Assembly: GCA_030066985.1 (NCBI GenBank)
Contig: JASJAN010000001.1
Location: 69,976-133,975 of the forward strand
Direction of reading: 5' to 3'
From: Desulfobacterales bacterium
GTDB taxonomy: Bacteria; Desulfobacterota; Desulfobacteria; Desulfobacterales; JAHEIW01
Length of the DNA stretch: 64,000 nt
How positions within the stretch are numbered: the first letter of the stretch is position 1; each line of letters starts with the position of its first letter. Made by a program: the position numbers and the translations under genes. The notes under the pieces are model-generated. The model worked only from the letters and a program-made list of their open reading frames with translations. It was not told the origin of the DNA and ran no database searches. Positions 1-64,000 of this stretch are shown here, in pieces.

Positions 1-114
1 AAGTGGCCTAAAGTGACTAAAGTTAAGGAATACTGCCATTTTAATAAAAAATGATGGAGCAGAGCGACACCACAACTTTAGGCACTTTAGCTCATTTTAG
101 GCATTTTAGACACT
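1..114. repeat. Oligomer-arm inverted repeat (element A). Left arm is 1-24 and right arm 74-114. The unit is ~GTGNCTAAA / TTTAGNCAC. The window edge may cut it.
   Basis: Left arm reads aagtggcctaaagtgactaaagtt. The right arm aactttaggcactttagctcattttaggcattttagacact is tandem copies of the complementary word. Confidence 0.5.
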
Positions 115-178
115 CCTTTTTATCTAGCAAATGCTGAGGTGCTCCTGTGTTTATGGAGCTTAGTCATATTAATGAAGA

Positions 179-1102
179 TCAAGGGGTGTTAATCACTGCC
201 AGCATTTCGTCAACGATCCGGTCGGCATCTTTGTACGCCACCTGGCAGGTCCCGACCTTTTTATGACCGCCACCACCATATTTGAGGGTTAATGACCCCA
301 CATCAACGGTGGCAGTCGGGTTAATGATACTGTGCCCGACCGAAATCATCGCAAAGGCCTTGTTCTTGCCGTTCGCAATTCGTATGGAAATATTCTGCCT
401 GGGATACAGGACATATTCCATAAAACGGTTGCCGACCGGGATGCTCTCACAGTTCCGCAGATCAAGAACAAGGGCATCCCCTTCGATTCTGGCCGTCTGG
501 GTAATCAGCTGCTCGTATTTGCGATTTTCTTCCTGATAAAGAACCACCCGCTCCTGAAAATCGGATAGCTTCAATATGTCGTCTACCTTTAGGGTGCGCA
601 GCAATCGAGGCAATTTTTTCATGAGCTCCAAATTGCTGATGGTAAAGCTGCGTTTATAGCCGAGGCCGGTGCGTGGATCGGAGATAAATGCCAGCATGGT
701 CCAGCCTTTTGGATGAAGAATTTCCTCTTTGGTAAATTGGGCCGAATCGGCTTTACCGGCAATTTCAATCAGCTCCTTAAATTTGGTTAACTTATCTGCA
801 TAATCTTTTTTCCGTCTGTAGTAATCATAGACGACTTGAGCGGCACTGGGTGCGTTTTTACTGGCACCTTTAAACCTGCCATCTAGCTGCAAGCGTTCAT
901 ATTCACTGGAATGATGATCAAACCAAAGCCCACAACCGTCGACAAAAGGCACATTTGCCAGAATATCATTTTTAGTGACGGCAATCTTGTTGTCCTGCAA
1001 GTCCTTGGGATGCACGTACAGGATATCATCGATAAGCCCCAGTTCCTCAAGAATGGCCGTACAGACTGAACCGTCAAAATCCGATCGCGTCAGTAATCTC
1101 AA
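179..1102 (-). CDS. DHH-family phosphoesterase (DHH/DHHA1, NrnA/exopolyphosphatase-related)
   Basis: Motifs DFDGSVC, WFDHHSS and C-terminal GGGGHKKVG. The preferred start is TTG 1102 (MRLLTRSDFDG), 6 nt after GGGAG. The longest ORF would start at ATG 1177. Confidence 0.75.
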   Translation of the reverse strand: MRLLTRSDFDGSVCTAILEELGLIDDILYVHPKDLQDNKIAVTKNDILANVPFVDGCGLWFDHHSSEYERLQLDGRFKGASKNAPSAAQVVYDYYRRKKDYADKLTKFKELIEIAGKADSAQFTKEEILHPKGWTMLAFISDPRTGLGYKRSFTISNLELMKKLPRLLRTLKVDDILKLSDFQERVVLYQEENRKYEQLITQTARIEGDALVLDLRNCESIPVGNRFMEYVLYPRQNISIRIANGKNKAFAMISVGHSIINPTATVDVGSLTLKYGGGGHKKVGTCQVAYKDADRIVDEMLAVINTP

Positions 1103-1175
1103 TAGTAGCTCCCTTTTTATGCCACCGCTTCCGTTATAAATATGTTTAGTATAAAATATTTTATAACATTGGGCC

Positions 1176-1215
1176 AATTTTTATATCGTAAAACCAAGGT
1201 GCCGATATAAAAATT
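1176..1215. promoter_or_regulatory. Perfect 13-bp inverted repeat upstream of the DHH gene; candidate operator
   Basis: aatttttatatcg (1176-1188) and cgatataaaaatt (1203-1215) are exact reverse complements with a 14-nt spacer. The repeat lies ~75-110 nt upstream of the TTG start. Confidence 0.3.
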
Positions 1216-1582
1216 AAACCCATTCAAAACAAGGTGTATCGAATAGATATCGGCATGTTTCAGGGAAAACATAAATTTGGCGTCATCTTAATTTCACAAA
1301 AGGACGTGTTGTTTTCCGGCAGGCGCGCTATCGAACCAAAACCATCCATCATCGTTAGGGATCACGTATTGCATGTGATTCGCACATAAGTCCATGTAAT
1401 ACCATACAATTTGGACTGGATTCCCAATATGAAGCCACCTGTAAGCGGGGTCTCATAGGGACTGCAGAGCACGTTAAATGCACTATACCGACACGAAATT
1501 TCGCCTCGCCGAAGGGAAAACGTCATGACTGTACCACGATTCTTTCGCTCCGGAACCTTTACTTTGCACCAAGACATTGCTT

Positions 1583-2296
1583 CTAGGGCAAAGACATAAC
1601 GGACGTCCAGCGCTCGTATTCGGTTACATGGGGCAGTGCTCTTGCTTTCAGGATGGCGATCATAGCAGGATCATTGAATCTTAAAAATGGATTGATTTTA
1701 TGCTCTTGTTCAAGGCTGGAGCAGACGCAATGGGGATCATAATTTTCACGGAAGCGATCGATCTCTGAATTTGAAGGTTCAATTAATTTGGCGACCTGCA
1801 TGGAATAGTTGACATAGTCATGGCCGGCATAGATGCGGGTATGATCGGAAAAACCCATAATCAATTTGATGGATTCGAAAAACCGCTGCATGCCACCGGA
1901 AAAACAGCTGCCCACATTACCGTTGAAAAGTGTATCGCCGGTTAAAAGCGTGTCGGCTGTATGGAAAATGACCGAGTCTTCGGTATGGCCAGGGGTGTGG
2001 TACACCCTGATTTTATGGCCATCAAGCACCAATTCCCTGATCCTGCTCAAGCTCTGTGCGTTCAGGTGTGCGGCGCTGGTGTGATCGATCAGCTGTTGAT
2101 GACCGCAGATATGATCCGGATGCGAGTGAGTCTGGGTGACAATATCAAGTTGCAACCCCCGGGCATTGATATATTCGAGCATCGCTTCGACGGCGCCCCC
2201 ATCGACCGCCAAAGCGGAAGTTTTCCCGTAAATCAGATAGCCCAGATTATCGGTTGCGTAGCGAAACTGTTTGACATGTAAGCGCATGTCGGCCAT
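1583..2296 (-). CDS. gloB: Hydroxyacylglutathione hydrolase-like MBL-fold hydrolase (glyoxalase II)
   Basis: HSHPDH (HxHxDH) metal motif, TPGHT, AGHDY and C-terminal NPFLR. The ATG overlaps the upstream stop (TAATG), which suggests translational coupling. Confidence 0.75.
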   Translation of the reverse strand: MADMRLHVKQFRYATDNLGYLIYGKTSALAVDGGAVEAMLEYINARGLQLDIVTQTHSHPDHICGHQQLIDHTSAAHLNAQSLSRIRELVLDGHKIRVYHTPGHTEDSVIFHTADTLLTGDTLFNGNVGSCFSGGMQRFFESIKLIMGFSDHTRIYAGHDYVNYSMQVAKLIEPSNSEIDRFRENYDPHCVCSSLEQEHKINPFLRFNDPAMIAILKARALPHVTEYERWTSVMSLP

Positions 2297-3336
2297 TAAA
2301 CACCGGCCTCTTCGGGTGTGATCACCCGCATCTGACGTCTCTGGCCACGAATAAGGTCAATTTCAACCGGTTTTCCGATGGGCCATTCCGCCAGAAAACG
2401 ATGCAGGTCATCGACACTTTCAACATCCACCTGGTTGATGGCCACGATTAAATCATTGACCCGCAATCCGGCCTGTGCGGCCGGGCTAGCAGATTCGATG
2501 GTTAACACCTCGACGGCATGACGCTTGTTTAAACCGTGAAAGCGAACGATGGGGCGGTCAAGGGGCCGCTGCCGACCTGCAATGCCCAGATAGCCGCGGC
2601 GCACCCGTCCATGAGAAAGAATCTGGGACACCACCCACCGGGCAGTTGTGCCCGGAATCGAAAAACCGATCCCCTGGGCCATGGGAATAATAGCGGTATT
2701 GATGCCCACCACCCTGCCGGCTGAATCGACCAGCGGCCCGCCGGAGTTTCCGGGATTCAGCGGTGCCGTGTGCTGGATGATATTTTCAATCAACCGTCCC
2801 TGGGTGCTTCGAAGCGCCCTTCCCAGCGCACTGATCACACCTGTGGTGACGGTCGATTGAAAACCAAAGGGATTTCCCATGGCAATGATCAATTGACCGA
2901 CACGCAACCGCTCGGAGCTGCCCAGTGTTGAGCACGGCAAATAAGCGGTATCCGCCCGGATAACGGCCAGGTCGGTTGCCGGGTCCTGGCCGATGAGAGT
3001 GGCTGAGAGCGAGGTGCCGTCGGTCAAGCGGACGTTCAGCCGATCGGCATTTTGCACCACATGATCGTTGGTCAGAATATAGCCATCCGGGGCAATGACC
3101 ACACCGGAACCGGCGCCGGTCTGATCCGCTTCAGTGCCGCGCCGCTGTTGACCGACTGCAATGCTGACCACAGCCGGGCCCACTGAATCCACCACCGAAA
3201 CCACCGCCCGCGAATACGCGTCAAGCAACTCCAAATCGGCATCTCCGGCCGGTCTGTGCTCCGATGATTCGGTGGCATTGCTGTCGTCCGATTCTGCCGC
3301 GATTAATTTCAGCAGGTGCTCCAGTTGGGCATTCAT
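2296..3336 (-). CDS. HtrA/DegP-family trypsin-like serine protease with C-terminal PDZ domain
   Basis: Catalytic-triad contexts TNDHVV, DLAVI and GNSGGPL, followed by a PDZ-like C-terminus (GLRVNDLIVAINQ). Confidence 0.85.
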   Translation of the reverse strand: MNAQLEHLLKLIAAESDDSNATESSEHRPAGDADLELLDAYSRAVVSVVDSVGPAVVSIAVGQQRRGTEADQTGAGSGVVIAPDGYILTNDHVVQNADRLNVRLTDGTSLSATLIGQDPATDLAVIRADTAYLPCSTLGSSERLRVGQLIIAMGNPFGFQSTVTTGVISALGRALRSTQGRLIENIIQHTAPLNPGNSGGPLVDSAGRVVGINTAIIPMAQGIGFSIPGTTARWVVSQILSHGRVRRGYLGIAGRQRPLDRPIVRFHGLNKRHAVEVLTIESASPAAQAGLRVNDLIVAINQVDVESVDDLHRFLAEWPIGKPVEIDLIRGQRRQMRVITPEEAGV

Positions 3337-3602
3337 TTACCAATGTCCTTCGGCGTTTTATGATACAGCGCAGGCTGTACTTGGTAACGATAACTAGACT
3401 AAAGATAGATATGCGATTTGGCAATTCAAGCCTGCGTCACAAAATAAAGGCCGAAAAAGCAGTGTTTTGTAAATGATTGACGTTATCTTTGAACGCCTTG
3501 ATATTTCGAGATTAGCTGCTTAAGTTCACCAAGTGGCCGAAGCTGCTTCAGTCTATTAGCCCTCGTCGAGATTGATTTAGCAGCCGCCCGCCAGTCGCAG
3601 AC

Positions 3603-6600
3603 CTATCGCAGCTGAACTTCCTGAAAGGGCAGGTTCCGACTGCGCGCCAGGCGTTTGAGGTTTTCTTCCAGAGTTTCCGCCTTGCCGTCTGGTGACGACA
3701 CGCTGATGCTTTTATCTCCCACGATAAAAATTTGAACTTTTTGGGGATCAAGAAGCTGCAGCGCCAATCGGTGCAGATCTTCTTTGGTGGCACTCATGTA
3801 GGCATCCTGAATTCGTTCGAGGGTATCCAGTGGCTCCCGGCGCAAATGGTAACGCCCGTATACATCCACCAGCTCGGATTTGGTATCCACGTTAAAAACA
3901 AAGCTGTTGAGCGCATCCAGTCGCTTTAGTTCCAACTCTTTTTCGGGAATCTTATCGCGCAGGGCATCCATCAGTTTTAGCGTTTCCGCAATCGCTGCAG
4001 TGGTCTGATCGCCTTTGCAGCCAATGTAACCCACCAATTGGCCGGCCTGCCATTTATAAATTTGGTAAAAGCCGGCTGAGTAAACCAGACCCAGATCATC
4101 GCGCAACCGTTTGTACATCAGCGAGTCATTGCCTCCAAAAACAGTCATCAAAAGGCTGGCTTTCCAGTAATCCGGGTGGGTGCGTTTGACACTCGGCAAG
4201 CTCAAAATCACCTGAGATTGCACCTGGCCGGGTTTGTCGACCAGCACCACAACCGGTGGGGTCACGGCCGGATCCTTTAAATTTCGCTGCGGCGCCGGAC
4301 GTTTCGGAAAAGCCTGTAAAAAAGGCCTCAAACCGGCAGTGATTTGATCTTTGTTGGTATCCCCGGCGATGGCAATGGTCATGTTTTCAGGGACAAAGTA
4401 AGTCTTTAAAAAGTCCTCCAGTGCTTTAGATGATATGTCGGGTATTGTCTGCAGGCCGATCAGCGGATCTCGGCCATAAGGGTGATCGTTGAAATGCCAT
4501 ATTTTACTTTCACGCATGGCCACCGACATGGCATTGCCCCCCTGCCGTTTTAGCGATACAAGCTCCTGGTTTTTGGCCACCTGCAGGACACCCGGATCAA
4601 AACCGGGTTGTGTCAGCACCTCCTGCAATAGCTTCAGCCCCTTTTCCCAGTCAGCTCTCATCACCGAAAGCCGAACCGAGGTCTGCTCTTCATCCACCGA
4701 CACGCTGAGTTGAATGGCATTTTCATCCAGTACCAGGGCCAGCTCGTTGGGTGACAGTGTCCGGGTTCCACCGCGTACAATCACGTTGCTGAAAATATCG
4801 GCTAAACCGGTCTTGGACTTCTCAAGGTCAACCGATCCAGCCTTTAACAAAATCGTCAGATCAATCAGCGGCAATTCGGTATCCGGCAAGAAAAACACTT
4901 TGACCTTTTCGACCTCAAAGGTCTGGGCCCGGGGGTATACAATTTTTTGAGGGTCGCGTTTAAAAGAGAGCGGATGCTTCCATTTCTTAGGTGTGGGAAA
5001 CTCGGACCTGTTTTTGAAGTCACCCTGATAAGTCAAATTGGCTGCCGCGCCAGAGCTAATATTGCGCACTTCGGTGTATTGGGCGGGCGGTTTATCGGGT
5101 TTACCACCGGGTATCACATAAGCCACGGTTTTATTGGTGGAGCGAATATATTTTTGAGCTGCGGCTTGGATGTCGGCGGGCGTAACCGCATCCAGTTGTG
5201 CCAGATAGTCAGCTAAATAGCGCCAGCCCACCTGTACCTCAAGGGTCGCCAACGTGCCGGCCAGGCTTTCGTTGCTGCGCATGCGGTCCAAAAAGTCCCG
5301 CTGGTTGAGTTTTTTAATGCGCGCCAGCTCGCGTGCAGATACTGGTGCGGTTTTAAATTTTTCGATTTCAGCAACCAGCAGGGCTTCGAGCTTTTCACAG
5401 GCGGCCAGATAGGCCTGCCGCCGCTGGTCTTCACTCATCTGATCGGCGCCCTGTTTGAAAGCTTGAGGCTCATTGGGTGATCCGCCGACAATCAGCATGC
5501 CGCCATAGCGATTATCCGGATTATAGGCCCAGGCCTCAACAGCCAACCCCTGGTTGATGATATTCTGGGTCATGCGCGCGCCCCGCCCATGGCTCAGGAC
5601 CATTGTTAGAGCATCGAGGGCATAAAAATCAGCAGTGCCCATTTGAGCGCCATGGTAGCCGATTCTGACCAGCGGTGTGCGCGCGCCCTTTAAAAAACGT
5701 ATGTTCCTGCGCGGTCCCTGCTGGAGCGGCTCCTGTGTGACCCTTTCAGGGGCGCGTGTTCCGGCCGGGTAACGCGCAAAATAGGTTTTGGCCATTTGTT
5801 TGGCCTGTGCCACAGTGACATCTCCGACCAGCACGCAAACCGCATTGGCGGGATTGTAGTATTTTTTGTGAAAATCAATGGCATCCTGAGTGCTGTATTT
5901 TTCCATATCGCTTTTCCAGCCGATGGTCGGATTGCGATACGGGTGGGCGGTATAGGCGGTTGCATTCAGATCCAGCCAGGCCGCCCCGCCAGGATCATTG
6001 ATGTAACGAAAGGCCCACTCCCGCTGCACCACTTCTTTTTCAACGTAAAATTCACGCCAGGAGGGTTCAAGAATCTGTTCACTGGCGATGGAAAACCATT
6101 GTTCCAGCATGTCCGAAGGGACCGAAGCAATATACTGCGTCTGATCTTTGGATGTAAACGCATTGATACCCACTGCCCCGATTTTACCCAACTGGGATGA
6201 AAATGCCTGGGGCACATAGATTTTCTGGACTTCAGCGCGCAATTTTTCCATTTCAGCGCGTTTTTGCTCGATCAGCTTCTCGTTGGGAGATCGTTTCTCC
6301 TGCTCACTGAGAATGCTTTGATAGGCGGCTTCAATTTGCTGTTGCAGTTTTGCGTCTTTGGCAATATCCAGGGTGCCAAAATTTTTAGTCCCCTTGAACA
6401 TCATATGCTCGAGCAAATGCGCAATACCGGTGCGACCGGTTTCTTCGAGGGACGATCCGGCACGGATTGCCAGGCGGACGGCTACCTGGGGGGTTGCCGG
6501 CCGTTCTACCACCAAAAACAGCATCCCGTTTTCCAGCTGAAATTCTTTGACATTAAGCTGAATATCAAGCGTTGAATCCGCAGCCGGGATAGGGTCTGCG

Positions 6601-6650
6601 GTCAAAAACAAAAGCAGGAAACCGAAAAGCAGCAATTTTTTGATACGCAT
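3603..6650 (-). CDS. Secreted M16 (pitrilysin/insulinase) zinc peptidase; double-length fused form
   Basis: N-terminal signal peptide MRIKKLLLFGFLLLFL and the HLLEHMMFKGT (HxxEH) zinc motif. At 1015 aa it equals two tandem M16 modules. Confidence 0.85.
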   Translation of the reverse strand: MRIKKLLLFGFLLLFLTADPIPAADSTLDIQLNVKEFQLENGMLFLVVERPATPQVAVRLAIRAGSSLEETGRTGIAHLLEHMMFKGTKNFGTLDIAKDAKLQQQIEAAYQSILSEQEKRSPNEKLIEQKRAEMEKLRAEVQKIYVPQAFSSQLGKIGAVGINAFTSKDQTQYIASVPSDMLEQWFSIASEQILEPSWREFYVEKEVVQREWAFRYINDPGGAAWLDLNATAYTAHPYRNPTIGWKSDMEKYSTQDAIDFHKKYYNPANAVCVLVGDVTVAQAKQMAKTYFARYPAGTRAPERVTQEPLQQGPRRNIRFLKGARTPLVRIGYHGAQMGTADFYALDALTMVLSHGRGARMTQNIINQGLAVEAWAYNPDNRYGGMLIVGGSPNEPQAFKQGADQMSEDQRRQAYLAACEKLEALLVAEIEKFKTAPVSARELARIKKLNQRDFLDRMRSNESLAGTLATLEVQVGWRYLADYLAQLDAVTPADIQAAAQKYIRSTNKTVAYVIPGGKPDKPPAQYTEVRNISSGAAANLTYQGDFKNRSEFPTPKKWKHPLSFKRDPQKIVYPRAQTFEVEKVKVFFLPDTELPLIDLTILLKAGSVDLEKSKTGLADIFSNVIVRGGTRTLSPNELALVLDENAIQLSVSVDEEQTSVRLSVMRADWEKGLKLLQEVLTQPGFDPGVLQVAKNQELVSLKRQGGNAMSVAMRESKIWHFNDHPYGRDPLIGLQTIPDISSKALEDFLKTYFVPENMTIAIAGDTNKDQITAGLRPFLQAFPKRPAPQRNLKDPAVTPPVVVLVDKPGQVQSQVILSLPSVKRTHPDYWKASLLMTVFGGNDSLMYKRLRDDLGLVYSAGFYQIYKWQAGQLVGYIGCKGDQTTAAIAETLKLMDALRDKIPEKELELKRLDALNSFVFNVDTKSELVDVYGRYHLRREPLDTLERIQDAYMSATKEDLHRLALQLLDPQKVQIFIVGDKSISVSSPDGKAETLEENLKRLARSRNLPFQEVQLR

Positions 6651-6846
6651 GGGTGTGTCTCCGTTAATCGTTAGGATAGTGCAGCTTTTTTAAGCTCAAT
6701 GAACCAATAATCATCAAAAATCATACAAGCCTATATTTTAATGGTCAAAATTAATTTGTCAAAACTCAGAGCGCATATTCGACTCTGTTTTGAGACCCGA
6801 AAATGGAGGGTATAACAAATTTCCACTAAAATCCAAGTGCCAGCCC

Positions 6847-6885
6847 ATAAAAAACGGCCCGGTATTTAAGGGTTACCCGGCCGTT
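6847..6885 (-). terminator. Rho-independent terminator (minus strand)
   Basis: aacggcccggta / tacccggccgtt stem (11 of 12 bp). On the minus strand it is followed by TTTTTT. It lies ~190 nt downstream of the stop at 7076. Confidence 0.6.
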
Positions 6886-7075
6886 CGCAATGAATCTTAA
6901 GTTTAATTAAGTATTTGTATTTATTTATTTTTTAATTTTTACAGGGATAGAGATGGGCCCATCAAAACGCTGACCTTCACGCAATAGATGATCAGTCCCG
7001 CTTGGCCGGAGTTAATGGTGCATATCGTGGCCGAATATCGCGAACACCCAGCCCCCCAACCATTTTGGCTGCAAA

Positions 7076-7714
7076 TCAGGCTTCGTACATGACCGCCACG
7101 ATGGTGGCTTTGCCCTTTTTGGCGGCAATGTGGTGGGTGGTGGTCGACAGGTAATAGGCACTGTCACCCGGCTCAAGTTCAAAGCGATCCTCACCGATTT
7201 CCAAAACCACTTCGCCATCGAGCACAAAGATAAATTCTTCGCCTTCGTGCAGCGAGGTTTCCTTATCGGGATCTTCTTCGAGCTGAACCAAAAAAGCCTC
7301 CATATGACGCCCCTTCACATCCGGCGCCAGGCTTTTATAGGTATAGATTTGTTTGCGGCTCTTCTGAGATGTCGACCGAGTGATGGTGCGCCGCTCGTTC
7401 TTGCGGGTGATGACATACAGTTTATCGCCCACACCAGATACCAGCCGGCCGAAGGCGCTGTCCAGTGCCTTTGATAGTTTGATCACGGTGCCCAGTTGGG
7501 GCTGCAGCTCTTTATTTTCGATTTTTGACAGAAAATCAACCTCAAAACCCGTCAATTTGGATATCTCATCGAGCGACAGATCCTTTTCTTCCCGGATTTT
7601 GCGGATGCGCTCTCCAACGTCATCCACGCTCTTGGGCGGCTCCACCGGAATATCACCGGTTAAATCTTCAAAAAAGTCAAAGTCAAAATGCGGCTTTTTA
7701 ATTTTATCTTGCAT
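7076..7714 (-). CDS. XRE-family HTH transcriptional regulator with C-terminal cupin domain
   Basis: HTH_3-like segment IRKIREEKDLSLDEISKLTGFEVDFLSKIE, then a cupin-like GEEFIFVLDGEVVLEIGEDRFELEPGDSAYY. Confidence 0.8.
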   Translation of the reverse strand: MQDKIKKPHFDFDFFEDLTGDIPVEPPKSVDDVGERIRKIREEKDLSLDEISKLTGFEVDFLSKIENKELQPQLGTVIKLSKALDSAFGRLVSGVGDKLYVITRKNERRTITRSTSQKSRKQIYTYKSLAPDVKGRHMEAFLVQLEEDPDKETSLHEGEEFIFVLDGEVVLEIGEDRFELEPGDSAYYLSTTTHHIAAKKGKATIVAVMYEA

Positions 7715-7763
7715 TTTAGCTCCTTATGGCAAATCGTTTGGTCTGATTAGATAAACTGCTGGA

Positions 7764-8921
7764 TTACAGACTTTTGGCGCCCAGATACCTGGCGATCACC
7801 AGCCGCTGAACCTCGGAGGTGCCTTCGCCGATTTCAAGCAGTTTCTGGTCTCTGTAAAAACGCTCGATATCATATTCTTTCATCAATCCGTACCCGCCGT
7901 GCAGCTGGACGGCATGATTGGCAGCGCGATACATCACCTCCGAGCAGTACAGCTTGGCCATAGCCGCTTCTTTGGCATAAGGCAGGGCATTGTCATTCAA
8001 CCAGCACGCCTTATACAGCAGCAAACGGGCGCATTCTATTTCGGTGGCCATATCCGCCAGCTTGAAAGCATTGACCTGGAAAGTGGCGATCGGGCGGCCG
8101 AACTGCTCGCGCTCCTGGCTGTATTTCATGGCCATGTCAAAACAGCCCTGAGCGCCACCGAGGCCCATAGCGCCTATGGACAGCCGGCCGCCATCTAAGG
8201 TTTTCATCATCTGGTGAAACCCTTGTCCGCGGGGTCCCAACAGGTTGTCTTTGGGAACCCGGCAATCTTCAAAATACAGTTCACTGGTATTGGAGGCGCG
8301 CCACATGAGCTTGCCGTGCATTTCTTTGGCGGTGTAGCCGGGGGTGCCGGATTCAACGATGATGCAGGACAGTTCCGGTTTGCCGTCATCCCGCACGCCG
8401 GTCCTCGCTAAAACGGTTGAGCCGGTGGTGATATCGGTGGCGGCATTGGTGATAAAAATTTTGCTCCCGTTAATGACCCACTCATTGCCGTCCAAAACGG
8501 CGGTGGTCTGGGTATTGCCGGCATCAGAGCCTGCATTGGGCTCGGTCAGACCGAATCCCCAGAGGGCCTCTCCGCTACACAGCTTGGGCAAATATTTCTT
8601 CTTCTGCTCTTCATTGCCGAAATAATACAGCGGGCCGATACCCAGTGAGTTTTCGGCGGCAACGGTGGCGGCATGCGATCCGTCAACCCGGGCGATTTCT
8701 TCAACCGCTATGATATATGATAAGTAGTCCATGGCTTGGCCGCCATATTGTTCGGAAACAAAAACCCCGAACAGCCCCAGCTCAGCCATTTTCTGCATCG
8801 TATCATAAGAAAATTCTTCTTTTTCATCCAACTCCTTGGCAACCGGCTTGATCTCCTTTTCGGCAAAACTGCGCACCGATTCACGCAAGATCTCATGGTC
8901 AGTTGAAAGGCTAAAATCCAT
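7764..8921 (-). CDS. Acyl-CoA dehydrogenase (short/medium-chain type)
   Basis: ACAD signatures GLTEPNAGSD and EIGEGTSEVQRLVIAR. Start is ATG 8921 directly after AAGGAG; the ORF-track start 8960 adds 13 unlikely residues. Confidence 0.85.
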   Translation of the reverse strand: MDFSLSTDHEILRESVRSFAEKEIKPVAKELDEKEEFSYDTMQKMAELGLFGVFVSEQYGGQAMDYLSYIIAVEEIARVDGSHAATVAAENSLGIGPLYYFGNEEQKKKYLPKLCSGEALWGFGLTEPNAGSDAGNTQTTAVLDGNEWVINGSKIFITNAATDITTGSTVLARTGVRDDGKPELSCIIVESGTPGYTAKEMHGKLMWRASNTSELYFEDCRVPKDNLLGPRGQGFHQMMKTLDGGRLSIGAMGLGGAQGCFDMAMKYSQEREQFGRPIATFQVNAFKLADMATEIECARLLLYKACWLNDNALPYAKEAAMAKLYCSEVMYRAANHAVQLHGGYGLMKEYDIERFYRDQKLLEIGEGTSEVQRLVIARYLGAKSL

Positions 8922-9068
8922 AAGCGCTCCTTTATCATCGGAAAATCCGACAATTATCAATTGGGGTCAGTAAACGAGCATTTTTTTATACGCTGGTCTG
9001 TGGTATGGTACTTGAAACTGGCCCATTTTATAGGCGCAAGACGTCGTGTTGTCAATCGTTATTGCAAA

Positions 9069-9158
9069 GGTTCCGGGTTCACCGTTCTGGGTTCAGGGTC
9101 GTATCTTTGAACCATTTAACCCTGAACCTTTGAGCCCTGAACCTCTGAACCCTGAACC
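9069..9158. repeat. Oligomer-arm inverted repeat (element B; unit GGTTC(N)GG / (CC)TGAACC)
   Basis: Left arm ggttccgggttcaccgttctgggttcagggtc. The right arm has five gaacc-containing units (ccctgaacc repeated). It sits in the divergent region between ACAD and mutM. Confidence 0.7.
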
Positions 9159-9168
9159 TTGACTGAAG

Positions 9169-9999
9169 ATGCCCGAGCTCCCCGAAGTGCAGACCATTGT
9201 CAATGACCTCAACGCTGCCGGCCTGCGAGGCCGAACCATCGATTCGGCCCGGGTTTTTTGGGCCCGCACGATTGCCGAGCCATCAGCCAGGGCATTTTGC
9301 AGCCGCATCAAAGGCCGGACGATCGCAGCCATCAAACGCCGCGGTAAATTCATTGTGTTTGGTTTTCAAAACGGCGGCCACTTGTTGATGCATTTGCGCA
9401 TGTCGGGCCGGCTGCATCTGGTGACCCCGGATCAACCCCGCAAAAAGCACGAGCATGTGCTGCTCGATCTTAGCGGTGGGCAACAGCTGCGCTTCCATGA
9501 TACCCGCAAATTTGGCCGCCTGTATCTGACCGCTGACGCTGCTCAAATTTTGAATCGTCTGGGGCCCGAGCCGCTTTCAAGGGGTTTTACACAAACACAA
9601 TTGGCCGCGGGTCTCAAGCCGCGCAAGCGTCTGTTAAAACCTTTGTTGCTCGATCAGTCCTTTATCGCCGGACTCGGCAATATCTATGTGGATGAAGCCC
9701 TCTGGGAATCAAAGGTTCACCCCTGCCGGAGGGCAGCCTCTTTGTCTGCGACCGAAATTCGAGCACTGTACCGTGCCATACCACGGGTGCTCAAACGGGG
9801 CCTTAAAAATCTGGGAACTTCGCTGGGGACCGGTGAAACCAATTTTTATTCGGTGGCCAGGCATCAGGGCCGCAATCGCGACCAACTGAACGTATTTCGG
9901 CGCACCGGACAGCCATGCCCGCGCTGCCGAACTGAAATTGAGCGCATTATCGTCGGCCAGCGCAGCACGCATATCTGCCCCTTATGCCAGAGGATTTAA
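9169..9999 (+). CDS. mutM: Formamidopyrimidine-DNA glycosylase
   Basis: N-terminal MPELPEV with the catalytic Pro2, and a C-terminal zinc finger CPRC...CPLC. Confidence 0.92.
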   Translation: MPELPEVQTIVNDLNAAGLRGRTIDSARVFWARTIAEPSARAFCSRIKGRTIAAIKRRGKFIVFGFQNGGHLLMHLRMSGRLHLVTPDQPRKKHEHVLLDLSGGQQLRFHDTRKFGRLYLTADAAQILNRLGPEPLSRGFTQTQLAAGLKPRKRLLKPLLLDQSFIAGLGNIYVDEALWESKVHPCRRAASLSATEIRALYRAIPRVLKRGLKNLGTSLGTGETNFYSVARHQGRNRDQLNVFRRTGQPCPRCRTEIERIIVGQRSTHICPLCQRI

Positions 10000-10056
10000 A
10001 TGCGTCTTGCCAATGTAATATAATTTTAGCCAGTTTCAAGCCAAAAGAGTACAAAA

Positions 10057-10132
10057 GGTTTCAGTGTTCAGGTGTCAGGTGTCAGCCCTTCTGATTGTCC
10101 CTGAAACCTGAGACCTGACACCCGAAACCTGA
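10057..10132. repeat. Oligomer-arm inverted repeat (element C); short member of the GGTGTCAG family
   Basis: ggtttcagtgttcaggtgtcaggtgtcag ... ctgaaacctgagacctgacacccgaaacctga. Confidence 0.75.
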
Positions 10133-10210
10133 TGTATATTATGGACTGACAAGAGAATTTAGGTGTTAACCTGACATAGATTAACTGATTTTGAAAAAGA
10201 GGAACAGAAG

Positions 10211-11152
10211 ATGCCCACCGGCGCCTGTGGTATTAACTGTGATATCTGCAAATTAAATCTGCTGGGGACCTGCTCCAGCTGCGGCCCGGGCACCAGCCCG
10301 CAGGCCGAACAAAAGCTGGCCGCTCAACATCGTTTACTGGGCGGCACCTGCGCCATTCTGGCATGTGCGCAATTAAACCGCGTGGACTATTGCCTGCGGG
10401 ATTGCGCTCAATTTCCCTGTGATAATTTCTCCAAAGGTCCCTACCCATTCAGCCAGGCGTATCTTCAGATGCAGGATCGCCGCCGTCAGCAAATCCCGCC
10501 GGCCTTCGCTCCGGATCAATCGCCGGTGGAAGTCCCGTCGCATTTCTGGGATGCGCTGCAATCCAAAGATCTCAACGCCCTTTGCAACTGGACCCTTTTC
10601 AGGCCGGCATCAGACCGCCAATTGGTCTTTCAATTCTTGAACGAAGAGGTGCTGGTGGATGTGGCCGAGCGCTGCCTGAAACGCGATAGCGGTGGGAGCT
10701 GGATAAATTCGCCAGACCCGTTGCTGGAGCTGGTCACTGTCATTTACCTGAATAACGTCAAACAGCTTATCCCCCTCGGCAGCGACATTGTGGGTGTCAA
10801 AGACCTCAAAGAGGCCCATTTTTTCCAGGGGCCCCATGTGCTGCAAACCGACCCCCTGCTGCAGCGCTACGGTCAGGACATCAGCGGTTTTACAGCAGCT
10901 GCCCGGTTTCTGGACGGACGTCCGGTGGACATGGCTGATGCGGCTTATGAGCTGTTTCCGTTTCCGCGCGTGCCGCTGTATTTTTTATTCTGGCAAGGCG
11001 ATGCCGAATTTGATCCCCGCATATCGGTGCTATTTGACCGCTCCATTGAAGCGGTTTTCGCCGCCGATGCCATCTGGGGCATAGTGAACCGAGTTGCCAC
11101 CGCTCTGTTGCAGGGGCCCGTTGCTGCAAAACCATCACCGGCAGACGAATAA
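10211..11152 (+). CDS. Cys-rich (putative Fe-S) protein with an uncharacterised DUF3786-like C-terminal domain
   Basis: N-terminus CGINCDICKLNLLGTCSSCGPG plus further Cys (CAILAC, CLRDCAQFPC). The family assignment is from memory of DUF3786-type proteins and is not verified. Confidence 0.55.
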   Translation: MPTGACGINCDICKLNLLGTCSSCGPGTSPQAEQKLAAQHRLLGGTCAILACAQLNRVDYCLRDCAQFPCDNFSKGPYPFSQAYLQMQDRRRQQIPPAFAPDQSPVEVPSHFWDALQSKDLNALCNWTLFRPASDRQLVFQFLNEEVLVDVAERCLKRDSGGSWINSPDPLLELVTVIYLNNVKQLIPLGSDIVGVKDLKEAHFFQGPHVLQTDPLLQRYGQDISGFTAAARFLDGRPVDMADAAYELFPFPRVPLYFLFWQGDAEFDPRISVLFDRSIEAVFAADAIWGIVNRVATALLQGPVAAKPSPADE

Positions 11153-11352
11153 TCACGGAAGCTGATGGAGCCCCTGGTTTAAGATAGCCTGCCGTCGCGA
11201 TAACCACCTTTCTTTTGAACTCCGGTCATATTCTCCTAAAGATTAACCCTAAATTATCTGATACCTATCACAGTTTCTCCTATAGACGGTGCCCAACATG
11301 GCACACAATTTCGCGTCAGCTTGTCAACTTCAGTTAGGAGGGGAATTTAATC

Positions 11353-12069
11353 ATGCACAAACAGGCCGGATTTACCTTGCTGGAAATCTTTCTGATCGTC
11401 GGTGCGCTGATCATCATTTCAGCCATTGCCGCACCAAGTGTGGTCGCCTGGCGTGATGATGTCAGATTGTCAGCTGCCACCGAACGTTTTGGCGATGATG
11501 TGCAAAAAGCCAAGTCGCGGGCCGTGCGTGATGGCAAAACCGTAATTATTGAATTAAATTCAAATACCTATCGTGTTTTTGTCGATACTACCAATAGCAG
11601 CGGCGGACCGCCAAACGGCGCCTACGACCCCAATGAGCCGGTCGTCTGCGATCGGCAATTGCCGCGCGGTATCCGAATGAAACTCAACGACACCGCCTCA
11701 ACTATCGTAGCGCCGTTGCAAGAAGTTGAAGATCTTCCAGTTGAAATTGAAGGCCTTGAAGTTGACACCAATCTGCAGCACGGAAAGTTGCAGCCAGCTG
11801 AGCAGAAGGGCCTGGGAACCGGTCAGGGGCTAACATCAGAGCTTAGGGCACCGAATAATGAAAACAGTGAGGATGATGAAAATCAATCCGCAGATTCAGA
11901 CCTGACAGCCGATAAGCAGGAGCCTGCCTATGACCCGGCGCGTCTGAGTTTTGACTATATCGGCAGATGTTTAAACCCACAAACCATCGTTCTGCAAAAT
12001 TCCAGAGGCAAAAAGAAGCTGGTAGCGATAAATACGCTTGCCAACGTAAAGGTGATCAAGATTGATTAA
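11353..12069 (+). CDS. Type IV pilin-like / T2SS GspH-FimT family pseudopilin with an acidic low-complexity insertion
   Basis: Prepilin motif QAGFTLLEIFLIVGALIII (G|F, Glu+5) and a GspH/FimT-like SAATERFGDDVQKAKSRAV. An acidic insert of roughly 75-90 aa runs approximately from LQEVEDLPVEIEGLEV to SEDDENQSADSD. Confidence 0.75.
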   Translation: MHKQAGFTLLEIFLIVGALIIISAIAAPSVVAWRDDVRLSAATERFGDDVQKAKSRAVRDGKTVIIELNSNTYRVFVDTTNSSGGPPNGAYDPNEPVVCDRQLPRGIRMKLNDTASTIVAPLQEVEDLPVEIEGLEVDTNLQHGKLQPAEQKGLGTGQGLTSELRAPNNENSEDDENQSADSDLTADKQEPAYDPARLSFDYIGRCLNPQTIVLQNSRGKKKLVAINTLANVKVIKID

Positions 12070-12235
12070 GGCTAAAATCATCGACAACGTTAAGGGATTC
12101 GGGCTGCCCGAGCTGGTGGCTGCGCTGGGTGTTTTGGCCATTATCCTGGCGGTGGCCGTGCCCAATTTTTTGGACTGGCGCGCCAGCACCGAATTGCGCA
12201 GTTTACCGAAGAGCTTAGAGAAGTGGCCTAATTAA
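12062..12235 (+). CDS. Very short type IV pilin-like protein (57 codons); either a minimal pilin or a truncated remnant
   Basis: TTG start 6 nt after AAGGTGA, overlapping the upstream stop. It encodes KG|FGLPELVAALGVLAIILAVAVPNF (G|F, Glu+5) and ends after ~45 mature residues. It falls below the ORF-track length cutoff. Confidence 0.45.
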   Translation: MIKAKIIDNVKGFGLPELVAALGVLAIILAVAVPNFLDWRASTELRSLPKSLEKWPN

Positions 12236-12267
12236 CCATGTCCACGGCCATAAATGAAGGTAAACTC

Positions 12268-12856
12268 ATGGTCGGTCTACTTATAGAGGACAGCTATCTT
12301 CCTTTTTGTCGATCAAAGCGCTGTCAACGACCCGCCGAATTGGTCGCATGATCCCGGCGAGCCCGTCGTATACCAGCGTCAACTGTCCGAAGGCACCCGT
12401 CTGGAGTTTATCGATCCGACAACCGGGGCTCCGGCGGAGGCATTTCGGCCCGAGGGCAGAGCCCTTAATGACCGTCTCATTTGGAAAGCCATATTTTCTG
12501 ACAAGTGGTCCAAAGAGCATAAAGGCGCGGCCGGCGGTTTATTTCCAGCGCATTCCCGACAGGAGAAGATCGACCCTGATGAGAAGCCGCTGGGCTTTCC
12601 GATTGAAAATAACGCCACCAGCGTTGAAATGATCGAAAATCAATTTGATAGGCGCCCTATAGAGGCGGTTAAATCGATGTATCGGCAACACAAACAAGAA
12701 TTGGCCGTCATCGTCAAAGCACACAGGGAAGGAAGCATCCCGGCGCAAGAATTTGAAAATATCAAAACCGAGCTTCGTCTCAATTATATGGACAGTTGCC
12801 GAGATATTTGGACCGATGAGCAGTTTGAGCTGCTGTTTGGCAGCGTTGAGAACTAG
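12268..12856 (+). pseudogene. Frameshifted or 5'-truncated ORF of unknown function
   Basis: The frame of the listed 75-aa ORF (12629..12856) stays open back to 12287 (114 extra codons) with no ATG/GTG/TTG. A frame-1 ORF (ATG 12238 or 12268) joins it if one T of the T5 run at 12303-12307 is removed. Confidence 0.4.
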
Positions 12857-13242
12857 GTGTGCTGCTGTCTGTGTAGGAAAAAAATATCCTGGATCTTTTT
12901 TGTAATGGGACGCCGGCTTTTAGTGCCGACATACTGCCATTCAGTCACATCTCTTTAGGGATATGAACAACAATTTTTTTGGCCTGAATTTAGGCGATTT
13001 GTATAACAGCCCTCCCCCGCTCTGCCAGGCGGTCATGCTGCCTTCAGCCGGTGAATCGAAAGGTTATTTACGAGATAAGGCTGAAAACAACAACCCATGC
13101 CCTGATTCAGCAGATTTTAGTTTCAGGAAAGGGTTTCTGCCAATACCGTCCCCCTAAAAATGATTTGCATGCATATGATTTTAAGTGGGTAAGAACGTGA
13201 AAATCTAAATCGCATTTCTAACACACCGCTTAAGGGGGTCGA

Positions 13243-13632
13243 ATGAAAAAGATCGCATTCGTTTTAATCCTCATCGCCGTGCTTGCCGCGAGCATAGCTT
13301 CGGCTAAAAATTACATGTATGCCAAACGCTATGGATTCTGGGAATGGACCGGCCTGGCCATGGACCATACCTATCATTGTGCCAATGACAGTTCAGAAAC
13401 CGATTGCTGGTCTTGGACCTGAGGGCAGTCAGCTGGTTCCTACATTCCCTACACCTGGGGGTATGGAAATTTTGGTGACGCCAGGTGTACCACCACAAAC
13501 TGGGGCTGCCGATTTGTCTACCTCGTCCAGGGGGTCTGCCACCAGGAAACCAACCGTGGACTGTATACGTCCGGCAAAACGGTAGAATATGCAGCCGGGT
13601 ATTGGGCCTCTAAGGCCGCCTTCGGCACCTGA
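13243..13632 (+). CDS. Secreted Cys/Trp/Gly-rich small protein with an in-frame TGA at 13420-13422 (candidate selenoprotein, or a pseudogene)
   Basis: GGGGG SD 6 nt before the ATG. Signal peptide MKKIAFVLILIAVLAASIASA. There are 59 sense codons, then TGA, then 69 more sense codons of the same composition. A 9-bp hairpin lies at 13450-13489. Confidence 0.45.
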
Positions 13633-13876
13633 GGTATAATGAGCTCATGGGTGGTTTGCAAGACAGCCTGCTGGCTGTGGTGGTAATTTCTGTGGGCCGC
13701 ACGGAAAGGATTCGTCTGTTAACAAACCCCCTTCATTTTTTATGTTTGTCAAATTCTAAGGGGACTAGAGGCATCTAAACGAGGATGAGAAATAGTGAAA
13801 TCCGGCATCCTAAACAATGACATAAAAATTGCTTGGATCTGGCTAAAGGGGTTAAACTGAAGAGTGATATTCGAAG

Positions 13877-15229
13877 TCAAAACTCAGTGATTCCGGTATA
13901 GTTTTCTGGTGTAATTTTCAGCAACTCATCTTTAACGGATTCGGCGATATCCAAAGATTCAATAAATTCAGCAATGGCCTGCTGGTCGATGATTTTATGG
14001 GTGCGGGTGAGCGTCTTTAACGCTTCATAAGGCTGGGGATAGCCTTCGCGGCGCAGAATGGTCTGGATGGCTTCGGCCACCACCGCCCAGTTATTTTGCA
14101 AATCGGCACGGATAACCGCCGCATTTAAAATCAACTTATTCAAACCGCGCAGCAATGATTTTAGCCCAATAAGGGTGTGGGCCAGCGGAGCGCCGACATT
14201 ACGGGTAACAGTCGAATCTGTCAAATCCCGCTGGAGTCTGGAAATGGGCAGCTTGGCGGAAAGATGTTCCAAGATCGCATTGGCAACACCCAAATTGCCT
14301 TCAGAGTTTTCAAAATCAATGGGATTGACTTTGTGTGGCATGGTCGAAGAACCAACCTCTCCTTTTTTGATCTTCTGCTTGAAATAATCAAAAGAAATAT
14401 AGGTCCACATATCGCGATTCAAATCGATCAGAATCGTGTTAATGCGCTTAACATTATCGCAAAAGGCCGCCAGATTGTCATAATGATCGATCTGGGTTGT
14501 CACCCGGGAACGCTGAAGACCCAGTGTTTTGTTGACCAGCTCGTCGGCAAATGCGATCCAATCCACATCCGGATAGGCCACCTGATGGGCATTAAAGTTG
14601 CCGGTGGCGCCGCCGAACTTTGCGGAATACGGGATGTTATCCAACTGATCGATCTGAACCATCAGACGATCGACAAACACGTAAAGCTCTTTTCCGATGG
14701 TGGTCGGAGAAGCCGGTTGGCCATGGGTGCGGGCCAACATGGGGATATCGGCCCAATCTCTAGCTTTATTTTCAAGATGTTCACATACCTCAGTGAGCGC
14801 CGGCTTGAGCACTGCCAGATAGGCGTCCTTGATGGATAGCGGCAGCGCTGTATTGTTGATGTCCTGAGACGTCAATCCAAAGTGGATAAACTCTTTATAG
14901 GCTTCCAGACCCAATTTATCAAATTTATCCTTTAAAAAATATTCGACCGCTTTGACATCATGATTGGTGACTTTTTCGATATCTTTGACGATGGCCGCAT
15001 CTTCGACCGTAAAATCTTGGTAAATGCTACGCAGGGATTCAAGGGCCTTTTTTCCGATATCTTTGAGCGCAGGCAGCGGCAGACGACACAGTGCAATAAA
15101 ATACTCGACTTCGATTCGTACCCGATAGTGTATCAAGGCCCCTTCTGAAAAATATGGGGCCAGGGGTGCCGCCGCTCGCCGATAGCGACCGTCAACCGGT
15201 GAAATCGCTTCTAAGTTCGATAGATCCAT
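13877..15229 (-). CDS. purB: Adenylosuccinate lyase
   Basis: N-terminus LEAISPVDGRYR, 450 aa, and fumarate-lyase family signature GSSTMPHKVNP. Confidence 0.92.
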   Translation of the reverse strand: MDLSNLEAISPVDGRYRRAAAPLAPYFSEGALIHYRVRIEVEYFIALCRLPLPALKDIGKKALESLRSIYQDFTVEDAAIVKDIEKVTNHDVKAVEYFLKDKFDKLGLEAYKEFIHFGLTSQDINNTALPLSIKDAYLAVLKPALTEVCEHLENKARDWADIPMLARTHGQPASPTTIGKELYVFVDRLMVQIDQLDNIPYSAKFGGATGNFNAHQVAYPDVDWIAFADELVNKTLGLQRSRVTTQIDHYDNLAAFCDNVKRINTILIDLNRDMWTYISFDYFKQKIKKGEVGSSTMPHKVNPIDFENSEGNLGVANAILEHLSAKLPISRLQRDLTDSTVTRNVGAPLAHTLIGLKSLLRGLNKLILNAAVIRADLQNNWAVVAEAIQTILRREGYPQPYEALKTLTRTHKIIDQQAIAEFIESLDIAESVKDELLKITPENYTGITEF

Positions 15230-15393
15230 GGGAAGGTTCCTATATTCAGATCATGGGATTTATATAAATGGAGTGAATCGCTGAAGTATAGGCAAATGGC
15301 TTAGTGGTGTCAAGCTGCTGGGTATAGCAGGCATTTGAAATGCAACCGTCAATGGTGGGCAAATGGTTTCACGGGGTTTTGGCAGCGTGGGTT

Positions 15394-15567
15394 TCAGGCG
15401 GTCACATCGACGTTCTCTCCCACTCCCGCCGTAGCGATCATTTTCGCCATCTGTTGCTGGCTTTCGACCGCCATCTTAAGCATGGCAAGCTGCATATCAG
15501 CGGTTTTCTGCACCTGTTGGGTCATCATTGCCATCGATCCATCTAATGTCACTTGGCCTGCATCCAT
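15394..15567 (-). CDS. YjfB-like small protein (putative motility protein family); 57 aa
   Basis: GGAG 7 nt upstream of the ATG. MDAGQVTLDGSMAMMTQQVQKTADMQLAMLKMAVESQQQMAKMIATAGVGENVDVTA resembles the Gln/Met-rich YjfB pattern. It is below the ORF-track cutoff. The opposite-strand ORFs 15335..15643 look spurious. Confidence 0.6.
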   Translation of the reverse strand: MDAGQVTLDGSMAMMTQQVQKTADMQLAMLKMAVESQQQMAKMIATAGVGENVDVTA

Positions 15568-15726
15568 TATGGGACTCCTTTTTGGGGTTTGTCTCTTACC
15601 ACACCAACCAGATACATATCGGCCTGATGGCCAAAATCTTTAGATCGCTTTTTTATTTAATTTTTAATATAATACGGTACAGCAGATAATGATTGCAGAA
15701 ATTTATAACCACGGCGGGAGCGCTAA

Positions 15727-16038
15727 ATGCGGAAAGCGTTGATTGTCGTCATTATTGTCATCGTCGGTTTCGGCGGCTATCTGGGGTGGGACTGGTACGA
15801 TAAAACCCACAGACGGCAGCTGGAGCCCAGCATAACGCTGTATTACTGGACGGATGCCGATGGAGAAAAGCACATTTCTGACCGACCGCCACCGCAAAAC
15901 GCAAGAAATGTGTACACCGATAAAGGCTATAAACACATCCGCACGCCGCTGGTTGTGAGCATCAAAAACAAGGTTGTCAGATCTTACCTCAAGATCCGTA
16001 AAAAACTGTTCAAATCCAAGAAATCCAAAGAAAAATAA
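15727..16038 (+). CDS. Small membrane-anchored DUF4124-like protein with a Lys-rich tail
   Basis: N-terminal TM segment ALIVVIIVIVGFGGYL, motif YYWTDADGEKHISDRPP typical of DUF4124, and a basic C-terminus. Confidence 0.6.
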   Translation: MRKALIVVIIVIVGFGGYLGWDWYDKTHRRQLEPSITLYYWTDADGEKHISDRPPPQNARNVYTDKGYKHIRTPLVVSIKNKVVRSYLKIRKKLFKSKKSKEK

Positions 16039-16115
16039 AGAATCACAAACTTAGCCGATCAGGCGTTGAAATTGCGCAATGGGAGAGGAGTTTCCTGTTG
16101 GCGGGATAATAAAGT

Positions 16116-16256
16116 AATGGAATGGTGGAAAAATGGAATGATGCACAAAGGACCACATGAGGCTTCGATTTTAATATCTAAAAAGGGCCATCAAATAACA
16201 ATTGATCTTAGAAGCCAATCTCAGCATTCCAATTCCACAATTCCAAGACCCCATTC
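16116..16256. repeat. Oligomer-arm inverted repeat (element D; unit TGGAA / TTCCA)
   Basis: aatggaatggtggaaaaatggaatgatg ... cagcattccaattccacaattccaagaccccattc, with an inner ggcttc/gaagcc pairing. It lies between convergent genes. Confidence 0.65.
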
Positions 16257-16261
16257 TTTTT

Positions 16262-16765
16262 TTATGAAGTAAAGGGCGGAAACTTCGTCAGAATTCGATG
16301 GACCACATCGTTGACCGTCTGGGTTTCAATGGCCGGATTCCGATCCGGATCCAAGATCGCCCGCGTTTCACCCCACCAGATGACCCGACGGGTTTTGGGA
16401 TCCACAAACTGCAGGATTAGTTTTCCTTTTTCGACAATCAGATCGGAGTCAAATCCGCGCCACGCGGTGGTGAATATTTTGGACCTGACCCCATAAATTG
16501 CGACCAGAAAGTCGGGGTTTTGGGAAGAGCGCTGGACGTTTTTGGCCTGTAAGGTGGTATGGATGGCGGCTTGAATCCGCTCCAGCATCAGATGCTCAAT
16601 ACCGATGGTCGAGGGGATCGGACTCAGGTCATATGTTCGCAGGGTTGAAAAGTTTTTATTTACATTATAATCCCAGGTTACCGTTTGGGGGACCTCAATT
16701 GTCGCGGCACAACCACTGAATACAACCACCAATCCCAACAAGAGAAACTTATTGAAAGTGTTCAT
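16262..16765 (-). CDS. Lipoprotein, DUF4136-like
   Basis: Signal peptide with lipobox VVFSGC. Overall similarity to DUF4136-type lipoproteins is from memory. Confidence 0.6.
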   Translation of the reverse strand: MNTFNKFLLLGLVVVFSGCAATIEVPQTVTWDYNVNKNFSTLRTYDLSPIPSTIGIEHLMLERIQAAIHTTLQAKNVQRSSQNPDFLVAIYGVRSKIFTTAWRGFDSDLIVEKGKLILQFVDPKTRRVIWWGETRAILDPDRNPAIETQTVNDVVHRILTKFPPFTS

Positions 16766-17058
16766 ATCCGACCTCCTTAGTATACTCGAAGATTCAATTC
16801 ATATGATTCGAATTCGTGCACAATGCAATAAGCGCATTATCGTCTCAAAGATAGAATTTATGCTACCATCATAATCAACAAATGCGCCGGAGTCAATCCT
16901 GTTGGATCAGGCGTTATCACTCCATAAAAACACGGTATTGAAATATTCATCTCTCGAACTTACCGTTTGTTAGGGGCGGACATGAAATGAAATAAACGCT
17001 CGTCTGGTCCGCCGTAAAATTCAAATGCAATGCGGTCTGAAGGAGGACGGGGCAAAAA

Positions 17059-17298
17059 ATGGAATTGAATCGTGCAGAACGTGATCTGCTGGCGCTTTTA
17101 GCCGATGAATGGGATGCGGCCGGACCGCCGGGTTACCTTGAGACAACGATTGTCGCAAAGCGCTTGCAGAAATCCGTCCCTGCAGTAAAAGCCGCCATCC
17201 AATCCTTGTTTGAAAAAGGACTGGTAGACACCGACAAAGTGGATATCTTTGCGGCTTATCTGACACCGGAGGGATACGAGTTCACCCGGAAGGGCTGA
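17059..17298 (+). CDS. Small hypothetical protein, winged-helix-like
   Basis: 79-aa ORF preceded by GAAGGAGGA. The helix-rich sequence suggests a wHTH. Its 3' end overlaps the convergent recD2 stop by 17 nt. Confidence 0.5.
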   Translation: MELNRAERDLLALLADEWDAAGPPGYLETTIVAKRLQKSVPAVKAAIQSLFEKGLVDTDKVDIFAAYLTPEGYEFTRKG

Positions 17299-19471
17299 GT
17301 CGATGGCGCAGGCGGGTGAATCGTTGCTGGGTTTTATCGTTGTTGACACCGATGGCCAGCGCCTTGCGGCTGCCAACCATGACCACCAGATGGCGGCCTC
17401 GGGTGACGGCCGTGTAGATGAGATTGCGCTGCAGCAGGATATAGTGCTGGGTCAGAACAGGCAGGATGACGACCGGGTATTCCGAACCCTGGGATTTATG
17501 GACCGACACCGCATACGCCAGCACCATCTCGTCCAGTTCGTTGAAATTGTAAACCACCGACCGGTTGTCGAAGCAAACCGTCAGCTGACGCTCTTCGGTT
17601 TGAATGGCGCTGATACGGCCGATATCGCCGTTAAAGACCTCTTTGTCATAATTGTTGCGGATCTGCATGACTTTATCGTTAACACGGAAAGTGCGGTCTC
17701 CGCGCTCAATACCGCTGTTTCCGGGGTTTAATACGGTCTGCAGCCGATGGTTGAGGTTAGTGGCCCCGACCAACCCTTTGTGCATCGGTGTCAACACCTG
17801 GATATCGTCGATGGCATCGAAGCCAAAACGCGACGCGATTCGTCTGTGAGCCAGCTCCAGAATAATGTCCAAAACCTTCTCAGGGTCCTCCTGCTCAATA
17901 AAGTAAAAATCATTCTGCGGATTGGATATGTCAGATTGGCTGACCACCGGCAGTTCACCGACGTTAATTTTGTGGGCGTTGACGATAATGCGGCTGGCTT
18001 TGGCCTGGCGGAATATGTCCGTCAGCTCGATCACCGCAACAGCTCCGGAAGCAATCATATCGTTGAGCACATTGCCGGCGCCCACCGACGGCAGCTGGTT
18101 GACATCACCCACAAAAATACAGCTGGCGGTTGCGGGAACCGCCTTTAAAAGGTGGTACATCAACATCGTGTCGATCATCGAGGTTTCATCAACGATGAGC
18201 ACATCGCACTCGAGGGGATTTTTTTCATTTCGTTGAAATCCCAGTTTATGGATACTGTATTCGAGCAAGCGGTGGATCGTTTTGGCAGCCTCGCCGGTCA
18301 TTTCACTCATGCGTTTGGCCGCCCTGCCGGTGGGCGCCGCCAGCATGATATTGATCTTCATTTGTGACAGTATTTTAAGAATTGCCTTTACAATGGTGGT
18401 TTTACCGGTGCCCGGCCCGCCTGTGAGTATCAGGACTTTGTTTTCAAGGGCATACCGGATGGCCTCTTTTTGCTTTTCGGCCGGCCGAAAGGAAAGTTGT
18501 TGCTGGACCCATTCAATGGCCCGCTCTGAATCAACCGCACGCATCGCTTTGGGTGTGGAGAGCAATGCCTTCAGTCGGTTGGCGATGCCAATTTCACATT
18601 GATGATATCGGGTCAGATAAACTGCCTTGTTGTTGGCTTTAAAATCTTCAAGCCCTTCATTGATATCTTCAATAATGATCTGCTGATCGGCATTCAGGCT
18701 GCCAACGGCCCCGACAATCGGCTCACGCCCGACGCCAAGAATATCTTGACAGCGCTCGATCAGCGGCGCATAGGGATAAAACACATGACCGTCATCGGAT
18801 AGCTGCTGCAAGGTATAGACAACACCGGCTTCGACTCTGACCCTGGCGTCGTTTGCAAAACCGAGCTCTTTGGCAATCTGGTCGGCTTTTAGAAACCCGA
18901 TGCCGAAAATGTCGGTCGCGAGGCGATAAGGATTCTGCTTGACCACCGCAACCGAACGATCCCCGTAACGCTTAAAAATTTTAGTTGCATAAACCGCGCT
19001 GACGCCATGACTTTGCAAAAAAATCATCACATCGCGGATGTCCTTCTGTGCCTCCCAGGCCTTGGCGATATTGGCAAGGCTTTTCTCACCAATGCCCTTT
19101 ATTTCAGCCAGGCGCCCGATCTGATTTTCAATAACATCCAGCGTTTTTTCACCAAAGCGCTCCACGATGCGGCCGGCCATCACCGGGCCCATACCCTTGA
19201 TCAGGCCGGATCCCAGGTATTTTTGAATGCCGTTGGCGGTGGCCGGAACCCTGGTTTTAAACTGGGCCACTTTAAACTGCTTGCCAAATTTGGGATGTAC
19301 GGTCCACTCGCCCTGCATGTCGAGGATCTCACCGGGCATGGGTGCCATCAAATTCCCGATCACGGTGACCAGATCGCGTTTGCCCTTAACCTGCACCTTG
19401 GCAATCGTAAAGCCGTTATCTTCGTTGGTGAAGGTGATCCTTTCTATCTGACCGGATAATTCGGTGGGCAT
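17282..19471 (-). CDS. recD2: RecD2-type SF1 ATP-dependent DNA helicase
   Basis: 729 aa, Walker A GGPGTGKTT, N-terminal HhH-like repeats and a C-terminal YAVSVHKSQGSE motif typical of RecD-like helicases. Confidence 0.88.
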   Translation of the reverse strand: MPTELSGQIERITFTNEDNGFTIAKVQVKGKRDLVTVIGNLMAPMPGEILDMQGEWTVHPKFGKQFKVAQFKTRVPATANGIQKYLGSGLIKGMGPVMAGRIVERFGEKTLDVIENQIGRLAEIKGIGEKSLANIAKAWEAQKDIRDVMIFLQSHGVSAVYATKIFKRYGDRSVAVVKQNPYRLATDIFGIGFLKADQIAKELGFANDARVRVEAGVVYTLQQLSDDGHVFYPYAPLIERCQDILGVGREPIVGAVGSLNADQQIIIEDINEGLEDFKANNKAVYLTRYHQCEIGIANRLKALLSTPKAMRAVDSERAIEWVQQQLSFRPAEKQKEAIRYALENKVLILTGGPGTGKTTIVKAILKILSQMKINIMLAAPTGRAAKRMSEMTGEAAKTIHRLLEYSIHKLGFQRNEKNPLECDVLIVDETSMIDTMLMYHLLKAVPATASCIFVGDVNQLPSVGAGNVLNDMIASGAVAVIELTDIFRQAKASRIIVNAHKINVGELPVVSQSDISNPQNDFYFIEQEDPEKVLDIILELAHRRIASRFGFDAIDDIQVLTPMHKGLVGATNLNHRLQTVLNPGNSGIERGDRTFRVNDKVMQIRNNYDKEVFNGDIGRISAIQTEERQLTVCFDNRSVVYNFNELDEMVLAYAVSVHKSQGSEYPVVILPVLTQHYILLQRNLIYTAVTRGRHLVVMVGSRKALAIGVNNDKTQQRFTRLRHRLSPSG

Positions 19472-19557
19472 GACGGGTGTCCATTTGCACGAGTTAAATT
19501 GGATGGGAGTTCATTCGAAAAAATCGAGTATTCGTTGATGAAATCAAATCCTGCCAC

Positions 19558-19968
19558 TTAGACCCAATCGGGTAGTCGTATTTCCGACTCTGGCGGTGAA
19601 TCCGGTATAAAGCACTTAATGTCAATGACTGGCGTACCGTCAAAGGCATCGATGTCTTCAATGTGAATGCGCAGCCCTTCAATTGAATTTATTTTACAGC
19701 GCGTCAACCCGACCAGATTAGGCCGCAGGGGTGAATGAGTGCCAAAAACGCCGGTCAGGGGATTTTTTTCGTCTTTGCGGGGGTACACCCGCAACGTATT
19801 CCGTCGGTCGGCCATATCGTTTTCATGGAACCAGAAAAACACCAGGATATGAGAAAAACCCTCCAGTCCCAGCAGCGCGTCGGCATAAGGCTCAAAGATG
19901 TCGATCCATGCCGCCTCCTCCTTTTTATTGAGCCTACCCACGGGAAATATCTGAAAAGTTTGTGGCAT
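19558..19968 (-). CDS. TsaA/TrmO-like (YaeB family) domain protein
   Basis: GFSHILVFFWFH, GVFGTHSPLRPN and DGTPVIDIKCF match the TsaA-like beta-barrel domain. At 136 aa it carries the N-terminal domain only. Confidence 0.7.
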   Translation of the reverse strand: MPQTFQIFPVGRLNKKEEAAWIDIFEPYADALLGLEGFSHILVFFWFHENDMADRRNTLRVYPRKDEKNPLTGVFGTHSPLRPNLVGLTRCKINSIEGLRIHIEDIDAFDGTPVIDIKCFIPDSPPESEIRLPDWV

Positions 19969-19982
19969 CGTATCTCTCCGGA

Positions 19983-21938
19983 TTAATCACTTTGGAGTTC
20001 TTTGATGTCTGCATAATAATCCAGCGCCTGCGGATTGCTAAGGGCATCTTTATTGAGCACTTCCTGGCCCTGGATCACTTTTTTTACCGCCAGCTCCACC
20101 TTTTTCATATTAAGTGTGTAGGGGACATCCGGCACGCTGATGATTTTAGCAGGCACATGCCGCGGCGATGCATTGACGCGGATGGTCTGGCGGATGTTAT
20201 CTTTAAGCTCATCTGTCAACTCAACCCCTTCATCCAGCTTAACAAATAAAATCACCCGGACATCATTTTTCCAATCCTGGCCGACCACAACGCTGTCGGC
20301 AATTTCCGGCATTTGTTCCAGCTGTCGGTAAATTTCAGCTGTGCCGATGCGAACCCCACCCGGATTCAGCGTGGCATCCGATCTGCCGAGCATCACCACT
20401 CCGCCGCGCCGGGTGACGGTTACAAAATCGCCATGGCGCCAGATGTTGGGAAACACATCAAAATAAGCACTATGGTATTTTTTTCCGTCCGGGTCATCCC
20501 AGAAATAGATGGGCATCGACGGAAAGGGCTTGCAGCAGACCAGCTCACCCTGCTCATCGATCAGCTCATTGCCCAGCTCATCAAAGGCGCGCACATCCAT
20601 CGCCAGACCGCGGCACTGAAGCTCGCCGGCATAAACCGGCAGCATGGGGTTGCCAAGGGCGAAACAGCCGTTTAAATCGGTTCCGCCGGAAATGGATGCC
20701 AGCTGCAAATCGGCTTTAACTTCCTCATAAATAAACTCAAAACCTTCGATGGACAGCGGGGAACCGGTGGAAAGAACAGCGCGCAACGGTGACAGATCAT
20801 GGTTCTTGGCGGGTTTGACGCCCGCATTCATCAAGGCGGCAATATAGCCGGCACTGGTCCCAAAGACCGTTATTTTCTCATCCTGGGCCATTTCCCACAG
20901 TGCGCCCGGGTGCGGGTGAAACGGATTGCCGTCAAACAACACCAGGGTGGCGCCAACCCCCAGCGCACAGGTCAGCCAATTCCACATCATCCAGCCGCAG
21001 GTAGTGAAATAAAAAAGCGTGTCCTCACGCTGCAAATTGGTGTGCAGGATGTGTTCTTTTAACTGATGCACCAGAATGCCGCCGGCACTTTGCACCATAC
21101 ACTTGGGCAAACCGGTGGTTCCGGATGAGTACATGATATACAGGGGATGATCAAAAGGGAGTTGTTCGAATTCGATTTCCAGGTCGGATTCTGATGAGCG
21201 GAAATCCTGATAATGAACGGCATTGGCGATGGCGCTGATATCTGCTTTGTCCTCAGTGTAAGGCACAACGACCACTTTCTCAATGGATGGCAGTTCTTTG
21301 AGAATATTTGAGATGCGTTCCAGAGAATCCAATTTTTTGCCTTTAAAGGAGTATCCGTTGGCCGTAAACAGCACCCTGGGCTTGATCTGACCAAAGCGAT
21401 CGAGCACGCCCTTGATGCCAAAATCCGGTGAACACGATGACCAGGTCGCGCCCATGCTTGTGGCTGCCAGCATGGCAACGATGGACTCGGGCATATTGGG
21501 CATAAACCCCACTACACGGTCGCCGGGCTGAATCCCCAGCGCTCTCAACGATTTGGCCAGGCGCGCCACTTCGTCGTAAAGCTGGGCGTAGGTCATCCGG
21601 ATAGACGGCTGGTCTTCGCCTTTGAAGATCAACGCCACCCGATCATCCCGGTAGCGCAGCAGATTCTCGGCAAAATTGAGTTTGGCGCTCGTGAACCACT
21701 TGGCACCCGGCATTTTGGCGCTGTCATCGATGACCTCATCATAGGTTTTGGAATGCAGGATGTCGGCAAAATCCCAGAAAGCCGCCCAGAATTCAGAAAT
21801 GTTCTCAATCGACCAGTCGTAAAGAGACGCATAGTCTTTGAAATTCTGCTTGTAGGTTTCATTTATATAAATCATGAAACGATACATATTGGACTGTTTG
21901 ATTTGTTCCTCGGTGGGTTGCCACAACAATTTAGCCAT
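19983..21938 (-). CDS. Acetoacetate-CoA ligase (acetoacetyl-CoA synthetase)
   Basis: N-terminus MAKLLWQPTEEQIKQSNMYRF and AMP-binding motif YSSGTTGLPK. Start is ATG 21938 after GGGGAGGA. Confidence 0.85.
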   Translation of the reverse strand: MAKLLWQPTEEQIKQSNMYRFMIYINETYKQNFKDYASLYDWSIENISEFWAAFWDFADILHSKTYDEVIDDSAKMPGAKWFTSAKLNFAENLLRYRDDRVALIFKGEDQPSIRMTYAQLYDEVARLAKSLRALGIQPGDRVVGFMPNMPESIVAMLAATSMGATWSSCSPDFGIKGVLDRFGQIKPRVLFTANGYSFKGKKLDSLERISNILKELPSIEKVVVVPYTEDKADISAIANAVHYQDFRSSESDLEIEFEQLPFDHPLYIMYSSGTTGLPKCMVQSAGGILVHQLKEHILHTNLQREDTLFYFTTCGWMMWNWLTCALGVGATLVLFDGNPFHPHPGALWEMAQDEKITVFGTSAGYIAALMNAGVKPAKNHDLSPLRAVLSTGSPLSIEGFEFIYEEVKADLQLASISGGTDLNGCFALGNPMLPVYAGELQCRGLAMDVRAFDELGNELIDEQGELVCCKPFPSMPIYFWDDPDGKKYHSAYFDVFPNIWRHGDFVTVTRRGGVVMLGRSDATLNPGGVRIGTAEIYRQLEQMPEIADSVVVGQDWKNDVRVILFVKLDEGVELTDELKDNIRQTIRVNASPRHVPAKIISVPDVPYTLNMKKVELAVKKVIQGQEVLNKDALSNPQALDYYADIKELQSD

Positions 21939-22196
21939 AATTGTCCTCCCCTTCACGGTGATCTGAGCTCAAAATCCAGATGGAATATCATTGCGATTGC
22001 AAATCTGGTTTCATCATGTCATTTACCGCCATTGTTATCCATTAGTCAAGAAAATGCCTTCAATTACCGAATCTTCAAAGGCTTTAATGCTTGAAGGTAC
22101 GCTCAATTTTAGATATCAGTATTCCACATTGGATGAGCGGTCACTGATTTGAAGTTGTTGACAGCCGTGCAAAATGAGGAGCAAAGGAGAACTCTA

Positions 22197-23231
22197 ATGC
22201 CGATGATCGAATTGCGGTCAGATACGATGACCCAGCCAACAGCGACAATGCGACAGGCAATGGCCGAAGCAGAGGTGGGCGATGATGTTTTTGGTGAAGA
22301 TCCGACCGTAAACCGCCTGGAAGACATTGCCGCAGATCGATTGGGAAAGGAAGCTGCCTTATATGTCACCAGCGGCACGATGGCCAATTTGGTCAGCGAA
22401 CTGGCCCACTGCGGCCGTGGTGACGAGATCATTCTGGGCAGTCACGCCCACACTTTTTTTTACGAGCAGGGCGGATCCGCGGCGGTGGGTAGTTTACACC
22501 CCCGAACGGTTCCCAATCAACCGGACGGCAAAATGGCACTCGACGAAATCGAAGCCGCCATCCGCGGCGATAACGTCCATTTTCCCCGTAGCCGGCTTAT
22601 CCTGCTAGAAAATACACACAATATCTGCAATGGCTGCCCGCTTGAAATCGAGTATATGCAGGCGGTCGGCGATATTGCCCGACGACATCAATTAAAAATC
22701 CATGTCGATGGGGCTCGATTTTTCAATGCCGCCGTTGCGCTGGGCGTTGACCCCGGGGAATTGGCCGCTGAAGCCGATTCGGTCTCCTTCTGCTTGAGTA
22801 AGGGCCTGGCGGCACCTGTGGGATCGATGGTTTGCGGATCTCAGGAATTTATCAATGAAGCGCGTCGGGTGCGTAAGCTGCTCGGTGGTGGTATGCGTCA
22901 GGCCGGCGTACTGGCGGCTGCCGGCATTGTGGCCCTCAATGAAATGGTGGATAGGTTGGCGGATGACCACGCCAATGCCAAAAAACTGGCCGTGGGTCTT
23001 GCCCAGATACCAGGCCTGTCCATTGATCCGGATCAAATACGAACGAATATCGTCTTTTTTGAGTTACCCGGTAAACCGATGACCGCGCAACAATTTACGC
23101 AGCAAATCAATGCCGCCGGTGTTCGAATGCTGCCGGTCGGACCTCAAAGGGTCAGAGCCGTTACACATTATCAGGTCTCATCCGATGATATCGACCGGGC
23201 GATAGACGTTGTCTCTAAGGTAATGGAATAG
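22197..23231 (+). CDS. ltaE: Low-specificity L-threonine aldolase
   Basis: RSDTMTQPT, GDDVFGEDPTVN and PLP-lysine context SFCLSKGLAAPVGS. Start is ATG 22197 after AAGGAGA. Confidence 0.85.
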   Translation: MPMIELRSDTMTQPTATMRQAMAEAEVGDDVFGEDPTVNRLEDIAADRLGKEAALYVTSGTMANLVSELAHCGRGDEIILGSHAHTFFYEQGGSAAVGSLHPRTVPNQPDGKMALDEIEAAIRGDNVHFPRSRLILLENTHNICNGCPLEIEYMQAVGDIARRHQLKIHVDGARFFNAAVALGVDPGELAAEADSVSFCLSKGLAAPVGSMVCGSQEFINEARRVRKLLGGGMRQAGVLAAAGIVALNEMVDRLADDHANAKKLAVGLAQIPGLSIDPDQIRTNIVFFELPGKPMTAQQFTQQINAAGVRMLPVGPQRVRAVTHYQVSSDDIDRAIDVVSKVME

Positions 23232-23279
23232 GATCCGGCATACGGCTCAGGGCTCATGGCACACGGCCGATGACCTAAT

Positions 23280-23507
23280 GGAAGTAAACTGGGTCCGAAA
23301 CTTATTAAACGATTTAGTTATGCCCATAATGAGAAGTTTGTTAGACGAAAAAAAGGAAGTAAACTGGGTTCGAAACCTTTAGATTTTGTTCGCTGGCAAG
23401 GCGCAATTAGGTTCAAAAGTGGAGCGTACACGTTAGTACGCGAGCATTTTGAACCTAATTGTAACACCGCCAGCGGGCAAAAGATGTGGGTTTGGAACCC
23501 AGTTTTA
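23280..23507. repeat. Composite repeat locus (element J): a 22-nt direct repeat x2, an 85-nt near-perfect hairpin and one inverted repeat copy
   Basis: ggaagtaaactgggtYcgaaac at 23280-23301 and 23355-23376, with an inverted copy at 23490-23507. The hairpin spans 23391-23475 and includes a perfect 14-bp aattaggttcaaaa/ttttgaacctaatt. Confidence 0.75.
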
Positions 23508-24755
23508 ATGTTTGAAGCTGCGTTGGCCCGTATACACCATCGTCGCATCGGCCTCGTTGCAGGCTTCGATGGACTGATAATCGTTGCCGGAGCCCCCGGG
23601 TTGGATGACCGCCGTAATGCCTTCACGCAGGCCCACATCAACTCCATCTCGAAACGGAAAGAAAGCATCGCTGACCATGGCAGCCCCAGTCAGCCCGCCT
23701 TTCTCAGATGCCACCTGGGCATCAATGGCTGATTTTTTATCCGCATCGGTCAATTCATTGTAAGGCAGACCGTGGGATTCAAAACAATACCGATCGGCCA
23801 GTTTACGATAGGCTTTATCTCTGGCAATCTCAGCCACCCCTACCCGATCCTGCTCGCCGGTACCGATGCCCACTGTGACCTCATCTTTGACGTAGATAAC
23901 CGAATTAGACGTAATCCCGGATTCCACCAACCAGCCAAAAAGCAGATCATCATATTCTTTATCGGTGGGTTCCCGATTGATCTTGTAATGCTGACCTTTG
24001 TACTCACATTCGGCCAGCTTAAGATCATTCTGTGAACGGGTGGTCGGCACAAACGACCACTGGGCAATGATACCGCCGTCGATCAGACTTTTAAATTCAA
24101 CACATCTTTGCCCCACAAACGATTGCAGCCTTTCAATGTTTCCGATTTTAACCACGCGCAGATTGGGTTTCTGGGCAAAGATATCCATCACACCCTGCTC
24201 AAAATCGGGCGCGACCACCACTTCGGCATACTGTTGGGTGATGGCCTCAGCAGTGGCTTTATCGACCGGTTGATTAACGGCAATACAGCCGCCGAAAGCG
24301 GCCACCCGGTCGGCCATATTGGCTTTGACATAGGCATCGACCAATGTGTCGGCTCGGGCCACTCCACAAGGGTTATTGTGTTTGACGATAACCACGCTGG
24401 GTTTGTCCACAAAATAACGCAAAATGTTTAGCGAATTGTCGGCATCGGTCAGATTGGTCTTGCCCGGGTGCTTGCCGGACTGCAGCAGCTCAATGTCAGA
24501 TGCCAGAAACTGCCCCGGCTGAAGGGTTTCGGTTTCACCGAGCACCAGGTTGCCGTTGACCAGTTTATACAAAGCGGCTTCCTGGCCGGGATTCTCACCA
24601 TAGCGCAGGCCTTTTTGAACGTCATCGACAACCCAGACCACTTTCTCATAAAAAAGCGTCTGACGTTTGTCGGCATCCACAAAACTGATTTCCATCTGGG
24701 GCGGAAAATGGTCATCCATCACGGTGCGATACATCTTTTTAAGGTCTTCAACCAT
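23505..24755 (-). CDS. purH: AICAR formyltransferase (PurH C-terminal activity as a separate polypeptide)
   Basis: LRYGENPGQ and other AICARFT-domain signatures. The ATG is preceded by AAGGAG, which sits inside the end of the upstream gene. Confidence 0.88.
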   Translation of the reverse strand: MVEDLKKMYRTVMDDHFPPQMEISFVDADKRQTLFYEKVVWVVDDVQKGLRYGENPGQEAALYKLVNGNLVLGETETLQPGQFLASDIELLQSGKHPGKTNLTDADNSLNILRYFVDKPSVVIVKHNNPCGVARADTLVDAYVKANMADRVAAFGGCIAVNQPVDKATAEAITQQYAEVVVAPDFEQGVMDIFAQKPNLRVVKIGNIERLQSFVGQRCVEFKSLIDGGIIAQWSFVPTTRSQNDLKLAECEYKGQHYKINREPTDKEYDDLLFGWLVESGITSNSVIYVKDEVTVGIGTGEQDRVGVAEIARDKAYRKLADRYCFESHGLPYNELTDADKKSAIDAQVASEKGGLTGAAMVSDAFFPFRDGVDVGLREGITAVIQPGGSGNDYQSIEACNEADATMVYTGQRSFKH

Positions 24756-24759
24756 GATA

Positions 24760-25449
24760 TTACTCCTTATTTTTAATTTGATAACAGGTAGTTACATCAT
24801 CGATCGGTTTTGAAACCAAAAAATCGGCAATGGTACGATCATAAACGGCGGTGTGGTCAAATGCTTTGCGGGCCAGCTGGAAACGTAGATCCAGAGTTGT
24901 GGCGCCCTGGTTTTCGTTAAGCACCGTCAGGATCTTTTCGTAATCAGCCGGATCAACGACAGATGCCACCCGGATGTAGTTTTTGGCAGAGGCCCGAATC
25001 ATGCAAGGCCCACCAATATCGATATTGCCTCTGGCCTGCTCCACAGTGACATCGGGTTGGGATATGGTCTGTTTGAAAGGATACAAATTGACCACGACCA
25101 TATCGATGGACACACTGCTCGTGCGACTCAGGTCGGCCTGGTGGGCATCATTGTAAGTCTCTGTAAGCAGCCCCAGGTATATTTTAAAATCCAAAGTCTT
25201 GACCAACCCGCCTTGGGTCTCGGGCTGCCCGGTATAATCTGAAACCTGCATCAGGCGGCCGGAAACGGCATCTCCCAGAATTTCACGGATGCGACCATAG
25301 GTCCCTCCTGTTGAGAAAATCTGAATTTGGGGATTGATCTCAACCAGGCGCGGAATAAACTGCTCAAGCCCGCTTTTGTCGGAGACACTGACCAGCACAT
25401 TATGCACCTTAACAACATCATCTACCCTTTCTACGACATTAATGCTCAT
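24760..25449 (-). CDS. purH: IMP cyclohydrolase (PurH N-terminal MGS-like domain as a separate polypeptide)
   Basis: VLVSVSDKSGL, STGGT and MGS-like fold signatures. The stop TAA lies 4 nt before the downstream ATG. Confidence 0.85.
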   Translation of the reverse strand: MSINVVERVDDVVKVHNVLVSVSDKSGLEQFIPRLVEINPQIQIFSTGGTYGRIREILGDAVSGRLMQVSDYTGQPETQGGLVKTLDFKIYLGLLTETYNDAHQADLSRTSSVSIDMVVVNLYPFKQTISQPDVTVEQARGNIDIGGPCMIRASAKNYIRVASVVDPADYEKILTVLNENQGATTLDLRFQLARKAFDHTAVYDRTIADFLVSKPIDDVTTCYQIKNKE

Positions 25450-25454
25450 AGTGG

Positions 25455-26177
25455 TTACCTCTTTCCTTCATATTCTGCTAAAAAGCGGTTAAAAAAACCT
25501 TCCATGTAGGCATGGCGCGAGCGGGCCAATTGTCGGCCTGTTGCAGTCAGCATTTGCGCTTTGATTTTACAGAGTTTGACTTTAAATTCGCGATATCCGG
25601 TGTCATCAATTGAGTACGGTTCTGTTTTTTCAGCATCAACGTCAGGATTGTGCAGTCGCGCTCCCAGTTCGCCGGCAAAGAGAAATGCCCGGGCCACCCC
25701 AACCGCACCAATGGCATCCAATTTGTCGGCATCAAACAACACCTTGGCTTCGATGGTGGCGGGTTGCCGATCACTGCGAAAGCGGTGGGTGCGAATACAA
25801 TGGATGATATTTTGCTGTTGGGGCTTTGAGAGCGGAAGCGATTCGACAATCGGCTTGGCCATTTGGGCGCCTTTGACAGCGTGACAGATACCGCCGTTGG
25901 CGGCATCCTGCTCAGATCGCCCGATATCGTGCAGGTAAGCCGCCGCCTTTAATACATCCATGTCTGTATTTTCTGCAGGACCCAGCTTTTCACATAATCG
26001 ATATACCCTGAGGGTATGATCCCAGCCATGACTGCCGGCAGCGCTGTGAAAACACTTATGGGCAAAATCCTTCATCTGCTCAAGTGCCCGCTGCATAACA
26101 CTGCGGTCAGTTACAGGGGCGTCTGATGATGGCTTACCGTCAGTTCTAGTATTTTTACCCTTTTTTTGATGTAACAT
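25455..26177 (-). CDS. HD-domain metal-dependent phosphohydrolase
   Basis: GWDHTLRV ... AAYLHDIGR (H...HD) and a later DADKLD. Confidence 0.75.
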   Translation of the reverse strand: MLHQKKGKNTRTDGKPSSDAPVTDRSVMQRALEQMKDFAHKCFHSAAGSHGWDHTLRVYRLCEKLGPAENTDMDVLKAAAYLHDIGRSEQDAANGGICHAVKGAQMAKPIVESLPLSKPQQQNIIHCIRTHRFRSDRQPATIEAKVLFDADKLDAIGAVGVARAFLFAGELGARLHNPDVDAEKTEPYSIDDTGYREFKVKLCKIKAQMLTATGRQLARSRHAYMEGFFNRFLAEYEGKR

Positions 26178-26553
26178 CCTAGTCTAATTCTAGTATAGAA
26201 CCAACGCGTCTGGGACAGCAATCGCTATGGATCGCTTTAGTTGATATTTAGAATGCGTAGGCGTATCGCCCTCGTACGCTCAAGATGCCGTAATTACATT
26301 GTATTTTACCTGGATAAGTGGGCGCGGCAAGGTGGAACGATGACCGATTACCGTGGCTATCTGCCCGGGACAGACGGCGTATGGGATCACAGGTAATCCA
26401 TTTCAGGTATCAGGACCATATACCAATTTGGATTCATCTTGCAAGAGGTTAGGGATTTATTTTTGTAATTTATTTTACAAACCGGAGTCTCGGATCAACA
26501 GAAAATTGTAGAAATACATACAATGCTATCTGAAATAAAATGGGCTGAATATT

Positions 26554-27552
26554 TTGGTAAACTTTTTGTTTCAACTGACCGATGAAACAATTGCAGCCCT
26601 ATTGGCTTCACATTTCACTGGAAGACAACAGACCGTGCAGGAAAAAAATTACATTCCCATCCGAAACTCACAGATTAATTACTATAAGGACATCGCGCTC
26701 TATTATGTTCAAGACGGTTCTTTTGTCTTGTACAAGCCACCGGGCAAATCGTTGACGGAATGTCGGCTGTCAGAAGAACGGCATCCGTCCGAACTGTATA
26801 TTCATCAGAAAGATCGATTGACTGCCATAAAAGTGCTGCAAACCGGTTTTAACCAGCACATTTTTACAAGTATTCAAACAGGAAATGTGGTGGCCGTGAA
26901 ATCAACCCTTTGCGACCTGGTTGAAGAGACCCTCAAAGAGCCGCGCAGCGGAACGCTAAAGGCATTGCCCGAAACGGTGGATATGCTGGTCAGCGGGTAC
27001 TCCAAAAATCCAGAGGTGGTCAAAACCATCGCTTCGATTTCATTTAAAGACTACAGCACGGTAATTCATTCGGTAAATGTGATGGCATTGACGCTGGGTT
27101 TTTGCTTTTACTCGAAAAGATCATTACAGGAAACCAAACGCCTGGGTTTAAGCGCCTTATTGCATGATGTGGGTAAAACCGAGATTCCGGACAATATCCT
27201 GAGAGCGCCCCGCAGATTAACCGGCAAAGAATTCAAGGTCATGAAGCGGCATCCCAAACTGGGAGAATTTATCATTAAATTCAAAAGCGGCATTGACGGC
27301 GACATCGCCAAGGGCGCCCTCGAACACCACGAAAAACTGGATGGCAGCGGCTACCCGCTGGGAACGCAGCGCATCTCATTTGTCGGTCAATTGCTGGGCA
27401 TCATCGACTGCTACGAAGCGTTAACCAACGAGGACCGACCCTACCGCAGAGCCAAAAGCCCGCTGGACGCCCTTAAGGTCATCAAAAACGACGTCGAAGC
27501 CGGAAAATTTGATCGCATCATTTTTGAAAAATTTTGCTATAGCCTTATTTGA
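26554..27552 (+). CDS. HD-GYP domain protein (putative c-di-GMP phosphodiesterase) with an uncharacterised N-terminal domain
   Basis: LLHDVGKTEIP and HHEKLDGSGYP. The start must be non-ATG (TTG 26554), because the first in-frame Met is ~150 aa in. Confidence 0.8.
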   Translation: MVNFLFQLTDETIAALLASHFTGRQQTVQEKNYIPIRNSQINYYKDIALYYVQDGSFVLYKPPGKSLTECRLSEERHPSELYIHQKDRLTAIKVLQTGFNQHIFTSIQTGNVVAVKSTLCDLVEETLKEPRSGTLKALPETVDMLVSGYSKNPEVVKTIASISFKDYSTVIHSVNVMALTLGFCFYSKRSLQETKRLGLSALLHDVGKTEIPDNILRAPRRLTGKEFKVMKRHPKLGEFIIKFKSGIDGDIAKGALEHHEKLDGSGYPLGTQRISFVGQLLGIIDCYEALTNEDRPYRRAKSPLDALKVIKNDVEAGKFDRIIFEKFCYSLI

Positions 27553-27603
27553 GTTTGTACCCCCATATCTTGCTTTTCATTTCATGCTTGCCAGCAACCG
27601 TAT

Positions 27604-27753
27604 GTTTCAGGTATCTATACTGATTTGGTTTCAGGTGTCAGGTGTCAGTATCAATAAGACTGAAATCTAAAAACAACAAAATCATTGCGACAGTGGCTGC
27701 TACTGAGTGACAAAAGCCAGAAATGGGCCGTCGAAGGCCTGACACCTGAAACC
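27604..27753. repeat. ~150-nt GGTGTCAG-family element (element E)
   Basis: Left end ggtttcaggtgtcaggtgtcag and right end cgaaggcctgacacctgaaacc. The internal spacer is recognisably similar to that of element H. Confidence 0.75.
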
Positions 27754-27766
27754 TATTTATTTTGAG

Positions 27767-28924
27767 ATGCACCCCAGGATGCTGAATTTAACACCTATGA
27801 AAGCAAATGAAAAAACACGGTCGTTACTTTCCGGTCTCAGAAGAATTTTAGGTATTACGGTCGTGCTGTTGTGGTCATCAACTTGCCTTCAGTGCCGCTC
27901 ACTGCCCTATTATGAACAGGCCATTGACGGTCAAATGCAGATTTTGCAGAAACGACAGCCGATTGCTGATCTGATCGAAGATCCGCAAACACCACCAGAA
28001 CTGCGAGACAAACTTAAATTTATCCAATCCGTAAGAGAATTTGCCGAAAAAGAGCTCCTGCTGCCGGTCAATGGTCATTATTTAAGCTATGTGGAACTGG
28101 ACCGTCCCTATGTGGTCTGGAATGTATTCGCTGCGCCGGAATTGTCATTGACGCCCAAAACCTGGTGTTTTCCGATCGTCGGCTGCGTAATCTATCGCGG
28201 GTATTTTAAGGAGGCCGATGCCCGCCGCTTTGCCGATGGTTTAGCTCAACAGGGGCTTGATGTGTACATCGGCGGTGCAATAGCCTATTCGACCCTCGGC
28301 TGGTTTGATGATCCGGTCTTGAGCACCTTTGTTCACCTGAGTGATACCGATACGGTCGCGCTCATATTTCATGAACTGGCCCATGGACTGCTGTACATAC
28401 CGGATGATACCGCCTTTAACGAAAGCTTTGCAACCGCAGTTGAACAGGAAGGTCTTAAACGCTGGCAAATGGCCACCAACCGGGCCAAAGGCTATCCAGA
28501 ATGGCAAAGCAAGCGGCATCAACGTCAAAAATTCATTGCCCTGGTTTCAAAATATCGGACCCAACTAAAGCAGGTATATGAAAGCAGTCTGTCAACAGAG
28601 GAAAAACGAGACCAAAAAGCAGCCATTTTCAACCGGATGCGGTCCGAATTCAGGACCGTCAGCACCACGCATCACGAAATGGCCGTTTATAGTGCCTGGT
28701 TTCAGAAGCCATTAAACAATGCACAATTGATCAGTGTGTCAACCTATCATGATTGGGAACCGGCCTTTAGCCAAATGCTGTCCGATAGCAAGGGTGACCT
28801 GGAAAAATTTTATGAAAAATGTCGGCAACTTGCGGAAAAAGAGCCGCAGGAACGGCAGCGCGTTTTAACCCAGGCCCTTCAGAATGCGCAACCCACTGAA
28901 CATCGCAGCAAAGTGATCCAGTGA
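27767..28924 (+). CDS. Predicted zinc aminopeptidase (Aminopep/PF10023-like); exported
   Basis: N-terminal hydrophobic leader, HELAH zinc motif (IFHELAHGLLY) and NESFA downstream. The exact start among M1, M5 and M11 is uncertain. Confidence 0.7.
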   Translation: MHPRMLNLTPMKANEKTRSLLSGLRRILGITVVLLWSSTCLQCRSLPYYEQAIDGQMQILQKRQPIADLIEDPQTPPELRDKLKFIQSVREFAEKELLLPVNGHYLSYVELDRPYVVWNVFAAPELSLTPKTWCFPIVGCVIYRGYFKEADARRFADGLAQQGLDVYIGGAIAYSTLGWFDDPVLSTFVHLSDTDTVALIFHELAHGLLYIPDDTAFNESFATAVEQEGLKRWQMATNRAKGYPEWQSKRHQRQKFIALVSKYRTQLKQVYESSLSTEEKRDQKAAIFNRMRSEFRTVSTTHHEMAVYSAWFQKPLNNAQLISVSTYHDWEPAFSQMLSDSKGDLEKFYEKCRQLAEKEPQERQRVLTQALQNAQPTEHRSKVIQ

Positions 28925-29236
28925 AAACCGAAAATTTGGGAATTTAGTAAAATTAAAAGACGCACCGGCTTGAAGATGGATTGAAAGGTTGACGGATACC
29001 GCATTTTCAACTAAAATATCCACAGACAGCAAAAGAAAAATGTTAAAGGATTTCATACCTCTTACAAAGAATTGAATGGTTCCGCCGCTTCTAATTTTTT
29101 GCACCTGATTCCTCTGAATGATCAATCAAAAACCTGCGCAACCAAGCGGATCTTGAGATATAGGGCGGTGACAGCCTTTAGATGCTGTTCTTTGGTCTTT
29201 ATTCATCCATTTCAAAGGATTTAAAGGCGGTTATAG

Positions 29237-30964
29237 ATGTATAATAAGTTTTTTGGTTTTAAAGAAAAGCCCTTCAAACTGGTGCCAAATCCGGCTTATT
29301 TTTATTTAAGTAAAAGCCATGAGGAAGCAATGGCCCATTTGAATTATGCGATTTCCCAGGGAGACGGGTTCGTTGAAATTACCGGAGAGGTCGGAACAGG
29401 GAAAACCACCCTGTGCCGAACTTTTCTTGAAAGCCTCAACGGCAGTGTAGAAGCGGCCTACATCTTCAATCCCAAAATGGGCCCCAGACAGTTGCTGAAA
29501 ACCATCATTGAAGAATTTGGTATCCAGGTCCGCAGTGACAACACCAAAGATTTAATTGATCTGCTGAATGCCTTCCTGATCAAAAAGAAGGCCAGTGGAA
29601 AAAAAGTGATCCTGCTCATCGACGAGGCCCAGAATTTAAATCGCAACGTTTTGGAACAATTGCGACTGCTTTCCAATTTAGAAACCAATCGGGACAAGCT
29701 GTTGCAGATTATCCTGGTCGGACAGCCCGAACTTTCAGAAATGCTTAATTCTCACGCGCTGCGGCAGGTCGGCCAAAGAATCACGCTCAGCTATCGCCTG
29801 AGTCCATTAACATTTAATGAGTGCAAGGAATACATCCAGTACCGCATTAACATCGCCGCCCAAAAATCGGCCATAAAATTTGACCGATCCGCTTATCGCC
29901 AAATTTTTAAATACTCAAAAGGTATACCGCGCTTAATCAACATTGTTTGTGACCGCTCCTTGCTAACCGCCTTCGTTTTGAATCAGTTTAAAATATCAGC
30001 CAGTATTGCCAAAGCATCGGTAAAAGAGCTTGCCACTCGAGGGCAGGTAAAAAGCAGCGGCATTACTACCGGCAAATGGGCGCTGGTTGGCATTTCAATG
30101 TTGAGCATTGTGTTTCTGGTTGTCGTCTTTTATCAACCGATTCGGGATACCATCATGGCGACGATCACGGGCCCTGACGATTTGGAAACACCCGTTGTGG
30201 CCCAAACCGCTGCGGTGAAAACCGAAGCCAAAGCGCCGGCACCGAGCGCTGACATCAGCGATCCTATCAAACCGACAACAGCACCGCCAGCGGAAAACCG
30301 TGTTTCAACAATGAGTTTGGCCGATTACTTAATGCACATGGATGGACCCAGTTCTCGCCAACCGGCTTTACAGCAAGCGATGAAGCTATGGCAAACAGGC
30401 GCTCAGTTTACGCCCCATTTAAATGATATTAATGATGATCAGACCTACTTTCGCCTTTCGGCCAAACCCAACGGAATGTTTATCCATCGTCTCGAAACCG
30501 ATATGGTATTTTTAAAGAAATTAAATTTGCCCGCCATACTCGAATTTTATCCACCTGGCAGTTCAAGTCCGGGGTATCTGACGTTAAGTCGACTGGACGG
30601 TGATGCAATTATGCTAAAAGGCAAAAATAAAACGGATTGGATTGTCACCGATTTAGAGGAACTCGAATTCTACTGGTCCGGCGTTGCCTATCTGCCCTGG
30701 AAAAATTATCATTCTATTTGGGGGACCATACCAACGCAGTCGTATAAGGATTCGGTCATAACGCTGAAATTGCTGTTGCAGGATATCGGTTTTGAGAATG
30801 TGGCCATCGATGAAAAATATGACGAATTCACCCAAAACGCGGTGGAATCCATTCAAGCCAAATATGGCATTCCGGTAGACGGATATGTTGGCCCGTTGAC
30901 CAAAATCATCCTTTACAGAGAAAAAAATTCCTTTAGCATGCCACAGCTGTACGCGCCCAGATGA
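29237..30964 (+). CDS. ExeA/GspA-like AAA+ ATPase with C-terminal peptidoglycan-binding domain
   Basis: N-terminus FFGFKEKPF, Walker A GEVGTGKTT, Walker B LLIDEAQNL, one TM segment and a PG_binding_1-like AVESIQAKYGIPVDGYVGPLT. Confidence 0.85.
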   Translation: MYNKFFGFKEKPFKLVPNPAYFYLSKSHEEAMAHLNYAISQGDGFVEITGEVGTGKTTLCRTFLESLNGSVEAAYIFNPKMGPRQLLKTIIEEFGIQVRSDNTKDLIDLLNAFLIKKKASGKKVILLIDEAQNLNRNVLEQLRLLSNLETNRDKLLQIILVGQPELSEMLNSHALRQVGQRITLSYRLSPLTFNECKEYIQYRINIAAQKSAIKFDRSAYRQIFKYSKGIPRLINIVCDRSLLTAFVLNQFKISASIAKASVKELATRGQVKSSGITTGKWALVGISMLSIVFLVVVFYQPIRDTIMATITGPDDLETPVVAQTAAVKTEAKAPAPSADISDPIKPTTAPPAENRVSTMSLADYLMHMDGPSSRQPALQQAMKLWQTGAQFTPHLNDINDDQTYFRLSAKPNGMFIHRLETDMVFLKKLNLPAILEFYPPGSSSPGYLTLSRLDGDAIMLKGKNKTDWIVTDLEELEFYWSGVAYLPWKNYHSIWGTIPTQSYKDSVITLKLLLQDIGFENVAIDEKYDEFTQNAVESIQAKYGIPVDGYVGPLTKIILYREKNSFSMPQLYAPR

Positions 30965-31049
30965 CCCTATTTGGGATAAAAATATGATAAAGCGGTTACC
31001 TTGAACAGACGTGTCGACCCTTTTAAAATTAAGTTGATGTGTTTCTCGT

Positions 31050-31085
31050 AAAAACACGAAAATAGGGTTTTTTTTCGTGTTTTTA
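31050..31085 (+). terminator. Weak A/T-rich hairpin downstream of the exeA-like gene
   Basis: aaaacacgaaaa / ttttcgtgtttt 12-bp stem with only 3 GC pairs. The T-run is part of the stem. Confidence 0.3.
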
Positions 31086-31159
31086 TTCTTTCAAACTTAG
31101 ACGCGTTCAGCTGCGGCTCGGTCGGACTTTTAGCTTCAAAAACTAAGGATCTTAAAAGT

Positions 31160-31978
31160 TTGAGTACCATTTTAAAAGCATTAAAACGAGTTGACCAAAC
31201 CACACCGCCACCGGACGATTTACAGTCCGGGCCGCCGATAATCGATACCAAAGAGGCCGTAAAAGGTCGTGTGTTTCGGATCTGGCTGCGGCACAAGGTG
31301 GTTTGGGTGCTGATCCTTTTAGGGGTTGTCATCGGCGCTGGATGGCTGATCTTCAACCAAAAAGACCGGCTCCTCACCAGAATTGGGTCACCCGGTCGAT
31401 CTGAAAAACCCCCGGTTTTCCAGGCTAAAATAGAGCCCCAACCAGGGCAATCAAAACGCCCGGGTCCCCAACCGACAACAGCGCTAAATCAGCAAAAAAA
31501 ACCAAGCAGGGCAACATCTGAGGGTGAGCGAGTCGGCACTAACCGAGGGCGCACCGAATCTCTCCAATCTCAGTTAAGGCAGAAAAATCAGACAAGACAA
31601 ATGACATCATCCGAACCACAGGCCCGCGCTGCTGAGAAGGAACCGACCGCTAAACCCAGCAGATCTCGCAGACCCGTTTCAATTACAAGGAAAGCGGAAC
31701 AGCGTGAAACCCGATCTCTTGGAGCTGTGCCGGCGAAAAAATCACCATCAAGGTCCGCCCGGGCCACAAGATCCTACCAGAAACTGGATAACGACAGTTT
31801 AAAACTGCAAGCCATTGCCTGGTCAAAGGTTGCTTCACAACGGATTGCGGTCATCAACGACCGCATCGTGCGAGAAGGCGAATCAATAGAAGGCTTTTCC
31901 ATCAACCAAATCCGTCAGGAAGATGTGATCGTCAACGACGGCAGCCAAACCTGGCAACTTGAATTTGGGTTGCGGTAA
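31160..31978 (+). CDS. GspB/ExeB-like protein (T2SS-B C-terminal domain) with a long basic low-complexity linker
   Basis: TTG start. N-terminus MSTILKALKRV resembles the GspB N-terminus. It has a TM segment and a C-terminus LKLQAIAWSKVASQRIAVINDRIVREGESIEGFSI. Confidence 0.7.
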   Translation: MSTILKALKRVDQTTPPPDDLQSGPPIIDTKEAVKGRVFRIWLRHKVVWVLILLGVVIGAGWLIFNQKDRLLTRIGSPGRSEKPPVFQAKIEPQPGQSKRPGPQPTTALNQQKKPSRATSEGERVGTNRGRTESLQSQLRQKNQTRQMTSSEPQARAAEKEPTAKPSRSRRPVSITRKAEQRETRSLGAVPAKKSPSRSARATRSYQKLDNDSLKLQAIAWSKVASQRIAVINDRIVREGESIEGFSINQIRQEDVIVNDGSQTWQLEFGLR

Positions 31979-32046
31979 GCGACCCCGAAACCGGCCATCT
32001 GCATTAGGCAAAGCCGGTATTGTTGATGCGCAAACCACCACTTTAG

Positions 32047-34581
32047 ATGCCTATGGATATTAAACGCGTTTTGAGTTCCAGCCGTGCGGTCTGCCTGTTG
32101 CTGATGATCGCCATTTTAGCGGCAATGCTTTTGGGCTTCAGGCCGCTGCTGCTACTTGAATATAAGGCATATGATCTGATGTCGGGGTTGAGGAACAGGA
32201 CCGCCGGAACGCCAGTTGTCATGGTTACCATCGATGATCGGAGTCTACAGCAAGTGGGGGATTGGCCCTGGCCGCGGTCTTATATGGCCAAGATCATTAA
32301 CATCCTCTCCAAAAACGGTGCGCACACGCTGGGCATCTCCGTTTTATACCGCAGCCGGGAGTTGAATGCCGGCAGTGTTGAAATTCAAGATCTCAGAGAA
32401 ACACTTCGCCAAAAACCGCCATCCAAACAAATACAAACGCTGGAAAAAATTGACGGACTGCTGGCCCAAATGCAAGGCCGACTTGATCACGATGCACAGT
32501 TGATCTCTGCAGTTCGATCGGCTCGCAATGTCGTCTTGCCTCTGCGATTTATGTTGCAGGATTCAGATGCCAATACACCGGCGCCTCTGTCGGGCTGGTT
32601 AAAAATGAATTCGATCCAATTGAGCCCCAAGCCCGTAGAACAAAACCTGCCGGTCAAAGCGGCCGCATTCTTGTTGAATGGGCGCTCCAGCAAACCCATC
32701 CGGGTCTCTGAGGTGCAACAACCCTTTCTTGAGCTGTCAAAAAAATCAGGTGCATTGGGACACCTTAACCTGACAGCCGATCCGGATAATAAGATTCGCC
32801 GCATTCCGCTGTTGATTAGCTTTCAAGACCGAGAATTTCTTTCATTGGCGCTGCAGGTCGCTCTGAAATATTATGGTGTCCACATGCGGAACGTGCGGGA
32901 GCAGCCTTCAGGTCTAAAAATAAGGCAGCTGAGCATCCCCACCATTGGGCCGCATCATATGCTGATTGATTTCAGCGGCCAGGCGGCCAACATCCAAAAA
33001 ATATCAGCTATCGACGTACTCGAAGGAAAAATCGAAAACAGACAATTTCGCAACAGGGTCGTTTTGCTCGGACTGACCGCTGATGCTTACGCTCTGCGCT
33101 ACCAAATACCGCGCTATGGTTTGGCCTCGGAGATTGAAATTACCGCCTGTGCGGTCGAAAACATGATCAATCGAAATCATATCGCCAGACCGGCATGGTT
33201 TCGGGTTCTGGAAATATTGGTGCTGTTATATTTCGGCTTTTTTTTGCTGGTGGTCATTCCCAAGGTCCCGCCACGAACCGGGATGCTCATCTTTGCCTTA
33301 TTTTTGACGATTTGGATGGGTGTTGCCATACTGCTGTTTGTGACCTCAGATCAATGGCTGCGCAGCATTACGCCAGCCCTGTTTGCTGTTGCGGGTTTCG
33401 CCTTTACCGGATGGTCGCGTATTTCCGATGCCAAGAAAGATGAGAGTGTTGAGTTAAACAAGTCGTTGGGACTGTCCCTACAGAGCCAGGGTATGTTGGA
33501 TATGGCTTTTGAAAAATTCTTAAAATGCCCGATTAACGAAAAATCGGTAAAAGCATTGCTCTATAACCTGGGACTGGATTTTGAGCGCAAAAGAATGTTC
33601 AACAAAGCGTTGGCGGTTTACCATCATATCCTAAAGGCCGGCGCATATAAAGACATCAAGCGACGGATAAAACAGCTGGAAAAAATTGAGCAGACCGTCG
33701 CCCTGCCGGTGGGGCAACATAAAAAGGATACCCCGCTCATATGGGCCGATTCAACCACCAAACCCACCCTGGGGCGTTACGAGATTATCAAAGAACTGGG
33801 TCACGGCGCCATGGGCACCGTCTATCTGGGCAGGGATCCGAGCATCAATCGAGAGGTGGCCATCAAAACGCTCAGCTATAGCGACGTTGAGGCCCAGCAG
33901 CTCAACGATGTGAAGGAACAATTTTTCCGCGAAGCCGAGGCCGCCGGTAAACTCTCACACCCCAACATCGTCACGATTTTTGATGTGGGCGAAGATCATG
34001 ATATGGCCTATATTGCCATGGAGTTGCTAAAGGGCAAAGAGCTAACGCATTTTTGCCAGAAAAACAGTTTGTTGCCGATCGATGGGGTCATGGGTGCGGG
34101 GCTTTCAGTAGCAGAGGCGCTCGCCTATGCCCACGCGCAAGGTGTCGTCCACCGGGATATTAAACCGGCCAACATTATCATGCTGGAAAATGATCAAATC
34201 AAGGTCGCCGATTTTGGTATTGCACGCGTCATGAGTTCGTCAACCAAAACTGAAACAGGGGTTATTTTCGGCACCCCAAACTATATGTCGCCGGAACAGG
34301 TGTCCGGTAAAAAAGTTGACGGCCGCTCGGATCTTTTCTCCCTGGGAATTGTTTTATACGAAATGCTCAGCGCTGAAAAACCTTTCAAAGGCGAAAATAT
34401 TACAGCCCTTTTATACGCCATCACCCATAATAACTACGAACCGCTGTCAAAAGTTGCGTCCCAAATTCCGAAATGCTGTGTAAATCTGATTGATAAATTG
34501 TTGCGCAAAGGTGTCAGCAAGCGATACCAGTCCGCCACCCATGTTATCAAAGACATCAACCGCTGCCGGCAGGAATTGTAA
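32047..34581 (+). CDS. CHASE2 sensor - transmembrane - TPR-like - Ser/Thr protein kinase
   Basis: CHASE2 hallmark GDWPWPR, 3-4 TM helices around residues 385-470, and C-terminal Hanks kinase motifs VAIKTL, HRDIKPANI, DFGIA and SPEQ. Confidence 0.85.
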   Translation: MPMDIKRVLSSSRAVCLLLMIAILAAMLLGFRPLLLLEYKAYDLMSGLRNRTAGTPVVMVTIDDRSLQQVGDWPWPRSYMAKIINILSKNGAHTLGISVLYRSRELNAGSVEIQDLRETLRQKPPSKQIQTLEKIDGLLAQMQGRLDHDAQLISAVRSARNVVLPLRFMLQDSDANTPAPLSGWLKMNSIQLSPKPVEQNLPVKAAAFLLNGRSSKPIRVSEVQQPFLELSKKSGALGHLNLTADPDNKIRRIPLLISFQDREFLSLALQVALKYYGVHMRNVREQPSGLKIRQLSIPTIGPHHMLIDFSGQAANIQKISAIDVLEGKIENRQFRNRVVLLGLTADAYALRYQIPRYGLASEIEITACAVENMINRNHIARPAWFRVLEILVLLYFGFFLLVVIPKVPPRTGMLIFALFLTIWMGVAILLFVTSDQWLRSITPALFAVAGFAFTGWSRISDAKKDESVELNKSLGLSLQSQGMLDMAFEKFLKCPINEKSVKALLYNLGLDFERKRMFNKALAVYHHILKAGAYKDIKRRIKQLEKIEQTVALPVGQHKKDTPLIWADSTTKPTLGRYEIIKELGHGAMGTVYLGRDPSINREVAIKTLSYSDVEAQQLNDVKEQFFREAEAAGKLSHPNIVTIFDVGEDHDMAYIAMELLKGKELTHFCQKNSLLPIDGVMGAGLSVAEALAYAHAQGVVHRDIKPANIIMLENDQIKVADFGIARVMSSSTKTETGVIFGTPNYMSPEQVSGKKVDGRSDLFSLGIVLYEMLSAEKPFKGENITALLYAITHNNYEPLSKVASQIPKCCVNLIDKLLRKGVSKRYQSATHVIKDINRCRQEL

Positions 34582-34677
34582 AGACTTCAGAAATGTACTG
34601 CAGGGGATAAAAAAACATGATAAGATAGCTTATGAAGGTGGCGCAAAATTGCAGAATGATTCGGGAGGTCACTCAGC

Positions 34678-35028
34678 ATGCTAAAACTGGAACTAAAATT
34701 CAAAGGCAAAGTTCTTAAACAAATTGAAACCAATCAGAATGAAATCTGCATTGGTCGGAGCAACAACAACGACATTGTCATCGATAATTTGGCGGTTTCA
34801 AAAGAGCATGCCAAGATCATCAAATTGCCAGATGGCTATGGCCTGGTGGACCTCGATAGCACCAATGGCACCTTATTAAACAATAAGGACATTAAAAAAG
34901 CGAAATTAGTGCCGCAGGATGTTCTCACCATCGGCAAACACACCATAGAAATCAAGTCAACGGATGAAAAGAAAACCGTGGCTGCGGATCTGGCCGATAA
35001 AACCGTAAAAGTATCCTCATCAAAATAA
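34678..35028 (+). CDS. FHA domain protein
   Basis: GGGAGG SD. FHA core ICIGRSNNNDIVIDNLAVSKEHAKI...STNGTLLNN. Confidence 0.85.
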   Translation: MLKLELKFKGKVLKQIETNQNEICIGRSNNNDIVIDNLAVSKEHAKIIKLPDGYGLVDLDSTNGTLLNNKDIKKAKLVPQDVLTIGKHTIEIKSTDEKKTVAADLADKTVKVSSSK

Positions 35029-35341
35029 AAAGATCTGATTTAACGATACAAGCCTATCCCAAAAGATTCATCAACTCCAGGATCAAGTGTCTTTATTCTG
35101 CATTTCCATCGCTCAGATTGATCTTTATAGACGTTGACATCAGTACCAATCCCGCCTGAATCACTAGATGAATCGGCCATCCAAATGATCTTTTGGATCA
35201 ACGCTGCTAGCTGCATCAAAAAAACAGATCTGGAATCTAGTACCATCAGATTATCGGCAAAAGAACTAGCAATAGCACGTATATGTCAAAAACATCATCT
35301 GTTTATACTAGATCTTAAAGACGCCTAACCATAAATTATCC

Positions 35342-35370
35342 TTGACAAGCTATTGGATCTTGCATGTAAT
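35342..35370 (+). promoter_or_regulatory. Sigma70-type promoter (TTGACA-17-TGTAAT)
   Basis: TTGACA at 35342-35347, an exact 17-nt spacer and TGTAAT at 35365-35370. It lies ~33 nt upstream of ATG 35403. Confidence 0.5.
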
Positions 35371-35402
35371 GGATGATAAATACTAGGAAACGAGGTCCAA
35401 GG

Positions 35403-35861
35403 ATGAAGAGATATTCGATCGAAATTGATGAACGGCTTTGGCGTTACCTACAGAAACATGCTGAGCCGTTTGTCGACTCACCCAATTCGGTGTTAAGCCG
35501 CCTGCTGCTCGGTACTAGTACCGACCGGCCTCAAAAAGACGAATCCGCAGACATGCCGGCGCTCACAGTTGAAGGTGCACCCAAATCCCTGGCACAGATC
35601 CTGGAAGTCATGTATGAAATAGAAAACAACGGCTTTTCACGAATTGAAGCGACCAACCGAGTAGCTGAAAACAGAGGCACCGCCCCCCAAACCATCACTG
35701 ACAAGTACTGCCGACAACTGGGTAAGAAAGCGCATGAAATTGATCAGCTGCTAGCCGAGCCCGAATACCTGCAATTTAGGGAACTCCTCAAAACCAAGTT
35801 CAGCAGATATCATCAGATGATCGATACCTATTTTGAAAGCCTGCTGGCCGGCACGGGTTAA
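35403..35861 (+). CDS. Hypothetical protein; N-terminus is RHH-like (beta-alpha-alpha)
   Basis: MKRYSIEIDERLWRYLQKHAEPFVDSPNSVLSRLLLG, with no family recognised. The start was chosen downstream of the promoter and after GAGG. The ORF-track start 35373 would overlap the promoter. Confidence 0.55.
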   Translation: MKRYSIEIDERLWRYLQKHAEPFVDSPNSVLSRLLLGTSTDRPQKDESADMPALTVEGAPKSLAQILEVMYEIENNGFSRIEATNRVAENRGTAPQTITDKYCRQLGKKAHEIDQLLAEPEYLQFRELLKTKFSRYHQMIDTYFESLLAGTG

Positions 35862-35882
35862 CGGTACGGTAAGTGTCGTCGG

Positions 35883-37058
35883 TTAGGTCTGAGAAGCCTT
35901 CTGATAGAGAGGAGATATATCGCGCAGCGTCGTGACCACCTGCTTAAGGGCCTTTAGAAAGGTATCGATATCTTTTTCCGTATTATCGATCCCAAAAGAG
36001 ATAACCAGGGTTCCCTGCGCATCGGCATGACTGAGGCCCAAAGACAGCAGGACATGCGAGGCTCGCAATGAGCCGGTTGCACATGCAGAACGCGTCGATA
36101 CAGCGATATTTTCATCATCGAGCATCAGCATCACACTTTCCCCTTCGATATATTGAACCGAAATTGACACCAGATTGGGCAAGCTAAATTCTGGATGCGT
36201 ATTGACAATATATTCGTCGATGCTCTTAGGAAAATCGTTTAAGAGTTTGTTTTTTAAAGTTTTCAGATGCGCCAAGCGCTTGTCCATGTCCCGCACTGCA
36301 AGCTCTGCCGCTTTGCCAGTCCCGATAATGCCCACTAGATTCTCGGCACCGGCACGCTTATTGTTTTCCTGAACGCCGCCATCCAGCAGGGGAAATATAC
36401 GGGTGCCGCGGCGGATATACAGCCCCCCGACACCTGCCGGGCCATAAAACGTATTGGCCGCAAAGCTGAGCAAATCCACCCCCAGTTTTTGTACGTCCAT
36501 CGGCAGCACTCCAGCCGAATCCACCGCATCGGTGTGAAATATCACCTTTTTTTCACGGGTAATCTTGCCAATTTCCTCAATCGGTTGCAGAGTGCCGGTT
36601 TCGTTGTTGCTGTGCATAACAGACACCAGAATCGTTTCCTTGGTGATGGCATCGGCCACATCCTGCGGCTTCACACGCCCGTTGGCGTCCACCGGAAGCG
36701 AGGTAACGGCAAACCCGGCGGATTTGAGACGTCGTAAACTGCGGATGACGGCATTGTGCTCGATGTTGGAGGTAATGATGTGCTTGCCTTTATCTTCATT
36801 CGCCATGGCCACACCTTTGATGGCATGGTTGACGGACTCGGTTCCACCGGATGTAAAGACAATTTCCTTGGGTGTCTTGCAGTTCAGCAACTGCGCGACC
36901 GCTTCACGCGCGTTTTGAAGTGCCGCAGCAGCTTCTTCGCCCGATTTATGCTGGCTGGAGGGGTTGTGATAATCTTTTTCAATGGCCTCAATCATCACCT
37001 TTTTGATTTCCGGCAATAGCGGTTTGGCCGAAATATGGTCCAGATTGATAACTTTCAT
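35883..37058 (-). CDS. nifS: NifS/IscS-like class V aminotransferase-fold protein lacking the canonical PLP His-Lys
   Basis: TSGGTESVNHAIKG, ITSNIEHNAV, HSNNETG, HTDAVDSAG and Cys loop STRSACATGS are present. Where canonical enzymes read LSxSGHKxxGPKG, this protein reads LSFAANTFYGPAG (36438-36470). Confidence 0.8.
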   Translation of the reverse strand: MKVINLDHISAKPLLPEIKKVMIEAIEKDYHNPSSQHKSGEEAAAALQNAREAVAQLLNCKTPKEIVFTSGGTESVNHAIKGVAMANEDKGKHIITSNIEHNAVIRSLRRLKSAGFAVTSLPVDANGRVKPQDVADAITKETILVSVMHSNNETGTLQPIEEIGKITREKKVIFHTDAVDSAGVLPMDVQKLGVDLLSFAANTFYGPAGVGGLYIRRGTRIFPLLDGGVQENNKRAGAENLVGIIGTGKAAELAVRDMDKRLAHLKTLKNKLLNDFPKSIDEYIVNTHPEFSLPNLVSISVQYIEGESVMLMLDDENIAVSTRSACATGSLRASHVLLSLGLSHADAQGTLVISFGIDNTEKDIDTFLKALKQVVTTLRDISPLYQKASQT

Positions 37059-37088
37059 AATGACCTACCTTGCAACATCGCGGCAAAA

Positions 37089-37601
37089 TTAATGTTCTTC
37101 TTCCAAACTGGATTGGCATGCATCACAAAAGGTAATGTCCGGCATAATTTCGATATCACAATAGGGACAATAACACTTTTTACCATGTGAGTGCTCATGT
37201 TTTTCTTTGCGGATCGGTTGGGGCCGCTTCACACCGGCTTTTTTATCCTCATAGTTCTGGATAGCCAACTGCAGCGCATCGGCTCCCAGGTTGGAGCAAT
37301 GCAGCTTGTTCTTCGGCAAGCCCTCCAGGGCCGCAGCGACATCTTTATTGGTCAGTTTTTTGGCATCCGCCAGGCTCTTGCCCTTGGCAATTTCGGTGAT
37401 CATGCTGGATACGGCAATGGCAGATCCACAGCCAAAAGTCTGAAATTTAATATCTTCGATCTGTTCATCTTCAATCTTAAGATAGATGGTCATCATATCG
37501 CCGCACAGCGGATTGCCGACCTCACCGACACCGTCGGCATCATCGATCACACCCACATTGCGCGGGTTGCGGAAATGATCCATAACCGTTTTATTGTACA
37601 T
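37089..37601 (-). CDS. nifU: IscU/NifU N-terminal-type Fe-S scaffold with a C-terminal zinc-ribbon-like extension
   Basis: Scaffold cysteines are in NPLCGDMM, FGCGSAIA and LHCSNLG. The C-terminus reads CYCPYCDIEIMPDITFCDAC. Confidence 0.85.
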   Translation of the reverse strand: MYNKTVMDHFRNPRNVGVIDDADGVGEVGNPLCGDMMTIYLKIEDEQIEDIKFQTFGCGSAIAVSSMITEIAKGKSLADAKKLTNKDVAAALEGLPKNKLHCSNLGADALQLAIQNYEDKKAGVKRPQPIRKEKHEHSHGKKCYCPYCDIEIMPDITFCDACQSSLEEEH

Positions 37602-37692
37602 TCTCCATTCCTCCTTTATTTATCAGTATCTAAACTTCCAGCTTATCGGTAAAGCTATTGTGTAATCGTGTTATGGTTTTCAAAAGTAGGCG

Positions 37693-37764
37693 TAATGGAG
37701 TGTTGGAGTACTGGAGTATTGGATGTTTTTCCATCACTCCATCACTCCTATACTCCAATACTAC
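37693..37764. repeat. Oligomer-arm inverted repeat (element F; unit TGGAGT / ACTCCA x3, tight TTTTT loop)
   Basis: taatggagtgttggagtactggagtattggatg ttttt ccatcactccatcactcctatactccaatactac. Confidence 0.75.
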
Positions 37765-37836
37765 AAAGTTACCTAACTCATTCGCATCGTAGTCTAAATT
37801 AAACGATAGCCGACGACGATAAATGTCAAACAAGAC

Positions 37837-38865
37837 TTAATCTATTTGAAGTACTTTGGCGCCTCTTATCTTGCGTTGCCTCAATTCAACCAGAGCGCGA
37901 TTGGCATCTTGCAGTTTAAAACTCTGCACCTCAGGTTGGATCGGAATTTCAGCGGCCAGCATCAAGAACTCACTGACATCGCTGCGCGCCACGTTGGCCA
38001 CGCTTTTGATTTCTTTTTCCTGCCAGAGGTGCTTTGGATAGTCCAGGCTCAACAGGGTTTTTTTGTCACTTTCCTCCTTGCGGATGGCATTAATGACCAG
38101 CCGACCTCCCGGTTTCAGGCAATTCAGAGCCTTTACAATCGGCTTCCACGCCGGCGTGGTATCAATAACCGCATCGAGCATTTCGGGGGGTTGCGCGTCT
38201 GTATCGCCAGACCAGATGGCACCCAACTGACGTGCAAAATCACGTTCTGTGCCGCTTCTGGCAAATACAAACACCTTTGTATCTGGATACTTGTAGCGCA
38301 CCATTTTTAAGATCAGATGGGCGGATGCGCCGAAACCCGTCAAGCCAAGGTTCTGGCCATTTTTCGCGCCACAAAGCCGCATCGAACGATAGCCGATGGC
38401 GCCGGCACATAAAAGTGGTGCCGCCTGCAGATCGTTAAAAATTTCAGGGATGGCATAAGCAAAACCTTCATCTACGATCGTATATTCAGCATAGCCACCG
38501 TGCACATCCCTGCCGGTAGCCTTAAACGACGCACATAAATTCTCCGCGTCGCCTTTACAAAACGCGCAACGACCGCAGGCCGAATGTATCCAGGCAACAC
38601 CGATGCGGTCCCCGGTGCTGAATCGGGTGACCCCATCTCCGCAGGCTGCCACCCGGCCGACAATTTGATGACCGGGAATTACCGGTAATTTCGGCGGAGG
38701 GGTGCGCCCCTCAATTTCATCCAACTCCGTGTGGCACACGCCACAGGTGGACACTTTTATTAAGATCTGGTTGTCCGCAGGAACCGGCTCCGGCAAATCG
38801 ACCAACACAAGGGGTTTGCTGTGATCAGAGATCGTGCCCAGCTGTTCTAGCACCATTGCTTTCAC
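37837..38865 (-). CDS. Zinc-dependent alcohol dehydrogenase (MDR family)
   Basis: GVCHTELDEIEG catalytic zinc motif, structural zinc CGRCAFCKGDAENLC and Rossmann GLTGFGASAH. Confidence 0.85.
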   Translation of the reverse strand: MKAMVLEQLGTISDHSKPLVLVDLPEPVPADNQILIKVSTCGVCHTELDEIEGRTPPPKLPVIPGHQIVGRVAACGDGVTRFSTGDRIGVAWIHSACGRCAFCKGDAENLCASFKATGRDVHGGYAEYTIVDEGFAYAIPEIFNDLQAAPLLCAGAIGYRSMRLCGAKNGQNLGLTGFGASAHLILKMVRYKYPDTKVFVFARSGTERDFARQLGAIWSGDTDAQPPEMLDAVIDTTPAWKPIVKALNCLKPGGRLVINAIRKEESDKKTLLSLDYPKHLWQEKEIKSVANVARSDVSEFLMLAAEIPIQPEVQSFKLQDANRALVELRQRKIRGAKVLQID

Positions 38866-39105
38866 GAATCCATACCCCCTTGGAATGGCAACAATACTGT
38901 AACCTTATCCCTGATAGGTTGTGGTACCCTATGAAACAAAAAGATTTTGTATAACCTTTGGGCACTTTCTGCAATACCTATTCTCATGTGGATTGCTGCT
39001 GTTTTGAATCGTATTCAATCAGACCGGATTTGCAAACCGCACGGCATCAAACGTATCGCTTGGCAACTTTTCTTTGATTCGCAAATACAAGGTCAGATGC
39101 GTACA

Positions 39106-39615
39106 TTATCGTTTCATGGCCAAATTATCGTTGGAAATGGTTTCCAGCTGGAGCTGTCTTGAACGCCAGACATTGTTCTCATCACCGAAGGTCTCGATAT
39201 TGATTTCGGTCAAATGGGTTACCATTTCAGCGTCTTCAGTCGCATGATCTGTATCACCGATTTTTGAATACAAATTAGCCCGGCTATAGTAGGCAGCGCC
39301 GTATTCCGGGTCAATCTCAATGGCTTTGCTCAAGTCTTCAAGGGCCTCAGAATAATCACCGGCCTTTTCGTGCGCTAAGCCGCGCAAATGAAATGCCCGC
39401 GCGTTTTGTGGGTCCAATTCCAGAACACGGTTAAAATCGGCCAGCGCATCCGGGATGTTGCCCAATCGAAGGTAGGCCGCACCGCGGCTTTTAAAGGCCA
39501 TCTTGAATTCCGGATCGGAGGCAATGGCCTCACTAAATAAATCGATACTTTTATTGTAATTTTGGCCGACAAACTGCGTCATGGCCGCTTGAAATTTTTT
39601 TTTGGCTTTTGACAT
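39106..39615 (-). CDS. TPR repeat protein
   Basis: Four to five TPR-like units (…A..YL.LG....AL.DF..VLELDP.NA…). Confidence 0.8.
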   Translation of the reverse strand: MSKAKKKFQAAMTQFVGQNYNKSIDLFSEAIASDPEFKMAFKSRGAAYLRLGNIPDALADFNRVLELDPQNARAFHLRGLAHEKAGDYSEALEDLSKAIEIDPEYGAAYYSRANLYSKIGDTDHATEDAEMVTHLTEINIETFGDENNVWRSRQLQLETISNDNLAMKR

Positions 39616-39998
39616 GGTATCACCTCCATGCAGTCATACTGTTGAAGCTAATGATGTCAACCCCTAATGTCAAGAGTTTTAACTACATGATAATATTGGA
39701 TTTTTTATGGTAAACACAGAACAGACCCAGAGCAACTAAAGTGACCCCATCAACAATACCAAACAACGCGGCTTTGAGACCGCGAATGGTCACATTGGCA
39801 AGTGGCCGTGGAAGACTTGGCGCAACCGGTTGCCCGCAGCCTCTATTTGATATTTTGCCTTCTATTTTAAAACATGATATGCCAGCCCTGCATCGCATGT
39901 CTGCGTCGACATAAAAGGTCGCAGTATCGTCAAAATATGGTAAACTAATAGAGGTTTTTGCCAACATCTGAAACCCGTTGTATGAATCACTATTCTGT

Positions 39999-42900
39999 AT
40001 GCCCAAACGTCGCAAAATATGGGTCACCCTCATCAGCCTGTCTGCCATTTTGCTGTGCGCGCTGATAGTTCTGCTGGTGGTTACCCCGCAACTGATTAAC
40101 CTGGAAACCGTCAAACAGGAGGTCAAACGCCTGTATGCCAGGGATTTAGGGGGCACAATTGAATACCAGCGTCTTAAAATGGCGTTTTTCCCGCGTCCGC
40201 ATGTCGTGATTTCAGACGTTCGTTTTACTGTGCCTGAAAACGTCAAAGGAACGATAGATTCGCTGAAGATCTATCCGAAAATCCTGCCGCTGATCACCGG
40301 TGATATAGAAATCAGAGTGGTCCATTCGCGATCGCCGAATATTACGGTTCAATTCCCGGAAACCACAGAAACACAAAAAACAGATGGTAAACCGTTTTCG
40401 TTAGAAGCCCCCGTCGATTGGCTCAAGGCCATTATTGAATCGATGCCGGAGCTCAAGATTCCGAGCATCGCCATCACTGTTCGTAATGGCCGCGTCAATT
40501 TTTATAAGGGGCAACAGCGGTTTTTAGCACTTCAGGGTGTCACCAGCCAGATCAAACATAAGGGGGCATCCATTGAATTTTCGGCGCAATGCCAATCAAA
40601 CTACTGGGAGAACATATCGATTGAAGGCCGGTACGCCGAATCCGGTTTTAAATTGAACAGCCAAATTAAATTGAATCAGCTCCGGCCGCATGCCGTGGTT
40701 GAATACCTATTTCCCGATCATAGCCTCAAAATGACCAATGCGCGCGCAAACCTAACCATCGACCTAATGACAGATGGTCCCAATAATGTGCGGGCTGATA
40801 TTGAGGGGTCCATCCCGTATATGTACTGGCAACGTGCGAACAAAGAGCTAAAAATAAACGACACCCGTGTGCAGGCCCGTTTTGAATTCAAAGAAGACCA
40901 CCTTTCGCTGGATCTTTCGCGGCTTGATTTGACAGAGCCCCGCTTGAGTCTATCGGGTCGTCTCAATATAGATGCCCGACAGCCCGTCGTTCAACTGGAA
41001 CTGGAAGGCCGGCAGATCAATGTGGGCAAAGCCCAAAAATTAGCGCTGGCACTGACCGAAAATGCCGAAAACGTATCCGATATTTTTAAAATATTGCGTG
41101 ACGGTGATTTTGAGAGAGTCACCCTGCAAAGCCAGGCACCTGATTGGACCCAACTGGCTGACACAAAAAATTTGGTGATCCAGGGCAAACTCGTCGGCGG
41201 GAAAATATCGATTCCGGTCGGCTCGCTGGAACTGGAGAATGTGCAGGGTGATGCCACGATTGCCAACGGCATCTTAAAGGGTGAAAATGCCGAGGCGCAA
41301 ATGGGAAAGTCATTTGCGAAAAATGGCAAACTCTCCATCCCCCTGACAGATGCAACCGCCCCTTTTCATATTGAAGCACTTGTCCAGGCAGATCTGTCGC
41401 AGCTGCCTTCTGTTTTGGCCCGTCTGATCGATGACAAGCAATTTCAAAAAGAGCTAAAGCTTTTCAAAAAAGTTGAAGGCAGCGCTCTGGGCATGCTGGT
41501 GATTGGTGAAGATTTGCGTGATACCAAAGTGAAGGTCATGGCCTCTGACTTCACGGTCAATACAACCTACCAGCGAATACCTTATCGGATGACGGTAAAA
41601 GGCGGCAGCTTCGTTTTGGACGGGGATCAGATAGCGTTGACCAATTGCGATGTTCGTTTTGGAAAATCCAGCTTGACCGGGCTGTCAACCCGCTTTGGGT
41701 GGCAAAAAGCGTCACTGCTGGAAGCATCATCAACATCGGCCCACATCGATTTAAGCCAACTGCACACCTGGCTGGGCCAAATGCAAACATTTGAAAAGGA
41801 CCTCAAAAAGATTGAGACCATCGCCGGCGCCATCCTTTTGCAAAACCCTACCCTAAATGGCCCCCTATTTAAGCCGGCCCAGTGGCAGGTGAAATCCAAA
41901 GGGGTGATTCAAAATCTGATGTTGAGCTCAGCTCAGATACCCGGTCCAGTGACCATCACACGGGGACAATTTAGCTGTCATAATAAGCAGTTGAAGGTAA
42001 ATAAATGGACCGCTCAGGTTGGGCAGTCGATATTTTCAGGTCTGAATGCCACCCTCAAATGGGGTAAGAAATCGTCTTTGACGGCCAACGCCGGTGCAAG
42101 CGTGATAAATCTGGATGAAGTCTATGCCTGGCTCAAAAGCCATCGGGATCTGAAAAAACGTGTCAGAGATGTTCCGGTTTTAAGCGGTAACCTGGCCTTT
42201 AGGAGCCTGACATTTGATGGCCCCACCAGCACCCAATCGAAAAGAAAATTTACCTTCAGCGGCGTCATTGATAAATGGCATATCCGCTCAGCAAAATTTC
42301 CGACCGATATAGAGTTGAGCGGTGGCGAGTTGTTTTGGCGGCGCACGCGATTCGATATCCAGGAAACCAATGCCAGGTTCGGCACATCCACCATACGCCA
42401 TCTATCATTCGGAAAGCAATGGGGTAAAATCCCCTTAATCGAGCTCAATGCCGATTCAGCCAATATCCAGATCGCAGAGCTTTACCCGTGGCTGGTGAGC
42501 TTTGACACCCTGAATAAAATGTTCAAAGGGTATAAAGCCACCGGGGGCAAAATGATACTTACGGAATTGGATTTCAAAGGTCCGGTGGGTGCATCCAAAG
42601 CCTGGCAATTCCATTTATCCGGCGACATAAAAGATTTAGAATGGGTATCGGATTTTTTCAAAGCCCCGATCCAGGTCAAAACAGTAGATTTTATTGCCAA
42701 GGACACCCCTAGCGCTGCAGGCCTCAACGGTCGTATCGATCTGAGCACGGTGCAAATTGAATGGGAAGACAGTCAGATTAACCTTGAGGGCGGTGCCACT
42801 TTTTCTGAAGACCTGTTGTCGCTTGAGTTGCAGCTGACAGCCGATCAGTTGAAATGGAGCCAGATTGAACAAATTACCAGCGTGGAGAAGACCACAGCGC

Positions 42901-43793
42901 CCGATGAAAAGCTAGGGCTGCGCGGCGGTTTGAGCGTAGAGTTAGACAGTTTTACCTATAATGGTTTTAGCTGGCGCCCGGTTCACGCTGACATTACCTT
43001 CGGTAAAACCGATACCCGAATTGTCATTCGGGAAGCCAACCTCTGCGGCATCCAGTTTCCCGGCATTCTTAAGATCTCCGGTGAGTCTTTTGAGCTGTAT
43101 TTTAATCCGGTTGCAAAAGACCAGGAACTGGACACGAGTCTTACCTGCCTGTTTGACAGGCCGCATTTAATGGCGGGCAGTTACAATTTGGGGGGTGAGC
43201 TGCTGGGCAAGGCCCGGCCCAGCGAATTTGCAAAATCATTGACCGGAAATCTGGATTTTAATTCTGTAGAGGGTCGCATTTATCGTTTCGGCTTGCTGGC
43301 CAAAATTTTTGCATTGCTCAATGTCACCGAAATTTACCGGGGGGAAGTTCCGGATCTGAAGGGCAAAGGCTTTGCCTATAACTCGATGACGGCTAATGGT
43401 GTCTTTAAAGACGGCAAACTGATCATCACAGACACCTCCATTGACAGCCCCTCCATGGGTATCGCCATTGAGGGGGATATCGATTTGATCAAAAACAAAG
43501 TCGATCTGGTCGTATTGGTGGCCCCGTTTAAAACCGTTGATCGGATTGTGAAGATCATCCCCCTGGTCGGCAACATATTGGGGGGCAATCTGATTTCGAT
43601 TCCGTTCAGAGCCATCGGCGATCTTGGGGACCCGGATGTCATACCGCTTTCACCGACGGCAGTGGGTTCAGGTTTATTAGGCATTCTGGAAAGAACCCTC
43701 AAGCTTCCGATTACCATTATTCAGCCGGTTCTTCCCGATAAAAAAGAGCAACCCTCACCCAAAGAAAAAAAATCGCCCGGCACATCTCCTTAA
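39999..43793 (+). CDS. AsmA/YhdP-like giant envelope protein
   Basis: An N-terminal anchor KIWVTLISLSAILLCALIVLLVV and a long beta-rich body. The C-terminus resembles AsmA-like C-terminal regions. Start is ATG 39999; the ORF-track TTG 39978 adds 7 residues. Confidence 0.7.
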   Translation: MPKRRKIWVTLISLSAILLCALIVLLVVTPQLINLETVKQEVKRLYARDLGGTIEYQRLKMAFFPRPHVVISDVRFTVPENVKGTIDSLKIYPKILPLITGDIEIRVVHSRSPNITVQFPETTETQKTDGKPFSLEAPVDWLKAIIESMPELKIPSIAITVRNGRVNFYKGQQRFLALQGVTSQIKHKGASIEFSAQCQSNYWENISIEGRYAESGFKLNSQIKLNQLRPHAVVEYLFPDHSLKMTNARANLTIDLMTDGPNNVRADIEGSIPYMYWQRANKELKINDTRVQARFEFKEDHLSLDLSRLDLTEPRLSLSGRLNIDARQPVVQLELEGRQINVGKAQKLALALTENAENVSDIFKILRDGDFERVTLQSQAPDWTQLADTKNLVIQGKLVGGKISIPVGSLELENVQGDATIANGILKGENAEAQMGKSFAKNGKLSIPLTDATAPFHIEALVQADLSQLPSVLARLIDDKQFQKELKLFKKVEGSALGMLVIGEDLRDTKVKVMASDFTVNTTYQRIPYRMTVKGGSFVLDGDQIALTNCDVRFGKSSLTGLSTRFGWQKASLLEASSTSAHIDLSQLHTWLGQMQTFEKDLKKIETIAGAILLQNPTLNGPLFKPAQWQVKSKGVIQNLMLSSAQIPGPVTITRGQFSCHNKQLKVNKWTAQVGQSIFSGLNATLKWGKKSSLTANAGASVINLDEVYAWLKSHRDLKKRVRDVPVLSGNLAFRSLTFDGPTSTQSKRKFTFSGVIDKWHIRSAKFPTDIELSGGELFWRRTRFDIQETNARFGTSTIRHLSFGKQWGKIPLIELNADSANIQIAELYPWLVSFDTLNKMFKGYKATGGKMILTELDFKGPVGASKAWQFHLSGDIKDLEWVSDFFKAPIQVKTVDFIAKDTPSAAGLNGRIDLSTVQIEWEDSQINLEGGATFSEDLLSLELQLTADQLKWSQIEQITSVEKTTAPDEKLGLRGGLSVELDSFTYNGFSWRPVHADITFGKTDTRIVIREANLCGIQFPGILKISGESFELYFNPVAKDQELDTSLTCLFDRPHLMAGSYNLGGELLGKARPSEFAKSLTGNLDFNSVEGRIYRFGLLAKIFALLNVTEIYRGEVPDLKGKGFAYNSMTANGVFKDGKLIITDTSIDSPSMGIAIEGDIDLIKNKVDLVVLVAPFKTVDRIVKIIPLVGNILGGNLISIPFRAIGDLGDPDVIPLSPTAVGSGLLGILERTLKLPITIIQPVLPDKKEQPSPKEKKSPGTSP

Positions 43794-43807
43794 AGCCCTC
43801 CCCATTC

Positions 43808-43835
43808 TTGACTTTTGCATGAAGCGTACTAATGT
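43808..43835 (+). promoter_or_regulatory. Sigma70-type promoter (TTGACT-16-TAATGT)
   Basis: TTGACT at 43808-43813 and TAATGT at 43830-43835, ~50 nt upstream of ATG 43887. Confidence 0.4.
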
Positions 43836-43886
43836 TGAAATTGAAAATTTGACACCCAAAACACCTCAAATTAAAGGAGATGGAAA

Positions 43887-44108
43887 ATGGCCTATACCTG
43901 TAAAAACTGTGGTGCGGTTGCAAATGCACCCGGGCATCTGTGTAATCCGTGTGGTGACAAGGCCAAATGCAGCTTCTGCGGCGCCCCCGAAACGGATCAC
44001 ACCCATCAGTGCAAAGATAAAATCGCTGAAATGAAATTTGTGTGTGGTGGTTGTGGACGCGTGGCAATGGAGCAAGAACATCTGTGCAAACCGTCACCGA
44101 TTGCGTAG
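43887..44108 (+). CDS. Small Cys-rich protein (12 Cys in 73 aa) with an internally duplicated CxxCG-x9-HLCxP unit
   Basis: AAAGGAGA SD. YTCKNCGAVANAPGHLCNP and FVCGGCGRVAMEQEHLCKP align residue for residue. The gene has its own promoter-like and terminator signals. Confidence 0.7.
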   Translation: MAYTCKNCGAVANAPGHLCNPCGDKAKCSFCGAPETDHTHQCKDKIAEMKFVCGGCGRVAMEQEHLCKPSPIA

Positions 44109-44123
44109 ATGCACTCAAACTTC

Positions 44124-44154
44124 AAGGACGGCTGCGGCGGCCGTCCTTTTTTTT
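44124..44154 (+). terminator. Rho-independent terminator
   Basis: aaggacggc tgcggcg gccgtcctt followed by an 8-T run, 16 nt after the stop of the Cys-rich gene. Confidence 0.8.
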
Positions 44155-44214
44155 ATTGAAAAATTGACAATTCTGCCCCATAAATAACCCATCTGAGGAT
44201 ATGGCAACAGACCC

Positions 44215-45375
44215 ATGAATGCTACCCCCCCCACATTTGAGCAGGGCCCCATCCGACCGCCCAATGAAGCCCGCAGTCTGCTGCTGCGATTGACGCGCAA
44301 CTGCCCTTGGAACCAGTGCCTGTTTTGTCCGGTGTACAAACGCGACAAATTCTCGCTTCGAACCGTCGATGAAATAAAAGAGGATATACTCGCCGCAAGG
44401 CAGATTGCAGATGAAATCAAAGCGCTTTCAGAACAGCTGGGTCACAACGGCACTGTCACCGATGCGGTGGTCAGCGCGTTGTTCAATCAACCCGGCACCA
44501 GCAATCAATATCAAAGCATTGCTGCCTGGCTGTATTACCAGACAGATGCCTGTTTTTTGCAGGATGCAGATAACCTGATCATGAGCACCAAAGACCTGGT
44601 GACGGTGTTGCAGTTTTTAAAAGCGCAATTTCCCGAGATTAAGCGGGTGACCACTTATTCCCGGTCTAGAACCGTCATTCGCAAATCGGTTGACGCGTTA
44701 AAACAAATCCGCGCCGCCGGCCTCGATCGCGTTCATATCGGGCTGGAAAGTGGCTATGACCCCTTGCTGAAGCTGATGAAAAAGGGTGTTACCGGAGCGC
44801 AGCACATAGAAGCCGGTAAACGCTTGCTGGCTGCCGGCATGCAGGTATCTGAATACGTGATGCCCGGACTGGGCGGCCAAGAAATGTGGCGCGATCATGC
44901 CGTCGAAACCGCCAAGGTGCTCAATCAAATTAATCCCCATTTTATTCGTCTTCGCAGTCTCCGGGTCCCCCTGCATGTACCGCTGCACAGCCGGCTGGAA
45001 GATGGCAGCTTCACAATGCAAACCGACGATATGTTGGCCGAAGAAATCGGGCTTTTCATTCAAACCCTGGATGGCATCAACAGCACGGTCACCAGCGATC
45101 ATATTATGAATCTGCTCGAAGAAGTCAGCGGCAAATTGCCAGATGAAAAGGAAAAAATGCTGGCTGTTGTTCAGGCCTATCAGGATCTTTCGGATAGCGA
45201 CCGTCTGATTTATCGCGCCGGCCGCCGCGGCGGCGCCTATCGCTCAATTGATGATTTGAAGCGCGATCCGGCGACCTACCAAAAAATCAAAAACCTGATT
45301 GAAACCGTGACACAGGAAGAGGGCCCACAGGGAATCGAGAAAATGATTTCTGAAATGGTCGACCGGTACATCTGA
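44215..45375 (+). CDS. Radical SAM domain protein (function unknown)
   Basis: GPIRPPNEARSLLLRLTRNCPWNQCLFCPVY, with cluster cysteines spaced CX4CX2C. TIM-barrel-like body and no C-terminal SPASM-type Cys cluster. Confidence 0.7.
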   Translation: MNATPPTFEQGPIRPPNEARSLLLRLTRNCPWNQCLFCPVYKRDKFSLRTVDEIKEDILAARQIADEIKALSEQLGHNGTVTDAVVSALFNQPGTSNQYQSIAAWLYYQTDACFLQDADNLIMSTKDLVTVLQFLKAQFPEIKRVTTYSRSRTVIRKSVDALKQIRAAGLDRVHIGLESGYDPLLKLMKKGVTGAQHIEAGKRLLAAGMQVSEYVMPGLGGQEMWRDHAVETAKVLNQINPHFIRLRSLRVPLHVPLHSRLEDGSFTMQTDDMLAEEIGLFIQTLDGINSTVTSDHIMNLLEEVSGKLPDEKEKMLAVVQAYQDLSDSDRLIYRAGRRGGAYRSIDDLKRDPATYQKIKNLIETVTQEEGPQGIEKMISEMVDRYI

Positions 45376-45413
45376 TAATCTCCTAAATGATCAGAAATGC
45401 AGCCTTTATATGA

Positions 45414-45517
45414 GGTGTGTGTTGTATTTGGTGTTTAGTGTTAGCAAGCTAAAATCCAATACAAAGCGATATAGTTCATACCAAACACCAAAAACTAAAC
45501 ACAAAACACTATACACC
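45414..45517. repeat. Oligomer-arm inverted repeat (element G; unit GGTGTTT / AAACACC)
   Basis: ggtgtgtgttgtatttggtgtttagtgtt ... ataccaaacaccaaaaactaaacacaaaacactatacacc. Confidence 0.7.
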
Positions 45518-45568
45518 AGGTTTAAACATCCAACTGACATTAAGAACGAATTCCCGGAGAAATGAAAA

Positions 45569-46558
45569 GTGCAAGCAATTCGCATCCTGGGAACCGGCTC
45601 TTACGTCCCGCCGAAGCGGTTGACCAATAGTGATCTGGAAAAGATGGGGCTGGACACCACCGATGAATGGATCCGCAAGCGCACCGGCGTGCGGGAACGA
45701 AGAATCGCGGATCCCGATGTTACAGCGGCTGACCTGGGGTGCGCGGCCTCTCAAAGAGCGCTGGCGGCCGCCGGTCTGACCGTCGGAGATATCGACTTAA
45801 TCATCATGGCCACCATTACGCCGGACACCTGCTGTCCATCAGCCGCAAACTGGCTGCAGGCCAAACTGGACGCACCGCAAGCAATTACCTTTGATGTCAC
45901 TGCAGCCTGTTCCGGCTTCATTTTCGGTTTAAACGTGGCCGAACAGTACCTAATGAACAAAACCTGCCAAAGGGTTTTGGTGGTGGCCGCTGAAATAATG
46001 ACCCGTACCCTTGATTGGCAGGATCGAAATACCTGCATTCTGTGGGGCGACGGCTCCGGAGCTGCGGTGCTGGCATTGGGAACGGATGGTCACGAAATTC
46101 TATCCACCCACATCCACACAGACGGTGCCAAAGGACAGGATCTGCTGCTGCCTGGCGGCGGTTCAAAAACCACACCTATCTCCCATGAAAGCGTCGACCA
46201 GGGCCGACATACCCTGAATATGATTGAAGCCAGTTTGAGCTTCCGGGTGGCGGTGCGCCATTTTATCGAAGCCATCAATGAAGCTGTAACGTTCAACGAT
46301 TTAACGGTCGATCAGATCAGCTGGATTATACCGCATCAGGCCAACATCCGTATGTTTCAAAACATTGCCAGATCGCTCAAAATCCCCTTTGACCGCTTTT
46401 ACCTGACGCTGCAAAAATATGGCAATATCTCTTCGGCGTCCTGTGCCATTGCTTTGGATGAAGCTGCGAGTGACGGCAGTATCAAAGCTGGAGACTTCGT
46501 CTGCTTGCCGGTTTTCGGTGGCGGATTGACCTGGGGCAGTGCCCTAATTCGATGGTAG
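45569..46558 (+). CDS. fabH: Beta-ketoacyl-ACP synthase III
   Basis: GTG start after GGAGA. Catalytic contexts AACSGF (Cys), PHQANIRM (His) and GNISSAS (Asn). Confidence 0.9.
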   Translation: MQAIRILGTGSYVPPKRLTNSDLEKMGLDTTDEWIRKRTGVRERRIADPDVTAADLGCAASQRALAAAGLTVGDIDLIIMATITPDTCCPSAANWLQAKLDAPQAITFDVTAACSGFIFGLNVAEQYLMNKTCQRVLVVAAEIMTRTLDWQDRNTCILWGDGSGAAVLALGTDGHEILSTHIHTDGAKGQDLLLPGGGSKTTPISHESVDQGRHTLNMIEASLSFRVAVRHFIEAINEAVTFNDLTVDQISWIIPHQANIRMFQNIARSLKIPFDRFYLTLQKYGNISSASCAIALDEAASDGSIKAGDFVCLPVFGGGLTWGSALIRW

Positions 46559-46667
46559 CCCAGCCGCATCGATAACACTTTGAACGTTGAACAGCGGCTA
46601 TTTCGATAATGCTCTACGTCCGAAAATCGTCTTCAATGCGGCCGAGATCTTTGGCGGAAAATCGATG

Positions 46668-48245
46668 TTATGAAAGCCCGATGGTTTGTTTGATTTTATT
46701 GACCATCTGCCCGGCTACATCGGTAATTTCGTTAACCTTCAATCCATAGGCAACTACTGCCATTACGGCCATAAAAGCGGTTGTGGTCAGGGCTATGACC
46801 AACAAACTTCCAGTAAAAGTGGCAGTATCAATCCCTTTCAGAAGGTTTGCTTTAAACCAGACAAGCAGTGGTCCCAGAATGACGCTGAGACCAATCATCT
46901 TCCCATAAAAAACATAAACCGGTCGAGTTGCGGTATTTTGGCTTCTTTTATTCCATATCATATACAGCACAGCCACCTGTAAAATCTCCGAAATTGAAAT
47001 TGCGATGGCGATACCCTTGGCTCCGAAATATCGCAATCCTAAAATATAAAAAGGGATGCTGAGTAAAACCGCTATGCTGCCATAAATAGCCGGAAATAAA
47101 GTGTTTTGTGTCGCATAAAAGGCCCTGGGCACAATCGTATAGGCCGCAAGAGCAAACGCACCCACGAGCAAATAGATCAGAATATCCGCTGTCAGGGCAG
47201 TTGCGGCAGCATCAAATTGGCCGCGCTGGTAAATGATAGACACCACCTCATTTCGGACCACCATGAGCAATACCGAAACCGGTATGACCAGCGCTAAGTA
47301 ACGCAGGGTGTTATTCAGCAGATTGTTCATTTCCGCCAATTTGTTTTCAGCGACCAGTCGTGCCAAAAATGGATAAACGGCTGTTCCAATGGCCTGCCCG
47401 AATAAAGCAACCGGAATGAGCATGATCTTGAGGGCATAGTTGATGCCGGAAATTCCGCCCGGCGGGAGATAGGAACCAAAAATCCTGAAAAAAAATTCTC
47501 GAGAAAAGGTCATGGTCAGGCCAAGCATCAGCGGAAGTGTTAAAACGATATACTTTTTAAGGTCTGGATGTCTGAGCTCAAATGAAAATCGAAACGTCAT
47601 ACCAACCCTTCGAGCGCCGATGACCTGAACCATAAAATTGCAGGCCGCACCACCCAAAACCCCCCAGGAAAAACCAAGCATCCCCAACCGGCTACCCAAT
47701 AGAGCCCCGCCCAAAATGATACAGAGATTATAGATAATCGGGGACAGGGCGGGTATCGCAAAATTTTCTTTGGCATACTGGACAGCCATTAATAGCCCAC
47801 TGGCAAAAAAGAAGATCTGAGCTGGAAGGATGATGCGGGTCATACGAATCACCGCTATTTTGAGCGCAGGGTCATCAATCCCAGGTGCCAGCACCGAAAT
47901 GATTTCGGCGGTAAACACTTCAGCGATGAGAATGAAAAATATGAGCAGCGCCCCAAAATTGGACAGAATGATAGAAAATACACGCCACCCCCCGCTCTCA
48001 TTCTTTTCCGAGAGGTAGCGGGAAAAAATTGGAATGAATGTAATGGAAAGAAAACCGCTGGCAAGAATATGATTTAATATTTCAGGTATTAGAAAAGAGA
48101 GCTGATAGGCATCAACTTCGCTCCCTGCTCCCCGAAAATAAGCAATGACCATTTCCCTGACCAACCCGATTAGATTGCTCAGCAAAATCGATGTCATCAT
48201 TATCAGGGAAGCAATGCCAACTTTTTTGTAGACGGAACGCGACAT
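46668..48245 (-). CDS. murJ: Lipid II flippase MurJ (MviN)
   Basis: 525 aa and ~14 TM segments. The N-terminus SILLSNLIGLVREMVIAYFRGAGSEVDAY is typical of MurJ. Confidence 0.88.
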   Translation of the reverse strand: MSRSVYKKVGIASLIMMTSILLSNLIGLVREMVIAYFRGAGSEVDAYQLSFLIPEILNHILASGFLSITFIPIFSRYLSEKNESGGWRVFSIILSNFGALLIFFILIAEVFTAEIISVLAPGIDDPALKIAVIRMTRIILPAQIFFFASGLLMAVQYAKENFAIPALSPIIYNLCIILGGALLGSRLGMLGFSWGVLGGAACNFMVQVIGARRVGMTFRFSFELRHPDLKKYIVLTLPLMLGLTMTFSREFFFRIFGSYLPPGGISGINYALKIMLIPVALFGQAIGTAVYPFLARLVAENKLAEMNNLLNNTLRYLALVIPVSVLLMVVRNEVVSIIYQRGQFDAAATALTADILIYLLVGAFALAAYTIVPRAFYATQNTLFPAIYGSIAVLLSIPFYILGLRYFGAKGIAIAISISEILQVAVLYMIWNKRSQNTATRPVYVFYGKMIGLSVILGPLLVWFKANLLKGIDTATFTGSLLVIALTTTAFMAVMAVVAYGLKVNEITDVAGQMVNKIKQTIGLS

Positions 48246-48377
48246 GCGGGTTGCCTGTTAAAGTGAGATTAAAAAGCATATTCGGCCGCTAATGTTGCCA
48301 TTGCCTTATCAGAAAGCATCGCAGAAGGCAAAGCATCATCGATGACACTGGTGATCAGTAAATAATTGAAGATCCCC

Positions 48378-48667
48378 TATTCATTTTCATGCAAGATCCA
48401 GGTAAAGCTTGGATTTTGCACGCGTCGGAGGCTTTCATATGCAAGGCACTTAAGGGTGAAGCTATAGTGTACTATGCTTCACCCTAAATAACGCAGCAGA
48501 TGAAAGCCTGCGATCGCCCAAAGGGTGAAAATGAATAAGATTAAATGATATGTATCCTTATTTTTTGAAAAGCCCATTTGGTTTATGATGCCAGTTTTTG
48601 ACCCGCTTTCAGTAATATGGCCTTACAATCTCTTATTCATTTTCATGCAAGATCCAGGTAAAGCTTG
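48378..48667. repeat. Composite repeat locus (element K): a perfect 34-nt direct repeat flanking an 81-nt double-stem hairpin and an inverted partial copy
   Basis: tattcattttcatgcaagatccaggtaaagcttg at 48378-48411 and 48634-48667. The hairpin at 48429-48509 has stems aggctttcat/atgaaagcct and agggtgaagc/gcttcaccct. An inverted partial copy lies at 48523-48539. Confidence 0.8.
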
Positions 48668-48793
48668 CTTTTGCCAGAGGTTGAACCCATATTCTAGAGG
48701 GATCAAGAGTGAAACCCTTGAAGAAGGCTCAGGAGCGGCTCAAAGTGCCGTTTCTTGACAGGAATAGGCAAATCTTTTAAGATGATTGAAGTA

Positions 48794-50278
48794 ATGACCA
48801 AAAGAGAACATATTTCACAAAAGATAACGGCACTCTTTGTTTACGGACGACCACCGCTGGTGTTTGCCGGCTTAATTTGCGCCATTGCGGTTATGTGGAC
48901 CCAAAGTCCGATTATGTATACGATCGGTGTGCTGTTTTTGTTCATTGCCATGAGCTTTGACCTGGTTGATGGCTGGTTTGCGGCACGTTTTGAGCTTCAC
49001 CCACCCTTAGCGCAGCTGGCCGACCGCTTGATGGATAAACTGGTCTACTCGATTATCTTTCCGTTGTTGGCTGTTGGCGTCATGTGGCGCGTCCACTTCA
49101 GTTCACCGGATCCCACCCGGGGAGAGATGCTGCATGCCATCCTGGTGTTATTACTGGCGGTAACCGTTTTGGTTCGGGACAATTTCGCCCATTTTATGCG
49201 CGGTTTTGCCATCCGCAATGACCAGGAACTCGAATACAAAGAATTTACCCGCCTGCGGACGATTGTCGCTGCACCGGTGGGGGCCTTGCTTTATGCCTAT
49301 GCGTTTTATGTGCCCGAAGGACCACCTTCGAATATATATTTCTGGATATCGTGGCTGGGAAATCTGCCGTTGCGGGGTTTGTTGTTTATCGAAATCATTT
49401 TTTTGATTATCAACTTTGCCTCGATTGCCGGTTATGTTCGCAAATACGGCCGACTGTGTCTGGACGATTTGTGTCTAGGAGATGAGCAGATGCGCCGTCG
49501 CATTCTGGCCTTCCTTCCCAATACGTTGACCCTGATGAATGCCGGCATGGGGCTGCTGGCGGTATTTTTTGCATACCAGGGACGCATCCGAGAAGCATCG
49601 CTGTTTCTGATCGGCGCGGCGCTGTTTGACAAGCTCGACGGCGCCGTTGCCCGCAGACTGGGTCTGACAGAACCTTTAGATGACGAAAAACCAAAAGAGG
49701 GCATCAGCTTTGGGAGTTTGCTCGACGACATTTCAGATGCAGTCAGTTTTTGTATCGCTCCGGCCTGGATTTTTTATATCACCCTATCCGGCCATCCAGA
49801 TCCGGTCCTGCAAAAACTGCCCCTGGGCTGGATTGCATGGTCGTATGCATTGCTGGGCATTGGACGCCTGGTTTATTTTACGCTGGATAAATCACCGATT
49901 CCCGGGTTTTTCAAGGGTATGCCGACGCCGGCAGCCGCTTTGCTGGTGATGTCGGGTCTGATTATTTTTAGCCAGGTCGTCAATGACAGCTCCGAATGGG
50001 TTCGCTTCTGGGGTGTTTCTAGCGCTGGGTTGGTCATCGTGGCCGCCCTCCTAATGAATGCCTATCCAGTGCGATATCTGCATCTGGGTCGTTTCATGAG
50101 TCGGCATCCCTGGTTTGGGCGCGGATCACTGATGGTTATCTTCTCCGTATTCACACCCTATTATGGTCAGGCCAGCCTGATCTATATGCTGCTTTACACC
50201 CTTTCCCCCCTGGTCACCTGGCGTATCGATCCGGAAATCGCTGCCCGGGAGACCCGCACCAAACCGGCTATACCATAA
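48794..50278 (+). CDS. Tandem-fused double CDP-alcohol phosphatidyltransferase family membrane protein
   Basis: Two copies of the family motif: DLVDGWFAAR...DRLMD and DKLDGAVARR...GSLLDDISD. The start is uncertain (TTG 48755, ATG 48782 or ATG 48794). TTGACA-17-TAAGAT at 48755-48783 favours ATG 48794. Confidence 0.7.
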   Translation: MTKREHISQKITALFVYGRPPLVFAGLICAIAVMWTQSPIMYTIGVLFLFIAMSFDLVDGWFAARFELHPPLAQLADRLMDKLVYSIIFPLLAVGVMWRVHFSSPDPTRGEMLHAILVLLLAVTVLVRDNFAHFMRGFAIRNDQELEYKEFTRLRTIVAAPVGALLYAYAFYVPEGPPSNIYFWISWLGNLPLRGLLFIEIIFLIINFASIAGYVRKYGRLCLDDLCLGDEQMRRRILAFLPNTLTLMNAGMGLLAVFFAYQGRIREASLFLIGAALFDKLDGAVARRLGLTEPLDDEKPKEGISFGSLLDDISDAVSFCIAPAWIFYITLSGHPDPVLQKLPLGWIAWSYALLGIGRLVYFTLDKSPIPGFFKGMPTPAAALLVMSGLIIFSQVVNDSSEWVRFWGVSSAGLVIVAALLMNAYPVRYLHLGRFMSRHPWFGRGSLMVIFSVFTPYYGQASLIYMLLYTLSPLVTWRIDPEIAARETRTKPAIP

Positions 50279-50301
50279 ATGCTTTGCTAAAAATTGGCGA
50301 T

Positions 50302-50397
50302 CACGGTTTTGGGTTGAGCCGGTTGAAATCGGTATAATGTGTCTGATTTTATTTTTACGGGCCAACCGGCAACGGGCTCAACCGGCTTAACCGATTT
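50302..50397. repeat. Oligomer-arm inverted repeat (element L; unit CGGTTGA / TCAACCG)
   Basis: cacggttttgggttgagccggttgaaatcggt ... gccaaccggcaacgggctcaaccggcttaaccgattt. It lies between convergent genes. Confidence 0.65.
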
Positions 50398-50413
50398 AGG
50401 TTTGGATTTGTGC

Positions 50414-51889
50414 TTATGGCAGCACAGTATCTTCGGTTTCAAAGTCAAAGAAATAGCCATCCGGCTGCAATTGAATCGGCTCCGGCACGGCCCAGCTGCC
50501 CCCCAGGGCGCGGTGCAGATTAACGCGGTTGGTTAAAATATTCAAATCCACCTGGGCCAGATTGTCTTCAGCGGTAAACCGCGTCTGCTGGGCATCCAGC
50601 ACGTCCAAGTATTGAATCAACCCCTTGATATAGCGGTTTTGAGCCACCCGCTGAGTCGCCCGGGCCTCCTCCAGAAATACCACCTCGCGCTCCCGGCGCT
50701 CCAATTGCTTTTTACGGGTCAACAGCGCACCTTCCACCTCGGCAAAGGCATTTAAAACGGTGTTGGCATAATCTGAAACCGCTTGCTCATACTGGGCTTC
50801 GACACCGCGCTGGCGGGCTTTGAGGCGGTCGGCATTCATGATCGGTTGCACGACACCCCGGGTGAAATTCCAGATCACGCTGTCGCTTTTTAGCAGCCGG
50901 TCTTTACCATCTGAATTCCAGCCGTAACTGCCGGTAAGGGTAATTTGCGGAAAGCGATCCGCCTTGGCAGCGCCGATCTGCTCGTTTAAGGCCCGTAGCC
51001 GCAGTTCGGCAGCACGAATATCGGGCCGTTTGAGCAGCAGGCTGGACGCCAGACCGGTCGGCACCGGCGCCGGCTGACGATAGTAGTCCTGGGGCTGGGT
51101 TCGTGCCGGTGAAGTTTCGGGATAACGACCCAGTAAGATCGCCAGCTGCTGTTGGGTGATCCCCAGTTGTTGCTGCAATTCGGGGACACGAACCTGGGCA
51201 CCGGCCAGGACGCGCCGCGCCTGGCGAACGTCCAGAGCAGAGACCAGGCCACGACGATAACGGATTTCGACAAACTGTAAACTGCGCTGGAAAGCAGTGA
51301 TGCTATCGGCGGCAATCTGCAGACGCCGCTCAAAGGCTTCAATTTGCAGATACAGGTTGATGGTTTCCGCCACAAGGGTCTGGGCAACCGTTCGTCGATT
51401 GGCCTCATCAGCCAGGATATCATTCCAGGTTGCCCTGGAGGCCTTGGCCAGGCGGCTCCACAGGTCGATTTCAAACAGAGCCAAAAAGGTTAGCTGGTGG
51501 GTGGTAATCGTGCGACCGCGCCCGACATTAACCCCCCCGAAACGACGTTTATCCCATTCATAATCAACATTGACCTGGGGCCAGCGGTCGGCACTTACCT
51601 GAACAAACTGCGCCCGGGCTTCCAGTATGCGGGCCGCGGCCTGCTTCAAGTCCCAGTTATACACCAGGACCTCCTCAACCAGCCGGTTGAGTTCGGGATC
51701 ATTGAAATCCTGCCACCATCGATCGGCAATCACCGCATCGACGTCGGATTTTAACGTATCGTTCTGAAAAAATTCCGGCATATCAATGTTGACATCGGGG
51801 CGCTGATAATGCGGACCCAAATTAATGCACCCGATCAACGTGTTGAGCAATACGCCCAGTATGCCGATCAGAATCAAACGGGGTGTCAT
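50414..51889 (-). CDS. RND-efflux outer membrane factor lipoprotein (NodT family)
   Basis: Lipobox TLIGC followed by LGPHYQRPD, and two OEP repeats. No adjacent RND or MFP genes are present in the window. Confidence 0.85.
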   Translation of the reverse strand: MTPRLILIGILGVLLNTLIGCINLGPHYQRPDVNIDMPEFFQNDTLKSDVDAVIADRWWQDFNDPELNRLVEEVLVYNWDLKQAAARILEARAQFVQVSADRWPQVNVDYEWDKRRFGGVNVGRGRTITTHQLTFLALFEIDLWSRLAKASRATWNDILADEANRRTVAQTLVAETINLYLQIEAFERRLQIAADSITAFQRSLQFVEIRYRRGLVSALDVRQARRVLAGAQVRVPELQQQLGITQQQLAILLGRYPETSPARTQPQDYYRQPAPVPTGLASSLLLKRPDIRAAELRLRALNEQIGAAKADRFPQITLTGSYGWNSDGKDRLLKSDSVIWNFTRGVVQPIMNADRLKARQRGVEAQYEQAVSDYANTVLNAFAEVEGALLTRKKQLERREREVVFLEEARATQRVAQNRYIKGLIQYLDVLDAQQTRFTAEDNLAQVDLNILTNRVNLHRALGGSWAVPEPIQLQPDGYFFDFETEDTVLP

Positions 51890-52508
51890 GATGGTATCTC
51901 CTTTAGTCTGTTATCCAATCCATTGATTTTATTTAATTATCAAACTAAGAGGTTGTATAAAACCTCAGATTTAATGTCAAGCCCGGCTTGGGCTAAGCCA
52001 ATTCGCAAAAGGGTTCGGCCAAAGGTAAATTCTTATATATCCTATTGAATTCATTTTATTTAATAAATGGAAACACCCTTCCCAGAAGCCATCATCACGA
52101 GCACCCATGAGGGTTGGGTTTTTTGATTGAACCAATGCATCAAACTCAATAATTGCAGAACATAAGCCTTGCAAGACGATTCAAATTAAAGTAATAGACA
52201 TTCACATTAGGTGTACCGCATTTAGAGGCATTCGCTAAGCCTTAAAAACACAGGTAGCCATTGAGAAATGCCTTCCGGAAATCCCGGCCTTCTGATCTGG
52301 GCGATGACGCCATGAGACCGGGCATTGTCTTTTTGCCAACCTTCGGGTGACCGGATATTTGGAGGATGATTACCATCATCAGGTTTCAGGCCTGCTATGG
52401 CATGAACCGAATATTGGGCCACAACAATCCTTCCCATGGACAGCTGTTAGGATACCGGCTCATCAACAAGTTGAACCATTAAATCGGCTGAAAGTTGAAG
52501 CAGAATCG

Positions 52509-55500
52509 ATGACTGAAGCAATAACATCTTTGGGAATCTGTTTGGGGGCATCAACTGTATCGATTGTCCAGTTAAAGCAGGTCACAGGGCCATCGACAGG
52601 TGGCGATGCGCAACAGCGACCCAGACCGTTGCTCATTGAATCCGCCCTGTATCCCCACGAAGGCGATCCCAAGCGTACATTGTTAAAAGCTTTTGAAAAC
52701 CTGAATGTTAGCTCATTTGACCGCATCGCGGCCACCGGTCGCAAATTCCGCAAATTTGTAAATCTGACCTCCATATCCGAACCTGAAGCCGTCGAATATG
52801 CGTATCAATTTGTTAAACCGGCAGGTATTGATTGTCCGGCAATCATTTCCGCCGGTGGTGAGACGTTTATGGTCTATGTTCTGGATCAGACCGGCAGCAT
52901 ATCAAACGTGATCACCGGCAACAAATGTGCATCGGGCACCGGTGAATTCTTTCTGCAGCAACTGCGGCGCATGAATGTGTCTTTGGATGAAGCTGCCCAG
53001 TGGGCGTCGATAGCGTCGCCCCACCACGTTTCGGGTCGCTGTTCGGTGTTCTGTAAATCGGATTGCACTCACGCCACCAATAAGGGGGTTCCAAAATCCC
53101 AGGTCACCGCCGGATTGTGCAAAATGATGGCCAATAAAATTTTGGAACTTTTAAAAAAGGTCGAGCGGCGCAACTTATTGCTGGTCGGCGGCACCGCCCG
53201 CAACAACATGATGGTCGATTATCTCAACCAGGATATCCCCGGGCTAATCGTACCGGGTGAAGCTCCTTATTTTGAAGCGCTGGGGGCCGCACTCTGGGCA
53301 CTTGAACATGAAACCGCCGCTGTTCAAGGTGCAAAGAATTTATTTCATTCTGAAATCACGTCATTTGATACCTTACCACCGTTAAACGATTACACCGCTG
53401 AGGTTGAATTTAAAACCATCGAAAAAGGGCAGGCTCGCCCCGGTGATACCTGTATTTTTGGGCTGGATGTCGGCTCCACCACCACCAAGGCCGTTCTTTT
53501 GCGCAAATCAGATGATGCCATATTGGCCTCGGTTTATTTGCGCACCAACGGCGATCCGGTGGGTGCGTCCCGGCGCTGCTACGAATCTATTTTGGCACAA
53601 ATCAAGACGCAGGTGGACGCTGCGCAGCTGTCGATAATCGGTCTGGGTATATGCGGCTCAGGCCGGCAGATCGCCGGATTACATGCGCTTAGCGATGGGG
53701 TCATCAATGAGATTATCGCGCATGCCACTGCGGCGGTATACTTTGACGCGCAGGTGGACACCATTTTTGAAATCGGCGGTCAAGATGCCAAATACACCTA
53801 TATCACCAATGGGGTGCCGTCCGATTATGCCATGAACGAGGCTTGCTCGGCCGGAACCGGTTCTTTTTTGGAGGAATCGGCCTATGAAACCCTTGGGGTT
53901 GCGATGGAAAAAATCGCCGATGCGGCCTTACAAGGAAAGCACCCGCCGAATTTTAACGATCAGTGCGCCGCCTTTATTGCCTCTGATATTAAAAACGCCA
54001 TCCATGAGGGCGTGCGACACGAAGACATTGTTGCCGGTCTGGTTTATTCCATCTGCATGAATTATTCAAATCGCGTCAAAGGCAACCGACCGGTAGGTGA
54101 AAAAGTATTTATGCAGGGTGGGGTCTGTTACAACAAAGCGGTGCCACTGGCGATGGCGTCCTTGATCGGCAAGCCCATCGTCGTTCCGCCGGAGCCCGGG
54201 CTTATGGGCGCATTTGGTGTGGCCCTGGCTGTCAAAAATCGAATCGATACCGGACTGATGCCCACAGACCAATTCAATCTGGAAACGCTGGCAAACCGAA
54301 GCGTTACCTACGGGAAATCATTTGTTTGTAAAGGCGGAAAGGAAAAATGCGACCGCCGGTGCGACATTGCCATGATTCAGGTTGAAGGCAAAAAGTATCC
54401 GTTTGGTGGCGCCTGCAACCGCTACTACAACCTGCGTCACAATGTAAAATATGACGTCGGAAAATTGGACCTGGTACGCGTCCGCCAGCAGCTCATATTT
54501 GAGAAATACGGTGCAGCCAAACCAGCGGATGTGGGCCGCAAACAGCGGGGGACCATTGGCTTCAACCGCAGCTTTTTGATCAACACTTACTATCCGCTGT
54601 ATTCCAATTTTTTCGCCCAACTGGGATATGCGGTTGTGCTGCCGTCGCAAGCCTCACAGGAGGGTATTGACCAGCGTAACGCGCCATTTTGCTATCCGGT
54701 GGAACTGGCCCACGGGTTTTTCTATTCGCTGATCGAAAACCAATCGCCACCCGATTTTATTTTTTTACCCCATTTTAAGGCGGTACCCAACGATGCGAAC
54801 GCCGGGGAAGATTCGCACTCCCAGGTGTGCCCGCTGGTTCAGGGGGAAACCTTTTACCTGCAAACCACCTTCCGCAAGAGACTGGGACAGCTTGCCGAAA
54901 AGGGAACCAAGCTTTTGAGTCCTTTGGTCGATCTTTCACTGGGCATCGCCGAAGCCAAAAAGCCGTTGGTTGCCTCTGCCATGCAAATGGGCATCAAACG
55001 CAAGGAAGCTGAAGCTGCGTTTGAAATCGCCATGCGCAGACAATTGGATTGTATGGCGGAAATGCAGACCATCGGGCAAAACGCCATGGCCGAACTGGAG
55101 GCGGATCCGGAAAAATTCGCCGTGGTGATTTTTTCGCGCCCCTATAATGGCTACGCCGATGAGGCCCATATGGGCATCCCGTATAAATTTGCCTCCAGGG
55201 GTATTCTGGTGATACCGCTTGATTTCCTAAAAATCAGCAAAGAACGATCCAAGCGACATATGTACTGGGGCATGGGCAAACTGATGATGAAAGCCGGTCG
55301 GCTGGTCAAACGCCACCCCCAGCTGTTTGGTACTTACATCACCAATTTTTCCTGCGGGCCGGATTCATTTGTCGTCGGGTATTTCCGCGAAATTATGGGC
55401 CGTAAGCCCTCCCTGACCCTTGAGTTGGACAGCCACACAGCAGATGCGGGGCTGGAAACCCGGGTTGAAGCGTTTTTGGATATTGTTCAGGCCTACCGAC

Positions 55501-56906
55501 AGTTGGTCACCCAGAAAAAAATCAATCAACGACCGCAAATTTTTCGTCCAGCCCAAATCACAAGTCAAAATGGAGCGGCCAATATAGTGACATCTTCCGG
55601 TGAAACTTTACCGATGACCGATCCGCGGGTCACCGTTTTACTGGCATCAATGGGCAAGCTGTCTTCTGAGGCATTTGCCGCCGTTTTGAGAGGTTCTGGC
55701 TTTCAGGCCGAGGCGCATCGCCCCTCTGACGAAGCCGTTTTGAAACTGGGTCGCGCCAATACCTCCTGCAAGGAATGTCTGCCCCTGATTCTGACCACCG
55801 GCACGCTGTTGAGCTATATCAATAACGGCAAACGCGATGATGAGGTTGTGGTTTATTTTTTTGCCACCGGCACCGGGCCATGTCGATTCGGGCAATACTA
55901 TATTTTTATGGAAGATCTCATCAAACGGCTTGAAATACCGGATGTGGCATTGTTTACCCTGAGTTCTGAAGATGGGTATATGGGGATGGACAAGGATTTC
56001 GAAACACGGGGATGGTGGTCGGTGGTTGTTTCCGATGTCATGGAAGACATTCGCTCGATGATTCTGGCCAATGCGGTTGAAACCAAAAAAGCCATGGAAC
56101 TCTTTGAAAACGAATGGCAGGCGCTCCTAACTGCACTGGAAGATGGAGACTTTTCGGTTCTCGAACACCAATTAAAGCACACTGCCAGGCATCTGCAGCA
56201 GTTATCTATGAAAAAACCGTTTGAAAGCGTCCCTAAAATCACGCTCTCCGGTGAAATATTTGTGCGGCGGGATGCGCTTTCGCGTCAATACATCACAGAG
56301 CGTCTGGCTGAAAAAGGTTTTGCCACCGTCTGTTCACCGGTTGCCGAGTGGCTGTTATATTGCAATTACATGGTCGATCAGGGGCTGAGTCCTGACAATA
56401 TGAACATATTGGAAAAATTAAGATTTAAAATTCGCAACAAATTTCAGGCCCGCTATGAAAGGCGAATCAAATCGATATTGAACCAATCCGGCCTGGTGCA
56501 CGCCGAGCCTATCGATATCGATACCTTCATCAAAAATGCCTCGGCTTATATATCCAAAAACCTTCCGGGTGAAGCGGTACTGACGGTAGGTGGTTCCCTA
56601 ACCGAAATTGTTACACAATCCTGCGGTGTCATTGCCATTGGCCCGTTTGGCTGCATGCCCAACCGGTTGTCGGAAGCCATATTAAACGAAACCATGACCC
56701 GTGAAGAAAAACTGGCAACAGAACCGGCCAACCAGCAGCTGAAAGCCGTTCTGACCGATGTCGAACAGCTTCCGTTTCTGGCAATCGAAAGCGATGGTTC
56801 CCCTTTTCCACAACTCATCGACGCCAAACTGGAGACGTTTTGTTTACGGGCCGAACGACTGCACAACCGCATTCAGCATTACCCGTACAAGCCCGGTCAG
56901 CATTAA
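52509..56906 (+). CDS. Giant BcrAD/BadFG-type ATPase (acyl-CoA dehydratase activase-like) fused to DUF2229-type dehydratase-like domains
   Basis: Two acetate/sugar-kinase-fold ATPase modules (LGICLGASTVSIV..., IFGLDVGSTTTKAVL...) each followed by large Cys-containing domains. Start is ATG 52509; the ORF-track GTG 52347 adds 54 implausible residues. Confidence 0.75.
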   Translation: MTEAITSLGICLGASTVSIVQLKQVTGPSTGGDAQQRPRPLLIESALYPHEGDPKRTLLKAFENLNVSSFDRIAATGRKFRKFVNLTSISEPEAVEYAYQFVKPAGIDCPAIISAGGETFMVYVLDQTGSISNVITGNKCASGTGEFFLQQLRRMNVSLDEAAQWASIASPHHVSGRCSVFCKSDCTHATNKGVPKSQVTAGLCKMMANKILELLKKVERRNLLLVGGTARNNMMVDYLNQDIPGLIVPGEAPYFEALGAALWALEHETAAVQGAKNLFHSEITSFDTLPPLNDYTAEVEFKTIEKGQARPGDTCIFGLDVGSTTTKAVLLRKSDDAILASVYLRTNGDPVGASRRCYESILAQIKTQVDAAQLSIIGLGICGSGRQIAGLHALSDGVINEIIAHATAAVYFDAQVDTIFEIGGQDAKYTYITNGVPSDYAMNEACSAGTGSFLEESAYETLGVAMEKIADAALQGKHPPNFNDQCAAFIASDIKNAIHEGVRHEDIVAGLVYSICMNYSNRVKGNRPVGEKVFMQGGVCYNKAVPLAMASLIGKPIVVPPEPGLMGAFGVALAVKNRIDTGLMPTDQFNLETLANRSVTYGKSFVCKGGKEKCDRRCDIAMIQVEGKKYPFGGACNRYYNLRHNVKYDVGKLDLVRVRQQLIFEKYGAAKPADVGRKQRGTIGFNRSFLINTYYPLYSNFFAQLGYAVVLPSQASQEGIDQRNAPFCYPVELAHGFFYSLIENQSPPDFIFLPHFKAVPNDANAGEDSHSQVCPLVQGETFYLQTTFRKRLGQLAEKGTKLLSPLVDLSLGIAEAKKPLVASAMQMGIKRKEAEAAFEIAMRRQLDCMAEMQTIGQNAMAELEADPEKFAVVIFSRPYNGYADEAHMGIPYKFASRGILVIPLDFLKISKERSKRHMYWGMGKLMMKAGRLVKRHPQLFGTYITNFSCGPDSFVVGYFREIMGRKPSLTLELDSHTADAGLETRVEAFLDIVQAYRQLVTQKKINQRPQIFRPAQITSQNGAANIVTSSGETLPMTDPRVTVLLASMGKLSSEAFAAVLRGSGFQAEAHRPSDEAVLKLGRANTSCKECLPLILTTGTLLSYINNGKRDDEVVVYFFATGTGPCRFGQYYIFMEDLIKRLEIPDVALFTLSSEDGYMGMDKDFETRGWWSVVVSDVMEDIRSMILANAVETKKAMELFENEWQALLTALEDGDFSVLEHQLKHTARHLQQLSMKKPFESVPKITLSGEIFVRRDALSRQYITERLAEKGFATVCSPVAEWLLYCNYMVDQGLSPDNMNILEKLRFKIRNKFQARYERRIKSILNQSGLVHAEPIDIDTFIKNASAYISKNLPGEAVLTVGGSLTEIVTQSCGVIAIGPFGCMPNRLSEAILNETMTREEKLATEPANQQLKAVLTDVEQLPFLAIESDGSPFPQLIDAKLETFCLRAERLHNRIQHYPYKPGQH

Positions 56907-56970
56907 GCCAAATGGCAATACCGGGCTGCAACCATACGAATCGCAATTGCCAAATCAAGGATGAGAACCC

Positions 56971-57672
56971 ATGCGTCCGGCTTTTATCAGGGTTGCGACC
57001 CAGATGGCAGTGGTTGTGTGGCTGACCTTAAACCCGTATGCACCCGGGAGAGGTGAATCCATGTCGCCGGCAAGTCCGACTCAGACGATTCAGTTGCCCG
57101 CAGCGCGCAGCGATGGAGATATCTCGGTCGAAAAGGCCCTGCAAAGCCGAAGATCGGTGCGCTCGTACAAGAAGGACCCCCTGAGTCTTGCCGAAATTTC
57201 CCAGCTCGTGTGGTCCGCCCAGGGAGTAACCCATCCGCGCGGTTTCCGGACGGCACCTTCGGCCGGAGCCCTTTATCCGCTGGAGCTCTATGTCATTGCC
57301 GGCCGGGTCAAAGACCTTCCCGCCGCCATATATAAATACCGCCCCGACCAACATGCACTGGTCAATATTATCTCCGGCGACAAGCGATCAGAGATCAGTC
57401 GTGCGGCTCTGCGCCAAGGGGCCATCAAAAAAGCACCCGTCGTCTTGCTGTTTTGTGCCGTTTATGCGCGCACCACCGATAAATACGGCCGACGCGGTCT
57501 GCGCTACGTCCACATGGAAGTTGGCCATGCGGCCCAAAACGTAAGCTTGCAGGCAATCGCGTTGGGGCTTCAGACAGCAGTGATCGGTGCTTTTAGGGAT
57601 GAGGCGGTCAAAGAAATCGCCCGATTGCCCGTTGATGAACAGCCGTTGTACTTGCTGCCCGTCGGGCGGTAA
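56971..57672 (+). CDS. SagB/ThcOx-type nitroreductase-family dehydrogenase with an N-terminal hydrophobic leader
   Basis: SRRSVRSY, LSLAEISQLVWSAQGVT, PSAGALYPLELYV and RYVHMEVGHAAQN. Confidence 0.8.
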   Translation: MRPAFIRVATQMAVVVWLTLNPYAPGRGESMSPASPTQTIQLPAARSDGDISVEKALQSRRSVRSYKKDPLSLAEISQLVWSAQGVTHPRGFRTAPSAGALYPLELYVIAGRVKDLPAAIYKYRPDQHALVNIISGDKRSEISRAALRQGAIKKAPVVLLFCAVYARTTDKYGRRGLRYVHMEVGHAAQNVSLQAIALGLQTAVIGAFRDEAVKEIARLPVDEQPLYLLPVGR

Positions 57673-57749
57673 ATCGGATTATCACTTCACCATTGGATTT
57701 CCTTGCTATTTTAAGAATTCGTGTTAAAAATTGGTACTATGCATAACTT

Positions 57750-57903
57750 GGTTTCAGGTGTTCCGCCGCAGGCGGATTCAGGTTTCAGTGAAGATGAGAC
57801 TAAAATCGAACACAACGAAAAGATCCGACTGATATTGCTATTCGGTAGCAAGGCCCGACATAGGTCACCGAAGGCCTGACACCTGACACCTGATAATGTT
57901 ATG
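57750..57903. repeat. ~150-nt GGTGTCAG-family element (element H) carrying an embedded TCCGCC-N3-GGCGGA hairpin
   Basis: ggtttcaggtg ttccgccgcaggcggattc aggtttcagtg ... cgaaggcctgacacctgacacctga. It shares an 18-nt identical right end and a similar spacer with element E. Confidence 0.75.
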
Positions 57904-57917
57904 ACCAACACCGAGAC

Positions 57918-59285
57918 ATGGCTGATAGCAAACACGAAGATGTTGTCTTGAAAAAGAACCGCAAGGCAATCTGGGGCTGGGCTCTGTATGACTGGGCCAA
58001 TTCTGCGTTCGCTACCACAGTGATGGCCGGATTTTTTCCCATTTTTTTTAAACAGTATTGGAGCTACGGTTCAGATGTGAATGTCAGCACCGCCCAGTTG
58101 GGATTTGGTAATTCCATCGCTAGTTTGATTGTCGCCCTGATGGCCCCCGTTATGGGGGCCATAGCCGATAAGGGATCGGCTAAGAAAAAATTTCTGGTTT
58201 TTTTTGCCTATCTGGGCGTTTTGATGGCAGCTGCCCTGTTTATGGTCCAGAGGGGACAGTGGGGCTGGGCCATTTTCATCTACGCCATGGGCATCATCGG
58301 CTTTTCCGGTGCCAACGTTTTTTACGATGCCCTGCTGCCGGATATTGTGGGCGAAGAAAAAATCGACTATGTCTCTGGTCTGGGGTTTTCCATGGGGTAT
58401 CTTGGTGGGGGTCTGCTGTTTTTGATCAACGTACTGATGACATTGAGACCCCACACCTTCGGACTACCCGATGCCGCTGCCGCTGTGCGGTTTTCATTTT
58501 TATCGGTGGCTTTGTGGTGGGGTCTGTTTACTTTTTTTACCATATTCTGGGTGCCGGAGAAAAAAGGCACCGCTACGGATAAAAGCGATGAAAATATTCT
58601 CGCCGCAGGTTTCCGCCAATTTGTCGGAACATTTAAAAAAATTCGCCACCTCAAAGTGGTTTTTACCTTTCTGCTGGCCTATTGGTTTTATATCGACGGT
58701 GTGGATACCATTATTCGCATGGCTGTGGATTATGGCCTCTCTCTGGGTTTTGATTCCAATGATTTAATCATCGCGCTGTTACTCGTCCAGTTTATCGGAT
58801 TCCCAGCGGCCCTGGTCTTCGGCACGTTGGGAGAGCGTTGGAGCGTTCGCAAATCCATCTATCTTGCCATTGCGCTTTATATGGGCATTACGGTGTGGGG
58901 CGCGATGATGACCGATAAAATCGAATTCTACATCCTGGCTATTGCCATCGGTCTGGTGCAAGGCGGTATCCAAGCCCTCAGCCGATCGTATTATTCACGT
59001 CTGATTCCTAAGAACAAAGCTGCCGAATATTACGGCTTCTATAATATGCTGGGCAAATTTGCTGTTATTTTGGGACCGATTTTAATAGGCACAGTCGGAT
59101 TGACCGCCAGACGATTGCTGATGCCGCCCTCACCAACACCCGAGCAGATCATTGCCGTTGGCCAAATGGCATCTCGTTGGGGCATCGCCTCCATTCTAAT
59201 TTTGTTTATCGCCGGTGCGGTGCTTTTTTATTTTGTCGATGAGGAAAAGGGGCGGGAGCAGGCAGCCCTGCTGGAAGCCGACTAA
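57918..59285 (+). CDS. MFS transporter (UMF1/Atg22-like family)
   Basis: 455 aa and ~12 TM segments. The N-terminus IWGWALYDWANSAF is typical of the UMF1 family. Confidence 0.8.
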   Translation: MADSKHEDVVLKKNRKAIWGWALYDWANSAFATTVMAGFFPIFFKQYWSYGSDVNVSTAQLGFGNSIASLIVALMAPVMGAIADKGSAKKKFLVFFAYLGVLMAAALFMVQRGQWGWAIFIYAMGIIGFSGANVFYDALLPDIVGEEKIDYVSGLGFSMGYLGGGLLFLINVLMTLRPHTFGLPDAAAAVRFSFLSVALWWGLFTFFTIFWVPEKKGTATDKSDENILAAGFRQFVGTFKKIRHLKVVFTFLLAYWFYIDGVDTIIRMAVDYGLSLGFDSNDLIIALLLVQFIGFPAALVFGTLGERWSVRKSIYLAIALYMGITVWGAMMTDKIEFYILAIAIGLVQGGIQALSRSYYSRLIPKNKAAEYYGFYNMLGKFAVILGPILIGTVGLTARRLLMPPSPTPEQIIAVGQMASRWGIASILILFIAGAVLFYFVDEEKGREQAALLEAD

Positions 59286-59306
59286 AAAATGATCTCAAAA
59301 ATGCAT

Positions 59307-59428
59307 CTAATCCGCCAGAGGCGGACAGACGCCCAATGGTCCGCCAATATTCGTGGCGGATTAAAAACCGATTCAAAATGCTCGAATACTAATCCGCCGG
59401 AGGCGGACTCCACTTTTGAATCGGTTTT
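59307..59428. repeat. Composite hairpin cluster (element I): three TCCGCC-N-GGCGGA hairpins plus a perfect 15-bp long-range inverted repeat
   Basis: ctaatccgccRgaggcggac at 59307-59326 and 59389-59408 (19/20 identical). A third hairpin lies at 59340-59360. aaaaccgattcaaaa (59364-59378) pairs with ttttgaatcggtttt (59414-59428). Confidence 0.8.
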
Positions 59429-59510
59429 CGCCTTGCCCTTAGACGTGATCTACTATTTTTGAAATCGCTTTTACTTTTTTATAAGCTCCAGGGTTTCAAG
59501 ATATCCGAAC

Positions 59511-60365
59511 CTACCTTTGACCTATCAACCGATTGACGGTCTTTTGAAGTTCCACGGCATTGTCGGAAAAAACCCATTCGACACCCCGATTCAGCTCACG
59601 AAATAAGCAGTATTTGGAGTTGACATAACCGGTCGCCAGATGCTGCATGAAGATTTTATGCTTTTTAAGGCGCGAGCGGGTCAGCAGGGCATAATGCCCG
59701 GCGACCCCGCTGTAATTTTGTTCTATGGCCAGTTTGCTCAGTTGTGAAAAATTAAGATGCGCAACCGGTAAAAAGGCGTTTCGGGGGACACAATCGATGA
59801 GGTTAAACATCTGTGGTGTCATGGTAAGCAGGTGATAGTCTTCCACTGGCTGCAAGGGGGCCAGCAACTCTTTTAGAATCCGGTTCTGGCGGGCCCGGTC
59901 CGGATATTCCTCGGCTTTGATCTCAATCATCAGATGCATTTGGGGGCTATACCTGGGGACCAGTTCGGCCAATGACGGGACCATAGGGCACTTGGATTTA
60001 ATTTCAGCCAGGGTGGCCTGATGGATGTTCAGATCGGTGCCGAACACCCTGCGCAGGTTCGTATCATGCAGGATGACCGGTTGAAGATCCTTTGTCCAGC
60101 GCAAATCAAGCTCGATTCCCCAAACGTTGCTCTCTCTGGCACGGTCAAATGCCGCCAAGGTGTTTTCAAAAATGACCCGATTATCGTAATCGCCGCGATG
60201 GGAAATAATTTTACACCTTCGCAGACATTCATCGGGAGGAGTACGCTGCGGCCAACGGGCATAAAACCGGTCCAGTGCGTGGCGAATGGTGGTCTCTAAA
60301 GTTGGCAGAATCTTCATTTCATCCCAATCCATCACGGGCGATTCAAATTTTGCGTGATGCCGCAT
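59511..60365 (-). CDS. Glycerophosphodiester phosphodiesterase family protein
   Basis: ISHRGD, ENTLAAFDRA, GIELDLRWTKD and VILHD. Confidence 0.8.
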   Translation of the reverse strand: MRHHAKFESPVMDWDEMKILPTLETTIRHALDRFYARWPQRTPPDECLRRCKIISHRGDYDNRVIFENTLAAFDRARESNVWGIELDLRWTKDLQPVILHDTNLRRVFGTDLNIHQATLAEIKSKCPMVPSLAELVPRYSPQMHLMIEIKAEEYPDRARQNRILKELLAPLQPVEDYHLLTMTPQMFNLIDCVPRNAFLPVAHLNFSQLSKLAIEQNYSGVAGHYALLTRSRLKKHKIFMQHLATGYVNSKYCLFRELNRGVEWVFSDNAVELQKTVNRLIGQR

Positions 60366-60568
60366 TTAATCAGACCGATAGTTCCAGAACCATAATCGAA
60401 ATTCAAGCAAATTTATCGACTACAACGTAGCGTTTGAAAAAAGCTGATCGATTAGAATTGGGGGTTTAGATATTTGGGAACTAGACAAATCAACTCATTA
60501 AGGGTGTTTGCGGACGGGCTCAAATAAATGCCTATCCGAAAATTAAACCAAGACCGGATGGAAACGAA

Positions 60569-61387
60569 TTAACGATACTGCGGATGATTAACTTTGGTCA
60601 GCTTTTTAAGACTTTGTTTTCGCAAATTTCTATTCAGACGCTTGGGCTTCGGTCTTTCGATGCGTTGGTGTTTGGTTTTGGTCAGGCGCTTGAGACTGAC
60701 AAATTTGGGGCCCTTCTTATGGCCGTTCAGATCCGGAATCGGAACCCGGCTGGTTAAATAGCGCGACAATTCATCCACCGTCTTGACTTTCTCGGATTCG
60801 GTTAAATTCAGGCCGGACCGGATACCGATCATTGCGATGTCGGTTAGCGCCAGCGGAATACCGCCTTCATGATGACGAGTCGTATGCTCATCCGACCAGA
60901 TTTGTTTTCCGGATCTGGTATCCCAAACCGCTATGGATGCGCCCACGGCCAACTGCGAATAAATACCCGCATATAAGCGCTGATATTCAGTGACGTTGCC
61001 AACAACAACGGCATCACAGCCCAAAATTCGACCCAGCATGCGGGCCGATGCATGGTCTAATTTATCCGGCCTCATCACGTTATGGATCTTGAGCTTGCGA
61101 TCGACCTCATGCAGCTCAATATCCCTGTAAGGTTGGGCAGATAAATGGCTGTAAAATGTGGTACGCACAAATTCGTTGAGGTCCTCTGATTCGGTCTGGT
61201 TGCCAAACGGCAAAATGGCGATTGATTTGGGAGGATTTCTGACAATGACCCACTGGACTTCATCATCACTGTCTTTGACAAAGCCCAGCTGAGAGGCACA
61301 ACCGCTGACCATCATCAAACAAATGATGACCGATACCCAAGATGCTAAGTGCCGAACCCAAATTTTGCAATCAACGAATGTGAACAT
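60569..61387 (-). CDS. Lipoprotein, DUF799-like, with a highly basic C-terminal tail
   Basis: Lipobox MMVSGC, IAILPFGNQTE and CDAVVVGNVTEY resemble DUF799/GNA1162-type lipoproteins (from memory). The C-terminal ~50 aa are Lys/Arg-rich. Confidence 0.55.
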   Translation of the reverse strand: MFTFVDCKIWVRHLASWVSVIICLMMVSGCASQLGFVKDSDDEVQWVIVRNPPKSIAILPFGNQTESEDLNEFVRTTFYSHLSAQPYRDIELHEVDRKLKIHNVMRPDKLDHASARMLGRILGCDAVVVGNVTEYQRLYAGIYSQLAVGASIAVWDTRSGKQIWSDEHTTRHHEGGIPLALTDIAMIGIRSGLNLTESEKVKTVDELSRYLTSRVPIPDLNGHKKGPKFVSLKRLTKTKHQRIERPKPKRLNRNLRKQSLKKLTKVNHPQYR

Positions 61388-61785
61388 TGCAAAGCCCCCT
61401 GTTTAATGGTTGCTGCAATTTATTCAGTTGCACAACCGAACCTCAGCAGAGTTATGTCCAGGATCAATTTCGCTGAGAAAGGTCCTGGCCATTGCCAAAT
61501 TAGCTTTGGGGTTTTGCCAAAAAAAAAGCTGCGCCACCATTATTCCGGTAACCAGCTTTGCAGACATGCTTTGGCAACCCGGCGATCCGCCGAAGCGGAC
61601 CCGTGGCTTTCCGTCACCCGATTACTCGGGTTTTGGCTTTTTCATCAACGAATTTTAATGAAACGCTCATATGGCAGCGTTCGCCTTTAAAAGCGTGCAA
61701 TAAACAGGCCCAAGGCTTTAAATTCAAATAGAATATTAATTTTAGCAACTTATAATAGTGCGCCCTGTTTATCGCACCCTCAAAA

Positions 61786-61800
61786 TGACAAATATTGTCA
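61786..61800. promoter_or_regulatory. Perfect palindrome TGACAAATATTGTCA; candidate operator
   Basis: The palindrome is exact. A partial third half-site, ttgtgacaaaa, follows at 61803-61815. It lies ~215 nt upstream of ATG 62015. Confidence 0.35.
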
Positions 61801-62014
61801 GATTTTGTGACAAAATAGCGTCCTACCAGCCAGCCCCACCGCTTTTTCTGACCGCGATCCAATAATTCAAATCAAGCCAAAAAAAAGCGGTTATTCAATT
61901 AAAGCCTTTCTGAAAAATGCCGATAAAAACCATATACCTGGAGTGTACAAATTCTTTATCATCTCTGCATGATACGGTCCGTTTTGATCAGAATACCAAA
62001 AAGCTGAGTGGTTA

Positions 62015-63709
62015 ATGTTTAAATTAATTCAAAAATCGAATCCTCAAAAGGTTCACGAAACTCAAAAGAAAAGTTTCCGTATTGGAAAGTCAGATCACTG
62101 TGAGATTGTCATCGGTGATCCCCAGGTTGCAGACGTTCAGGCCCAGGTCGGCCACAAAGAGAATCGCTATTTCATCAAAAACCTGGGACGCAGTGAGATA
62201 ACCGTCAATGGGCACCCCACCGAGGGTCAATTTTTAAATAATGGGGACGAATTGGCACTGGGAAAATCCACTTTTGTCATTCAGATGACAGATACCGCAC
62301 ATCCGATATCCAAACCCACCCCCATGGACGATAAGACCATGGTGCTGGATACCCCCAGTGATGAATCACTGGGGCCGCGACTGGTATGCACCACCGCTTC
62401 CGGTAAAAGCAAAATTATTCCCTTAAAATTGGACAAATTGATTATTGGAAGATCCAACGAAGCCACCTTGAAATTGATGCACCCGTCCATTTCTCGAAAA
62501 CACTGCGTAATTGAAAAGCAGGACGATGGTTTTGTTGCCCGCAATATCAGCACCACCAATCCCCTTTTTCTGAATGACCAGACGATTTCAGAACAACGCC
62601 TTTATTCGGGAGATCAGCTCAGAATGGGCACGTTTTCAATTACCTTTATTTCTGATCAAGCAACCGACGCCCGTCAAACAACCCAAAAAATTGTGCTTCC
62701 CGAGAAAAAATCCGGCCGAGGGCTGTGGCTGGCAGCGATGTTGATTCTCACTTTTTCAGGGTACTTGCTCTACATGCACGCTTATATGCCCTGGAAGGCG
62801 CAACAAAAATTGACCGCGGTTGCCGATCAGATTGAATTGGGTGAATTTTTGCCCGCTAGGGATGCCATCAAACAGCTGCTGCTCACCGATCTTTCGCCTG
62901 AAAATGCGCAAATGGCAAAAGATATGCTGGCCCAGATCACTCTGGCCATCACTCAGCAAAAGGCAGAAAAGGGAGACGTGGATGCTGCCAAGGAATTTTT
63001 AAAAGCGTATCTGGCCAAATATGGACACGGACAAGAGGCCGAAACGCTCTGGGATCGTTTGGATTATTACCGTTTAACTTTAGGGGAACAGCTGGAATCA
63101 AATAACCAGCATCAATCTGCCTTGAGAGAATACGCCTCTATTCGTGAAGACAGTATATACTTTGAAGAGGCCCAAAAAGCCATTCGCCGGATCTGGCTGG
63201 CGTATCAGCAAAAAAACCATCAAAAACACAATATGGCCCAGCTGCTAAAAGAAGCCGAGAGCCATTTTATCGCTAAACGGTATCTGACACCGGTTAATAA
63301 AAATGCTTTTTCCGTATACCAGGTTATTCTGGCGACCAATCCCAAGCACGAACTGGCGCTTCAGCGCATTCAACAGATGAAAACTTATTACCGCGAGCAT
63401 GGAGAAGGTTATTACAAAAAACGAAACTGGCCCAAAGCCCTTTTTTATTTTGAACGCTACAGTATCATCGACCCTGAATCCAAAAAAATCAAAGCCAAAA
63501 TTACGGCCTGCCGCCAGAAAATGGTTTCTGCTAAAAAAGGCAGCAATGCCAGCAATACCCGCGGCAGCAAGCTGACAAAGAAAGAAGAAAAGAAAAAGCG
63601 TGAAGAAATCCAGCGCCTGCTGGAAGAATCCGGTACCGAGAGTTCCCGGATCATGAAATATCTATTTGAGGAAAAAGAAGGCGAATCTGACTCCGATACC
63701 CCCTGGTAA
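62015..63709 (+). CDS. Double-FHA - transmembrane - TPR-like protein with a Lys/Glu-rich C-terminus
   Basis: FHA cores FRIGKSDHCEIVIGDP...NGHP and LIIGRSNEATLKLMHPSISRKHCVI...NPLFLND, a TM segment GLWLAAMLILTFSGYLLYM, and helical-repeat C-terminal half. Confidence 0.8.
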   Translation: MFKLIQKSNPQKVHETQKKSFRIGKSDHCEIVIGDPQVADVQAQVGHKENRYFIKNLGRSEITVNGHPTEGQFLNNGDELALGKSTFVIQMTDTAHPISKPTPMDDKTMVLDTPSDESLGPRLVCTTASGKSKIIPLKLDKLIIGRSNEATLKLMHPSISRKHCVIEKQDDGFVARNISTTNPLFLNDQTISEQRLYSGDQLRMGTFSITFISDQATDARQTTQKIVLPEKKSGRGLWLAAMLILTFSGYLLYMHAYMPWKAQQKLTAVADQIELGEFLPARDAIKQLLLTDLSPENAQMAKDMLAQITLAITQQKAEKGDVDAAKEFLKAYLAKYGHGQEAETLWDRLDYYRLTLGEQLESNNQHQSALREYASIREDSIYFEEAQKAIRRIWLAYQQKNHQKHNMAQLLKEAESHFIAKRYLTPVNKNAFSVYQVILATNPKHELALQRIQQMKTYYREHGEGYYKKRNWPKALFYFERYSIIDPESKKIKAKITACRQKMVSAKKGSNASNTRGSKLTKKEEKKKREEIQRLLEESGTESSRIMKYLFEEKEGESDSDTPW

Positions 63710-63908
63710 TTCTGATTGCGGTACCTATTTATCCTTCCGGGTATGAGGGTGCCATAAGAAACCAGCAGAAAGCAGCAAACAAAAATTAAAGAAAAACACA
63801 AAATAGAAGCCTTCGTGCATTGAACCGTTTGTGAAATGGTTCTTTCAGAAAGGATGTCGAGCCTTTTGGCCGTGACCGTTATACTTAACCTTTTGATGAG
63901 ATCATCCC

Positions 63909-64000
63909 ATGAGACATAAAACTTTTACTTTTTTGGTCGTCATTTGCCTGGCAGCGGGCATCAACGGTTGTGCCATCAAAAATATGCTGATGCCTGACCC
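63909..64000 (+). CDS. Lipoprotein; N-terminal fragment that runs off the window
   Basis: MRHKTFTFLVVICLAAGINGCAIKN carries a signal peptide with lipobox AGINGC. Confidence 0.5.
   Translation, partial: MRHKTFTFLVVICLAAGINGCAIKNMLMPD

What the first reader, a model, noticed from the sequence alone, without database searches (positions are those of the whole stretch)
1..57903. Nine intergenic hairpins whose arms are tandem arrays of a degenerate 6-10-nt word, all with the same strand polarity
The nine elements are: A 1-114 (GTGNCTAAA), B 9069-9158 (GGTTC/GAACC), C 10057-10132 (GTGTCAG/CTGACAC), D 16116-16256 (TGGAA/TTCCA), E 27604-27753, F 37693-37764 (TGGAGT/ACTCCA x3), G 45414-45517 (GGTGTTT/AAACACC), L 50302-50397 (CGGTTGA/TCAACCG) and H 57750-57903. 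In each element one arm is 2-5 degenerate tandem copies of a short word rather than a unique sequence. The other arm is tandem copies of the complementary word, so many pairing registers are possible. The word differs between loci but the architecture is constant. In all nine the G/T-rich arm comes first on the + strand. The flanking gene orientations cover every class: divergent (B), convergent (D, L), co-directional plus (C, E, G, H) and co-directional minus (F). The polarity therefore does not follow transcription and could follow replication direction. I do not recognise this as a described REP, BIME or MITE type.
Basis: seen in the sequence. Interest (0 to 1): 0.65.

Follow-up and report, generated by a model that had tools for sequence, protein, structure and literature searches.

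The report
Palindromic heptamer-repeat intergenic hairpins
About a third of the larger gaps between genes in this Desulfobacterales genome hold a hairpin whose two arms are short tandem repeats of a 7-9-base word; such hairpins occur in many bacterial phyla, stay at the same gene gap for long evolutionary times while their sequence is rewritten, and their 'polarity' is a built-in symmetry and not a replication signal.

Summary
All nine hairpins exist. Multi-register hairpins are far above chance: 7 loci against 0.3 expected in shuffles. The "same strand polarity" cannot report a strand, because reverse-complementing [G/T arm]-loop-[A/C arm] gives the same order. The replication idea therefore fails on logic.

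A real intrinsic bias remains. The 5' arm is G-rich in 101 of 117 skewed tandem-word hairpins from many phyla. Ordinary hairpins in the same DNA show 71:60.

Orthologous gaps in related Desulfobacterales keep a hairpin but change the word. The gap upstream of fpg carries GGTTCAG, CAGAGGT or GGTGTCA in different species. Some arms hold graded intermediate words, with newer units nested inside decayed older ones. Loops are found flipped between lineages. In one case both arms changed by one unit together.

The hairpins are stable among 99.5%-identical strains. They show no sense-strand G·U signal and no U-tract, match no Rfam family, and no transposase lies in the window.

Best reading: REP-like palindromic microsatellites, kept up at the DNA level by slippage, arm-to-arm recombination and ectopic replacement, probably retained as symmetric structural elements between genes.

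The closest precedent is the convergent GGGAATC heptamer pairs of Xanthomonas. I rate this a new variant of a known, poorly understood kind.

The parts
1..114 (.). Element A, truncated by the window start. The word is AAGTGNCTA / TAGNCACTT with period 9. The left arm is 1-24 (it continues about 25 nt upstream of the window), the loop is 25-74 and the right arm is 75-114.
   Evidence: DNA fold z -3.65 on the full copy L001:805-950. The same element, loop included, sits in the same gap in the distant relative L134. It is replaced by an L-type hairpin in strains L005 and L006.
9069..9162 (.). Element B. The word is GGGTTCA / TGAACCC with period 7. The left arm is 9069-9099 and the right arm is 9108-9162. 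It ends 7 nt before the fpg start codon, in a gap between divergent genes.
   Evidence: 31 six-mer hits in 9 registers; z -5.55. Identical in 8 near-identical strains. The same gap holds a hairpin with a different word in 4 related species.
10057..10132 (.). Element C. The word is GGTGTCA/GGTTTCA with period 7. The left arm is 10057-10085, the 14-nt loop is 10086-10099 and the right arm is 10100-10132. It lies downstream of fpg.
   Evidence: z -6.10. The orthologous gap holds a hairpin in all 5 species. The loop of L131 is the reverse complement of the loop in the window and in L132.
16116..16250 (.). Element D. The word is TGGAATG / CATTCCA with period 7-8. The left arm is 16116-16142 and the right arm is 16225-16250, with an 80-nt interior. 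It lies between convergent genes and is followed by a run of seven T.
   Evidence: z -2.98.
27626..27753 (.). Element E. The arms are made of GGTTTCA/GGTGTCA units (left 27626-27648, right 27735-27753) around an 86-nt interior that is homologous to the interior of H.
   Evidence: z -4.80. In the relative L139/L141 the same gap holds the same element with a closely similar interior (my reading of the printed sequences, about 88% identical) and one more unit in both arms.
37693..37764 (.). Element F. The word is TGGAGTAY / RTACTCCA with period 8, in 3-4 units per arm, with a 6-nt loop.
   Evidence: z -5.24. The same word family is found in other gaps of L132, L134 and L022.
45414..45517 (.). Element G. 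The word is GGTGTTT / AAACACC with period 7, degenerate. This is the weakest of the nine.
   Evidence: RNA fold -25 to -28 kcal/mol, but DNA fold z only -1.52. The 5' arm is 90% G+T.
50302..50397 (.). Element L. The word is GGTTGAGCC / GGCTCAACC with period 9 (7-9). It lies between convergent genes.
   Evidence: z -3.78. The same word family occupies the A gap in strains L005 and L006.
57750..57895 (.). Element H, a homologue of E. The arms are made of GGTTTCA/GGTGTCA units (left 57750-57788, right 57873-57895).
   Evidence: E and H align end to end, including the interior, apart from a 17-nt insertion in H. z -2.63.
57762..57776 (.). A small C-first palindrome, TCCGCC-GCA-GGCGGA, nested inside the left arm of H. 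It belongs to a second dispersed family.
   Evidence: Further copies lie at 59311-59325 and 59393-59407 and in 8 fetched loci.
27604..27616 (.). A solitary GTTTCAGGTATC unit upstream of E, probably a decayed outer unit.
   Evidence: It corresponds to the decayed outer GGTATCA/GTGTCAG units that flank the inner arms in L137, L140 and L149.

Best explanation
These are palindromic microsatellites. Each is a pair of short tandem-repeat arrays, mostly heptamers (range 7-9 nt), in inverted orientation. They fill intergenic gaps much as REP/BIME elements do in enterobacteria.

Shown:
1. They are a widespread class and not a peculiarity of this genome.
2. Their polarity is the same after reverse-complementing, so it carries no strand information.
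3. A given gene gap keeps such a hairpin across species whose flanking proteins are only 63-89% identical, while the word is rewritten.

Inferred mechanism, acting at the DNA level:
- Slippage adds, removes and homogenises units within an arm.
- Recombination, gene conversion or template switching between the two inverted arms keeps them complementary. Its visible products are flipped loops and a unit change in both arms together.
- Exchange between hairpins at different loci, using shared arm units as homology, replaces the inner part. This leaves older units decaying on the outside.

No transposase is required.

Inferred role: the hairpins survive in gaps despite the deletion bias of bacterial genomes and look the same on both strands. 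They most likely serve as orientation-independent structural boundary elements, either as RNA stem-loops that block exonucleases or read-through, or as DNA cruciform or protein-binding sites. They are not canonical U-tract terminators.
For: Non-random architecture.

Strand symmetry of the polarity.

My scan found 53 full hairpins among them, in Acidobacteriota, Planctomycetota, Chloroflexota, Gemmatimonadota, Verrucomicrobiota, Armatimonadota and Desulfobacterota. Arrays of the word also turned up in cyanobacterial contigs.

Gaps keep a hairpin while the word changes:
- The gap upstream of fpg (B) and the gap downstream of it (C) hold a hairpin in 5 of 5 species, with words GGTTCAG, CAGAGGT, GGTGTCA, CAGAGGA and TGGAGTA.
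- The E gap holds one or more tandem-word arrays, mostly as hairpins, in the roughly 12 distinct relatives with 63-74% identical aminopeptidase for which the gap could be read. Among the relatives at about 50% identity that could be read, four have none (L160, L162, L163, L169) and one (L158, 54%) still carries arrays.
- An ordinary neighbouring gap (M16 peptidase | HTH-cupin) is simply conserved in sequence.

In-place evolution: L137 carries GATGTCA, GATGTCG, GAGGACC, GAGGTCA, GATGACA and GAAGACA in a single arm. Its outer units are GGTGTCA-like and its inner units CAGAGGA-like, and the other arm mirrors this. L140 and L149 show the same nesting.

Arm-to-arm recombination:
- The C loop of L131 is the reverse complement of the loop in the window and L132 (alignment score +7 inverted against -7 direct).
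- The A-type loop of L106 is inverted relative to L134.
- E in the window and E in L139 differ by one unit in both arms.

Ectopic exchange or replacement:
- E and H share arms and interior at unrelated loci.
- L133 uses CAGAGGA in three neighbouring gaps.
- The A gap carries an unrelated hairpin in L005 and L006, inside a 0.7-1.5-kb imported tract that is roughly 5-16% divergent.

Against a sense-RNA-only constraint: the sense strand is more stable in 10 and the antisense strand in 8 of 19 hairpins of known context.

No transposase or RAYT domain in the roughly 45 window ORFs for which Pfam results are available.

Precedent: convergent GGGAATC heptamer pairs in Xanthomonas lie between the same genes in two species, with length and sequence variation (PMC4692102).
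Against: - No direct evidence of function. There is no RNA or 3'-end data, and as a class the hairpins lack a U-tract (T is 0.27-0.31 at +1 to +12 in 133 flanks).
- Retention in a gap could reflect self-renewal without any benefit to the host. One gap (RecD2|TrmO) has lost or never gained the hairpin in the window lineage.
- No copy-number change is seen among 8-10 strains at 99.1-99.8% identity, so slippage is slow on that timescale.
- Units in the two arms of C are not mirror images (my reading), so arm-to-arm conversion is incomplete.
- The model does not explain why the 5' arm is G-rich in about 85-95% of cases.
- It does not explain why the same word recurs in distant phyla.
- A trans-acting enzyme elsewhere in the genome cannot be excluded from a 64-kb window.
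Confidence: 0.55

Rival explanations
1. [quoted passage not shown] Their terminal inverted repeats would consist of tandem transposase-binding subrepeats. A transposase encoded elsewhere would move them and would prefer existing hairpins as targets.
For: - Polarity is fixed within a word family: 40 G/T-first, 12 neutral and 1 apparent A/C-first for (GGTGTCA)n. That one case (L050) is two neighbouring half-hairpins.
- E and H are homologous over arms and interior at unrelated loci.
- Loops are conserved across MAGs (TTCTATGTTTCTTTTT in L013, L022 and L042).
- Presence/absence is seen in the RecD2|TrmO gap.
- Insertions are nested.
Against: - No target-site duplication is evident at E or H.
- E and H are clearly diverged (roughly two-thirds identical by my reading of the alignment), not near-identical copies.
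- Graded intermediate words within one arm argue for change in place.
- No transposase is found in the window.
- No array pair encloses an ORF-sized insert in the 814 kb examined (positions).
- Many different words in one genome would need many transposases.
- The boundaries of the indel are not precise.
Confidence: 0.17
2. They are selected RNA structures: terminators without a U-tract, 3'-end stabilisers or RNase III processing sites at the borders of transcription units. The tandem words would be a by-product of how such stems mutate.
For: - The hairpins are very stable (-25 to -57 kcal/mol as RNA).
- They are strictly intergenic, often 20-80 nt after a stop codon.
- They are retained in the same gap over long divergence.
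- D, L and E are followed by T-rich stretches.
- The Xanthomonas repeats lie preferentially close to stop codons (PMC4692102).
Against: - There is no sense-strand advantage: 10 against 8.
- There is no T-tract as a class.
- B sits between divergent genes, directly in front of a start codon.
- Selection for a stem does not predict tandem words, multiple registers, loop flips or nested arms.
- No Rfam family matches.
Confidence: 0.18
3. The arrays are binding sites for a protein with a footprint of about 7 nt. It could be a cold-shock-type single-strand binder loading on the first-transcribed G/U-rich arm, or a duplex-binding nucleoid protein. The inverted arrangement would reflect a symmetric complex.
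For: - The period is 7 in most elements.
- There is a polarity bias specific to this class: 101:16 against 71:60 for ordinary hairpins.
- The same word recurs in many phyla.
- PMC4679880 notes that CspB binds heptamer repeats, one protein per heptamer.
Against: - Words differ widely within one genome and turn over between close species, which a sequence-specific binder would not tolerate.
- Periods of 8 and 9 also occur.
- No candidate protein has been identified.
- The one specific binding idea I could test, outward-facing -35 boxes, failed.
Confidence: 0.07
4. One reading: the arm polarity tracks the direction of replication (leading versus lagging strand).
For: None beyond the nine-of-nine observation. 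GC skew in the window is flat.
Against: The polarity is unchanged by reverse-complementing. It is therefore identical on both strands and both replichores by construction and cannot encode a direction.
Confidence: 0.01

Closest known systems
Convergent (inverted) pairs of GGGAATC heptamer repeats in Xanthomonas campestris and X. axonopodis (Rehm et al. 2015, PMC4692102), within the heptamer over-representation that this paper attributes to a 2007 survey of prokaryotic SSRs (its reference 33)
   Same: - Tandem 7-nt units, mostly intergenic.
- 70-75 cases of two arrays on opposite strands in convergent orientation, which means the G-rich arm comes first.
[quoted passage not shown]
- No leading- or lagging-strand preference.
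   Different: - Xanthomonas has one dominant word with GGG runs, studied as a G-quadruplex former. Here at least five word families occur in 64 kb, most without G-runs.
- Arms here are degenerate.
- E and H have long homologous interiors.
- Nested arms, loop flips and the cross-phylum G-first rule were not described there.
REP / BIME / REPIN elements of enterobacteria and pseudomonads
   Same: - Intergenic imperfect palindromes.
- Present in all classes of gene orientation.
- From my own knowledge (not checked here): REP sequences are species-specific yet occupy homologous intergenic positions, and proposed roles include mRNA stabilisation, termination and DNA-structure or gyrase/IHF binding. 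(PMC3733652 abstract) lists similar proposed roles.
   Different: - REP arms are unique 20-40-nt sequences, not tandem words.
- Most carry a GTAG or CGTC tag at one end (PMC3733652 abstract). That tag is absent here except by chance next to F.
- REPs are tied to RAYT transposases. None is seen in the window.
Cyanobacterial heptamer repeats and the TAACTGA direct repeats of Beggiatoaceae (PMC4679880; bioRxiv 10.1101/2022.06.06.494920). The name STRR for the cyanobacterial repeats is from my own memory.
   Same: Intergenic tandem heptamers close to start or stop codons. Patchy distribution across phyla. Function unknown, with modest regulatory effects reported.
   Different: Those are essentially one-directional arrays (one inverted case among 170 TAACTGA sets) oriented relative to the downstream gene. 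Here the arrays come as inverted pairs that form hairpins.
Bacterial MITEs (for example Correia/NEMIS, Nezha, Chunjie; named from memory)
   Same: Size of 70-150 bp, terminal inverted repeats, intergenic, dispersed copies (E and H).
   Different: No target-site duplication, no cognate transposase found, arms built of tandem words, and graded change of the word in place.
Intrinsic (bidirectional) transcription terminators
   Same: A stable stem-loop after stop codons. D and L lie between convergent genes.
   Different: Stems of 20-35 bp with internal mismatches instead of 5-14 bp. No U-tract as a class. Also found upstream of start codons and between divergent genes.

Membership tests
Heptameric SSR inverted pairs (Xanthomonas type) | Head-to-tail tandem copies of a unit of about 7 nt, at least 2 units | tested here: met
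   TRF gives period 7 rows at B, C, E, G and H, period 8 at D and F, and period 9 at A and L, with 1.9-6.1 copies across rows.
Heptameric SSR inverted pairs (Xanthomonas type) | Two arrays on opposite strands in convergent orientation, close together, able to form a stem-loop | tested here: met
   Folds. The G-rich arm is 5' on both strands.
Heptameric SSR inverted pairs (Xanthomonas type) | [quoted passage not shown] | tested here: met
   B and C gaps 5 of 5 species. E gap in about 12 relatives.
Heptameric SSR inverted pairs (Xanthomonas type) | G-tracts (GGG, at least 4 units) able to form G-quadruplexes | tested here: not met
   The words GGTGTCA, GGTTTCA, TGGAGTA, TGGAATG, GGTGTTT, AAGTGNCTA and GGTTGAGCC have no GGG run. 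Only the B word (GGGTTCA) has one.
REP / REPIN | GTAG or CGTC tetranucleotide tag at one end of the palindrome | tested here: not met
   Reading the ends of A-H, only F has GTAG near both ends. The others have none.
REP / REPIN | Arms are a unique imperfect palindrome of 20-40 nt repeated with little change across the genome | tested here: not met
   The arms are tandem words. At least five word families occur in 64 kb. E and H are clearly diverged (roughly two-thirds identical by my reading of the alignment).
REP / REPIN | A cognate RAYT (Y1 transposase) gene in the genome | not testable with these tools
   None in the window ORFs. The rest of the genome could not be scanned.
MITE | Terminal inverted repeats and a size of 50-500 bp | tested here: met
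MITE | Target-site duplication flanking each copy | tested here: inconclusive
   The flanks of E (..gattt | tattt..) and H (..aactt | taatg..) share no convincing direct repeat. The indel boundaries in the RecD2|TrmO gap are imprecise.
MITE | An autonomous element whose transposase gene is bounded by the same ends | tested here: inconclusive
   No transposase in the window. No array pair encloses an ORF-sized insert in the 120 loci. Whole genomes were not searched.
Intrinsic terminator | Stem-loop followed at once by a U-tract | tested here: not met
   T is 0.27-0.31 at positions +1 to +12 of 133 outward flanks, no higher than A. Individual exceptions: D (T7), and partly E and L.
Any Rfam family | Covariance-model match | tested here: not met
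   Only the c-di-GMP riboswitch at 61569-61646, at the gathering threshold and at E up to 1.
Phase-variable (contingency) SSR | Unit-number polymorphism among closely related strains | tested here: not met
   B is identical in 8 strains, C in 9 strains (one SNP), and D shows only SNPs in 3 strains, at 99.1-99.8% identity.

The most novel reading that the evidence does not exclude
Tandem-word hairpins are a cross-phylum class of self-renewing palindromic microsatellites that obey an intrinsic rule: the G-rich arm is the 5' arm. On this reading they grow from the centre outward. The loop of the extruded hairpin is cut (SbcCD-like), and both resected ends then expose the G/T-rich strand as the 3' tail. 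That is the Chi-like, RecA-preferred orientation, so only this polarity is repaired and re-extended efficiently. Cassettes spread between gaps by gene conversion through shared arm units, without any transposase. The polarity rule would then be a footprint of a break-repair mechanism and not of function.
Probability: 0.12. Interest if true: 0.75.

Novelty: new variant of a known kind. Interest (0 to 1): 0.45.

Why it matters
Heptameric repeats are known to be over-represented in many bacterial genomes, but nobody knows why. These data tie several things together:
- a single architecture, the inverted pair;
- an intrinsic polarity rule that ordinary hairpins lack;
- long-term retention in the same gene gap with rapid rewriting of the word;
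- visible products of arm-to-arm recombination.

This gives a concrete, testable model of concerted evolution in a very small element. It also offers a simple experimental handle: flipping the polarity, or removing sbcCD or recA. Practically, such hairpins fill a large share of the intergenic space in Desulfobacterales and other environmental phyla. They extend ORF calls (Fpg in L133). They could easily be mistaken for strand-specific signals.

Tried and rejected
1. Replication-direction polarity. Rejected by symmetry.
2. Outward-facing -35 boxes (CTGACA in the A/C arm) forming promoters with a spaced -10. Of 106 flanks, 8.5% reach 9/12 matches, against 11-12% in shuffled or permuted controls. 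Rejected, although C has one such match.
3. Canonical intrinsic terminators. No T-tract enrichment.
4. Sense-strand RNA selection through G·U pairs. 10 against 8.
5. Hypermutable contingency loci. No unit changes among near-identical strains.
6. Rapid change in place as the cause of the different A-gap hairpin in L005 and L006. It lies instead in an imported divergent tract.
7. Rfam at the gathering threshold and at E up to 1. No hit on any hairpin.
8. A search for E/H interiors in 814 kb of other genomes. None found.
9. My first two detection scripts were too strict or too loose and were replaced.
10. An exact-sequence literature search for GGTGTCAGGTGTCAG. No paper found.
11. The idea that the TTGACA after the E-gap hairpins is a conserved -35 box. 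It is more likely a decayed outer TGACACC unit.
12. The count of 120 genome hits is not significant in itself. I estimate about 70 chance matches for a 17-mer in 596 Gb. The evidence is the array and hairpin context of the hits.


Full report
**Observation.**
I read all nine elements. Each is an inverted repeat whose arms are degenerate tandem copies of a 7-9-nt word. Tandem Repeats Finder reports arrays in at least one arm of every element.

As single-stranded DNA, eight of the nine fold much better than dinucleotide shuffles, with z from -2.6 to -6.1. G is weak at z -1.5.

I wrote a scan for inverted repeats that can pair in at least three registers spaced 5-10 nt apart. The window has 7 loci with at least 11 six-mer hits, against 0.3 expected. 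It has 6 loci with at least 15 hits, against 0.017 expected, in 60 block-wise dinucleotide shuffles. The C/E/H word occurs 9 times, against 0.07 expected. About a third of the roughly 27 gaps of at least 150 nt hold one.

Corrections:
- A is cut by the window start.
- E proper starts at 27626.
- H ends near 57895 and contains a nested 15-nt palindrome.
- E and H have long interiors.
- A is not G/T-rich.

The flanking genes are ordinary housekeeping genes: acyl-CoA dehydrogenase, fpg, a DUF3786 protein, an aminopeptidase, NifU, FabH, an OEP-family outer-membrane efflux protein, an MFS transporter and others. None is a transposase.

**The polarity argument.**
The reverse complement of [G/T arm]-loop-[A/C arm] is again [G/T arm]-loop-[A/C arm]. 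I verified this numerically for B-H: the 5' arm is G/T-rich and G>C on both strands. "Same polarity on the + strand" therefore cannot follow replication or transcription.

What remains is an intrinsic asymmetry, G-first against C-first.

**Source and strain comparison.**
The Fpg protein is encoded on 23 contigs read from public assemblies. Ten of these were fetched: Desulfobacterales MAGs and metagenome scaffolds, 99.1-99.8% identical to window 1-20000.
- B is identical in 8 strains and C in 9 (one SNP). D differs only by SNPs. These are therefore not hypermutable repeats.
- The A gap holds an unrelated hairpin with L-type words (GGGTTGAGCCCGTT...) in L005. In L006 it holds only a left-arm array of such words.
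- That difference sits inside a 0.7-1.5-kb tract that is roughly 5-16% divergent (4-16 mismatches per 100 nt) and is flanked by identity. The tract was imported by homologous recombination from a diverged lineage.

**A widespread class.**
By my estimate about 70 hits to a 17-mer are expected by chance in 596 Gb, so the count alone means little.

The context is what matters. The hits sit in longer arrays, and my scan found 53 full hairpins of the same architecture. They come from Acidobacteriota, Planctomycetota, Chloroflexota, Gemmatimonadota, Verrucomicrobiota (including Akkermansia), Armatimonadota and Desulfobacterota. Arrays of the word were also hit in cyanobacterial contigs. The same loci carry hairpins made of other words.

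**Polarity statistics.**
- Among seeded (GGTGTCA)n hairpins, 40 are G/T-first, 12 neutral and 1 apparently A/C-first. That one, L050, is the right arm of one hairpin next to the left arm of another (compare L018).
- Over all loci, 101 of 117 skewed hairpins (at least 15 hits) have G>C in the 5' arm. With at least 30 hits the count is 51 against 2.
- Among words outside the TCAG family the count is 40 against 16. Several of the 16 are coding-region false positives in high-GC genomes.
- In loci fetched by protein similarity, not by word, 11 are G-first, 0 C-first and 1 neutral.
- Ordinary perfect-stem hairpins in the same DNA give 71 against 60.
- True C-first families exist: CGAAATCC, GAACGTCCAAC and CCAAGNNG.

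The bias is therefore real, specific to this class and strong, but not absolute.

**Orthologous gaps.**
Four contigs encode Fpg at 78-89% identity and keep the order acyl-CoA dehydrogenase | fpg | DUF3786 gene.
- Every species has a tandem-word hairpin in both gaps, and the words differ. In the B gap they are GGTTCAG, CAGAGGT/CAGAAGA, GGTGTCA, CAGAGGA and a short GGTCC/GAACC form. In the C gap they are GGTGTCA (three species), CAGAGGA and TGGAGTG.
- A neighbouring ordinary gap is simply conserved in sequence.
- The A element, loop included, is conserved in the most distant of these contigs.
- The RecD2|TrmO gap has a TGGAGTA hairpin in two species and none in the window.
- The gap upstream of the aminopeptidase (E) was recovered from metagenomes. 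The roughly 12 distinct relatives at 63-74% identity whose gap could be read hold one or more tandem-word arrays there, mostly as hairpins. Of the relatives at about 50% that could be read, four have none and one (L158) still carries arrays.

**How they change.**
- L137, L140 and L149 show inner CAGAGGA/CAGATGA arms nested inside decayed GGTGTCA-type outer units, mirrored in both arms.
- One arm of L137 holds the graded series GATGTCA, GATGTCG, GAGGACC, GAGGTCA, GATGACA and GAAGACA. Words therefore change in place, and the newest units lie nearest the loop.
- The 15-nt C loop of L131 is the reverse complement of the loop in the window and L132. The A-type loop of L106 is inverted relative to L134. 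This is the expected product of recombination between inverted arms.
- E in the window and in L139 share a closely similar interior (about 88% identical by my reading) but have 3 and 2 units against 4 and 3 units in their left and right arms. One unit changed in both arms.
- E and H are homologous end to end at unrelated loci. H carries a 17-nt nested insertion.
- L133 uses one word in three neighbouring gaps. This points to exchange between loci.

**Function tests.**
- RNA energies of the sense and antisense strands in 19 hairpins of known context split 10 against 8. There is no G·U signature of a one-strand RNA.
- There is no T-tract after the stems.
- Outward CTGACA units do not pair with -10 boxes more often than in controls.
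- Rfam finds nothing at the hairpins.

**Literature.**
- Rehm et al. (PMC4692102) describe GGGAATC heptamer repeats in Xanthomonas. They report 70-75 convergent pairs, no leading- or lagging-strand preference, and location mostly between the same genes in two species with length and sequence variation. They cite an earlier report of heptamer over-representation and a polymerase-slippage hypothesis.
- TAACTGA repeats of Beggiatoaceae and cyanobacterial heptamers are one-directional relatives of unknown function.
- No paper holds the GGTGTCA array sequence.

**Conclusion.**
The elements are REP-like palindromic microsatellites. They are a multi-word, cross-phylum variant of the heptamer inverted pairs seen in Xanthomonas.

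The best-supported mechanism concerns their maintenance. Slippage within arms, recombination or templated correction between arms, and replacement from other loci keep a hairpin in a gap while its sequence is rewritten.

Their role for the host is inferred only: a symmetric structural boundary element, at the RNA or DNA level.

Two things remain unexplained: the G-first rule, and the recurrence of the same word in distant phyla. The geometry of the G-first rule matches G/T-rich 3' tails after a break in the loop. That is the most novel reading my evidence does not exclude.

Noticed in passing
window 61569-61646 (-): A c-di-GMP-I-GGC riboswitch (65.4 bits, E 3e-13) lies upstream of a GNA1162-like lipoprotein gene at 60569-61387 (-).
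   Followed up: no
window 57762-57776, 59311-59325, 59393-59407 (variant at 59340-59365); L005:881, L006:75 and 111, L084, L100, L102, L114, L134:14244, L152: A second small dispersed palindrome, TCCGCC-N3-GGCGGA, is C-first, unlike the tandem-word hairpins. One copy is nested in the left arm of H. Three lie in the convergent gap 59286-59510. One lies inside the L005 hairpin of the A gap.
   Followed up: partly
L133:10800-10861, and the Fpg homologue lengths: The left arm of the C-gap hairpin abuts or overwrites the fpg stop codon, so the called Fpg is 10 residues longer (286 aa). Many Fpg homologues are 285-290 aa instead of 275-276, which suggests that repeat arrays often extend this ORF.
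   Followed up: partly
window 8985-9062: A non-coding block of about 80 nt (…ctggcccattttataggc…gttgtcaatcgtta…) is conserved in all five species, directly upstream of the variable B hairpin. It may be a promoter or leader. No Rfam family matches it.
   Followed up: no
window about 11586-12340 and 12.7-13.5 kb: This stretch varies between strains. It is missing in L004, and the small ORF calls (59-200 aa) differ among the ten near-identical contigs.
   Followed up: no
window 23505-24755 (-) and 24760-25449 (-): The AICARFT/IMPCHase (purH-like) function is split over two adjacent ORFs. The MGS domain plus the first 60 profile positions are in one ORF and the rest is in the other.
   Followed up: no
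L001:0-1500 compared with L005; L001:700-1400 compared with L006: There are sharp recombination tracts, roughly 5-16% divergent inside and 0% outside, in otherwise 99%-identical strains. This shows homologous import from a diverged lineage in this population.
   Followed up: yes
window 37680-37692 and 37761-37768: F alone is bracketed by GTAG in inverted orientation (aaaaGTAGgcg … aataCTACaaag), the tag typical of REP elements. It is absent at the other eight elements, so this is probably chance.
   Followed up: partly
L145:312-420, L150:1433-1600: The E gap of these relatives carries a further G/T-first hairpin made of GTTTGATTG/GTTTAATT words next to a GGTGTCA array. L142 and L147 carry CTGGTTG/CTGGCGG arrays nested among others. 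Several word families can pile up in one gap.
   Followed up: no

What the first reader, a model, noticed from the sequence alone, without database searches (positions are those of the whole stretch)
35883..37601. NifS/IscS-like protein without the PLP-binding lysine, paired with an intact IscU-type scaffold
The 391-aa NifS-like protein keeps most class V aminotransferase landmarks: TSGGTESVNHAIKG, ITSNIEHNAV, HSNNETG, HTDAVDSAG and the Cys loop STRSACATGS. Canonical cysteine desulfurases read LSxSGHKxxGPKG at the Schiff-base lysine motif. The segment that aligns by eye with it reads LLSFAANTFYGPAGVGG (36438-36470), so His-Lys becomes Asn-Thr (Thr203 codon at 36450-36452). No Lys is nearby. 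Without that lysine a normal PLP-dependent desulfurase cycle is not expected. A Lys-less IscS that still partners IscU has been described in Archaeoglobus fulgidus, another sulfide-exposed anaerobe. The upstream IscU-type gene has all three scaffold cysteines plus an extra C-terminal zinc-ribbon-like CYCPYC...CDAC tail. Together they may form a desulfurase-independent Fe-S assembly pair that uses sulfide.
Basis: partly seen in the sequence, partly recalled or inferred. Interest (0 to 1): 0.55.

Follow-up and report, generated by a model that had tools for sequence, protein, structure and literature searches.

The report
Lysine-less NifS look-alike paired with IscU
An uncultured Desulfobacterales bacterium encodes, right after its iron-sulfur scaffold gene, a strongly conserved cysteine-desulfurase look-alike that has lost the lysine and other residues needed for that chemistry, so it probably helps assemble clusters without extracting sulfur from cysteine, as already shown for one archaeon.

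Summary
The 391-aa NifS/IscS homologue (35883-37058, -) aligns gap-free with solved desulfurases and with a 129-sequence canonical profile. The Schiff-base His-Lys is Asn202-Thr203. Gln183→Asp, Arg354 (substrate carboxylate)→Val and Gly325→Arg are also changed, while His104, Asp180 and the loop Cys are kept. None of 77 orthologues from species-level Desulfobacterales genomes has the Lys (T/P/S/A instead), and none of the 120 nearest database proteins shows the canonical His-Lys motif. dN/dS is 0.03-0.07. The IscU-binding helix and Cys loop are the best conserved parts. An IscU gene with all cluster ligands and a conserved His/Cys-rich tail precedes it in every locus with room for it. The solved, experimentally inactive A. 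fulgidus IscS is altered at the same positions, but the two lineages do not group together. About 13% of the nearest family representatives, from several bacterial phyla, show the same set of losses. Best reading: a catalytically dead desulfurase retained as IscU co-scaffold and Cys-ligand donor. Sulfide as the sulfur source is inferred, not shown. Whether these genomes carry another desulfurase could not be checked. It is a new bacterial member of a kind known from Archaea, everywhere annotated "cysteine desulfurase".

The parts
35883..37058 (-). NifS/IscS(MisS)-family gene, 391 aa, lacking the PLP Schiff-base lysine
   Evidence: ORF. Pfam Aminotran_5 E=6.4e-72. NCBIfam best hit TIGR03402 FeS_nifS at 437.6 bits, below its 530.75 cutoff. 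PDB 9wep E=3.6e-106 and 4eb5 E=8.6e-96. dN/dS 0.03-0.07.
36432..36467 (-). Former Schiff-base motif SFAANTFYGPAG (residues 198-209). Asn202-Thr203 (36450-36455) replace His205-Lys206 of E. coli IscS; Ala208 replaces Lys211.
   Evidence: In the clade, Asn202 is 77/77. Position 203 is T58/P16/S2/A1, never K.
36519..36521 (-). Asp180, replacing Gln183 (H-bond to the PLP phenolate O)
   Evidence: Asp in 77/77 clade members; Gln in 126/129 canonical. Q183E inactivates E. coli IscS (PMC9978102).
36003..36005 (-). Val352, replacing Arg354 (binds the substrate alpha-carboxylate)
   Evidence: V73/L2/I2 in the clade; Arg in 129/129 canonical. Role of the Arg from PMC9978102.
36069..36098 (-). Mobile Cys loop STRSACATGS with Cys326 (36081-36083) retained; Gly325 of canonical SGSAC replaced by Arg/Lys
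   Evidence: Cys in 77/77. R69/K8 at the Gly column. Loop conservation 0.98 against 0.82 protein-wide.
36123..36146 (-). Helix equivalent to IscS alpha8 (EGESVMLM), part of the IscU-binding surface
   Evidence: Interface defined in PMC2854127. Clade conservation 0.97.
35892..35930 (-). C-terminal helix TLRDISPLYQKAS, equivalent to IscS alpha12 (R379-K391), required for IscU binding in E. coli
   Evidence: PMC2854127. LRDISPLY is invariant in alignment A2. Mean conservation of the segment 0.78.
37089..37601 (-). IscU/NifU_N-type scaffold gene, 170 aa, 30 nt upstream of the NifS-like gene. Cluster ligands Cys33, Asp35, Cys58, His101, Cys102.
   Evidence: Pfam NifU_N E=2.1e-50. TIGR03419 NifU_clost 194.6 bits, above its 187.9 cutoff. 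PDB 7c8m and 4eb5_C. Ligands invariant.
37116..37199 (-). IscU C-terminal His/Cys-rich tail HEHSHGKKCYCPYCDIEIMPDITFCDAC (residues 135-162)
   Evidence: C143, C145, P146, Y147, C148, D149, C159, C162, H139 invariant; H135, H137 at 90% or more. Motif in 75/75 orthologues. Weak DZR match. No structural model. Absent from IscUs next to P0124 and P0136.
37602..37620 (-). Ribosome-binding site AAGGAGGAA upstream of iscU; the only conserved upstream element
   Evidence: Alignment of upstream regions from 13 close loci. No promoter or terminator signal above shuffled expectation.

Best explanation
The gene encodes a catalytically dead member of the group-I (NifS/IscS/MisS) cysteine desulfurase family. 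It has been kept not as an enzyme but as the obligatory partner of the IscU scaffold encoded just upstream.

Proposed mechanism:
- The dimer still docks two IscU molecules through its alpha8 and C-terminal helices.
- Its flexible loop Cys326 supplies the fourth ligand to the nascent [2Fe-2S] cluster on IscU Cys33/Cys58/Cys102, as seen in the A. fulgidus (IscS-IscU)2 structure.
- Sulfur comes from outside the protein, not from PLP-dependent C-S cleavage of cysteine. The most likely source is free sulfide, which a Desulfobacterales cell would have in abundance.
- The conserved His/Cys-rich tail of IscU is an added metal-binding module of unknown role (Zn ribbon, or Fe or electron delivery).

Shown: loss of Lys206, His205, Gln183 and Arg354; retention and strong constraint on the Cys loop and the IscU-binding surface; fixed gene pairing; purifying selection.

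Inferred: lack of activity, the ligand-donor role, sulfide as sulfur source, and the tail's function.
For: 1. Active-site losses are confirmed by three alignment methods. They are fixed in 77/77 orthologues, and the ex-Lys column is free to be T/P/S/A, including Pro in 16.
2. In E. coli IscS, Q183E or K206A alone abolishes desulfurase activity, and Arg354 anchors the substrate carboxylate (PMC9978102).
3. The protein is under strong purifying selection, dN/dS 0.03-0.07. 60 of 79 canonical conserved columns are retained.
4. The IscU-binding helix alpha8 (0.97) and the Cys loop (0.98) are better conserved than the protein average of 0.82.
5. iscU lies directly upstream in 75/80 loci; the other 5 have the NifS gene within a few hundred bases of the contig start, with no room for a full iscU. 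No other gene is conserved alongside.
6. A. fulgidus IscS (4eb5) carries substitutions at the same five positions and keeps the Cys. It is reported to lack desulfurase activity and to give a Cys ligand to the [2Fe-2S] on IscU (PMC7585200 citing Marinoni 2012, Yamanaka 2013 and Pagnier 2015; PMC13066941).
7. Across 146 full-length family representatives, loss of Lys co-occurs with loss of Arg354 and Gln183 while Cys328 is always kept.
8. Sulfide-driven Fe-S assembly without a desulfurase has precedent in the SMS system and in M. maripaludis (PMC12192291; PMC7585200).
Against: - No biochemical data exist for this clade.
- His104, Asp180, Thr76 and Asn155, which contact the PLP ring and phosphate, remain 100% conserved. 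The pocket may therefore still hold a pyridoxal-type ligand non-covalently.
- E. coli IscS K206A still binds some PLP and may turn over very slowly (PMC9978102).
- I could not determine whether these genomes carry a second, canonical desulfurase that could load Cys326 with persulfide.
- Other Lys-less lineages sit next to TusA or DsrE sulfur-relay genes, which hints at a persulfide route rather than free sulfide.
- The organism's sulfate-reducing lifestyle is assumed from taxonomy. No dsr, apr or sat genes lie in the window.
Confidence: 0.65

Rival explanations
1. Persulfide relay rather than sulfide use. The protein is inactive as a desulfurase, but Cys326 accepts sulfane sulfur from another donor and hands it to IscU. 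The donor could be a canonical desulfurase elsewhere in the genome, or a TusA/DsrE/rhodanese-type carrier linked to dissimilatory sulfur metabolism.
For: - The Cys loop is nearly invariant and has gained a basic residue two positions before the Cys (TRSAC, R69/K8), which could stabilise a thiolate or persulfide.
- Other Lys-less lineages are encoded next to TusA plus a ferredoxin (P0144) or DsrE (P0136).
- E. coli IscS physically docks TusA (PMC2854127).
Against: - No sulfur-relay gene is conserved next to the pair in 80 loci or found in the 64-kb window.
- A. fulgidus IscS is interpreted as a ligand donor, not a relay.
- The existence of a second desulfurase in these genomes is untested.
Confidence: 0.2
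2. The protein is still an enzyme. It binds PLP or PMP non-covalently and catalyses slow desulfuration or a different reaction, with another residue such as His101 acting as the base.
For: - PLP-ring contacts His101, Asp177, Thr73 and Asn152 are invariant.
- E. coli K206A retains bound PLP and possibly trace turnover (PMC9978102).
Against: - Four catalytic or binding residues are lost together (Gln183, His205, Lys206, Arg354).
- The ex-Lys position tolerates Pro, Ser and Ala.
- Q183E alone kills E. coli IscS.
- No compensating Lys exists.
- A. fulgidus IscS, with the same set of losses, is reported inactive.
Confidence: 0.08
3. A regulatory or stabilising pseudoenzyme. It sequesters or stabilises IscU, or competes with a real desulfurase for it, without taking part in cluster chemistry.
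For: The IscU-binding surface is conserved. M. acetivorans Lys-less IscS1 was insoluble when expressed alone, which suggested it needs its IscU (PMC7585200).
Against: The Cys loop would not need 98% conservation and an invariant Cys326 for a purely steric role. The gene is translationally and positionally coupled to iscU in all genomes, which is typical of a stoichiometric working partner.
Confidence: 0.06
4. An artefact or a decaying pseudogene.
For: None found.
Against: - The identical protein occurs on at least 23 independent contigs.
- The reading frame is intact in 80 species-level genomes.
- dN/dS is 0.03-0.07.
Confidence: 0.01

Closest known systems
Archaeoglobus fulgidus IscS2-IscU (PDB 4eb5/4eb7; D199K variant 4r5f)
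   Same: - A group-I desulfurase homologue without the Schiff-base Lys, altered at the same positions: Q183, H205, K206, (T243), R354.
- Loop Cys, His104 and Asp180 retained.
- Partnered with a single-domain IscU that has all ligands.
- Reported to lack desulfurase activity and to donate a Cys ligand to the [2Fe-2S] cluster.
   Different: - Bacterial rather than archaeal.
- Different replacement residues (N-T/P and Q183D here; N-D and Q183A there).
- Cys loop TRSAC instead of TGSAC.
- Only about 45% identity, and the query scores higher against the Lys-containing 9wep (358 bits) than against 4eb5 (324 bits).
- NJ bootstrap support for joining the two Lys-less groups is 2% or less, so an independent loss is likely.
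- IscU here carries a His/Cys-rich tail that no solved IscU structure aligns to.
Methanosarcina acetivorans IscS1 (Lys-less paralogue of the active IscS2)
   Same: It lacks the catalytic Lys and is encoded with an IscU. The authors proposed that it acts like A. fulgidus IscS (PMC7585200).
   Different: It is archaeal and coexists with active IscS2/IscU2 in the same genome, so it is a paralogue. Whether the Desulfobacterales protein coexists with an active enzyme is unknown.
MIS (minimal iron-sulfur) system, MisS-MisU (for example M. acetivorans IscS2-IscU2)
   Same: - A two-gene desulfurase-homologue plus IscU unit with no chaperones, ferredoxin, A-type carrier or IscR nearby.
- The nearest Lys-containing relatives are NifS of Methanosarcina, Nitrospirota and Methylomirabilia.
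- The best IscU structural relative is the archaeal 7c8m.
- IscU has LPKNK in place of the LPPVK HscA-binding motif (the motif's role is from my own knowledge).
   Different: MIS as defined contains an active cysteine desulfurase (PMC12192291; PMC13066941). Here the catalytic residues are missing.
E. coli IscS-IscU (ISC system; 3lvl, 1p3w)
   Same: Same fold family (E=2.5e-82), same Cys loop position, and the same IscU-docking helices.
   Different: E. coli IscS is an active PLP enzyme with Lys206. It serves many acceptors and works with IscR, IscA, HscBA and Fdx. None of these is present here.

Membership tests
Group-I cysteine desulfurase (NifS/IscS/MisS), homology | Full-length class-V aminotransferase fold with significant similarity to NifS/IscS | tested here: met
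   Pfam PF00266 E=6.4e-72 over residues 13-367. PDB hits to IscS/NifS/NFS1 at E of 1e-106 to 1e-67. Canonical profile 530 bits.
Group-I cysteine desulfurase, enzymatic membership (EC 2.8.1.7) | Schiff-base lysine (E. coli Lys206) in the S-x-x-H-K motif | tested here: not met
   Thr203 at this column. Lys in 0/77 clade members and 129/129 canonical sequences.
Group-I cysteine desulfurase, enzymatic membership (EC 2.8.1.7) | Gln183 (PLP O3') and Arg354 (substrate carboxylate) | tested here: not met
   Asp180 (77/77) and Val352 (V/L/I in 77/77). Residue roles from PMC9978102.
Group-I cysteine desulfurase, enzymatic membership (EC 2.8.1.7) | His104 stacking on PLP, Asp180 to pyridine N1, catalytic loop Cys328 | tested here: met
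   His101, Asp177 and Cys326 invariant.
Group-I cysteine desulfurase, enzymatic membership (EC 2.8.1.7) | Score above a curated equivalog cutoff (NCBIfam NifS/IscS models) | tested here: not met
   TIGR03402 437.6 against 530.75; TIGR02006 354.6 against 643.2; NF002806 293.9 against 304.
Group-I cysteine desulfurase, enzymatic membership (EC 2.8.1.7) | PLP content and alanine/persulfide formation from L-cysteine | not testable with these tools
   Needs purified protein.
A. fulgidus-type inactive IscS / IscU pair | Desulfurase homologue lacking the Lys but keeping the loop Cys | tested here: met
A. fulgidus-type inactive IscS / IscU pair | Cognate single-domain IscU with three Cys, Asp and His, encoded adjacently | tested here: met
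   Adjacency in A. fulgidus itself was not checked.
A. fulgidus-type inactive IscS / IscU pair | Common descent with the A. fulgidus lineage | tested here: inconclusive
   The clade is monophyletic at 100% and the Af group at 78%. Joint grouping is 2% or less in NJ bootstraps, with deep nodes unresolved.
A. fulgidus-type inactive IscS / IscU pair | IscS Cys ligates the [2Fe-2S] cluster on IscU in a heterotetramer | not testable with these tools
   No complex prediction was available. The monomer model of the NifS-like protein was unusable (pLDDT 44.8).
MIS (MisS-MisU) minimal system | Two-gene unit without chaperones, carrier or ferredoxin | tested here: met
   Only the pair is conserved across 80 loci. 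No Fe-S accessory genes in the 64-kb window.
MIS (MisS-MisU) minimal system | MisS is an active cysteine desulfurase | tested here: not met
   Catalytic residues are absent. This is a sequence-level test only.
IscU/NifU_N scaffold (TIGR03419 NifU_clost) | Score above the curated cutoff and cluster ligands present | tested here: met
   194.6 bits against a cutoff of 187.9. Cys33, Asp35, Cys58, His101 and Cys102 invariant.
Zinc ribbon (IscU tail) | Two CxxC knuckles recognised by a curated model or a confident fold | tested here: inconclusive
   CPYC...CDAC are present and invariant. Pfam DZR scores only 19.4 bits against a cutoff of 27.3. AF2 pLDDT is below 50 for residues 132-170.

The most novel reading that the evidence does not exclude
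An entire order-level bacterial lineage may have dispensed with cysteine desulfuration for housekeeping Fe-S assembly. At least 80 species-level Desulfobacterales genomes were verified here, and more than 500 further candidates were matched. In this reading they build clusters from metabolic sulfide on an IscU whose co-scaffold is a dead desulfurase, and whose own conserved His3Cys5 tail serves as a built-in iron or electron donor. The same dead-desulfurase solution would have arisen repeatedly in anaerobic bacteria (Nitrospirota, Chloroflexota, Latescibacterota/Zixibacteria) as well as in Archaea. That would make sulfide-dependent MIS variants a widespread, unrecognised mode of Fe-S biogenesis hidden behind the annotation 'cysteine desulfurase'.
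Probability: 0.3. Interest if true: 0.75.

Novelty: new member of a known kind. Interest (0 to 1): 0.5.

Why it matters
- Thousands of database entries for this clade are labelled 'cysteine desulfurase' or 'cysteine desulfurase family protein'. Metabolic reconstructions of sulfate-reducing and other anaerobic bacteria therefore assume a cysteine-to-cluster sulfur route that these proteins almost certainly cannot perform.
- The only studied precedents are archaeal. A large, strongly conserved bacterial clade gives an independent system for asking how Fe-S clusters are made from sulfide and what a desulfurase scaffold does once its chemistry is gone.
- The correlated loss pattern (Lys206 + Arg354 + Gln183 gone, Cys328 kept) is a simple sequence rule that could be used to re-annotate such proteins.
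- The conserved His/Cys-rich IscU tail is a specific, testable addition.

Tried and rejected
- **AlphaFold2 of the NifS-like protein.** Only sequences at least 85% identical to the query were permitted in the alignment. Mean pLDDT was 44.8, so the model was discarded and no fold search was run.
- **AlphaFold2 of IscU.** The core is fine, but the tail (132-170) has pLDDT below 50, so nothing can be concluded about a zinc ribbon.
- **Promoter and terminator scan of 35300-38000.** Counts were not above shuffled expectation.
- **Alignment of iscU upstream regions.** No conserved operator (IscR or Fur type); only the RBS is conserved.
- **Rfam on the whole window.** Nothing near the locus.
- **Search for a third conserved gene.** None across 80 loci. 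The apparent families were antisense shadow ORFs, plus YhdP in 27 loci.
- **Search for a second desulfurase.**
  - None in the window or in about 0.8 Mb of flanks.
  - A Lys-containing 'Deltaproteobacteria' NifS (P0504) proved to belong to Ca. Deferrimicrobiaceae.
  - A match of contig length (21,792 bp) with locus L004 was a coincidence; it is a different contig.
- **Primary A. fulgidus papers.** PMID 25447670 and 23160436 are not held. Their conclusions are cited second-hand from PMC7585200.
- **Compensating Lys elsewhere.** Considered and rejected.
- **Single origin for all Lys-less sequences.** Considered. The tree gives no support, but deep nodes are unresolved.
Full report
**What is there.** On the minus strand, a 170-aa IscU-type gene (37089-37601) is followed after 30 nt by a 391-aa NifS/IscS-type gene (35883-37058). 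Pfam assigns NifU_N (E=2.1e-50) and Aminotran_5 (E=6.4e-72). In NCBIfam, IscU passes the TIGR03419 'NifU_clost' cutoff (194.6 against 187.9). The NifS-like protein falls below every desulfurase equivalog cutoff; its best hit is TIGR03402 at 437.6 against 530.75. The exact protein is annotated 'cysteine desulfurase family protein [Desulfobacterales bacterium]'. It was assembled independently on at least 23 contigs from several MAG projects.

**Checking the lysine column.** Three independent alignments agree.
- phmmer against the PDB pairs query SFAANT with SFSAHK of the best hit 9wep, without gaps.
- MAFFT with genuine E. coli IscS (fetched from NC_000913) and 150 family representatives places Thr203 on Lys206.
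- A profile HMM built from 129 Lys-containing representatives aligns the whole protein (530 bits, accuracy 0.99) with top posterior probability through 'sahKiyGpkG' / 'AANTFYGPAG'.

Lys206 is the PLP aldimine residue in E. coli IscS (PMC2854127). The quoted 17-residue segment actually spans 36423-36473.

**More than the lysine is gone.** Residues below use E. coli numbering.

| Position | Role | Query / clade |
|---|---|---|
| Gln183 | H-bond to PLP phenolate | Asp, 77/77 |
| His205 | precedes the Schiff-base Lys | Asn, 77/77 |
| Lys206 | Schiff base | T58/P16/S2/A1 |
| Lys211 | not known to me | T/A/V/S |
| Thr243 | PLP phosphate contact from the other subunit (from memory) | Ala in the query; T46/A29 in the clade |
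| Gly325 | in the Cys loop | Arg/Lys |
| Arg354 | substrate carboxylate | V/L/I |

Thr76, His104, Asn155, Asp180 and the catalytic-loop Cys328 are invariant. Site-directed work on E. coli IscS shows that H104Q, D180G, Q183E, K206A or C328S each abolish activity, and that Arg354 binds the substrate alpha-carboxylate (PMC9978102). No Lys occurs within +/-8 residues of the column in any clade member, and no clade-specific conserved Lys could substitute.

**It is a conserved family, not an accident.**
- Of the 120 nearest database proteins (86% identity or more), 119 match S-x-[AG]-[AS]-N-[TSA]; the remaining one did not fit my search pattern. None shows the canonical His-Lys motif.
- In a scan of one genome per species, 534 stretches encoded relatives. 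The best 80 (70-92% identity, Desulfobacterales, Desulfosarcinaceae, Desulfatibacillum and similar MAGs) all carry N-[T/P/S/A].
- An exhaustive HMMER search of 1.84 billion cluster representatives found one full-length 50%-identity cluster for this clade (P0121, 76% identity). The next full-length hits drop to 49% or less.
- dN/dS against orthologues with unsaturated dS is 0.03-0.07.
- 60 of 79 columns conserved in canonical enzymes are retained.

**Evidence that it still works with IscU.** iscU lies immediately upstream in 75 of 80 loci. In the other five the NifS gene starts within a few hundred bases of the contig start, with no room for a full iscU. No other neighbour is conserved. The E. 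coli complex structure defines the IscU-binding surface of IscS as helix alpha8 (309-316), Glu347 and the C-terminal helix (379-391) (PMC2854127). In the clade, alpha8 (EGESVMLM) has mean conservation 0.97 and the Cys loop 0.98, against 0.82 protein-wide. 'LRDISPLY' of the C-terminal helix is invariant. IscU keeps Cys33, Asp35, Cys58, His101 and Cys102. Its best structural relatives are archaeal MIS-type scaffolds, 7c8m and A. fulgidus 4eb5_C.

**The IscU tail.** Residues 135-162 (HEHSHGKKCYCPYCD...FCDAC) contain five invariant Cys and three conserved His in 42 homologues, and the motif is present in 75/75 orthologues.
- No solved IscU aligns to it.
- Pfam gives only a sub-threshold double-zinc-ribbon match.
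- AlphaFold gives pLDDT below 50.
- IscUs beside the nearest Lys-containing relative (P0124, 126 aa) and beside a Nitrospirae Lys-less NifS (P0136, 137 aa) lack it.

The tail is therefore confined to this clade among the IscUs I compared, and probably binds metal. Its role is unknown.

**Comparison with the known case.** By querying the PDB with an N-D representative I obtained the residue-level alignment of A. fulgidus IscS (4eb5; 4r5f is its D-to-K variant). It has Q183A, H205N, K206D, T243S and R354L, and keeps Cys, His104 and Asp180. These are the same positions altered here. A. fulgidus IscS is reported to lack desulfurase activity and to contribute a Cys ligand to the [2Fe-2S] cluster on IscU. 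M. acetivorans IscS1 also lacks the Lys (PMC7585200; PMC13066941). From memory, and not verifiable here, the as-isolated A. fulgidus protein held PMP non-covalently. That would explain why ring-contact residues stay conserved.

In NJ bootstraps with the signature columns masked, the Desulfobacterales clade is monophyletic (100%) and the A. fulgidus group has 78% support. The two join in 2% or less of replicates, and deep nodes are unresolved. The query also scores higher against Lys-containing 9wep than against 4eb5. An independent loss is the more likely history, but this is not proven.

**A wider pattern.** Among 146 full-length representatives nearest the query, 19 lack the Lys. Nearly all of these also lack Arg354 and Gln183, and all keep Cys328. 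Named members come from Nitrospirae, Chloroflexota, Latescibacterota/Zixibacteria/Gemmatimonadota and an unclassified hydrothermal bacterium, all annotated as cysteine desulfurases.

Their contexts differ:
- Rrf2-NifS-NifU-DsrE (P0136)
- TusA plus a ferredoxin (P0144)
- an IscA-like gene (P0172)
- MoCF/radical-SAM genes (P0126)
- lipid-synthesis genes (P0127)

The nearest Lys-containing neighbours in the tree already lack Gln183 (P0198, P0194), or both Gln183 and Arg354 (P0124). This may indicate stepwise decay.

**Surroundings.** The 64-kb window holds unrelated housekeeping genes: purine synthesis, a CHASE2 Ser/Thr kinase with an FHA protein, an ADH-like gene, a TPR protein, YhdP, MurJ, FabH and others. 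It has no hscBA, fdx, iscA, iscR, suf, dsr, apr or sat genes and no second Aminotran_5 gene. The unit is thus MIS-like, meaning minimal and two-gene. It differs from MIS as defined, which contains an active desulfurase (PMC12192291).

**Mechanism and confidence.** I consider it most likely (0.65) that the protein is an inactive desulfurase homologue retained as IscU's co-scaffold and Cys-ligand donor. That sulfur enters as free sulfide is an inference from the precedent, from sulfide-dependent SMS and M. maripaludis, and from the presumed sulfidic lifestyle of Desulfobacterales. The main rival (0.2) is that Cys326 relays persulfide from another donor. Residual enzymatic activity (0.08) and a purely regulatory role (0.06) are less likely. 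An artefact is excluded. The most important untested point is whether these genomes contain a canonical desulfurase; my attempts to find out failed.

**Novelty.** No paper in the held library describes Lys-less NifS/IscS in Desulfobacterales or other bacteria. The kind itself is known from Archaea. I classify this as a new, large bacterial member of a known kind with a clade-specific IscU tail, and I rate the interest as moderate.

Noticed in passing
window 37692-37761: An imperfect palindrome with 32-nt arms, built from tandem 8-nt GGAGTNNT units, lies in the ADH-iscU intergenic region. It is the only copy in the window (4 motif hits, all at this spot, against 0.06 expected). A similar element is present upstream of iscU in locus L006. 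Its function is unknown; it could be a terminator for the ADH gene or a repeat element.
   Followed up: partly
window 61569-61646 (-): A c-di-GMP-I-GGC riboswitch aptamer (Rfam RF03167, 65.4 bits against a gathering score of 59) lies just upstream of a GNA1162-like lipoprotein gene (60569-61387, -).
   Followed up: no
representatives P0124 (locus L082), P0198, P0194: The nearest Lys-containing relatives of the clade already lack Gln183 (Ala). P0124 also lacks Arg354 (Leu) and Thr243 (Ile) while keeping His-Lys, and is followed by a plain 126-aa IscU. These may be intermediates in the loss of activity.
   Followed up: partly
loci L083, L085, L086 (other Lys-less NifS-like lineages): Lys-less NifS homologues in other phyla sit beside sulfur-relay or Fe-S genes: TusA plus a ferredoxin (P0144), Rrf2-NifS-NifU-DsrE (P0136, Nitrospirae, with Lys replaced by Arg), and an IscA-like gene (P0172, Chloroflexota).
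   Followed up: partly
window 35373-35861 (+): A 162-aa ORF convergent with the NifS-like gene is conserved in 18 of 80 loci. It has only weak ribbon-helix-helix-like N-terminal matches (SeqA_N E=3.7e-4; SepA family E=2.8e-5, far below cutoff). It is probably unrelated to the pair.
   Followed up: partly
window 23505-25449 (-): The AICARFT/IMPCHase (PurH) homologue is split into two adjacent ORFs: 229 aa with the MGS domain and the start of the AICARFT domain, and 416 aa with the rest.
   Followed up: no
window 52347-56906 (+): A very large (1519 aa) fusion protein carries duplicated BcrAD/BadFG ATPase domains and a DUF2229 CoA-enzyme-activase domain.
   Followed up: no
window 32047-35028 (+): A CHASE2-sensor Ser/Thr protein kinase (844 aa) is followed by a small FHA-domain protein. 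This pair is syntenic with the iscU-nifS unit in about 10 close relatives.
   Followed up: no
window 39978-43793 (+) and 27 of 80 loci: A YhdP/TamB-like giant envelope protein recurs near the iscU-nifS pair in many clade members. A TamB/DUF748 gene also follows the NifS-NifU pair of P0124. This is probably conserved local synteny rather than a functional link.
   Followed up: no
locus L093: The Lys-containing NifS of Ca. Deferrimicrobiaceae sits in an Rrf2-NifS-MnmA operon (tRNA 2-thiolation). This shows the kind of sulfur-donor job that a Lys-less protein could not do.
   Followed up: no
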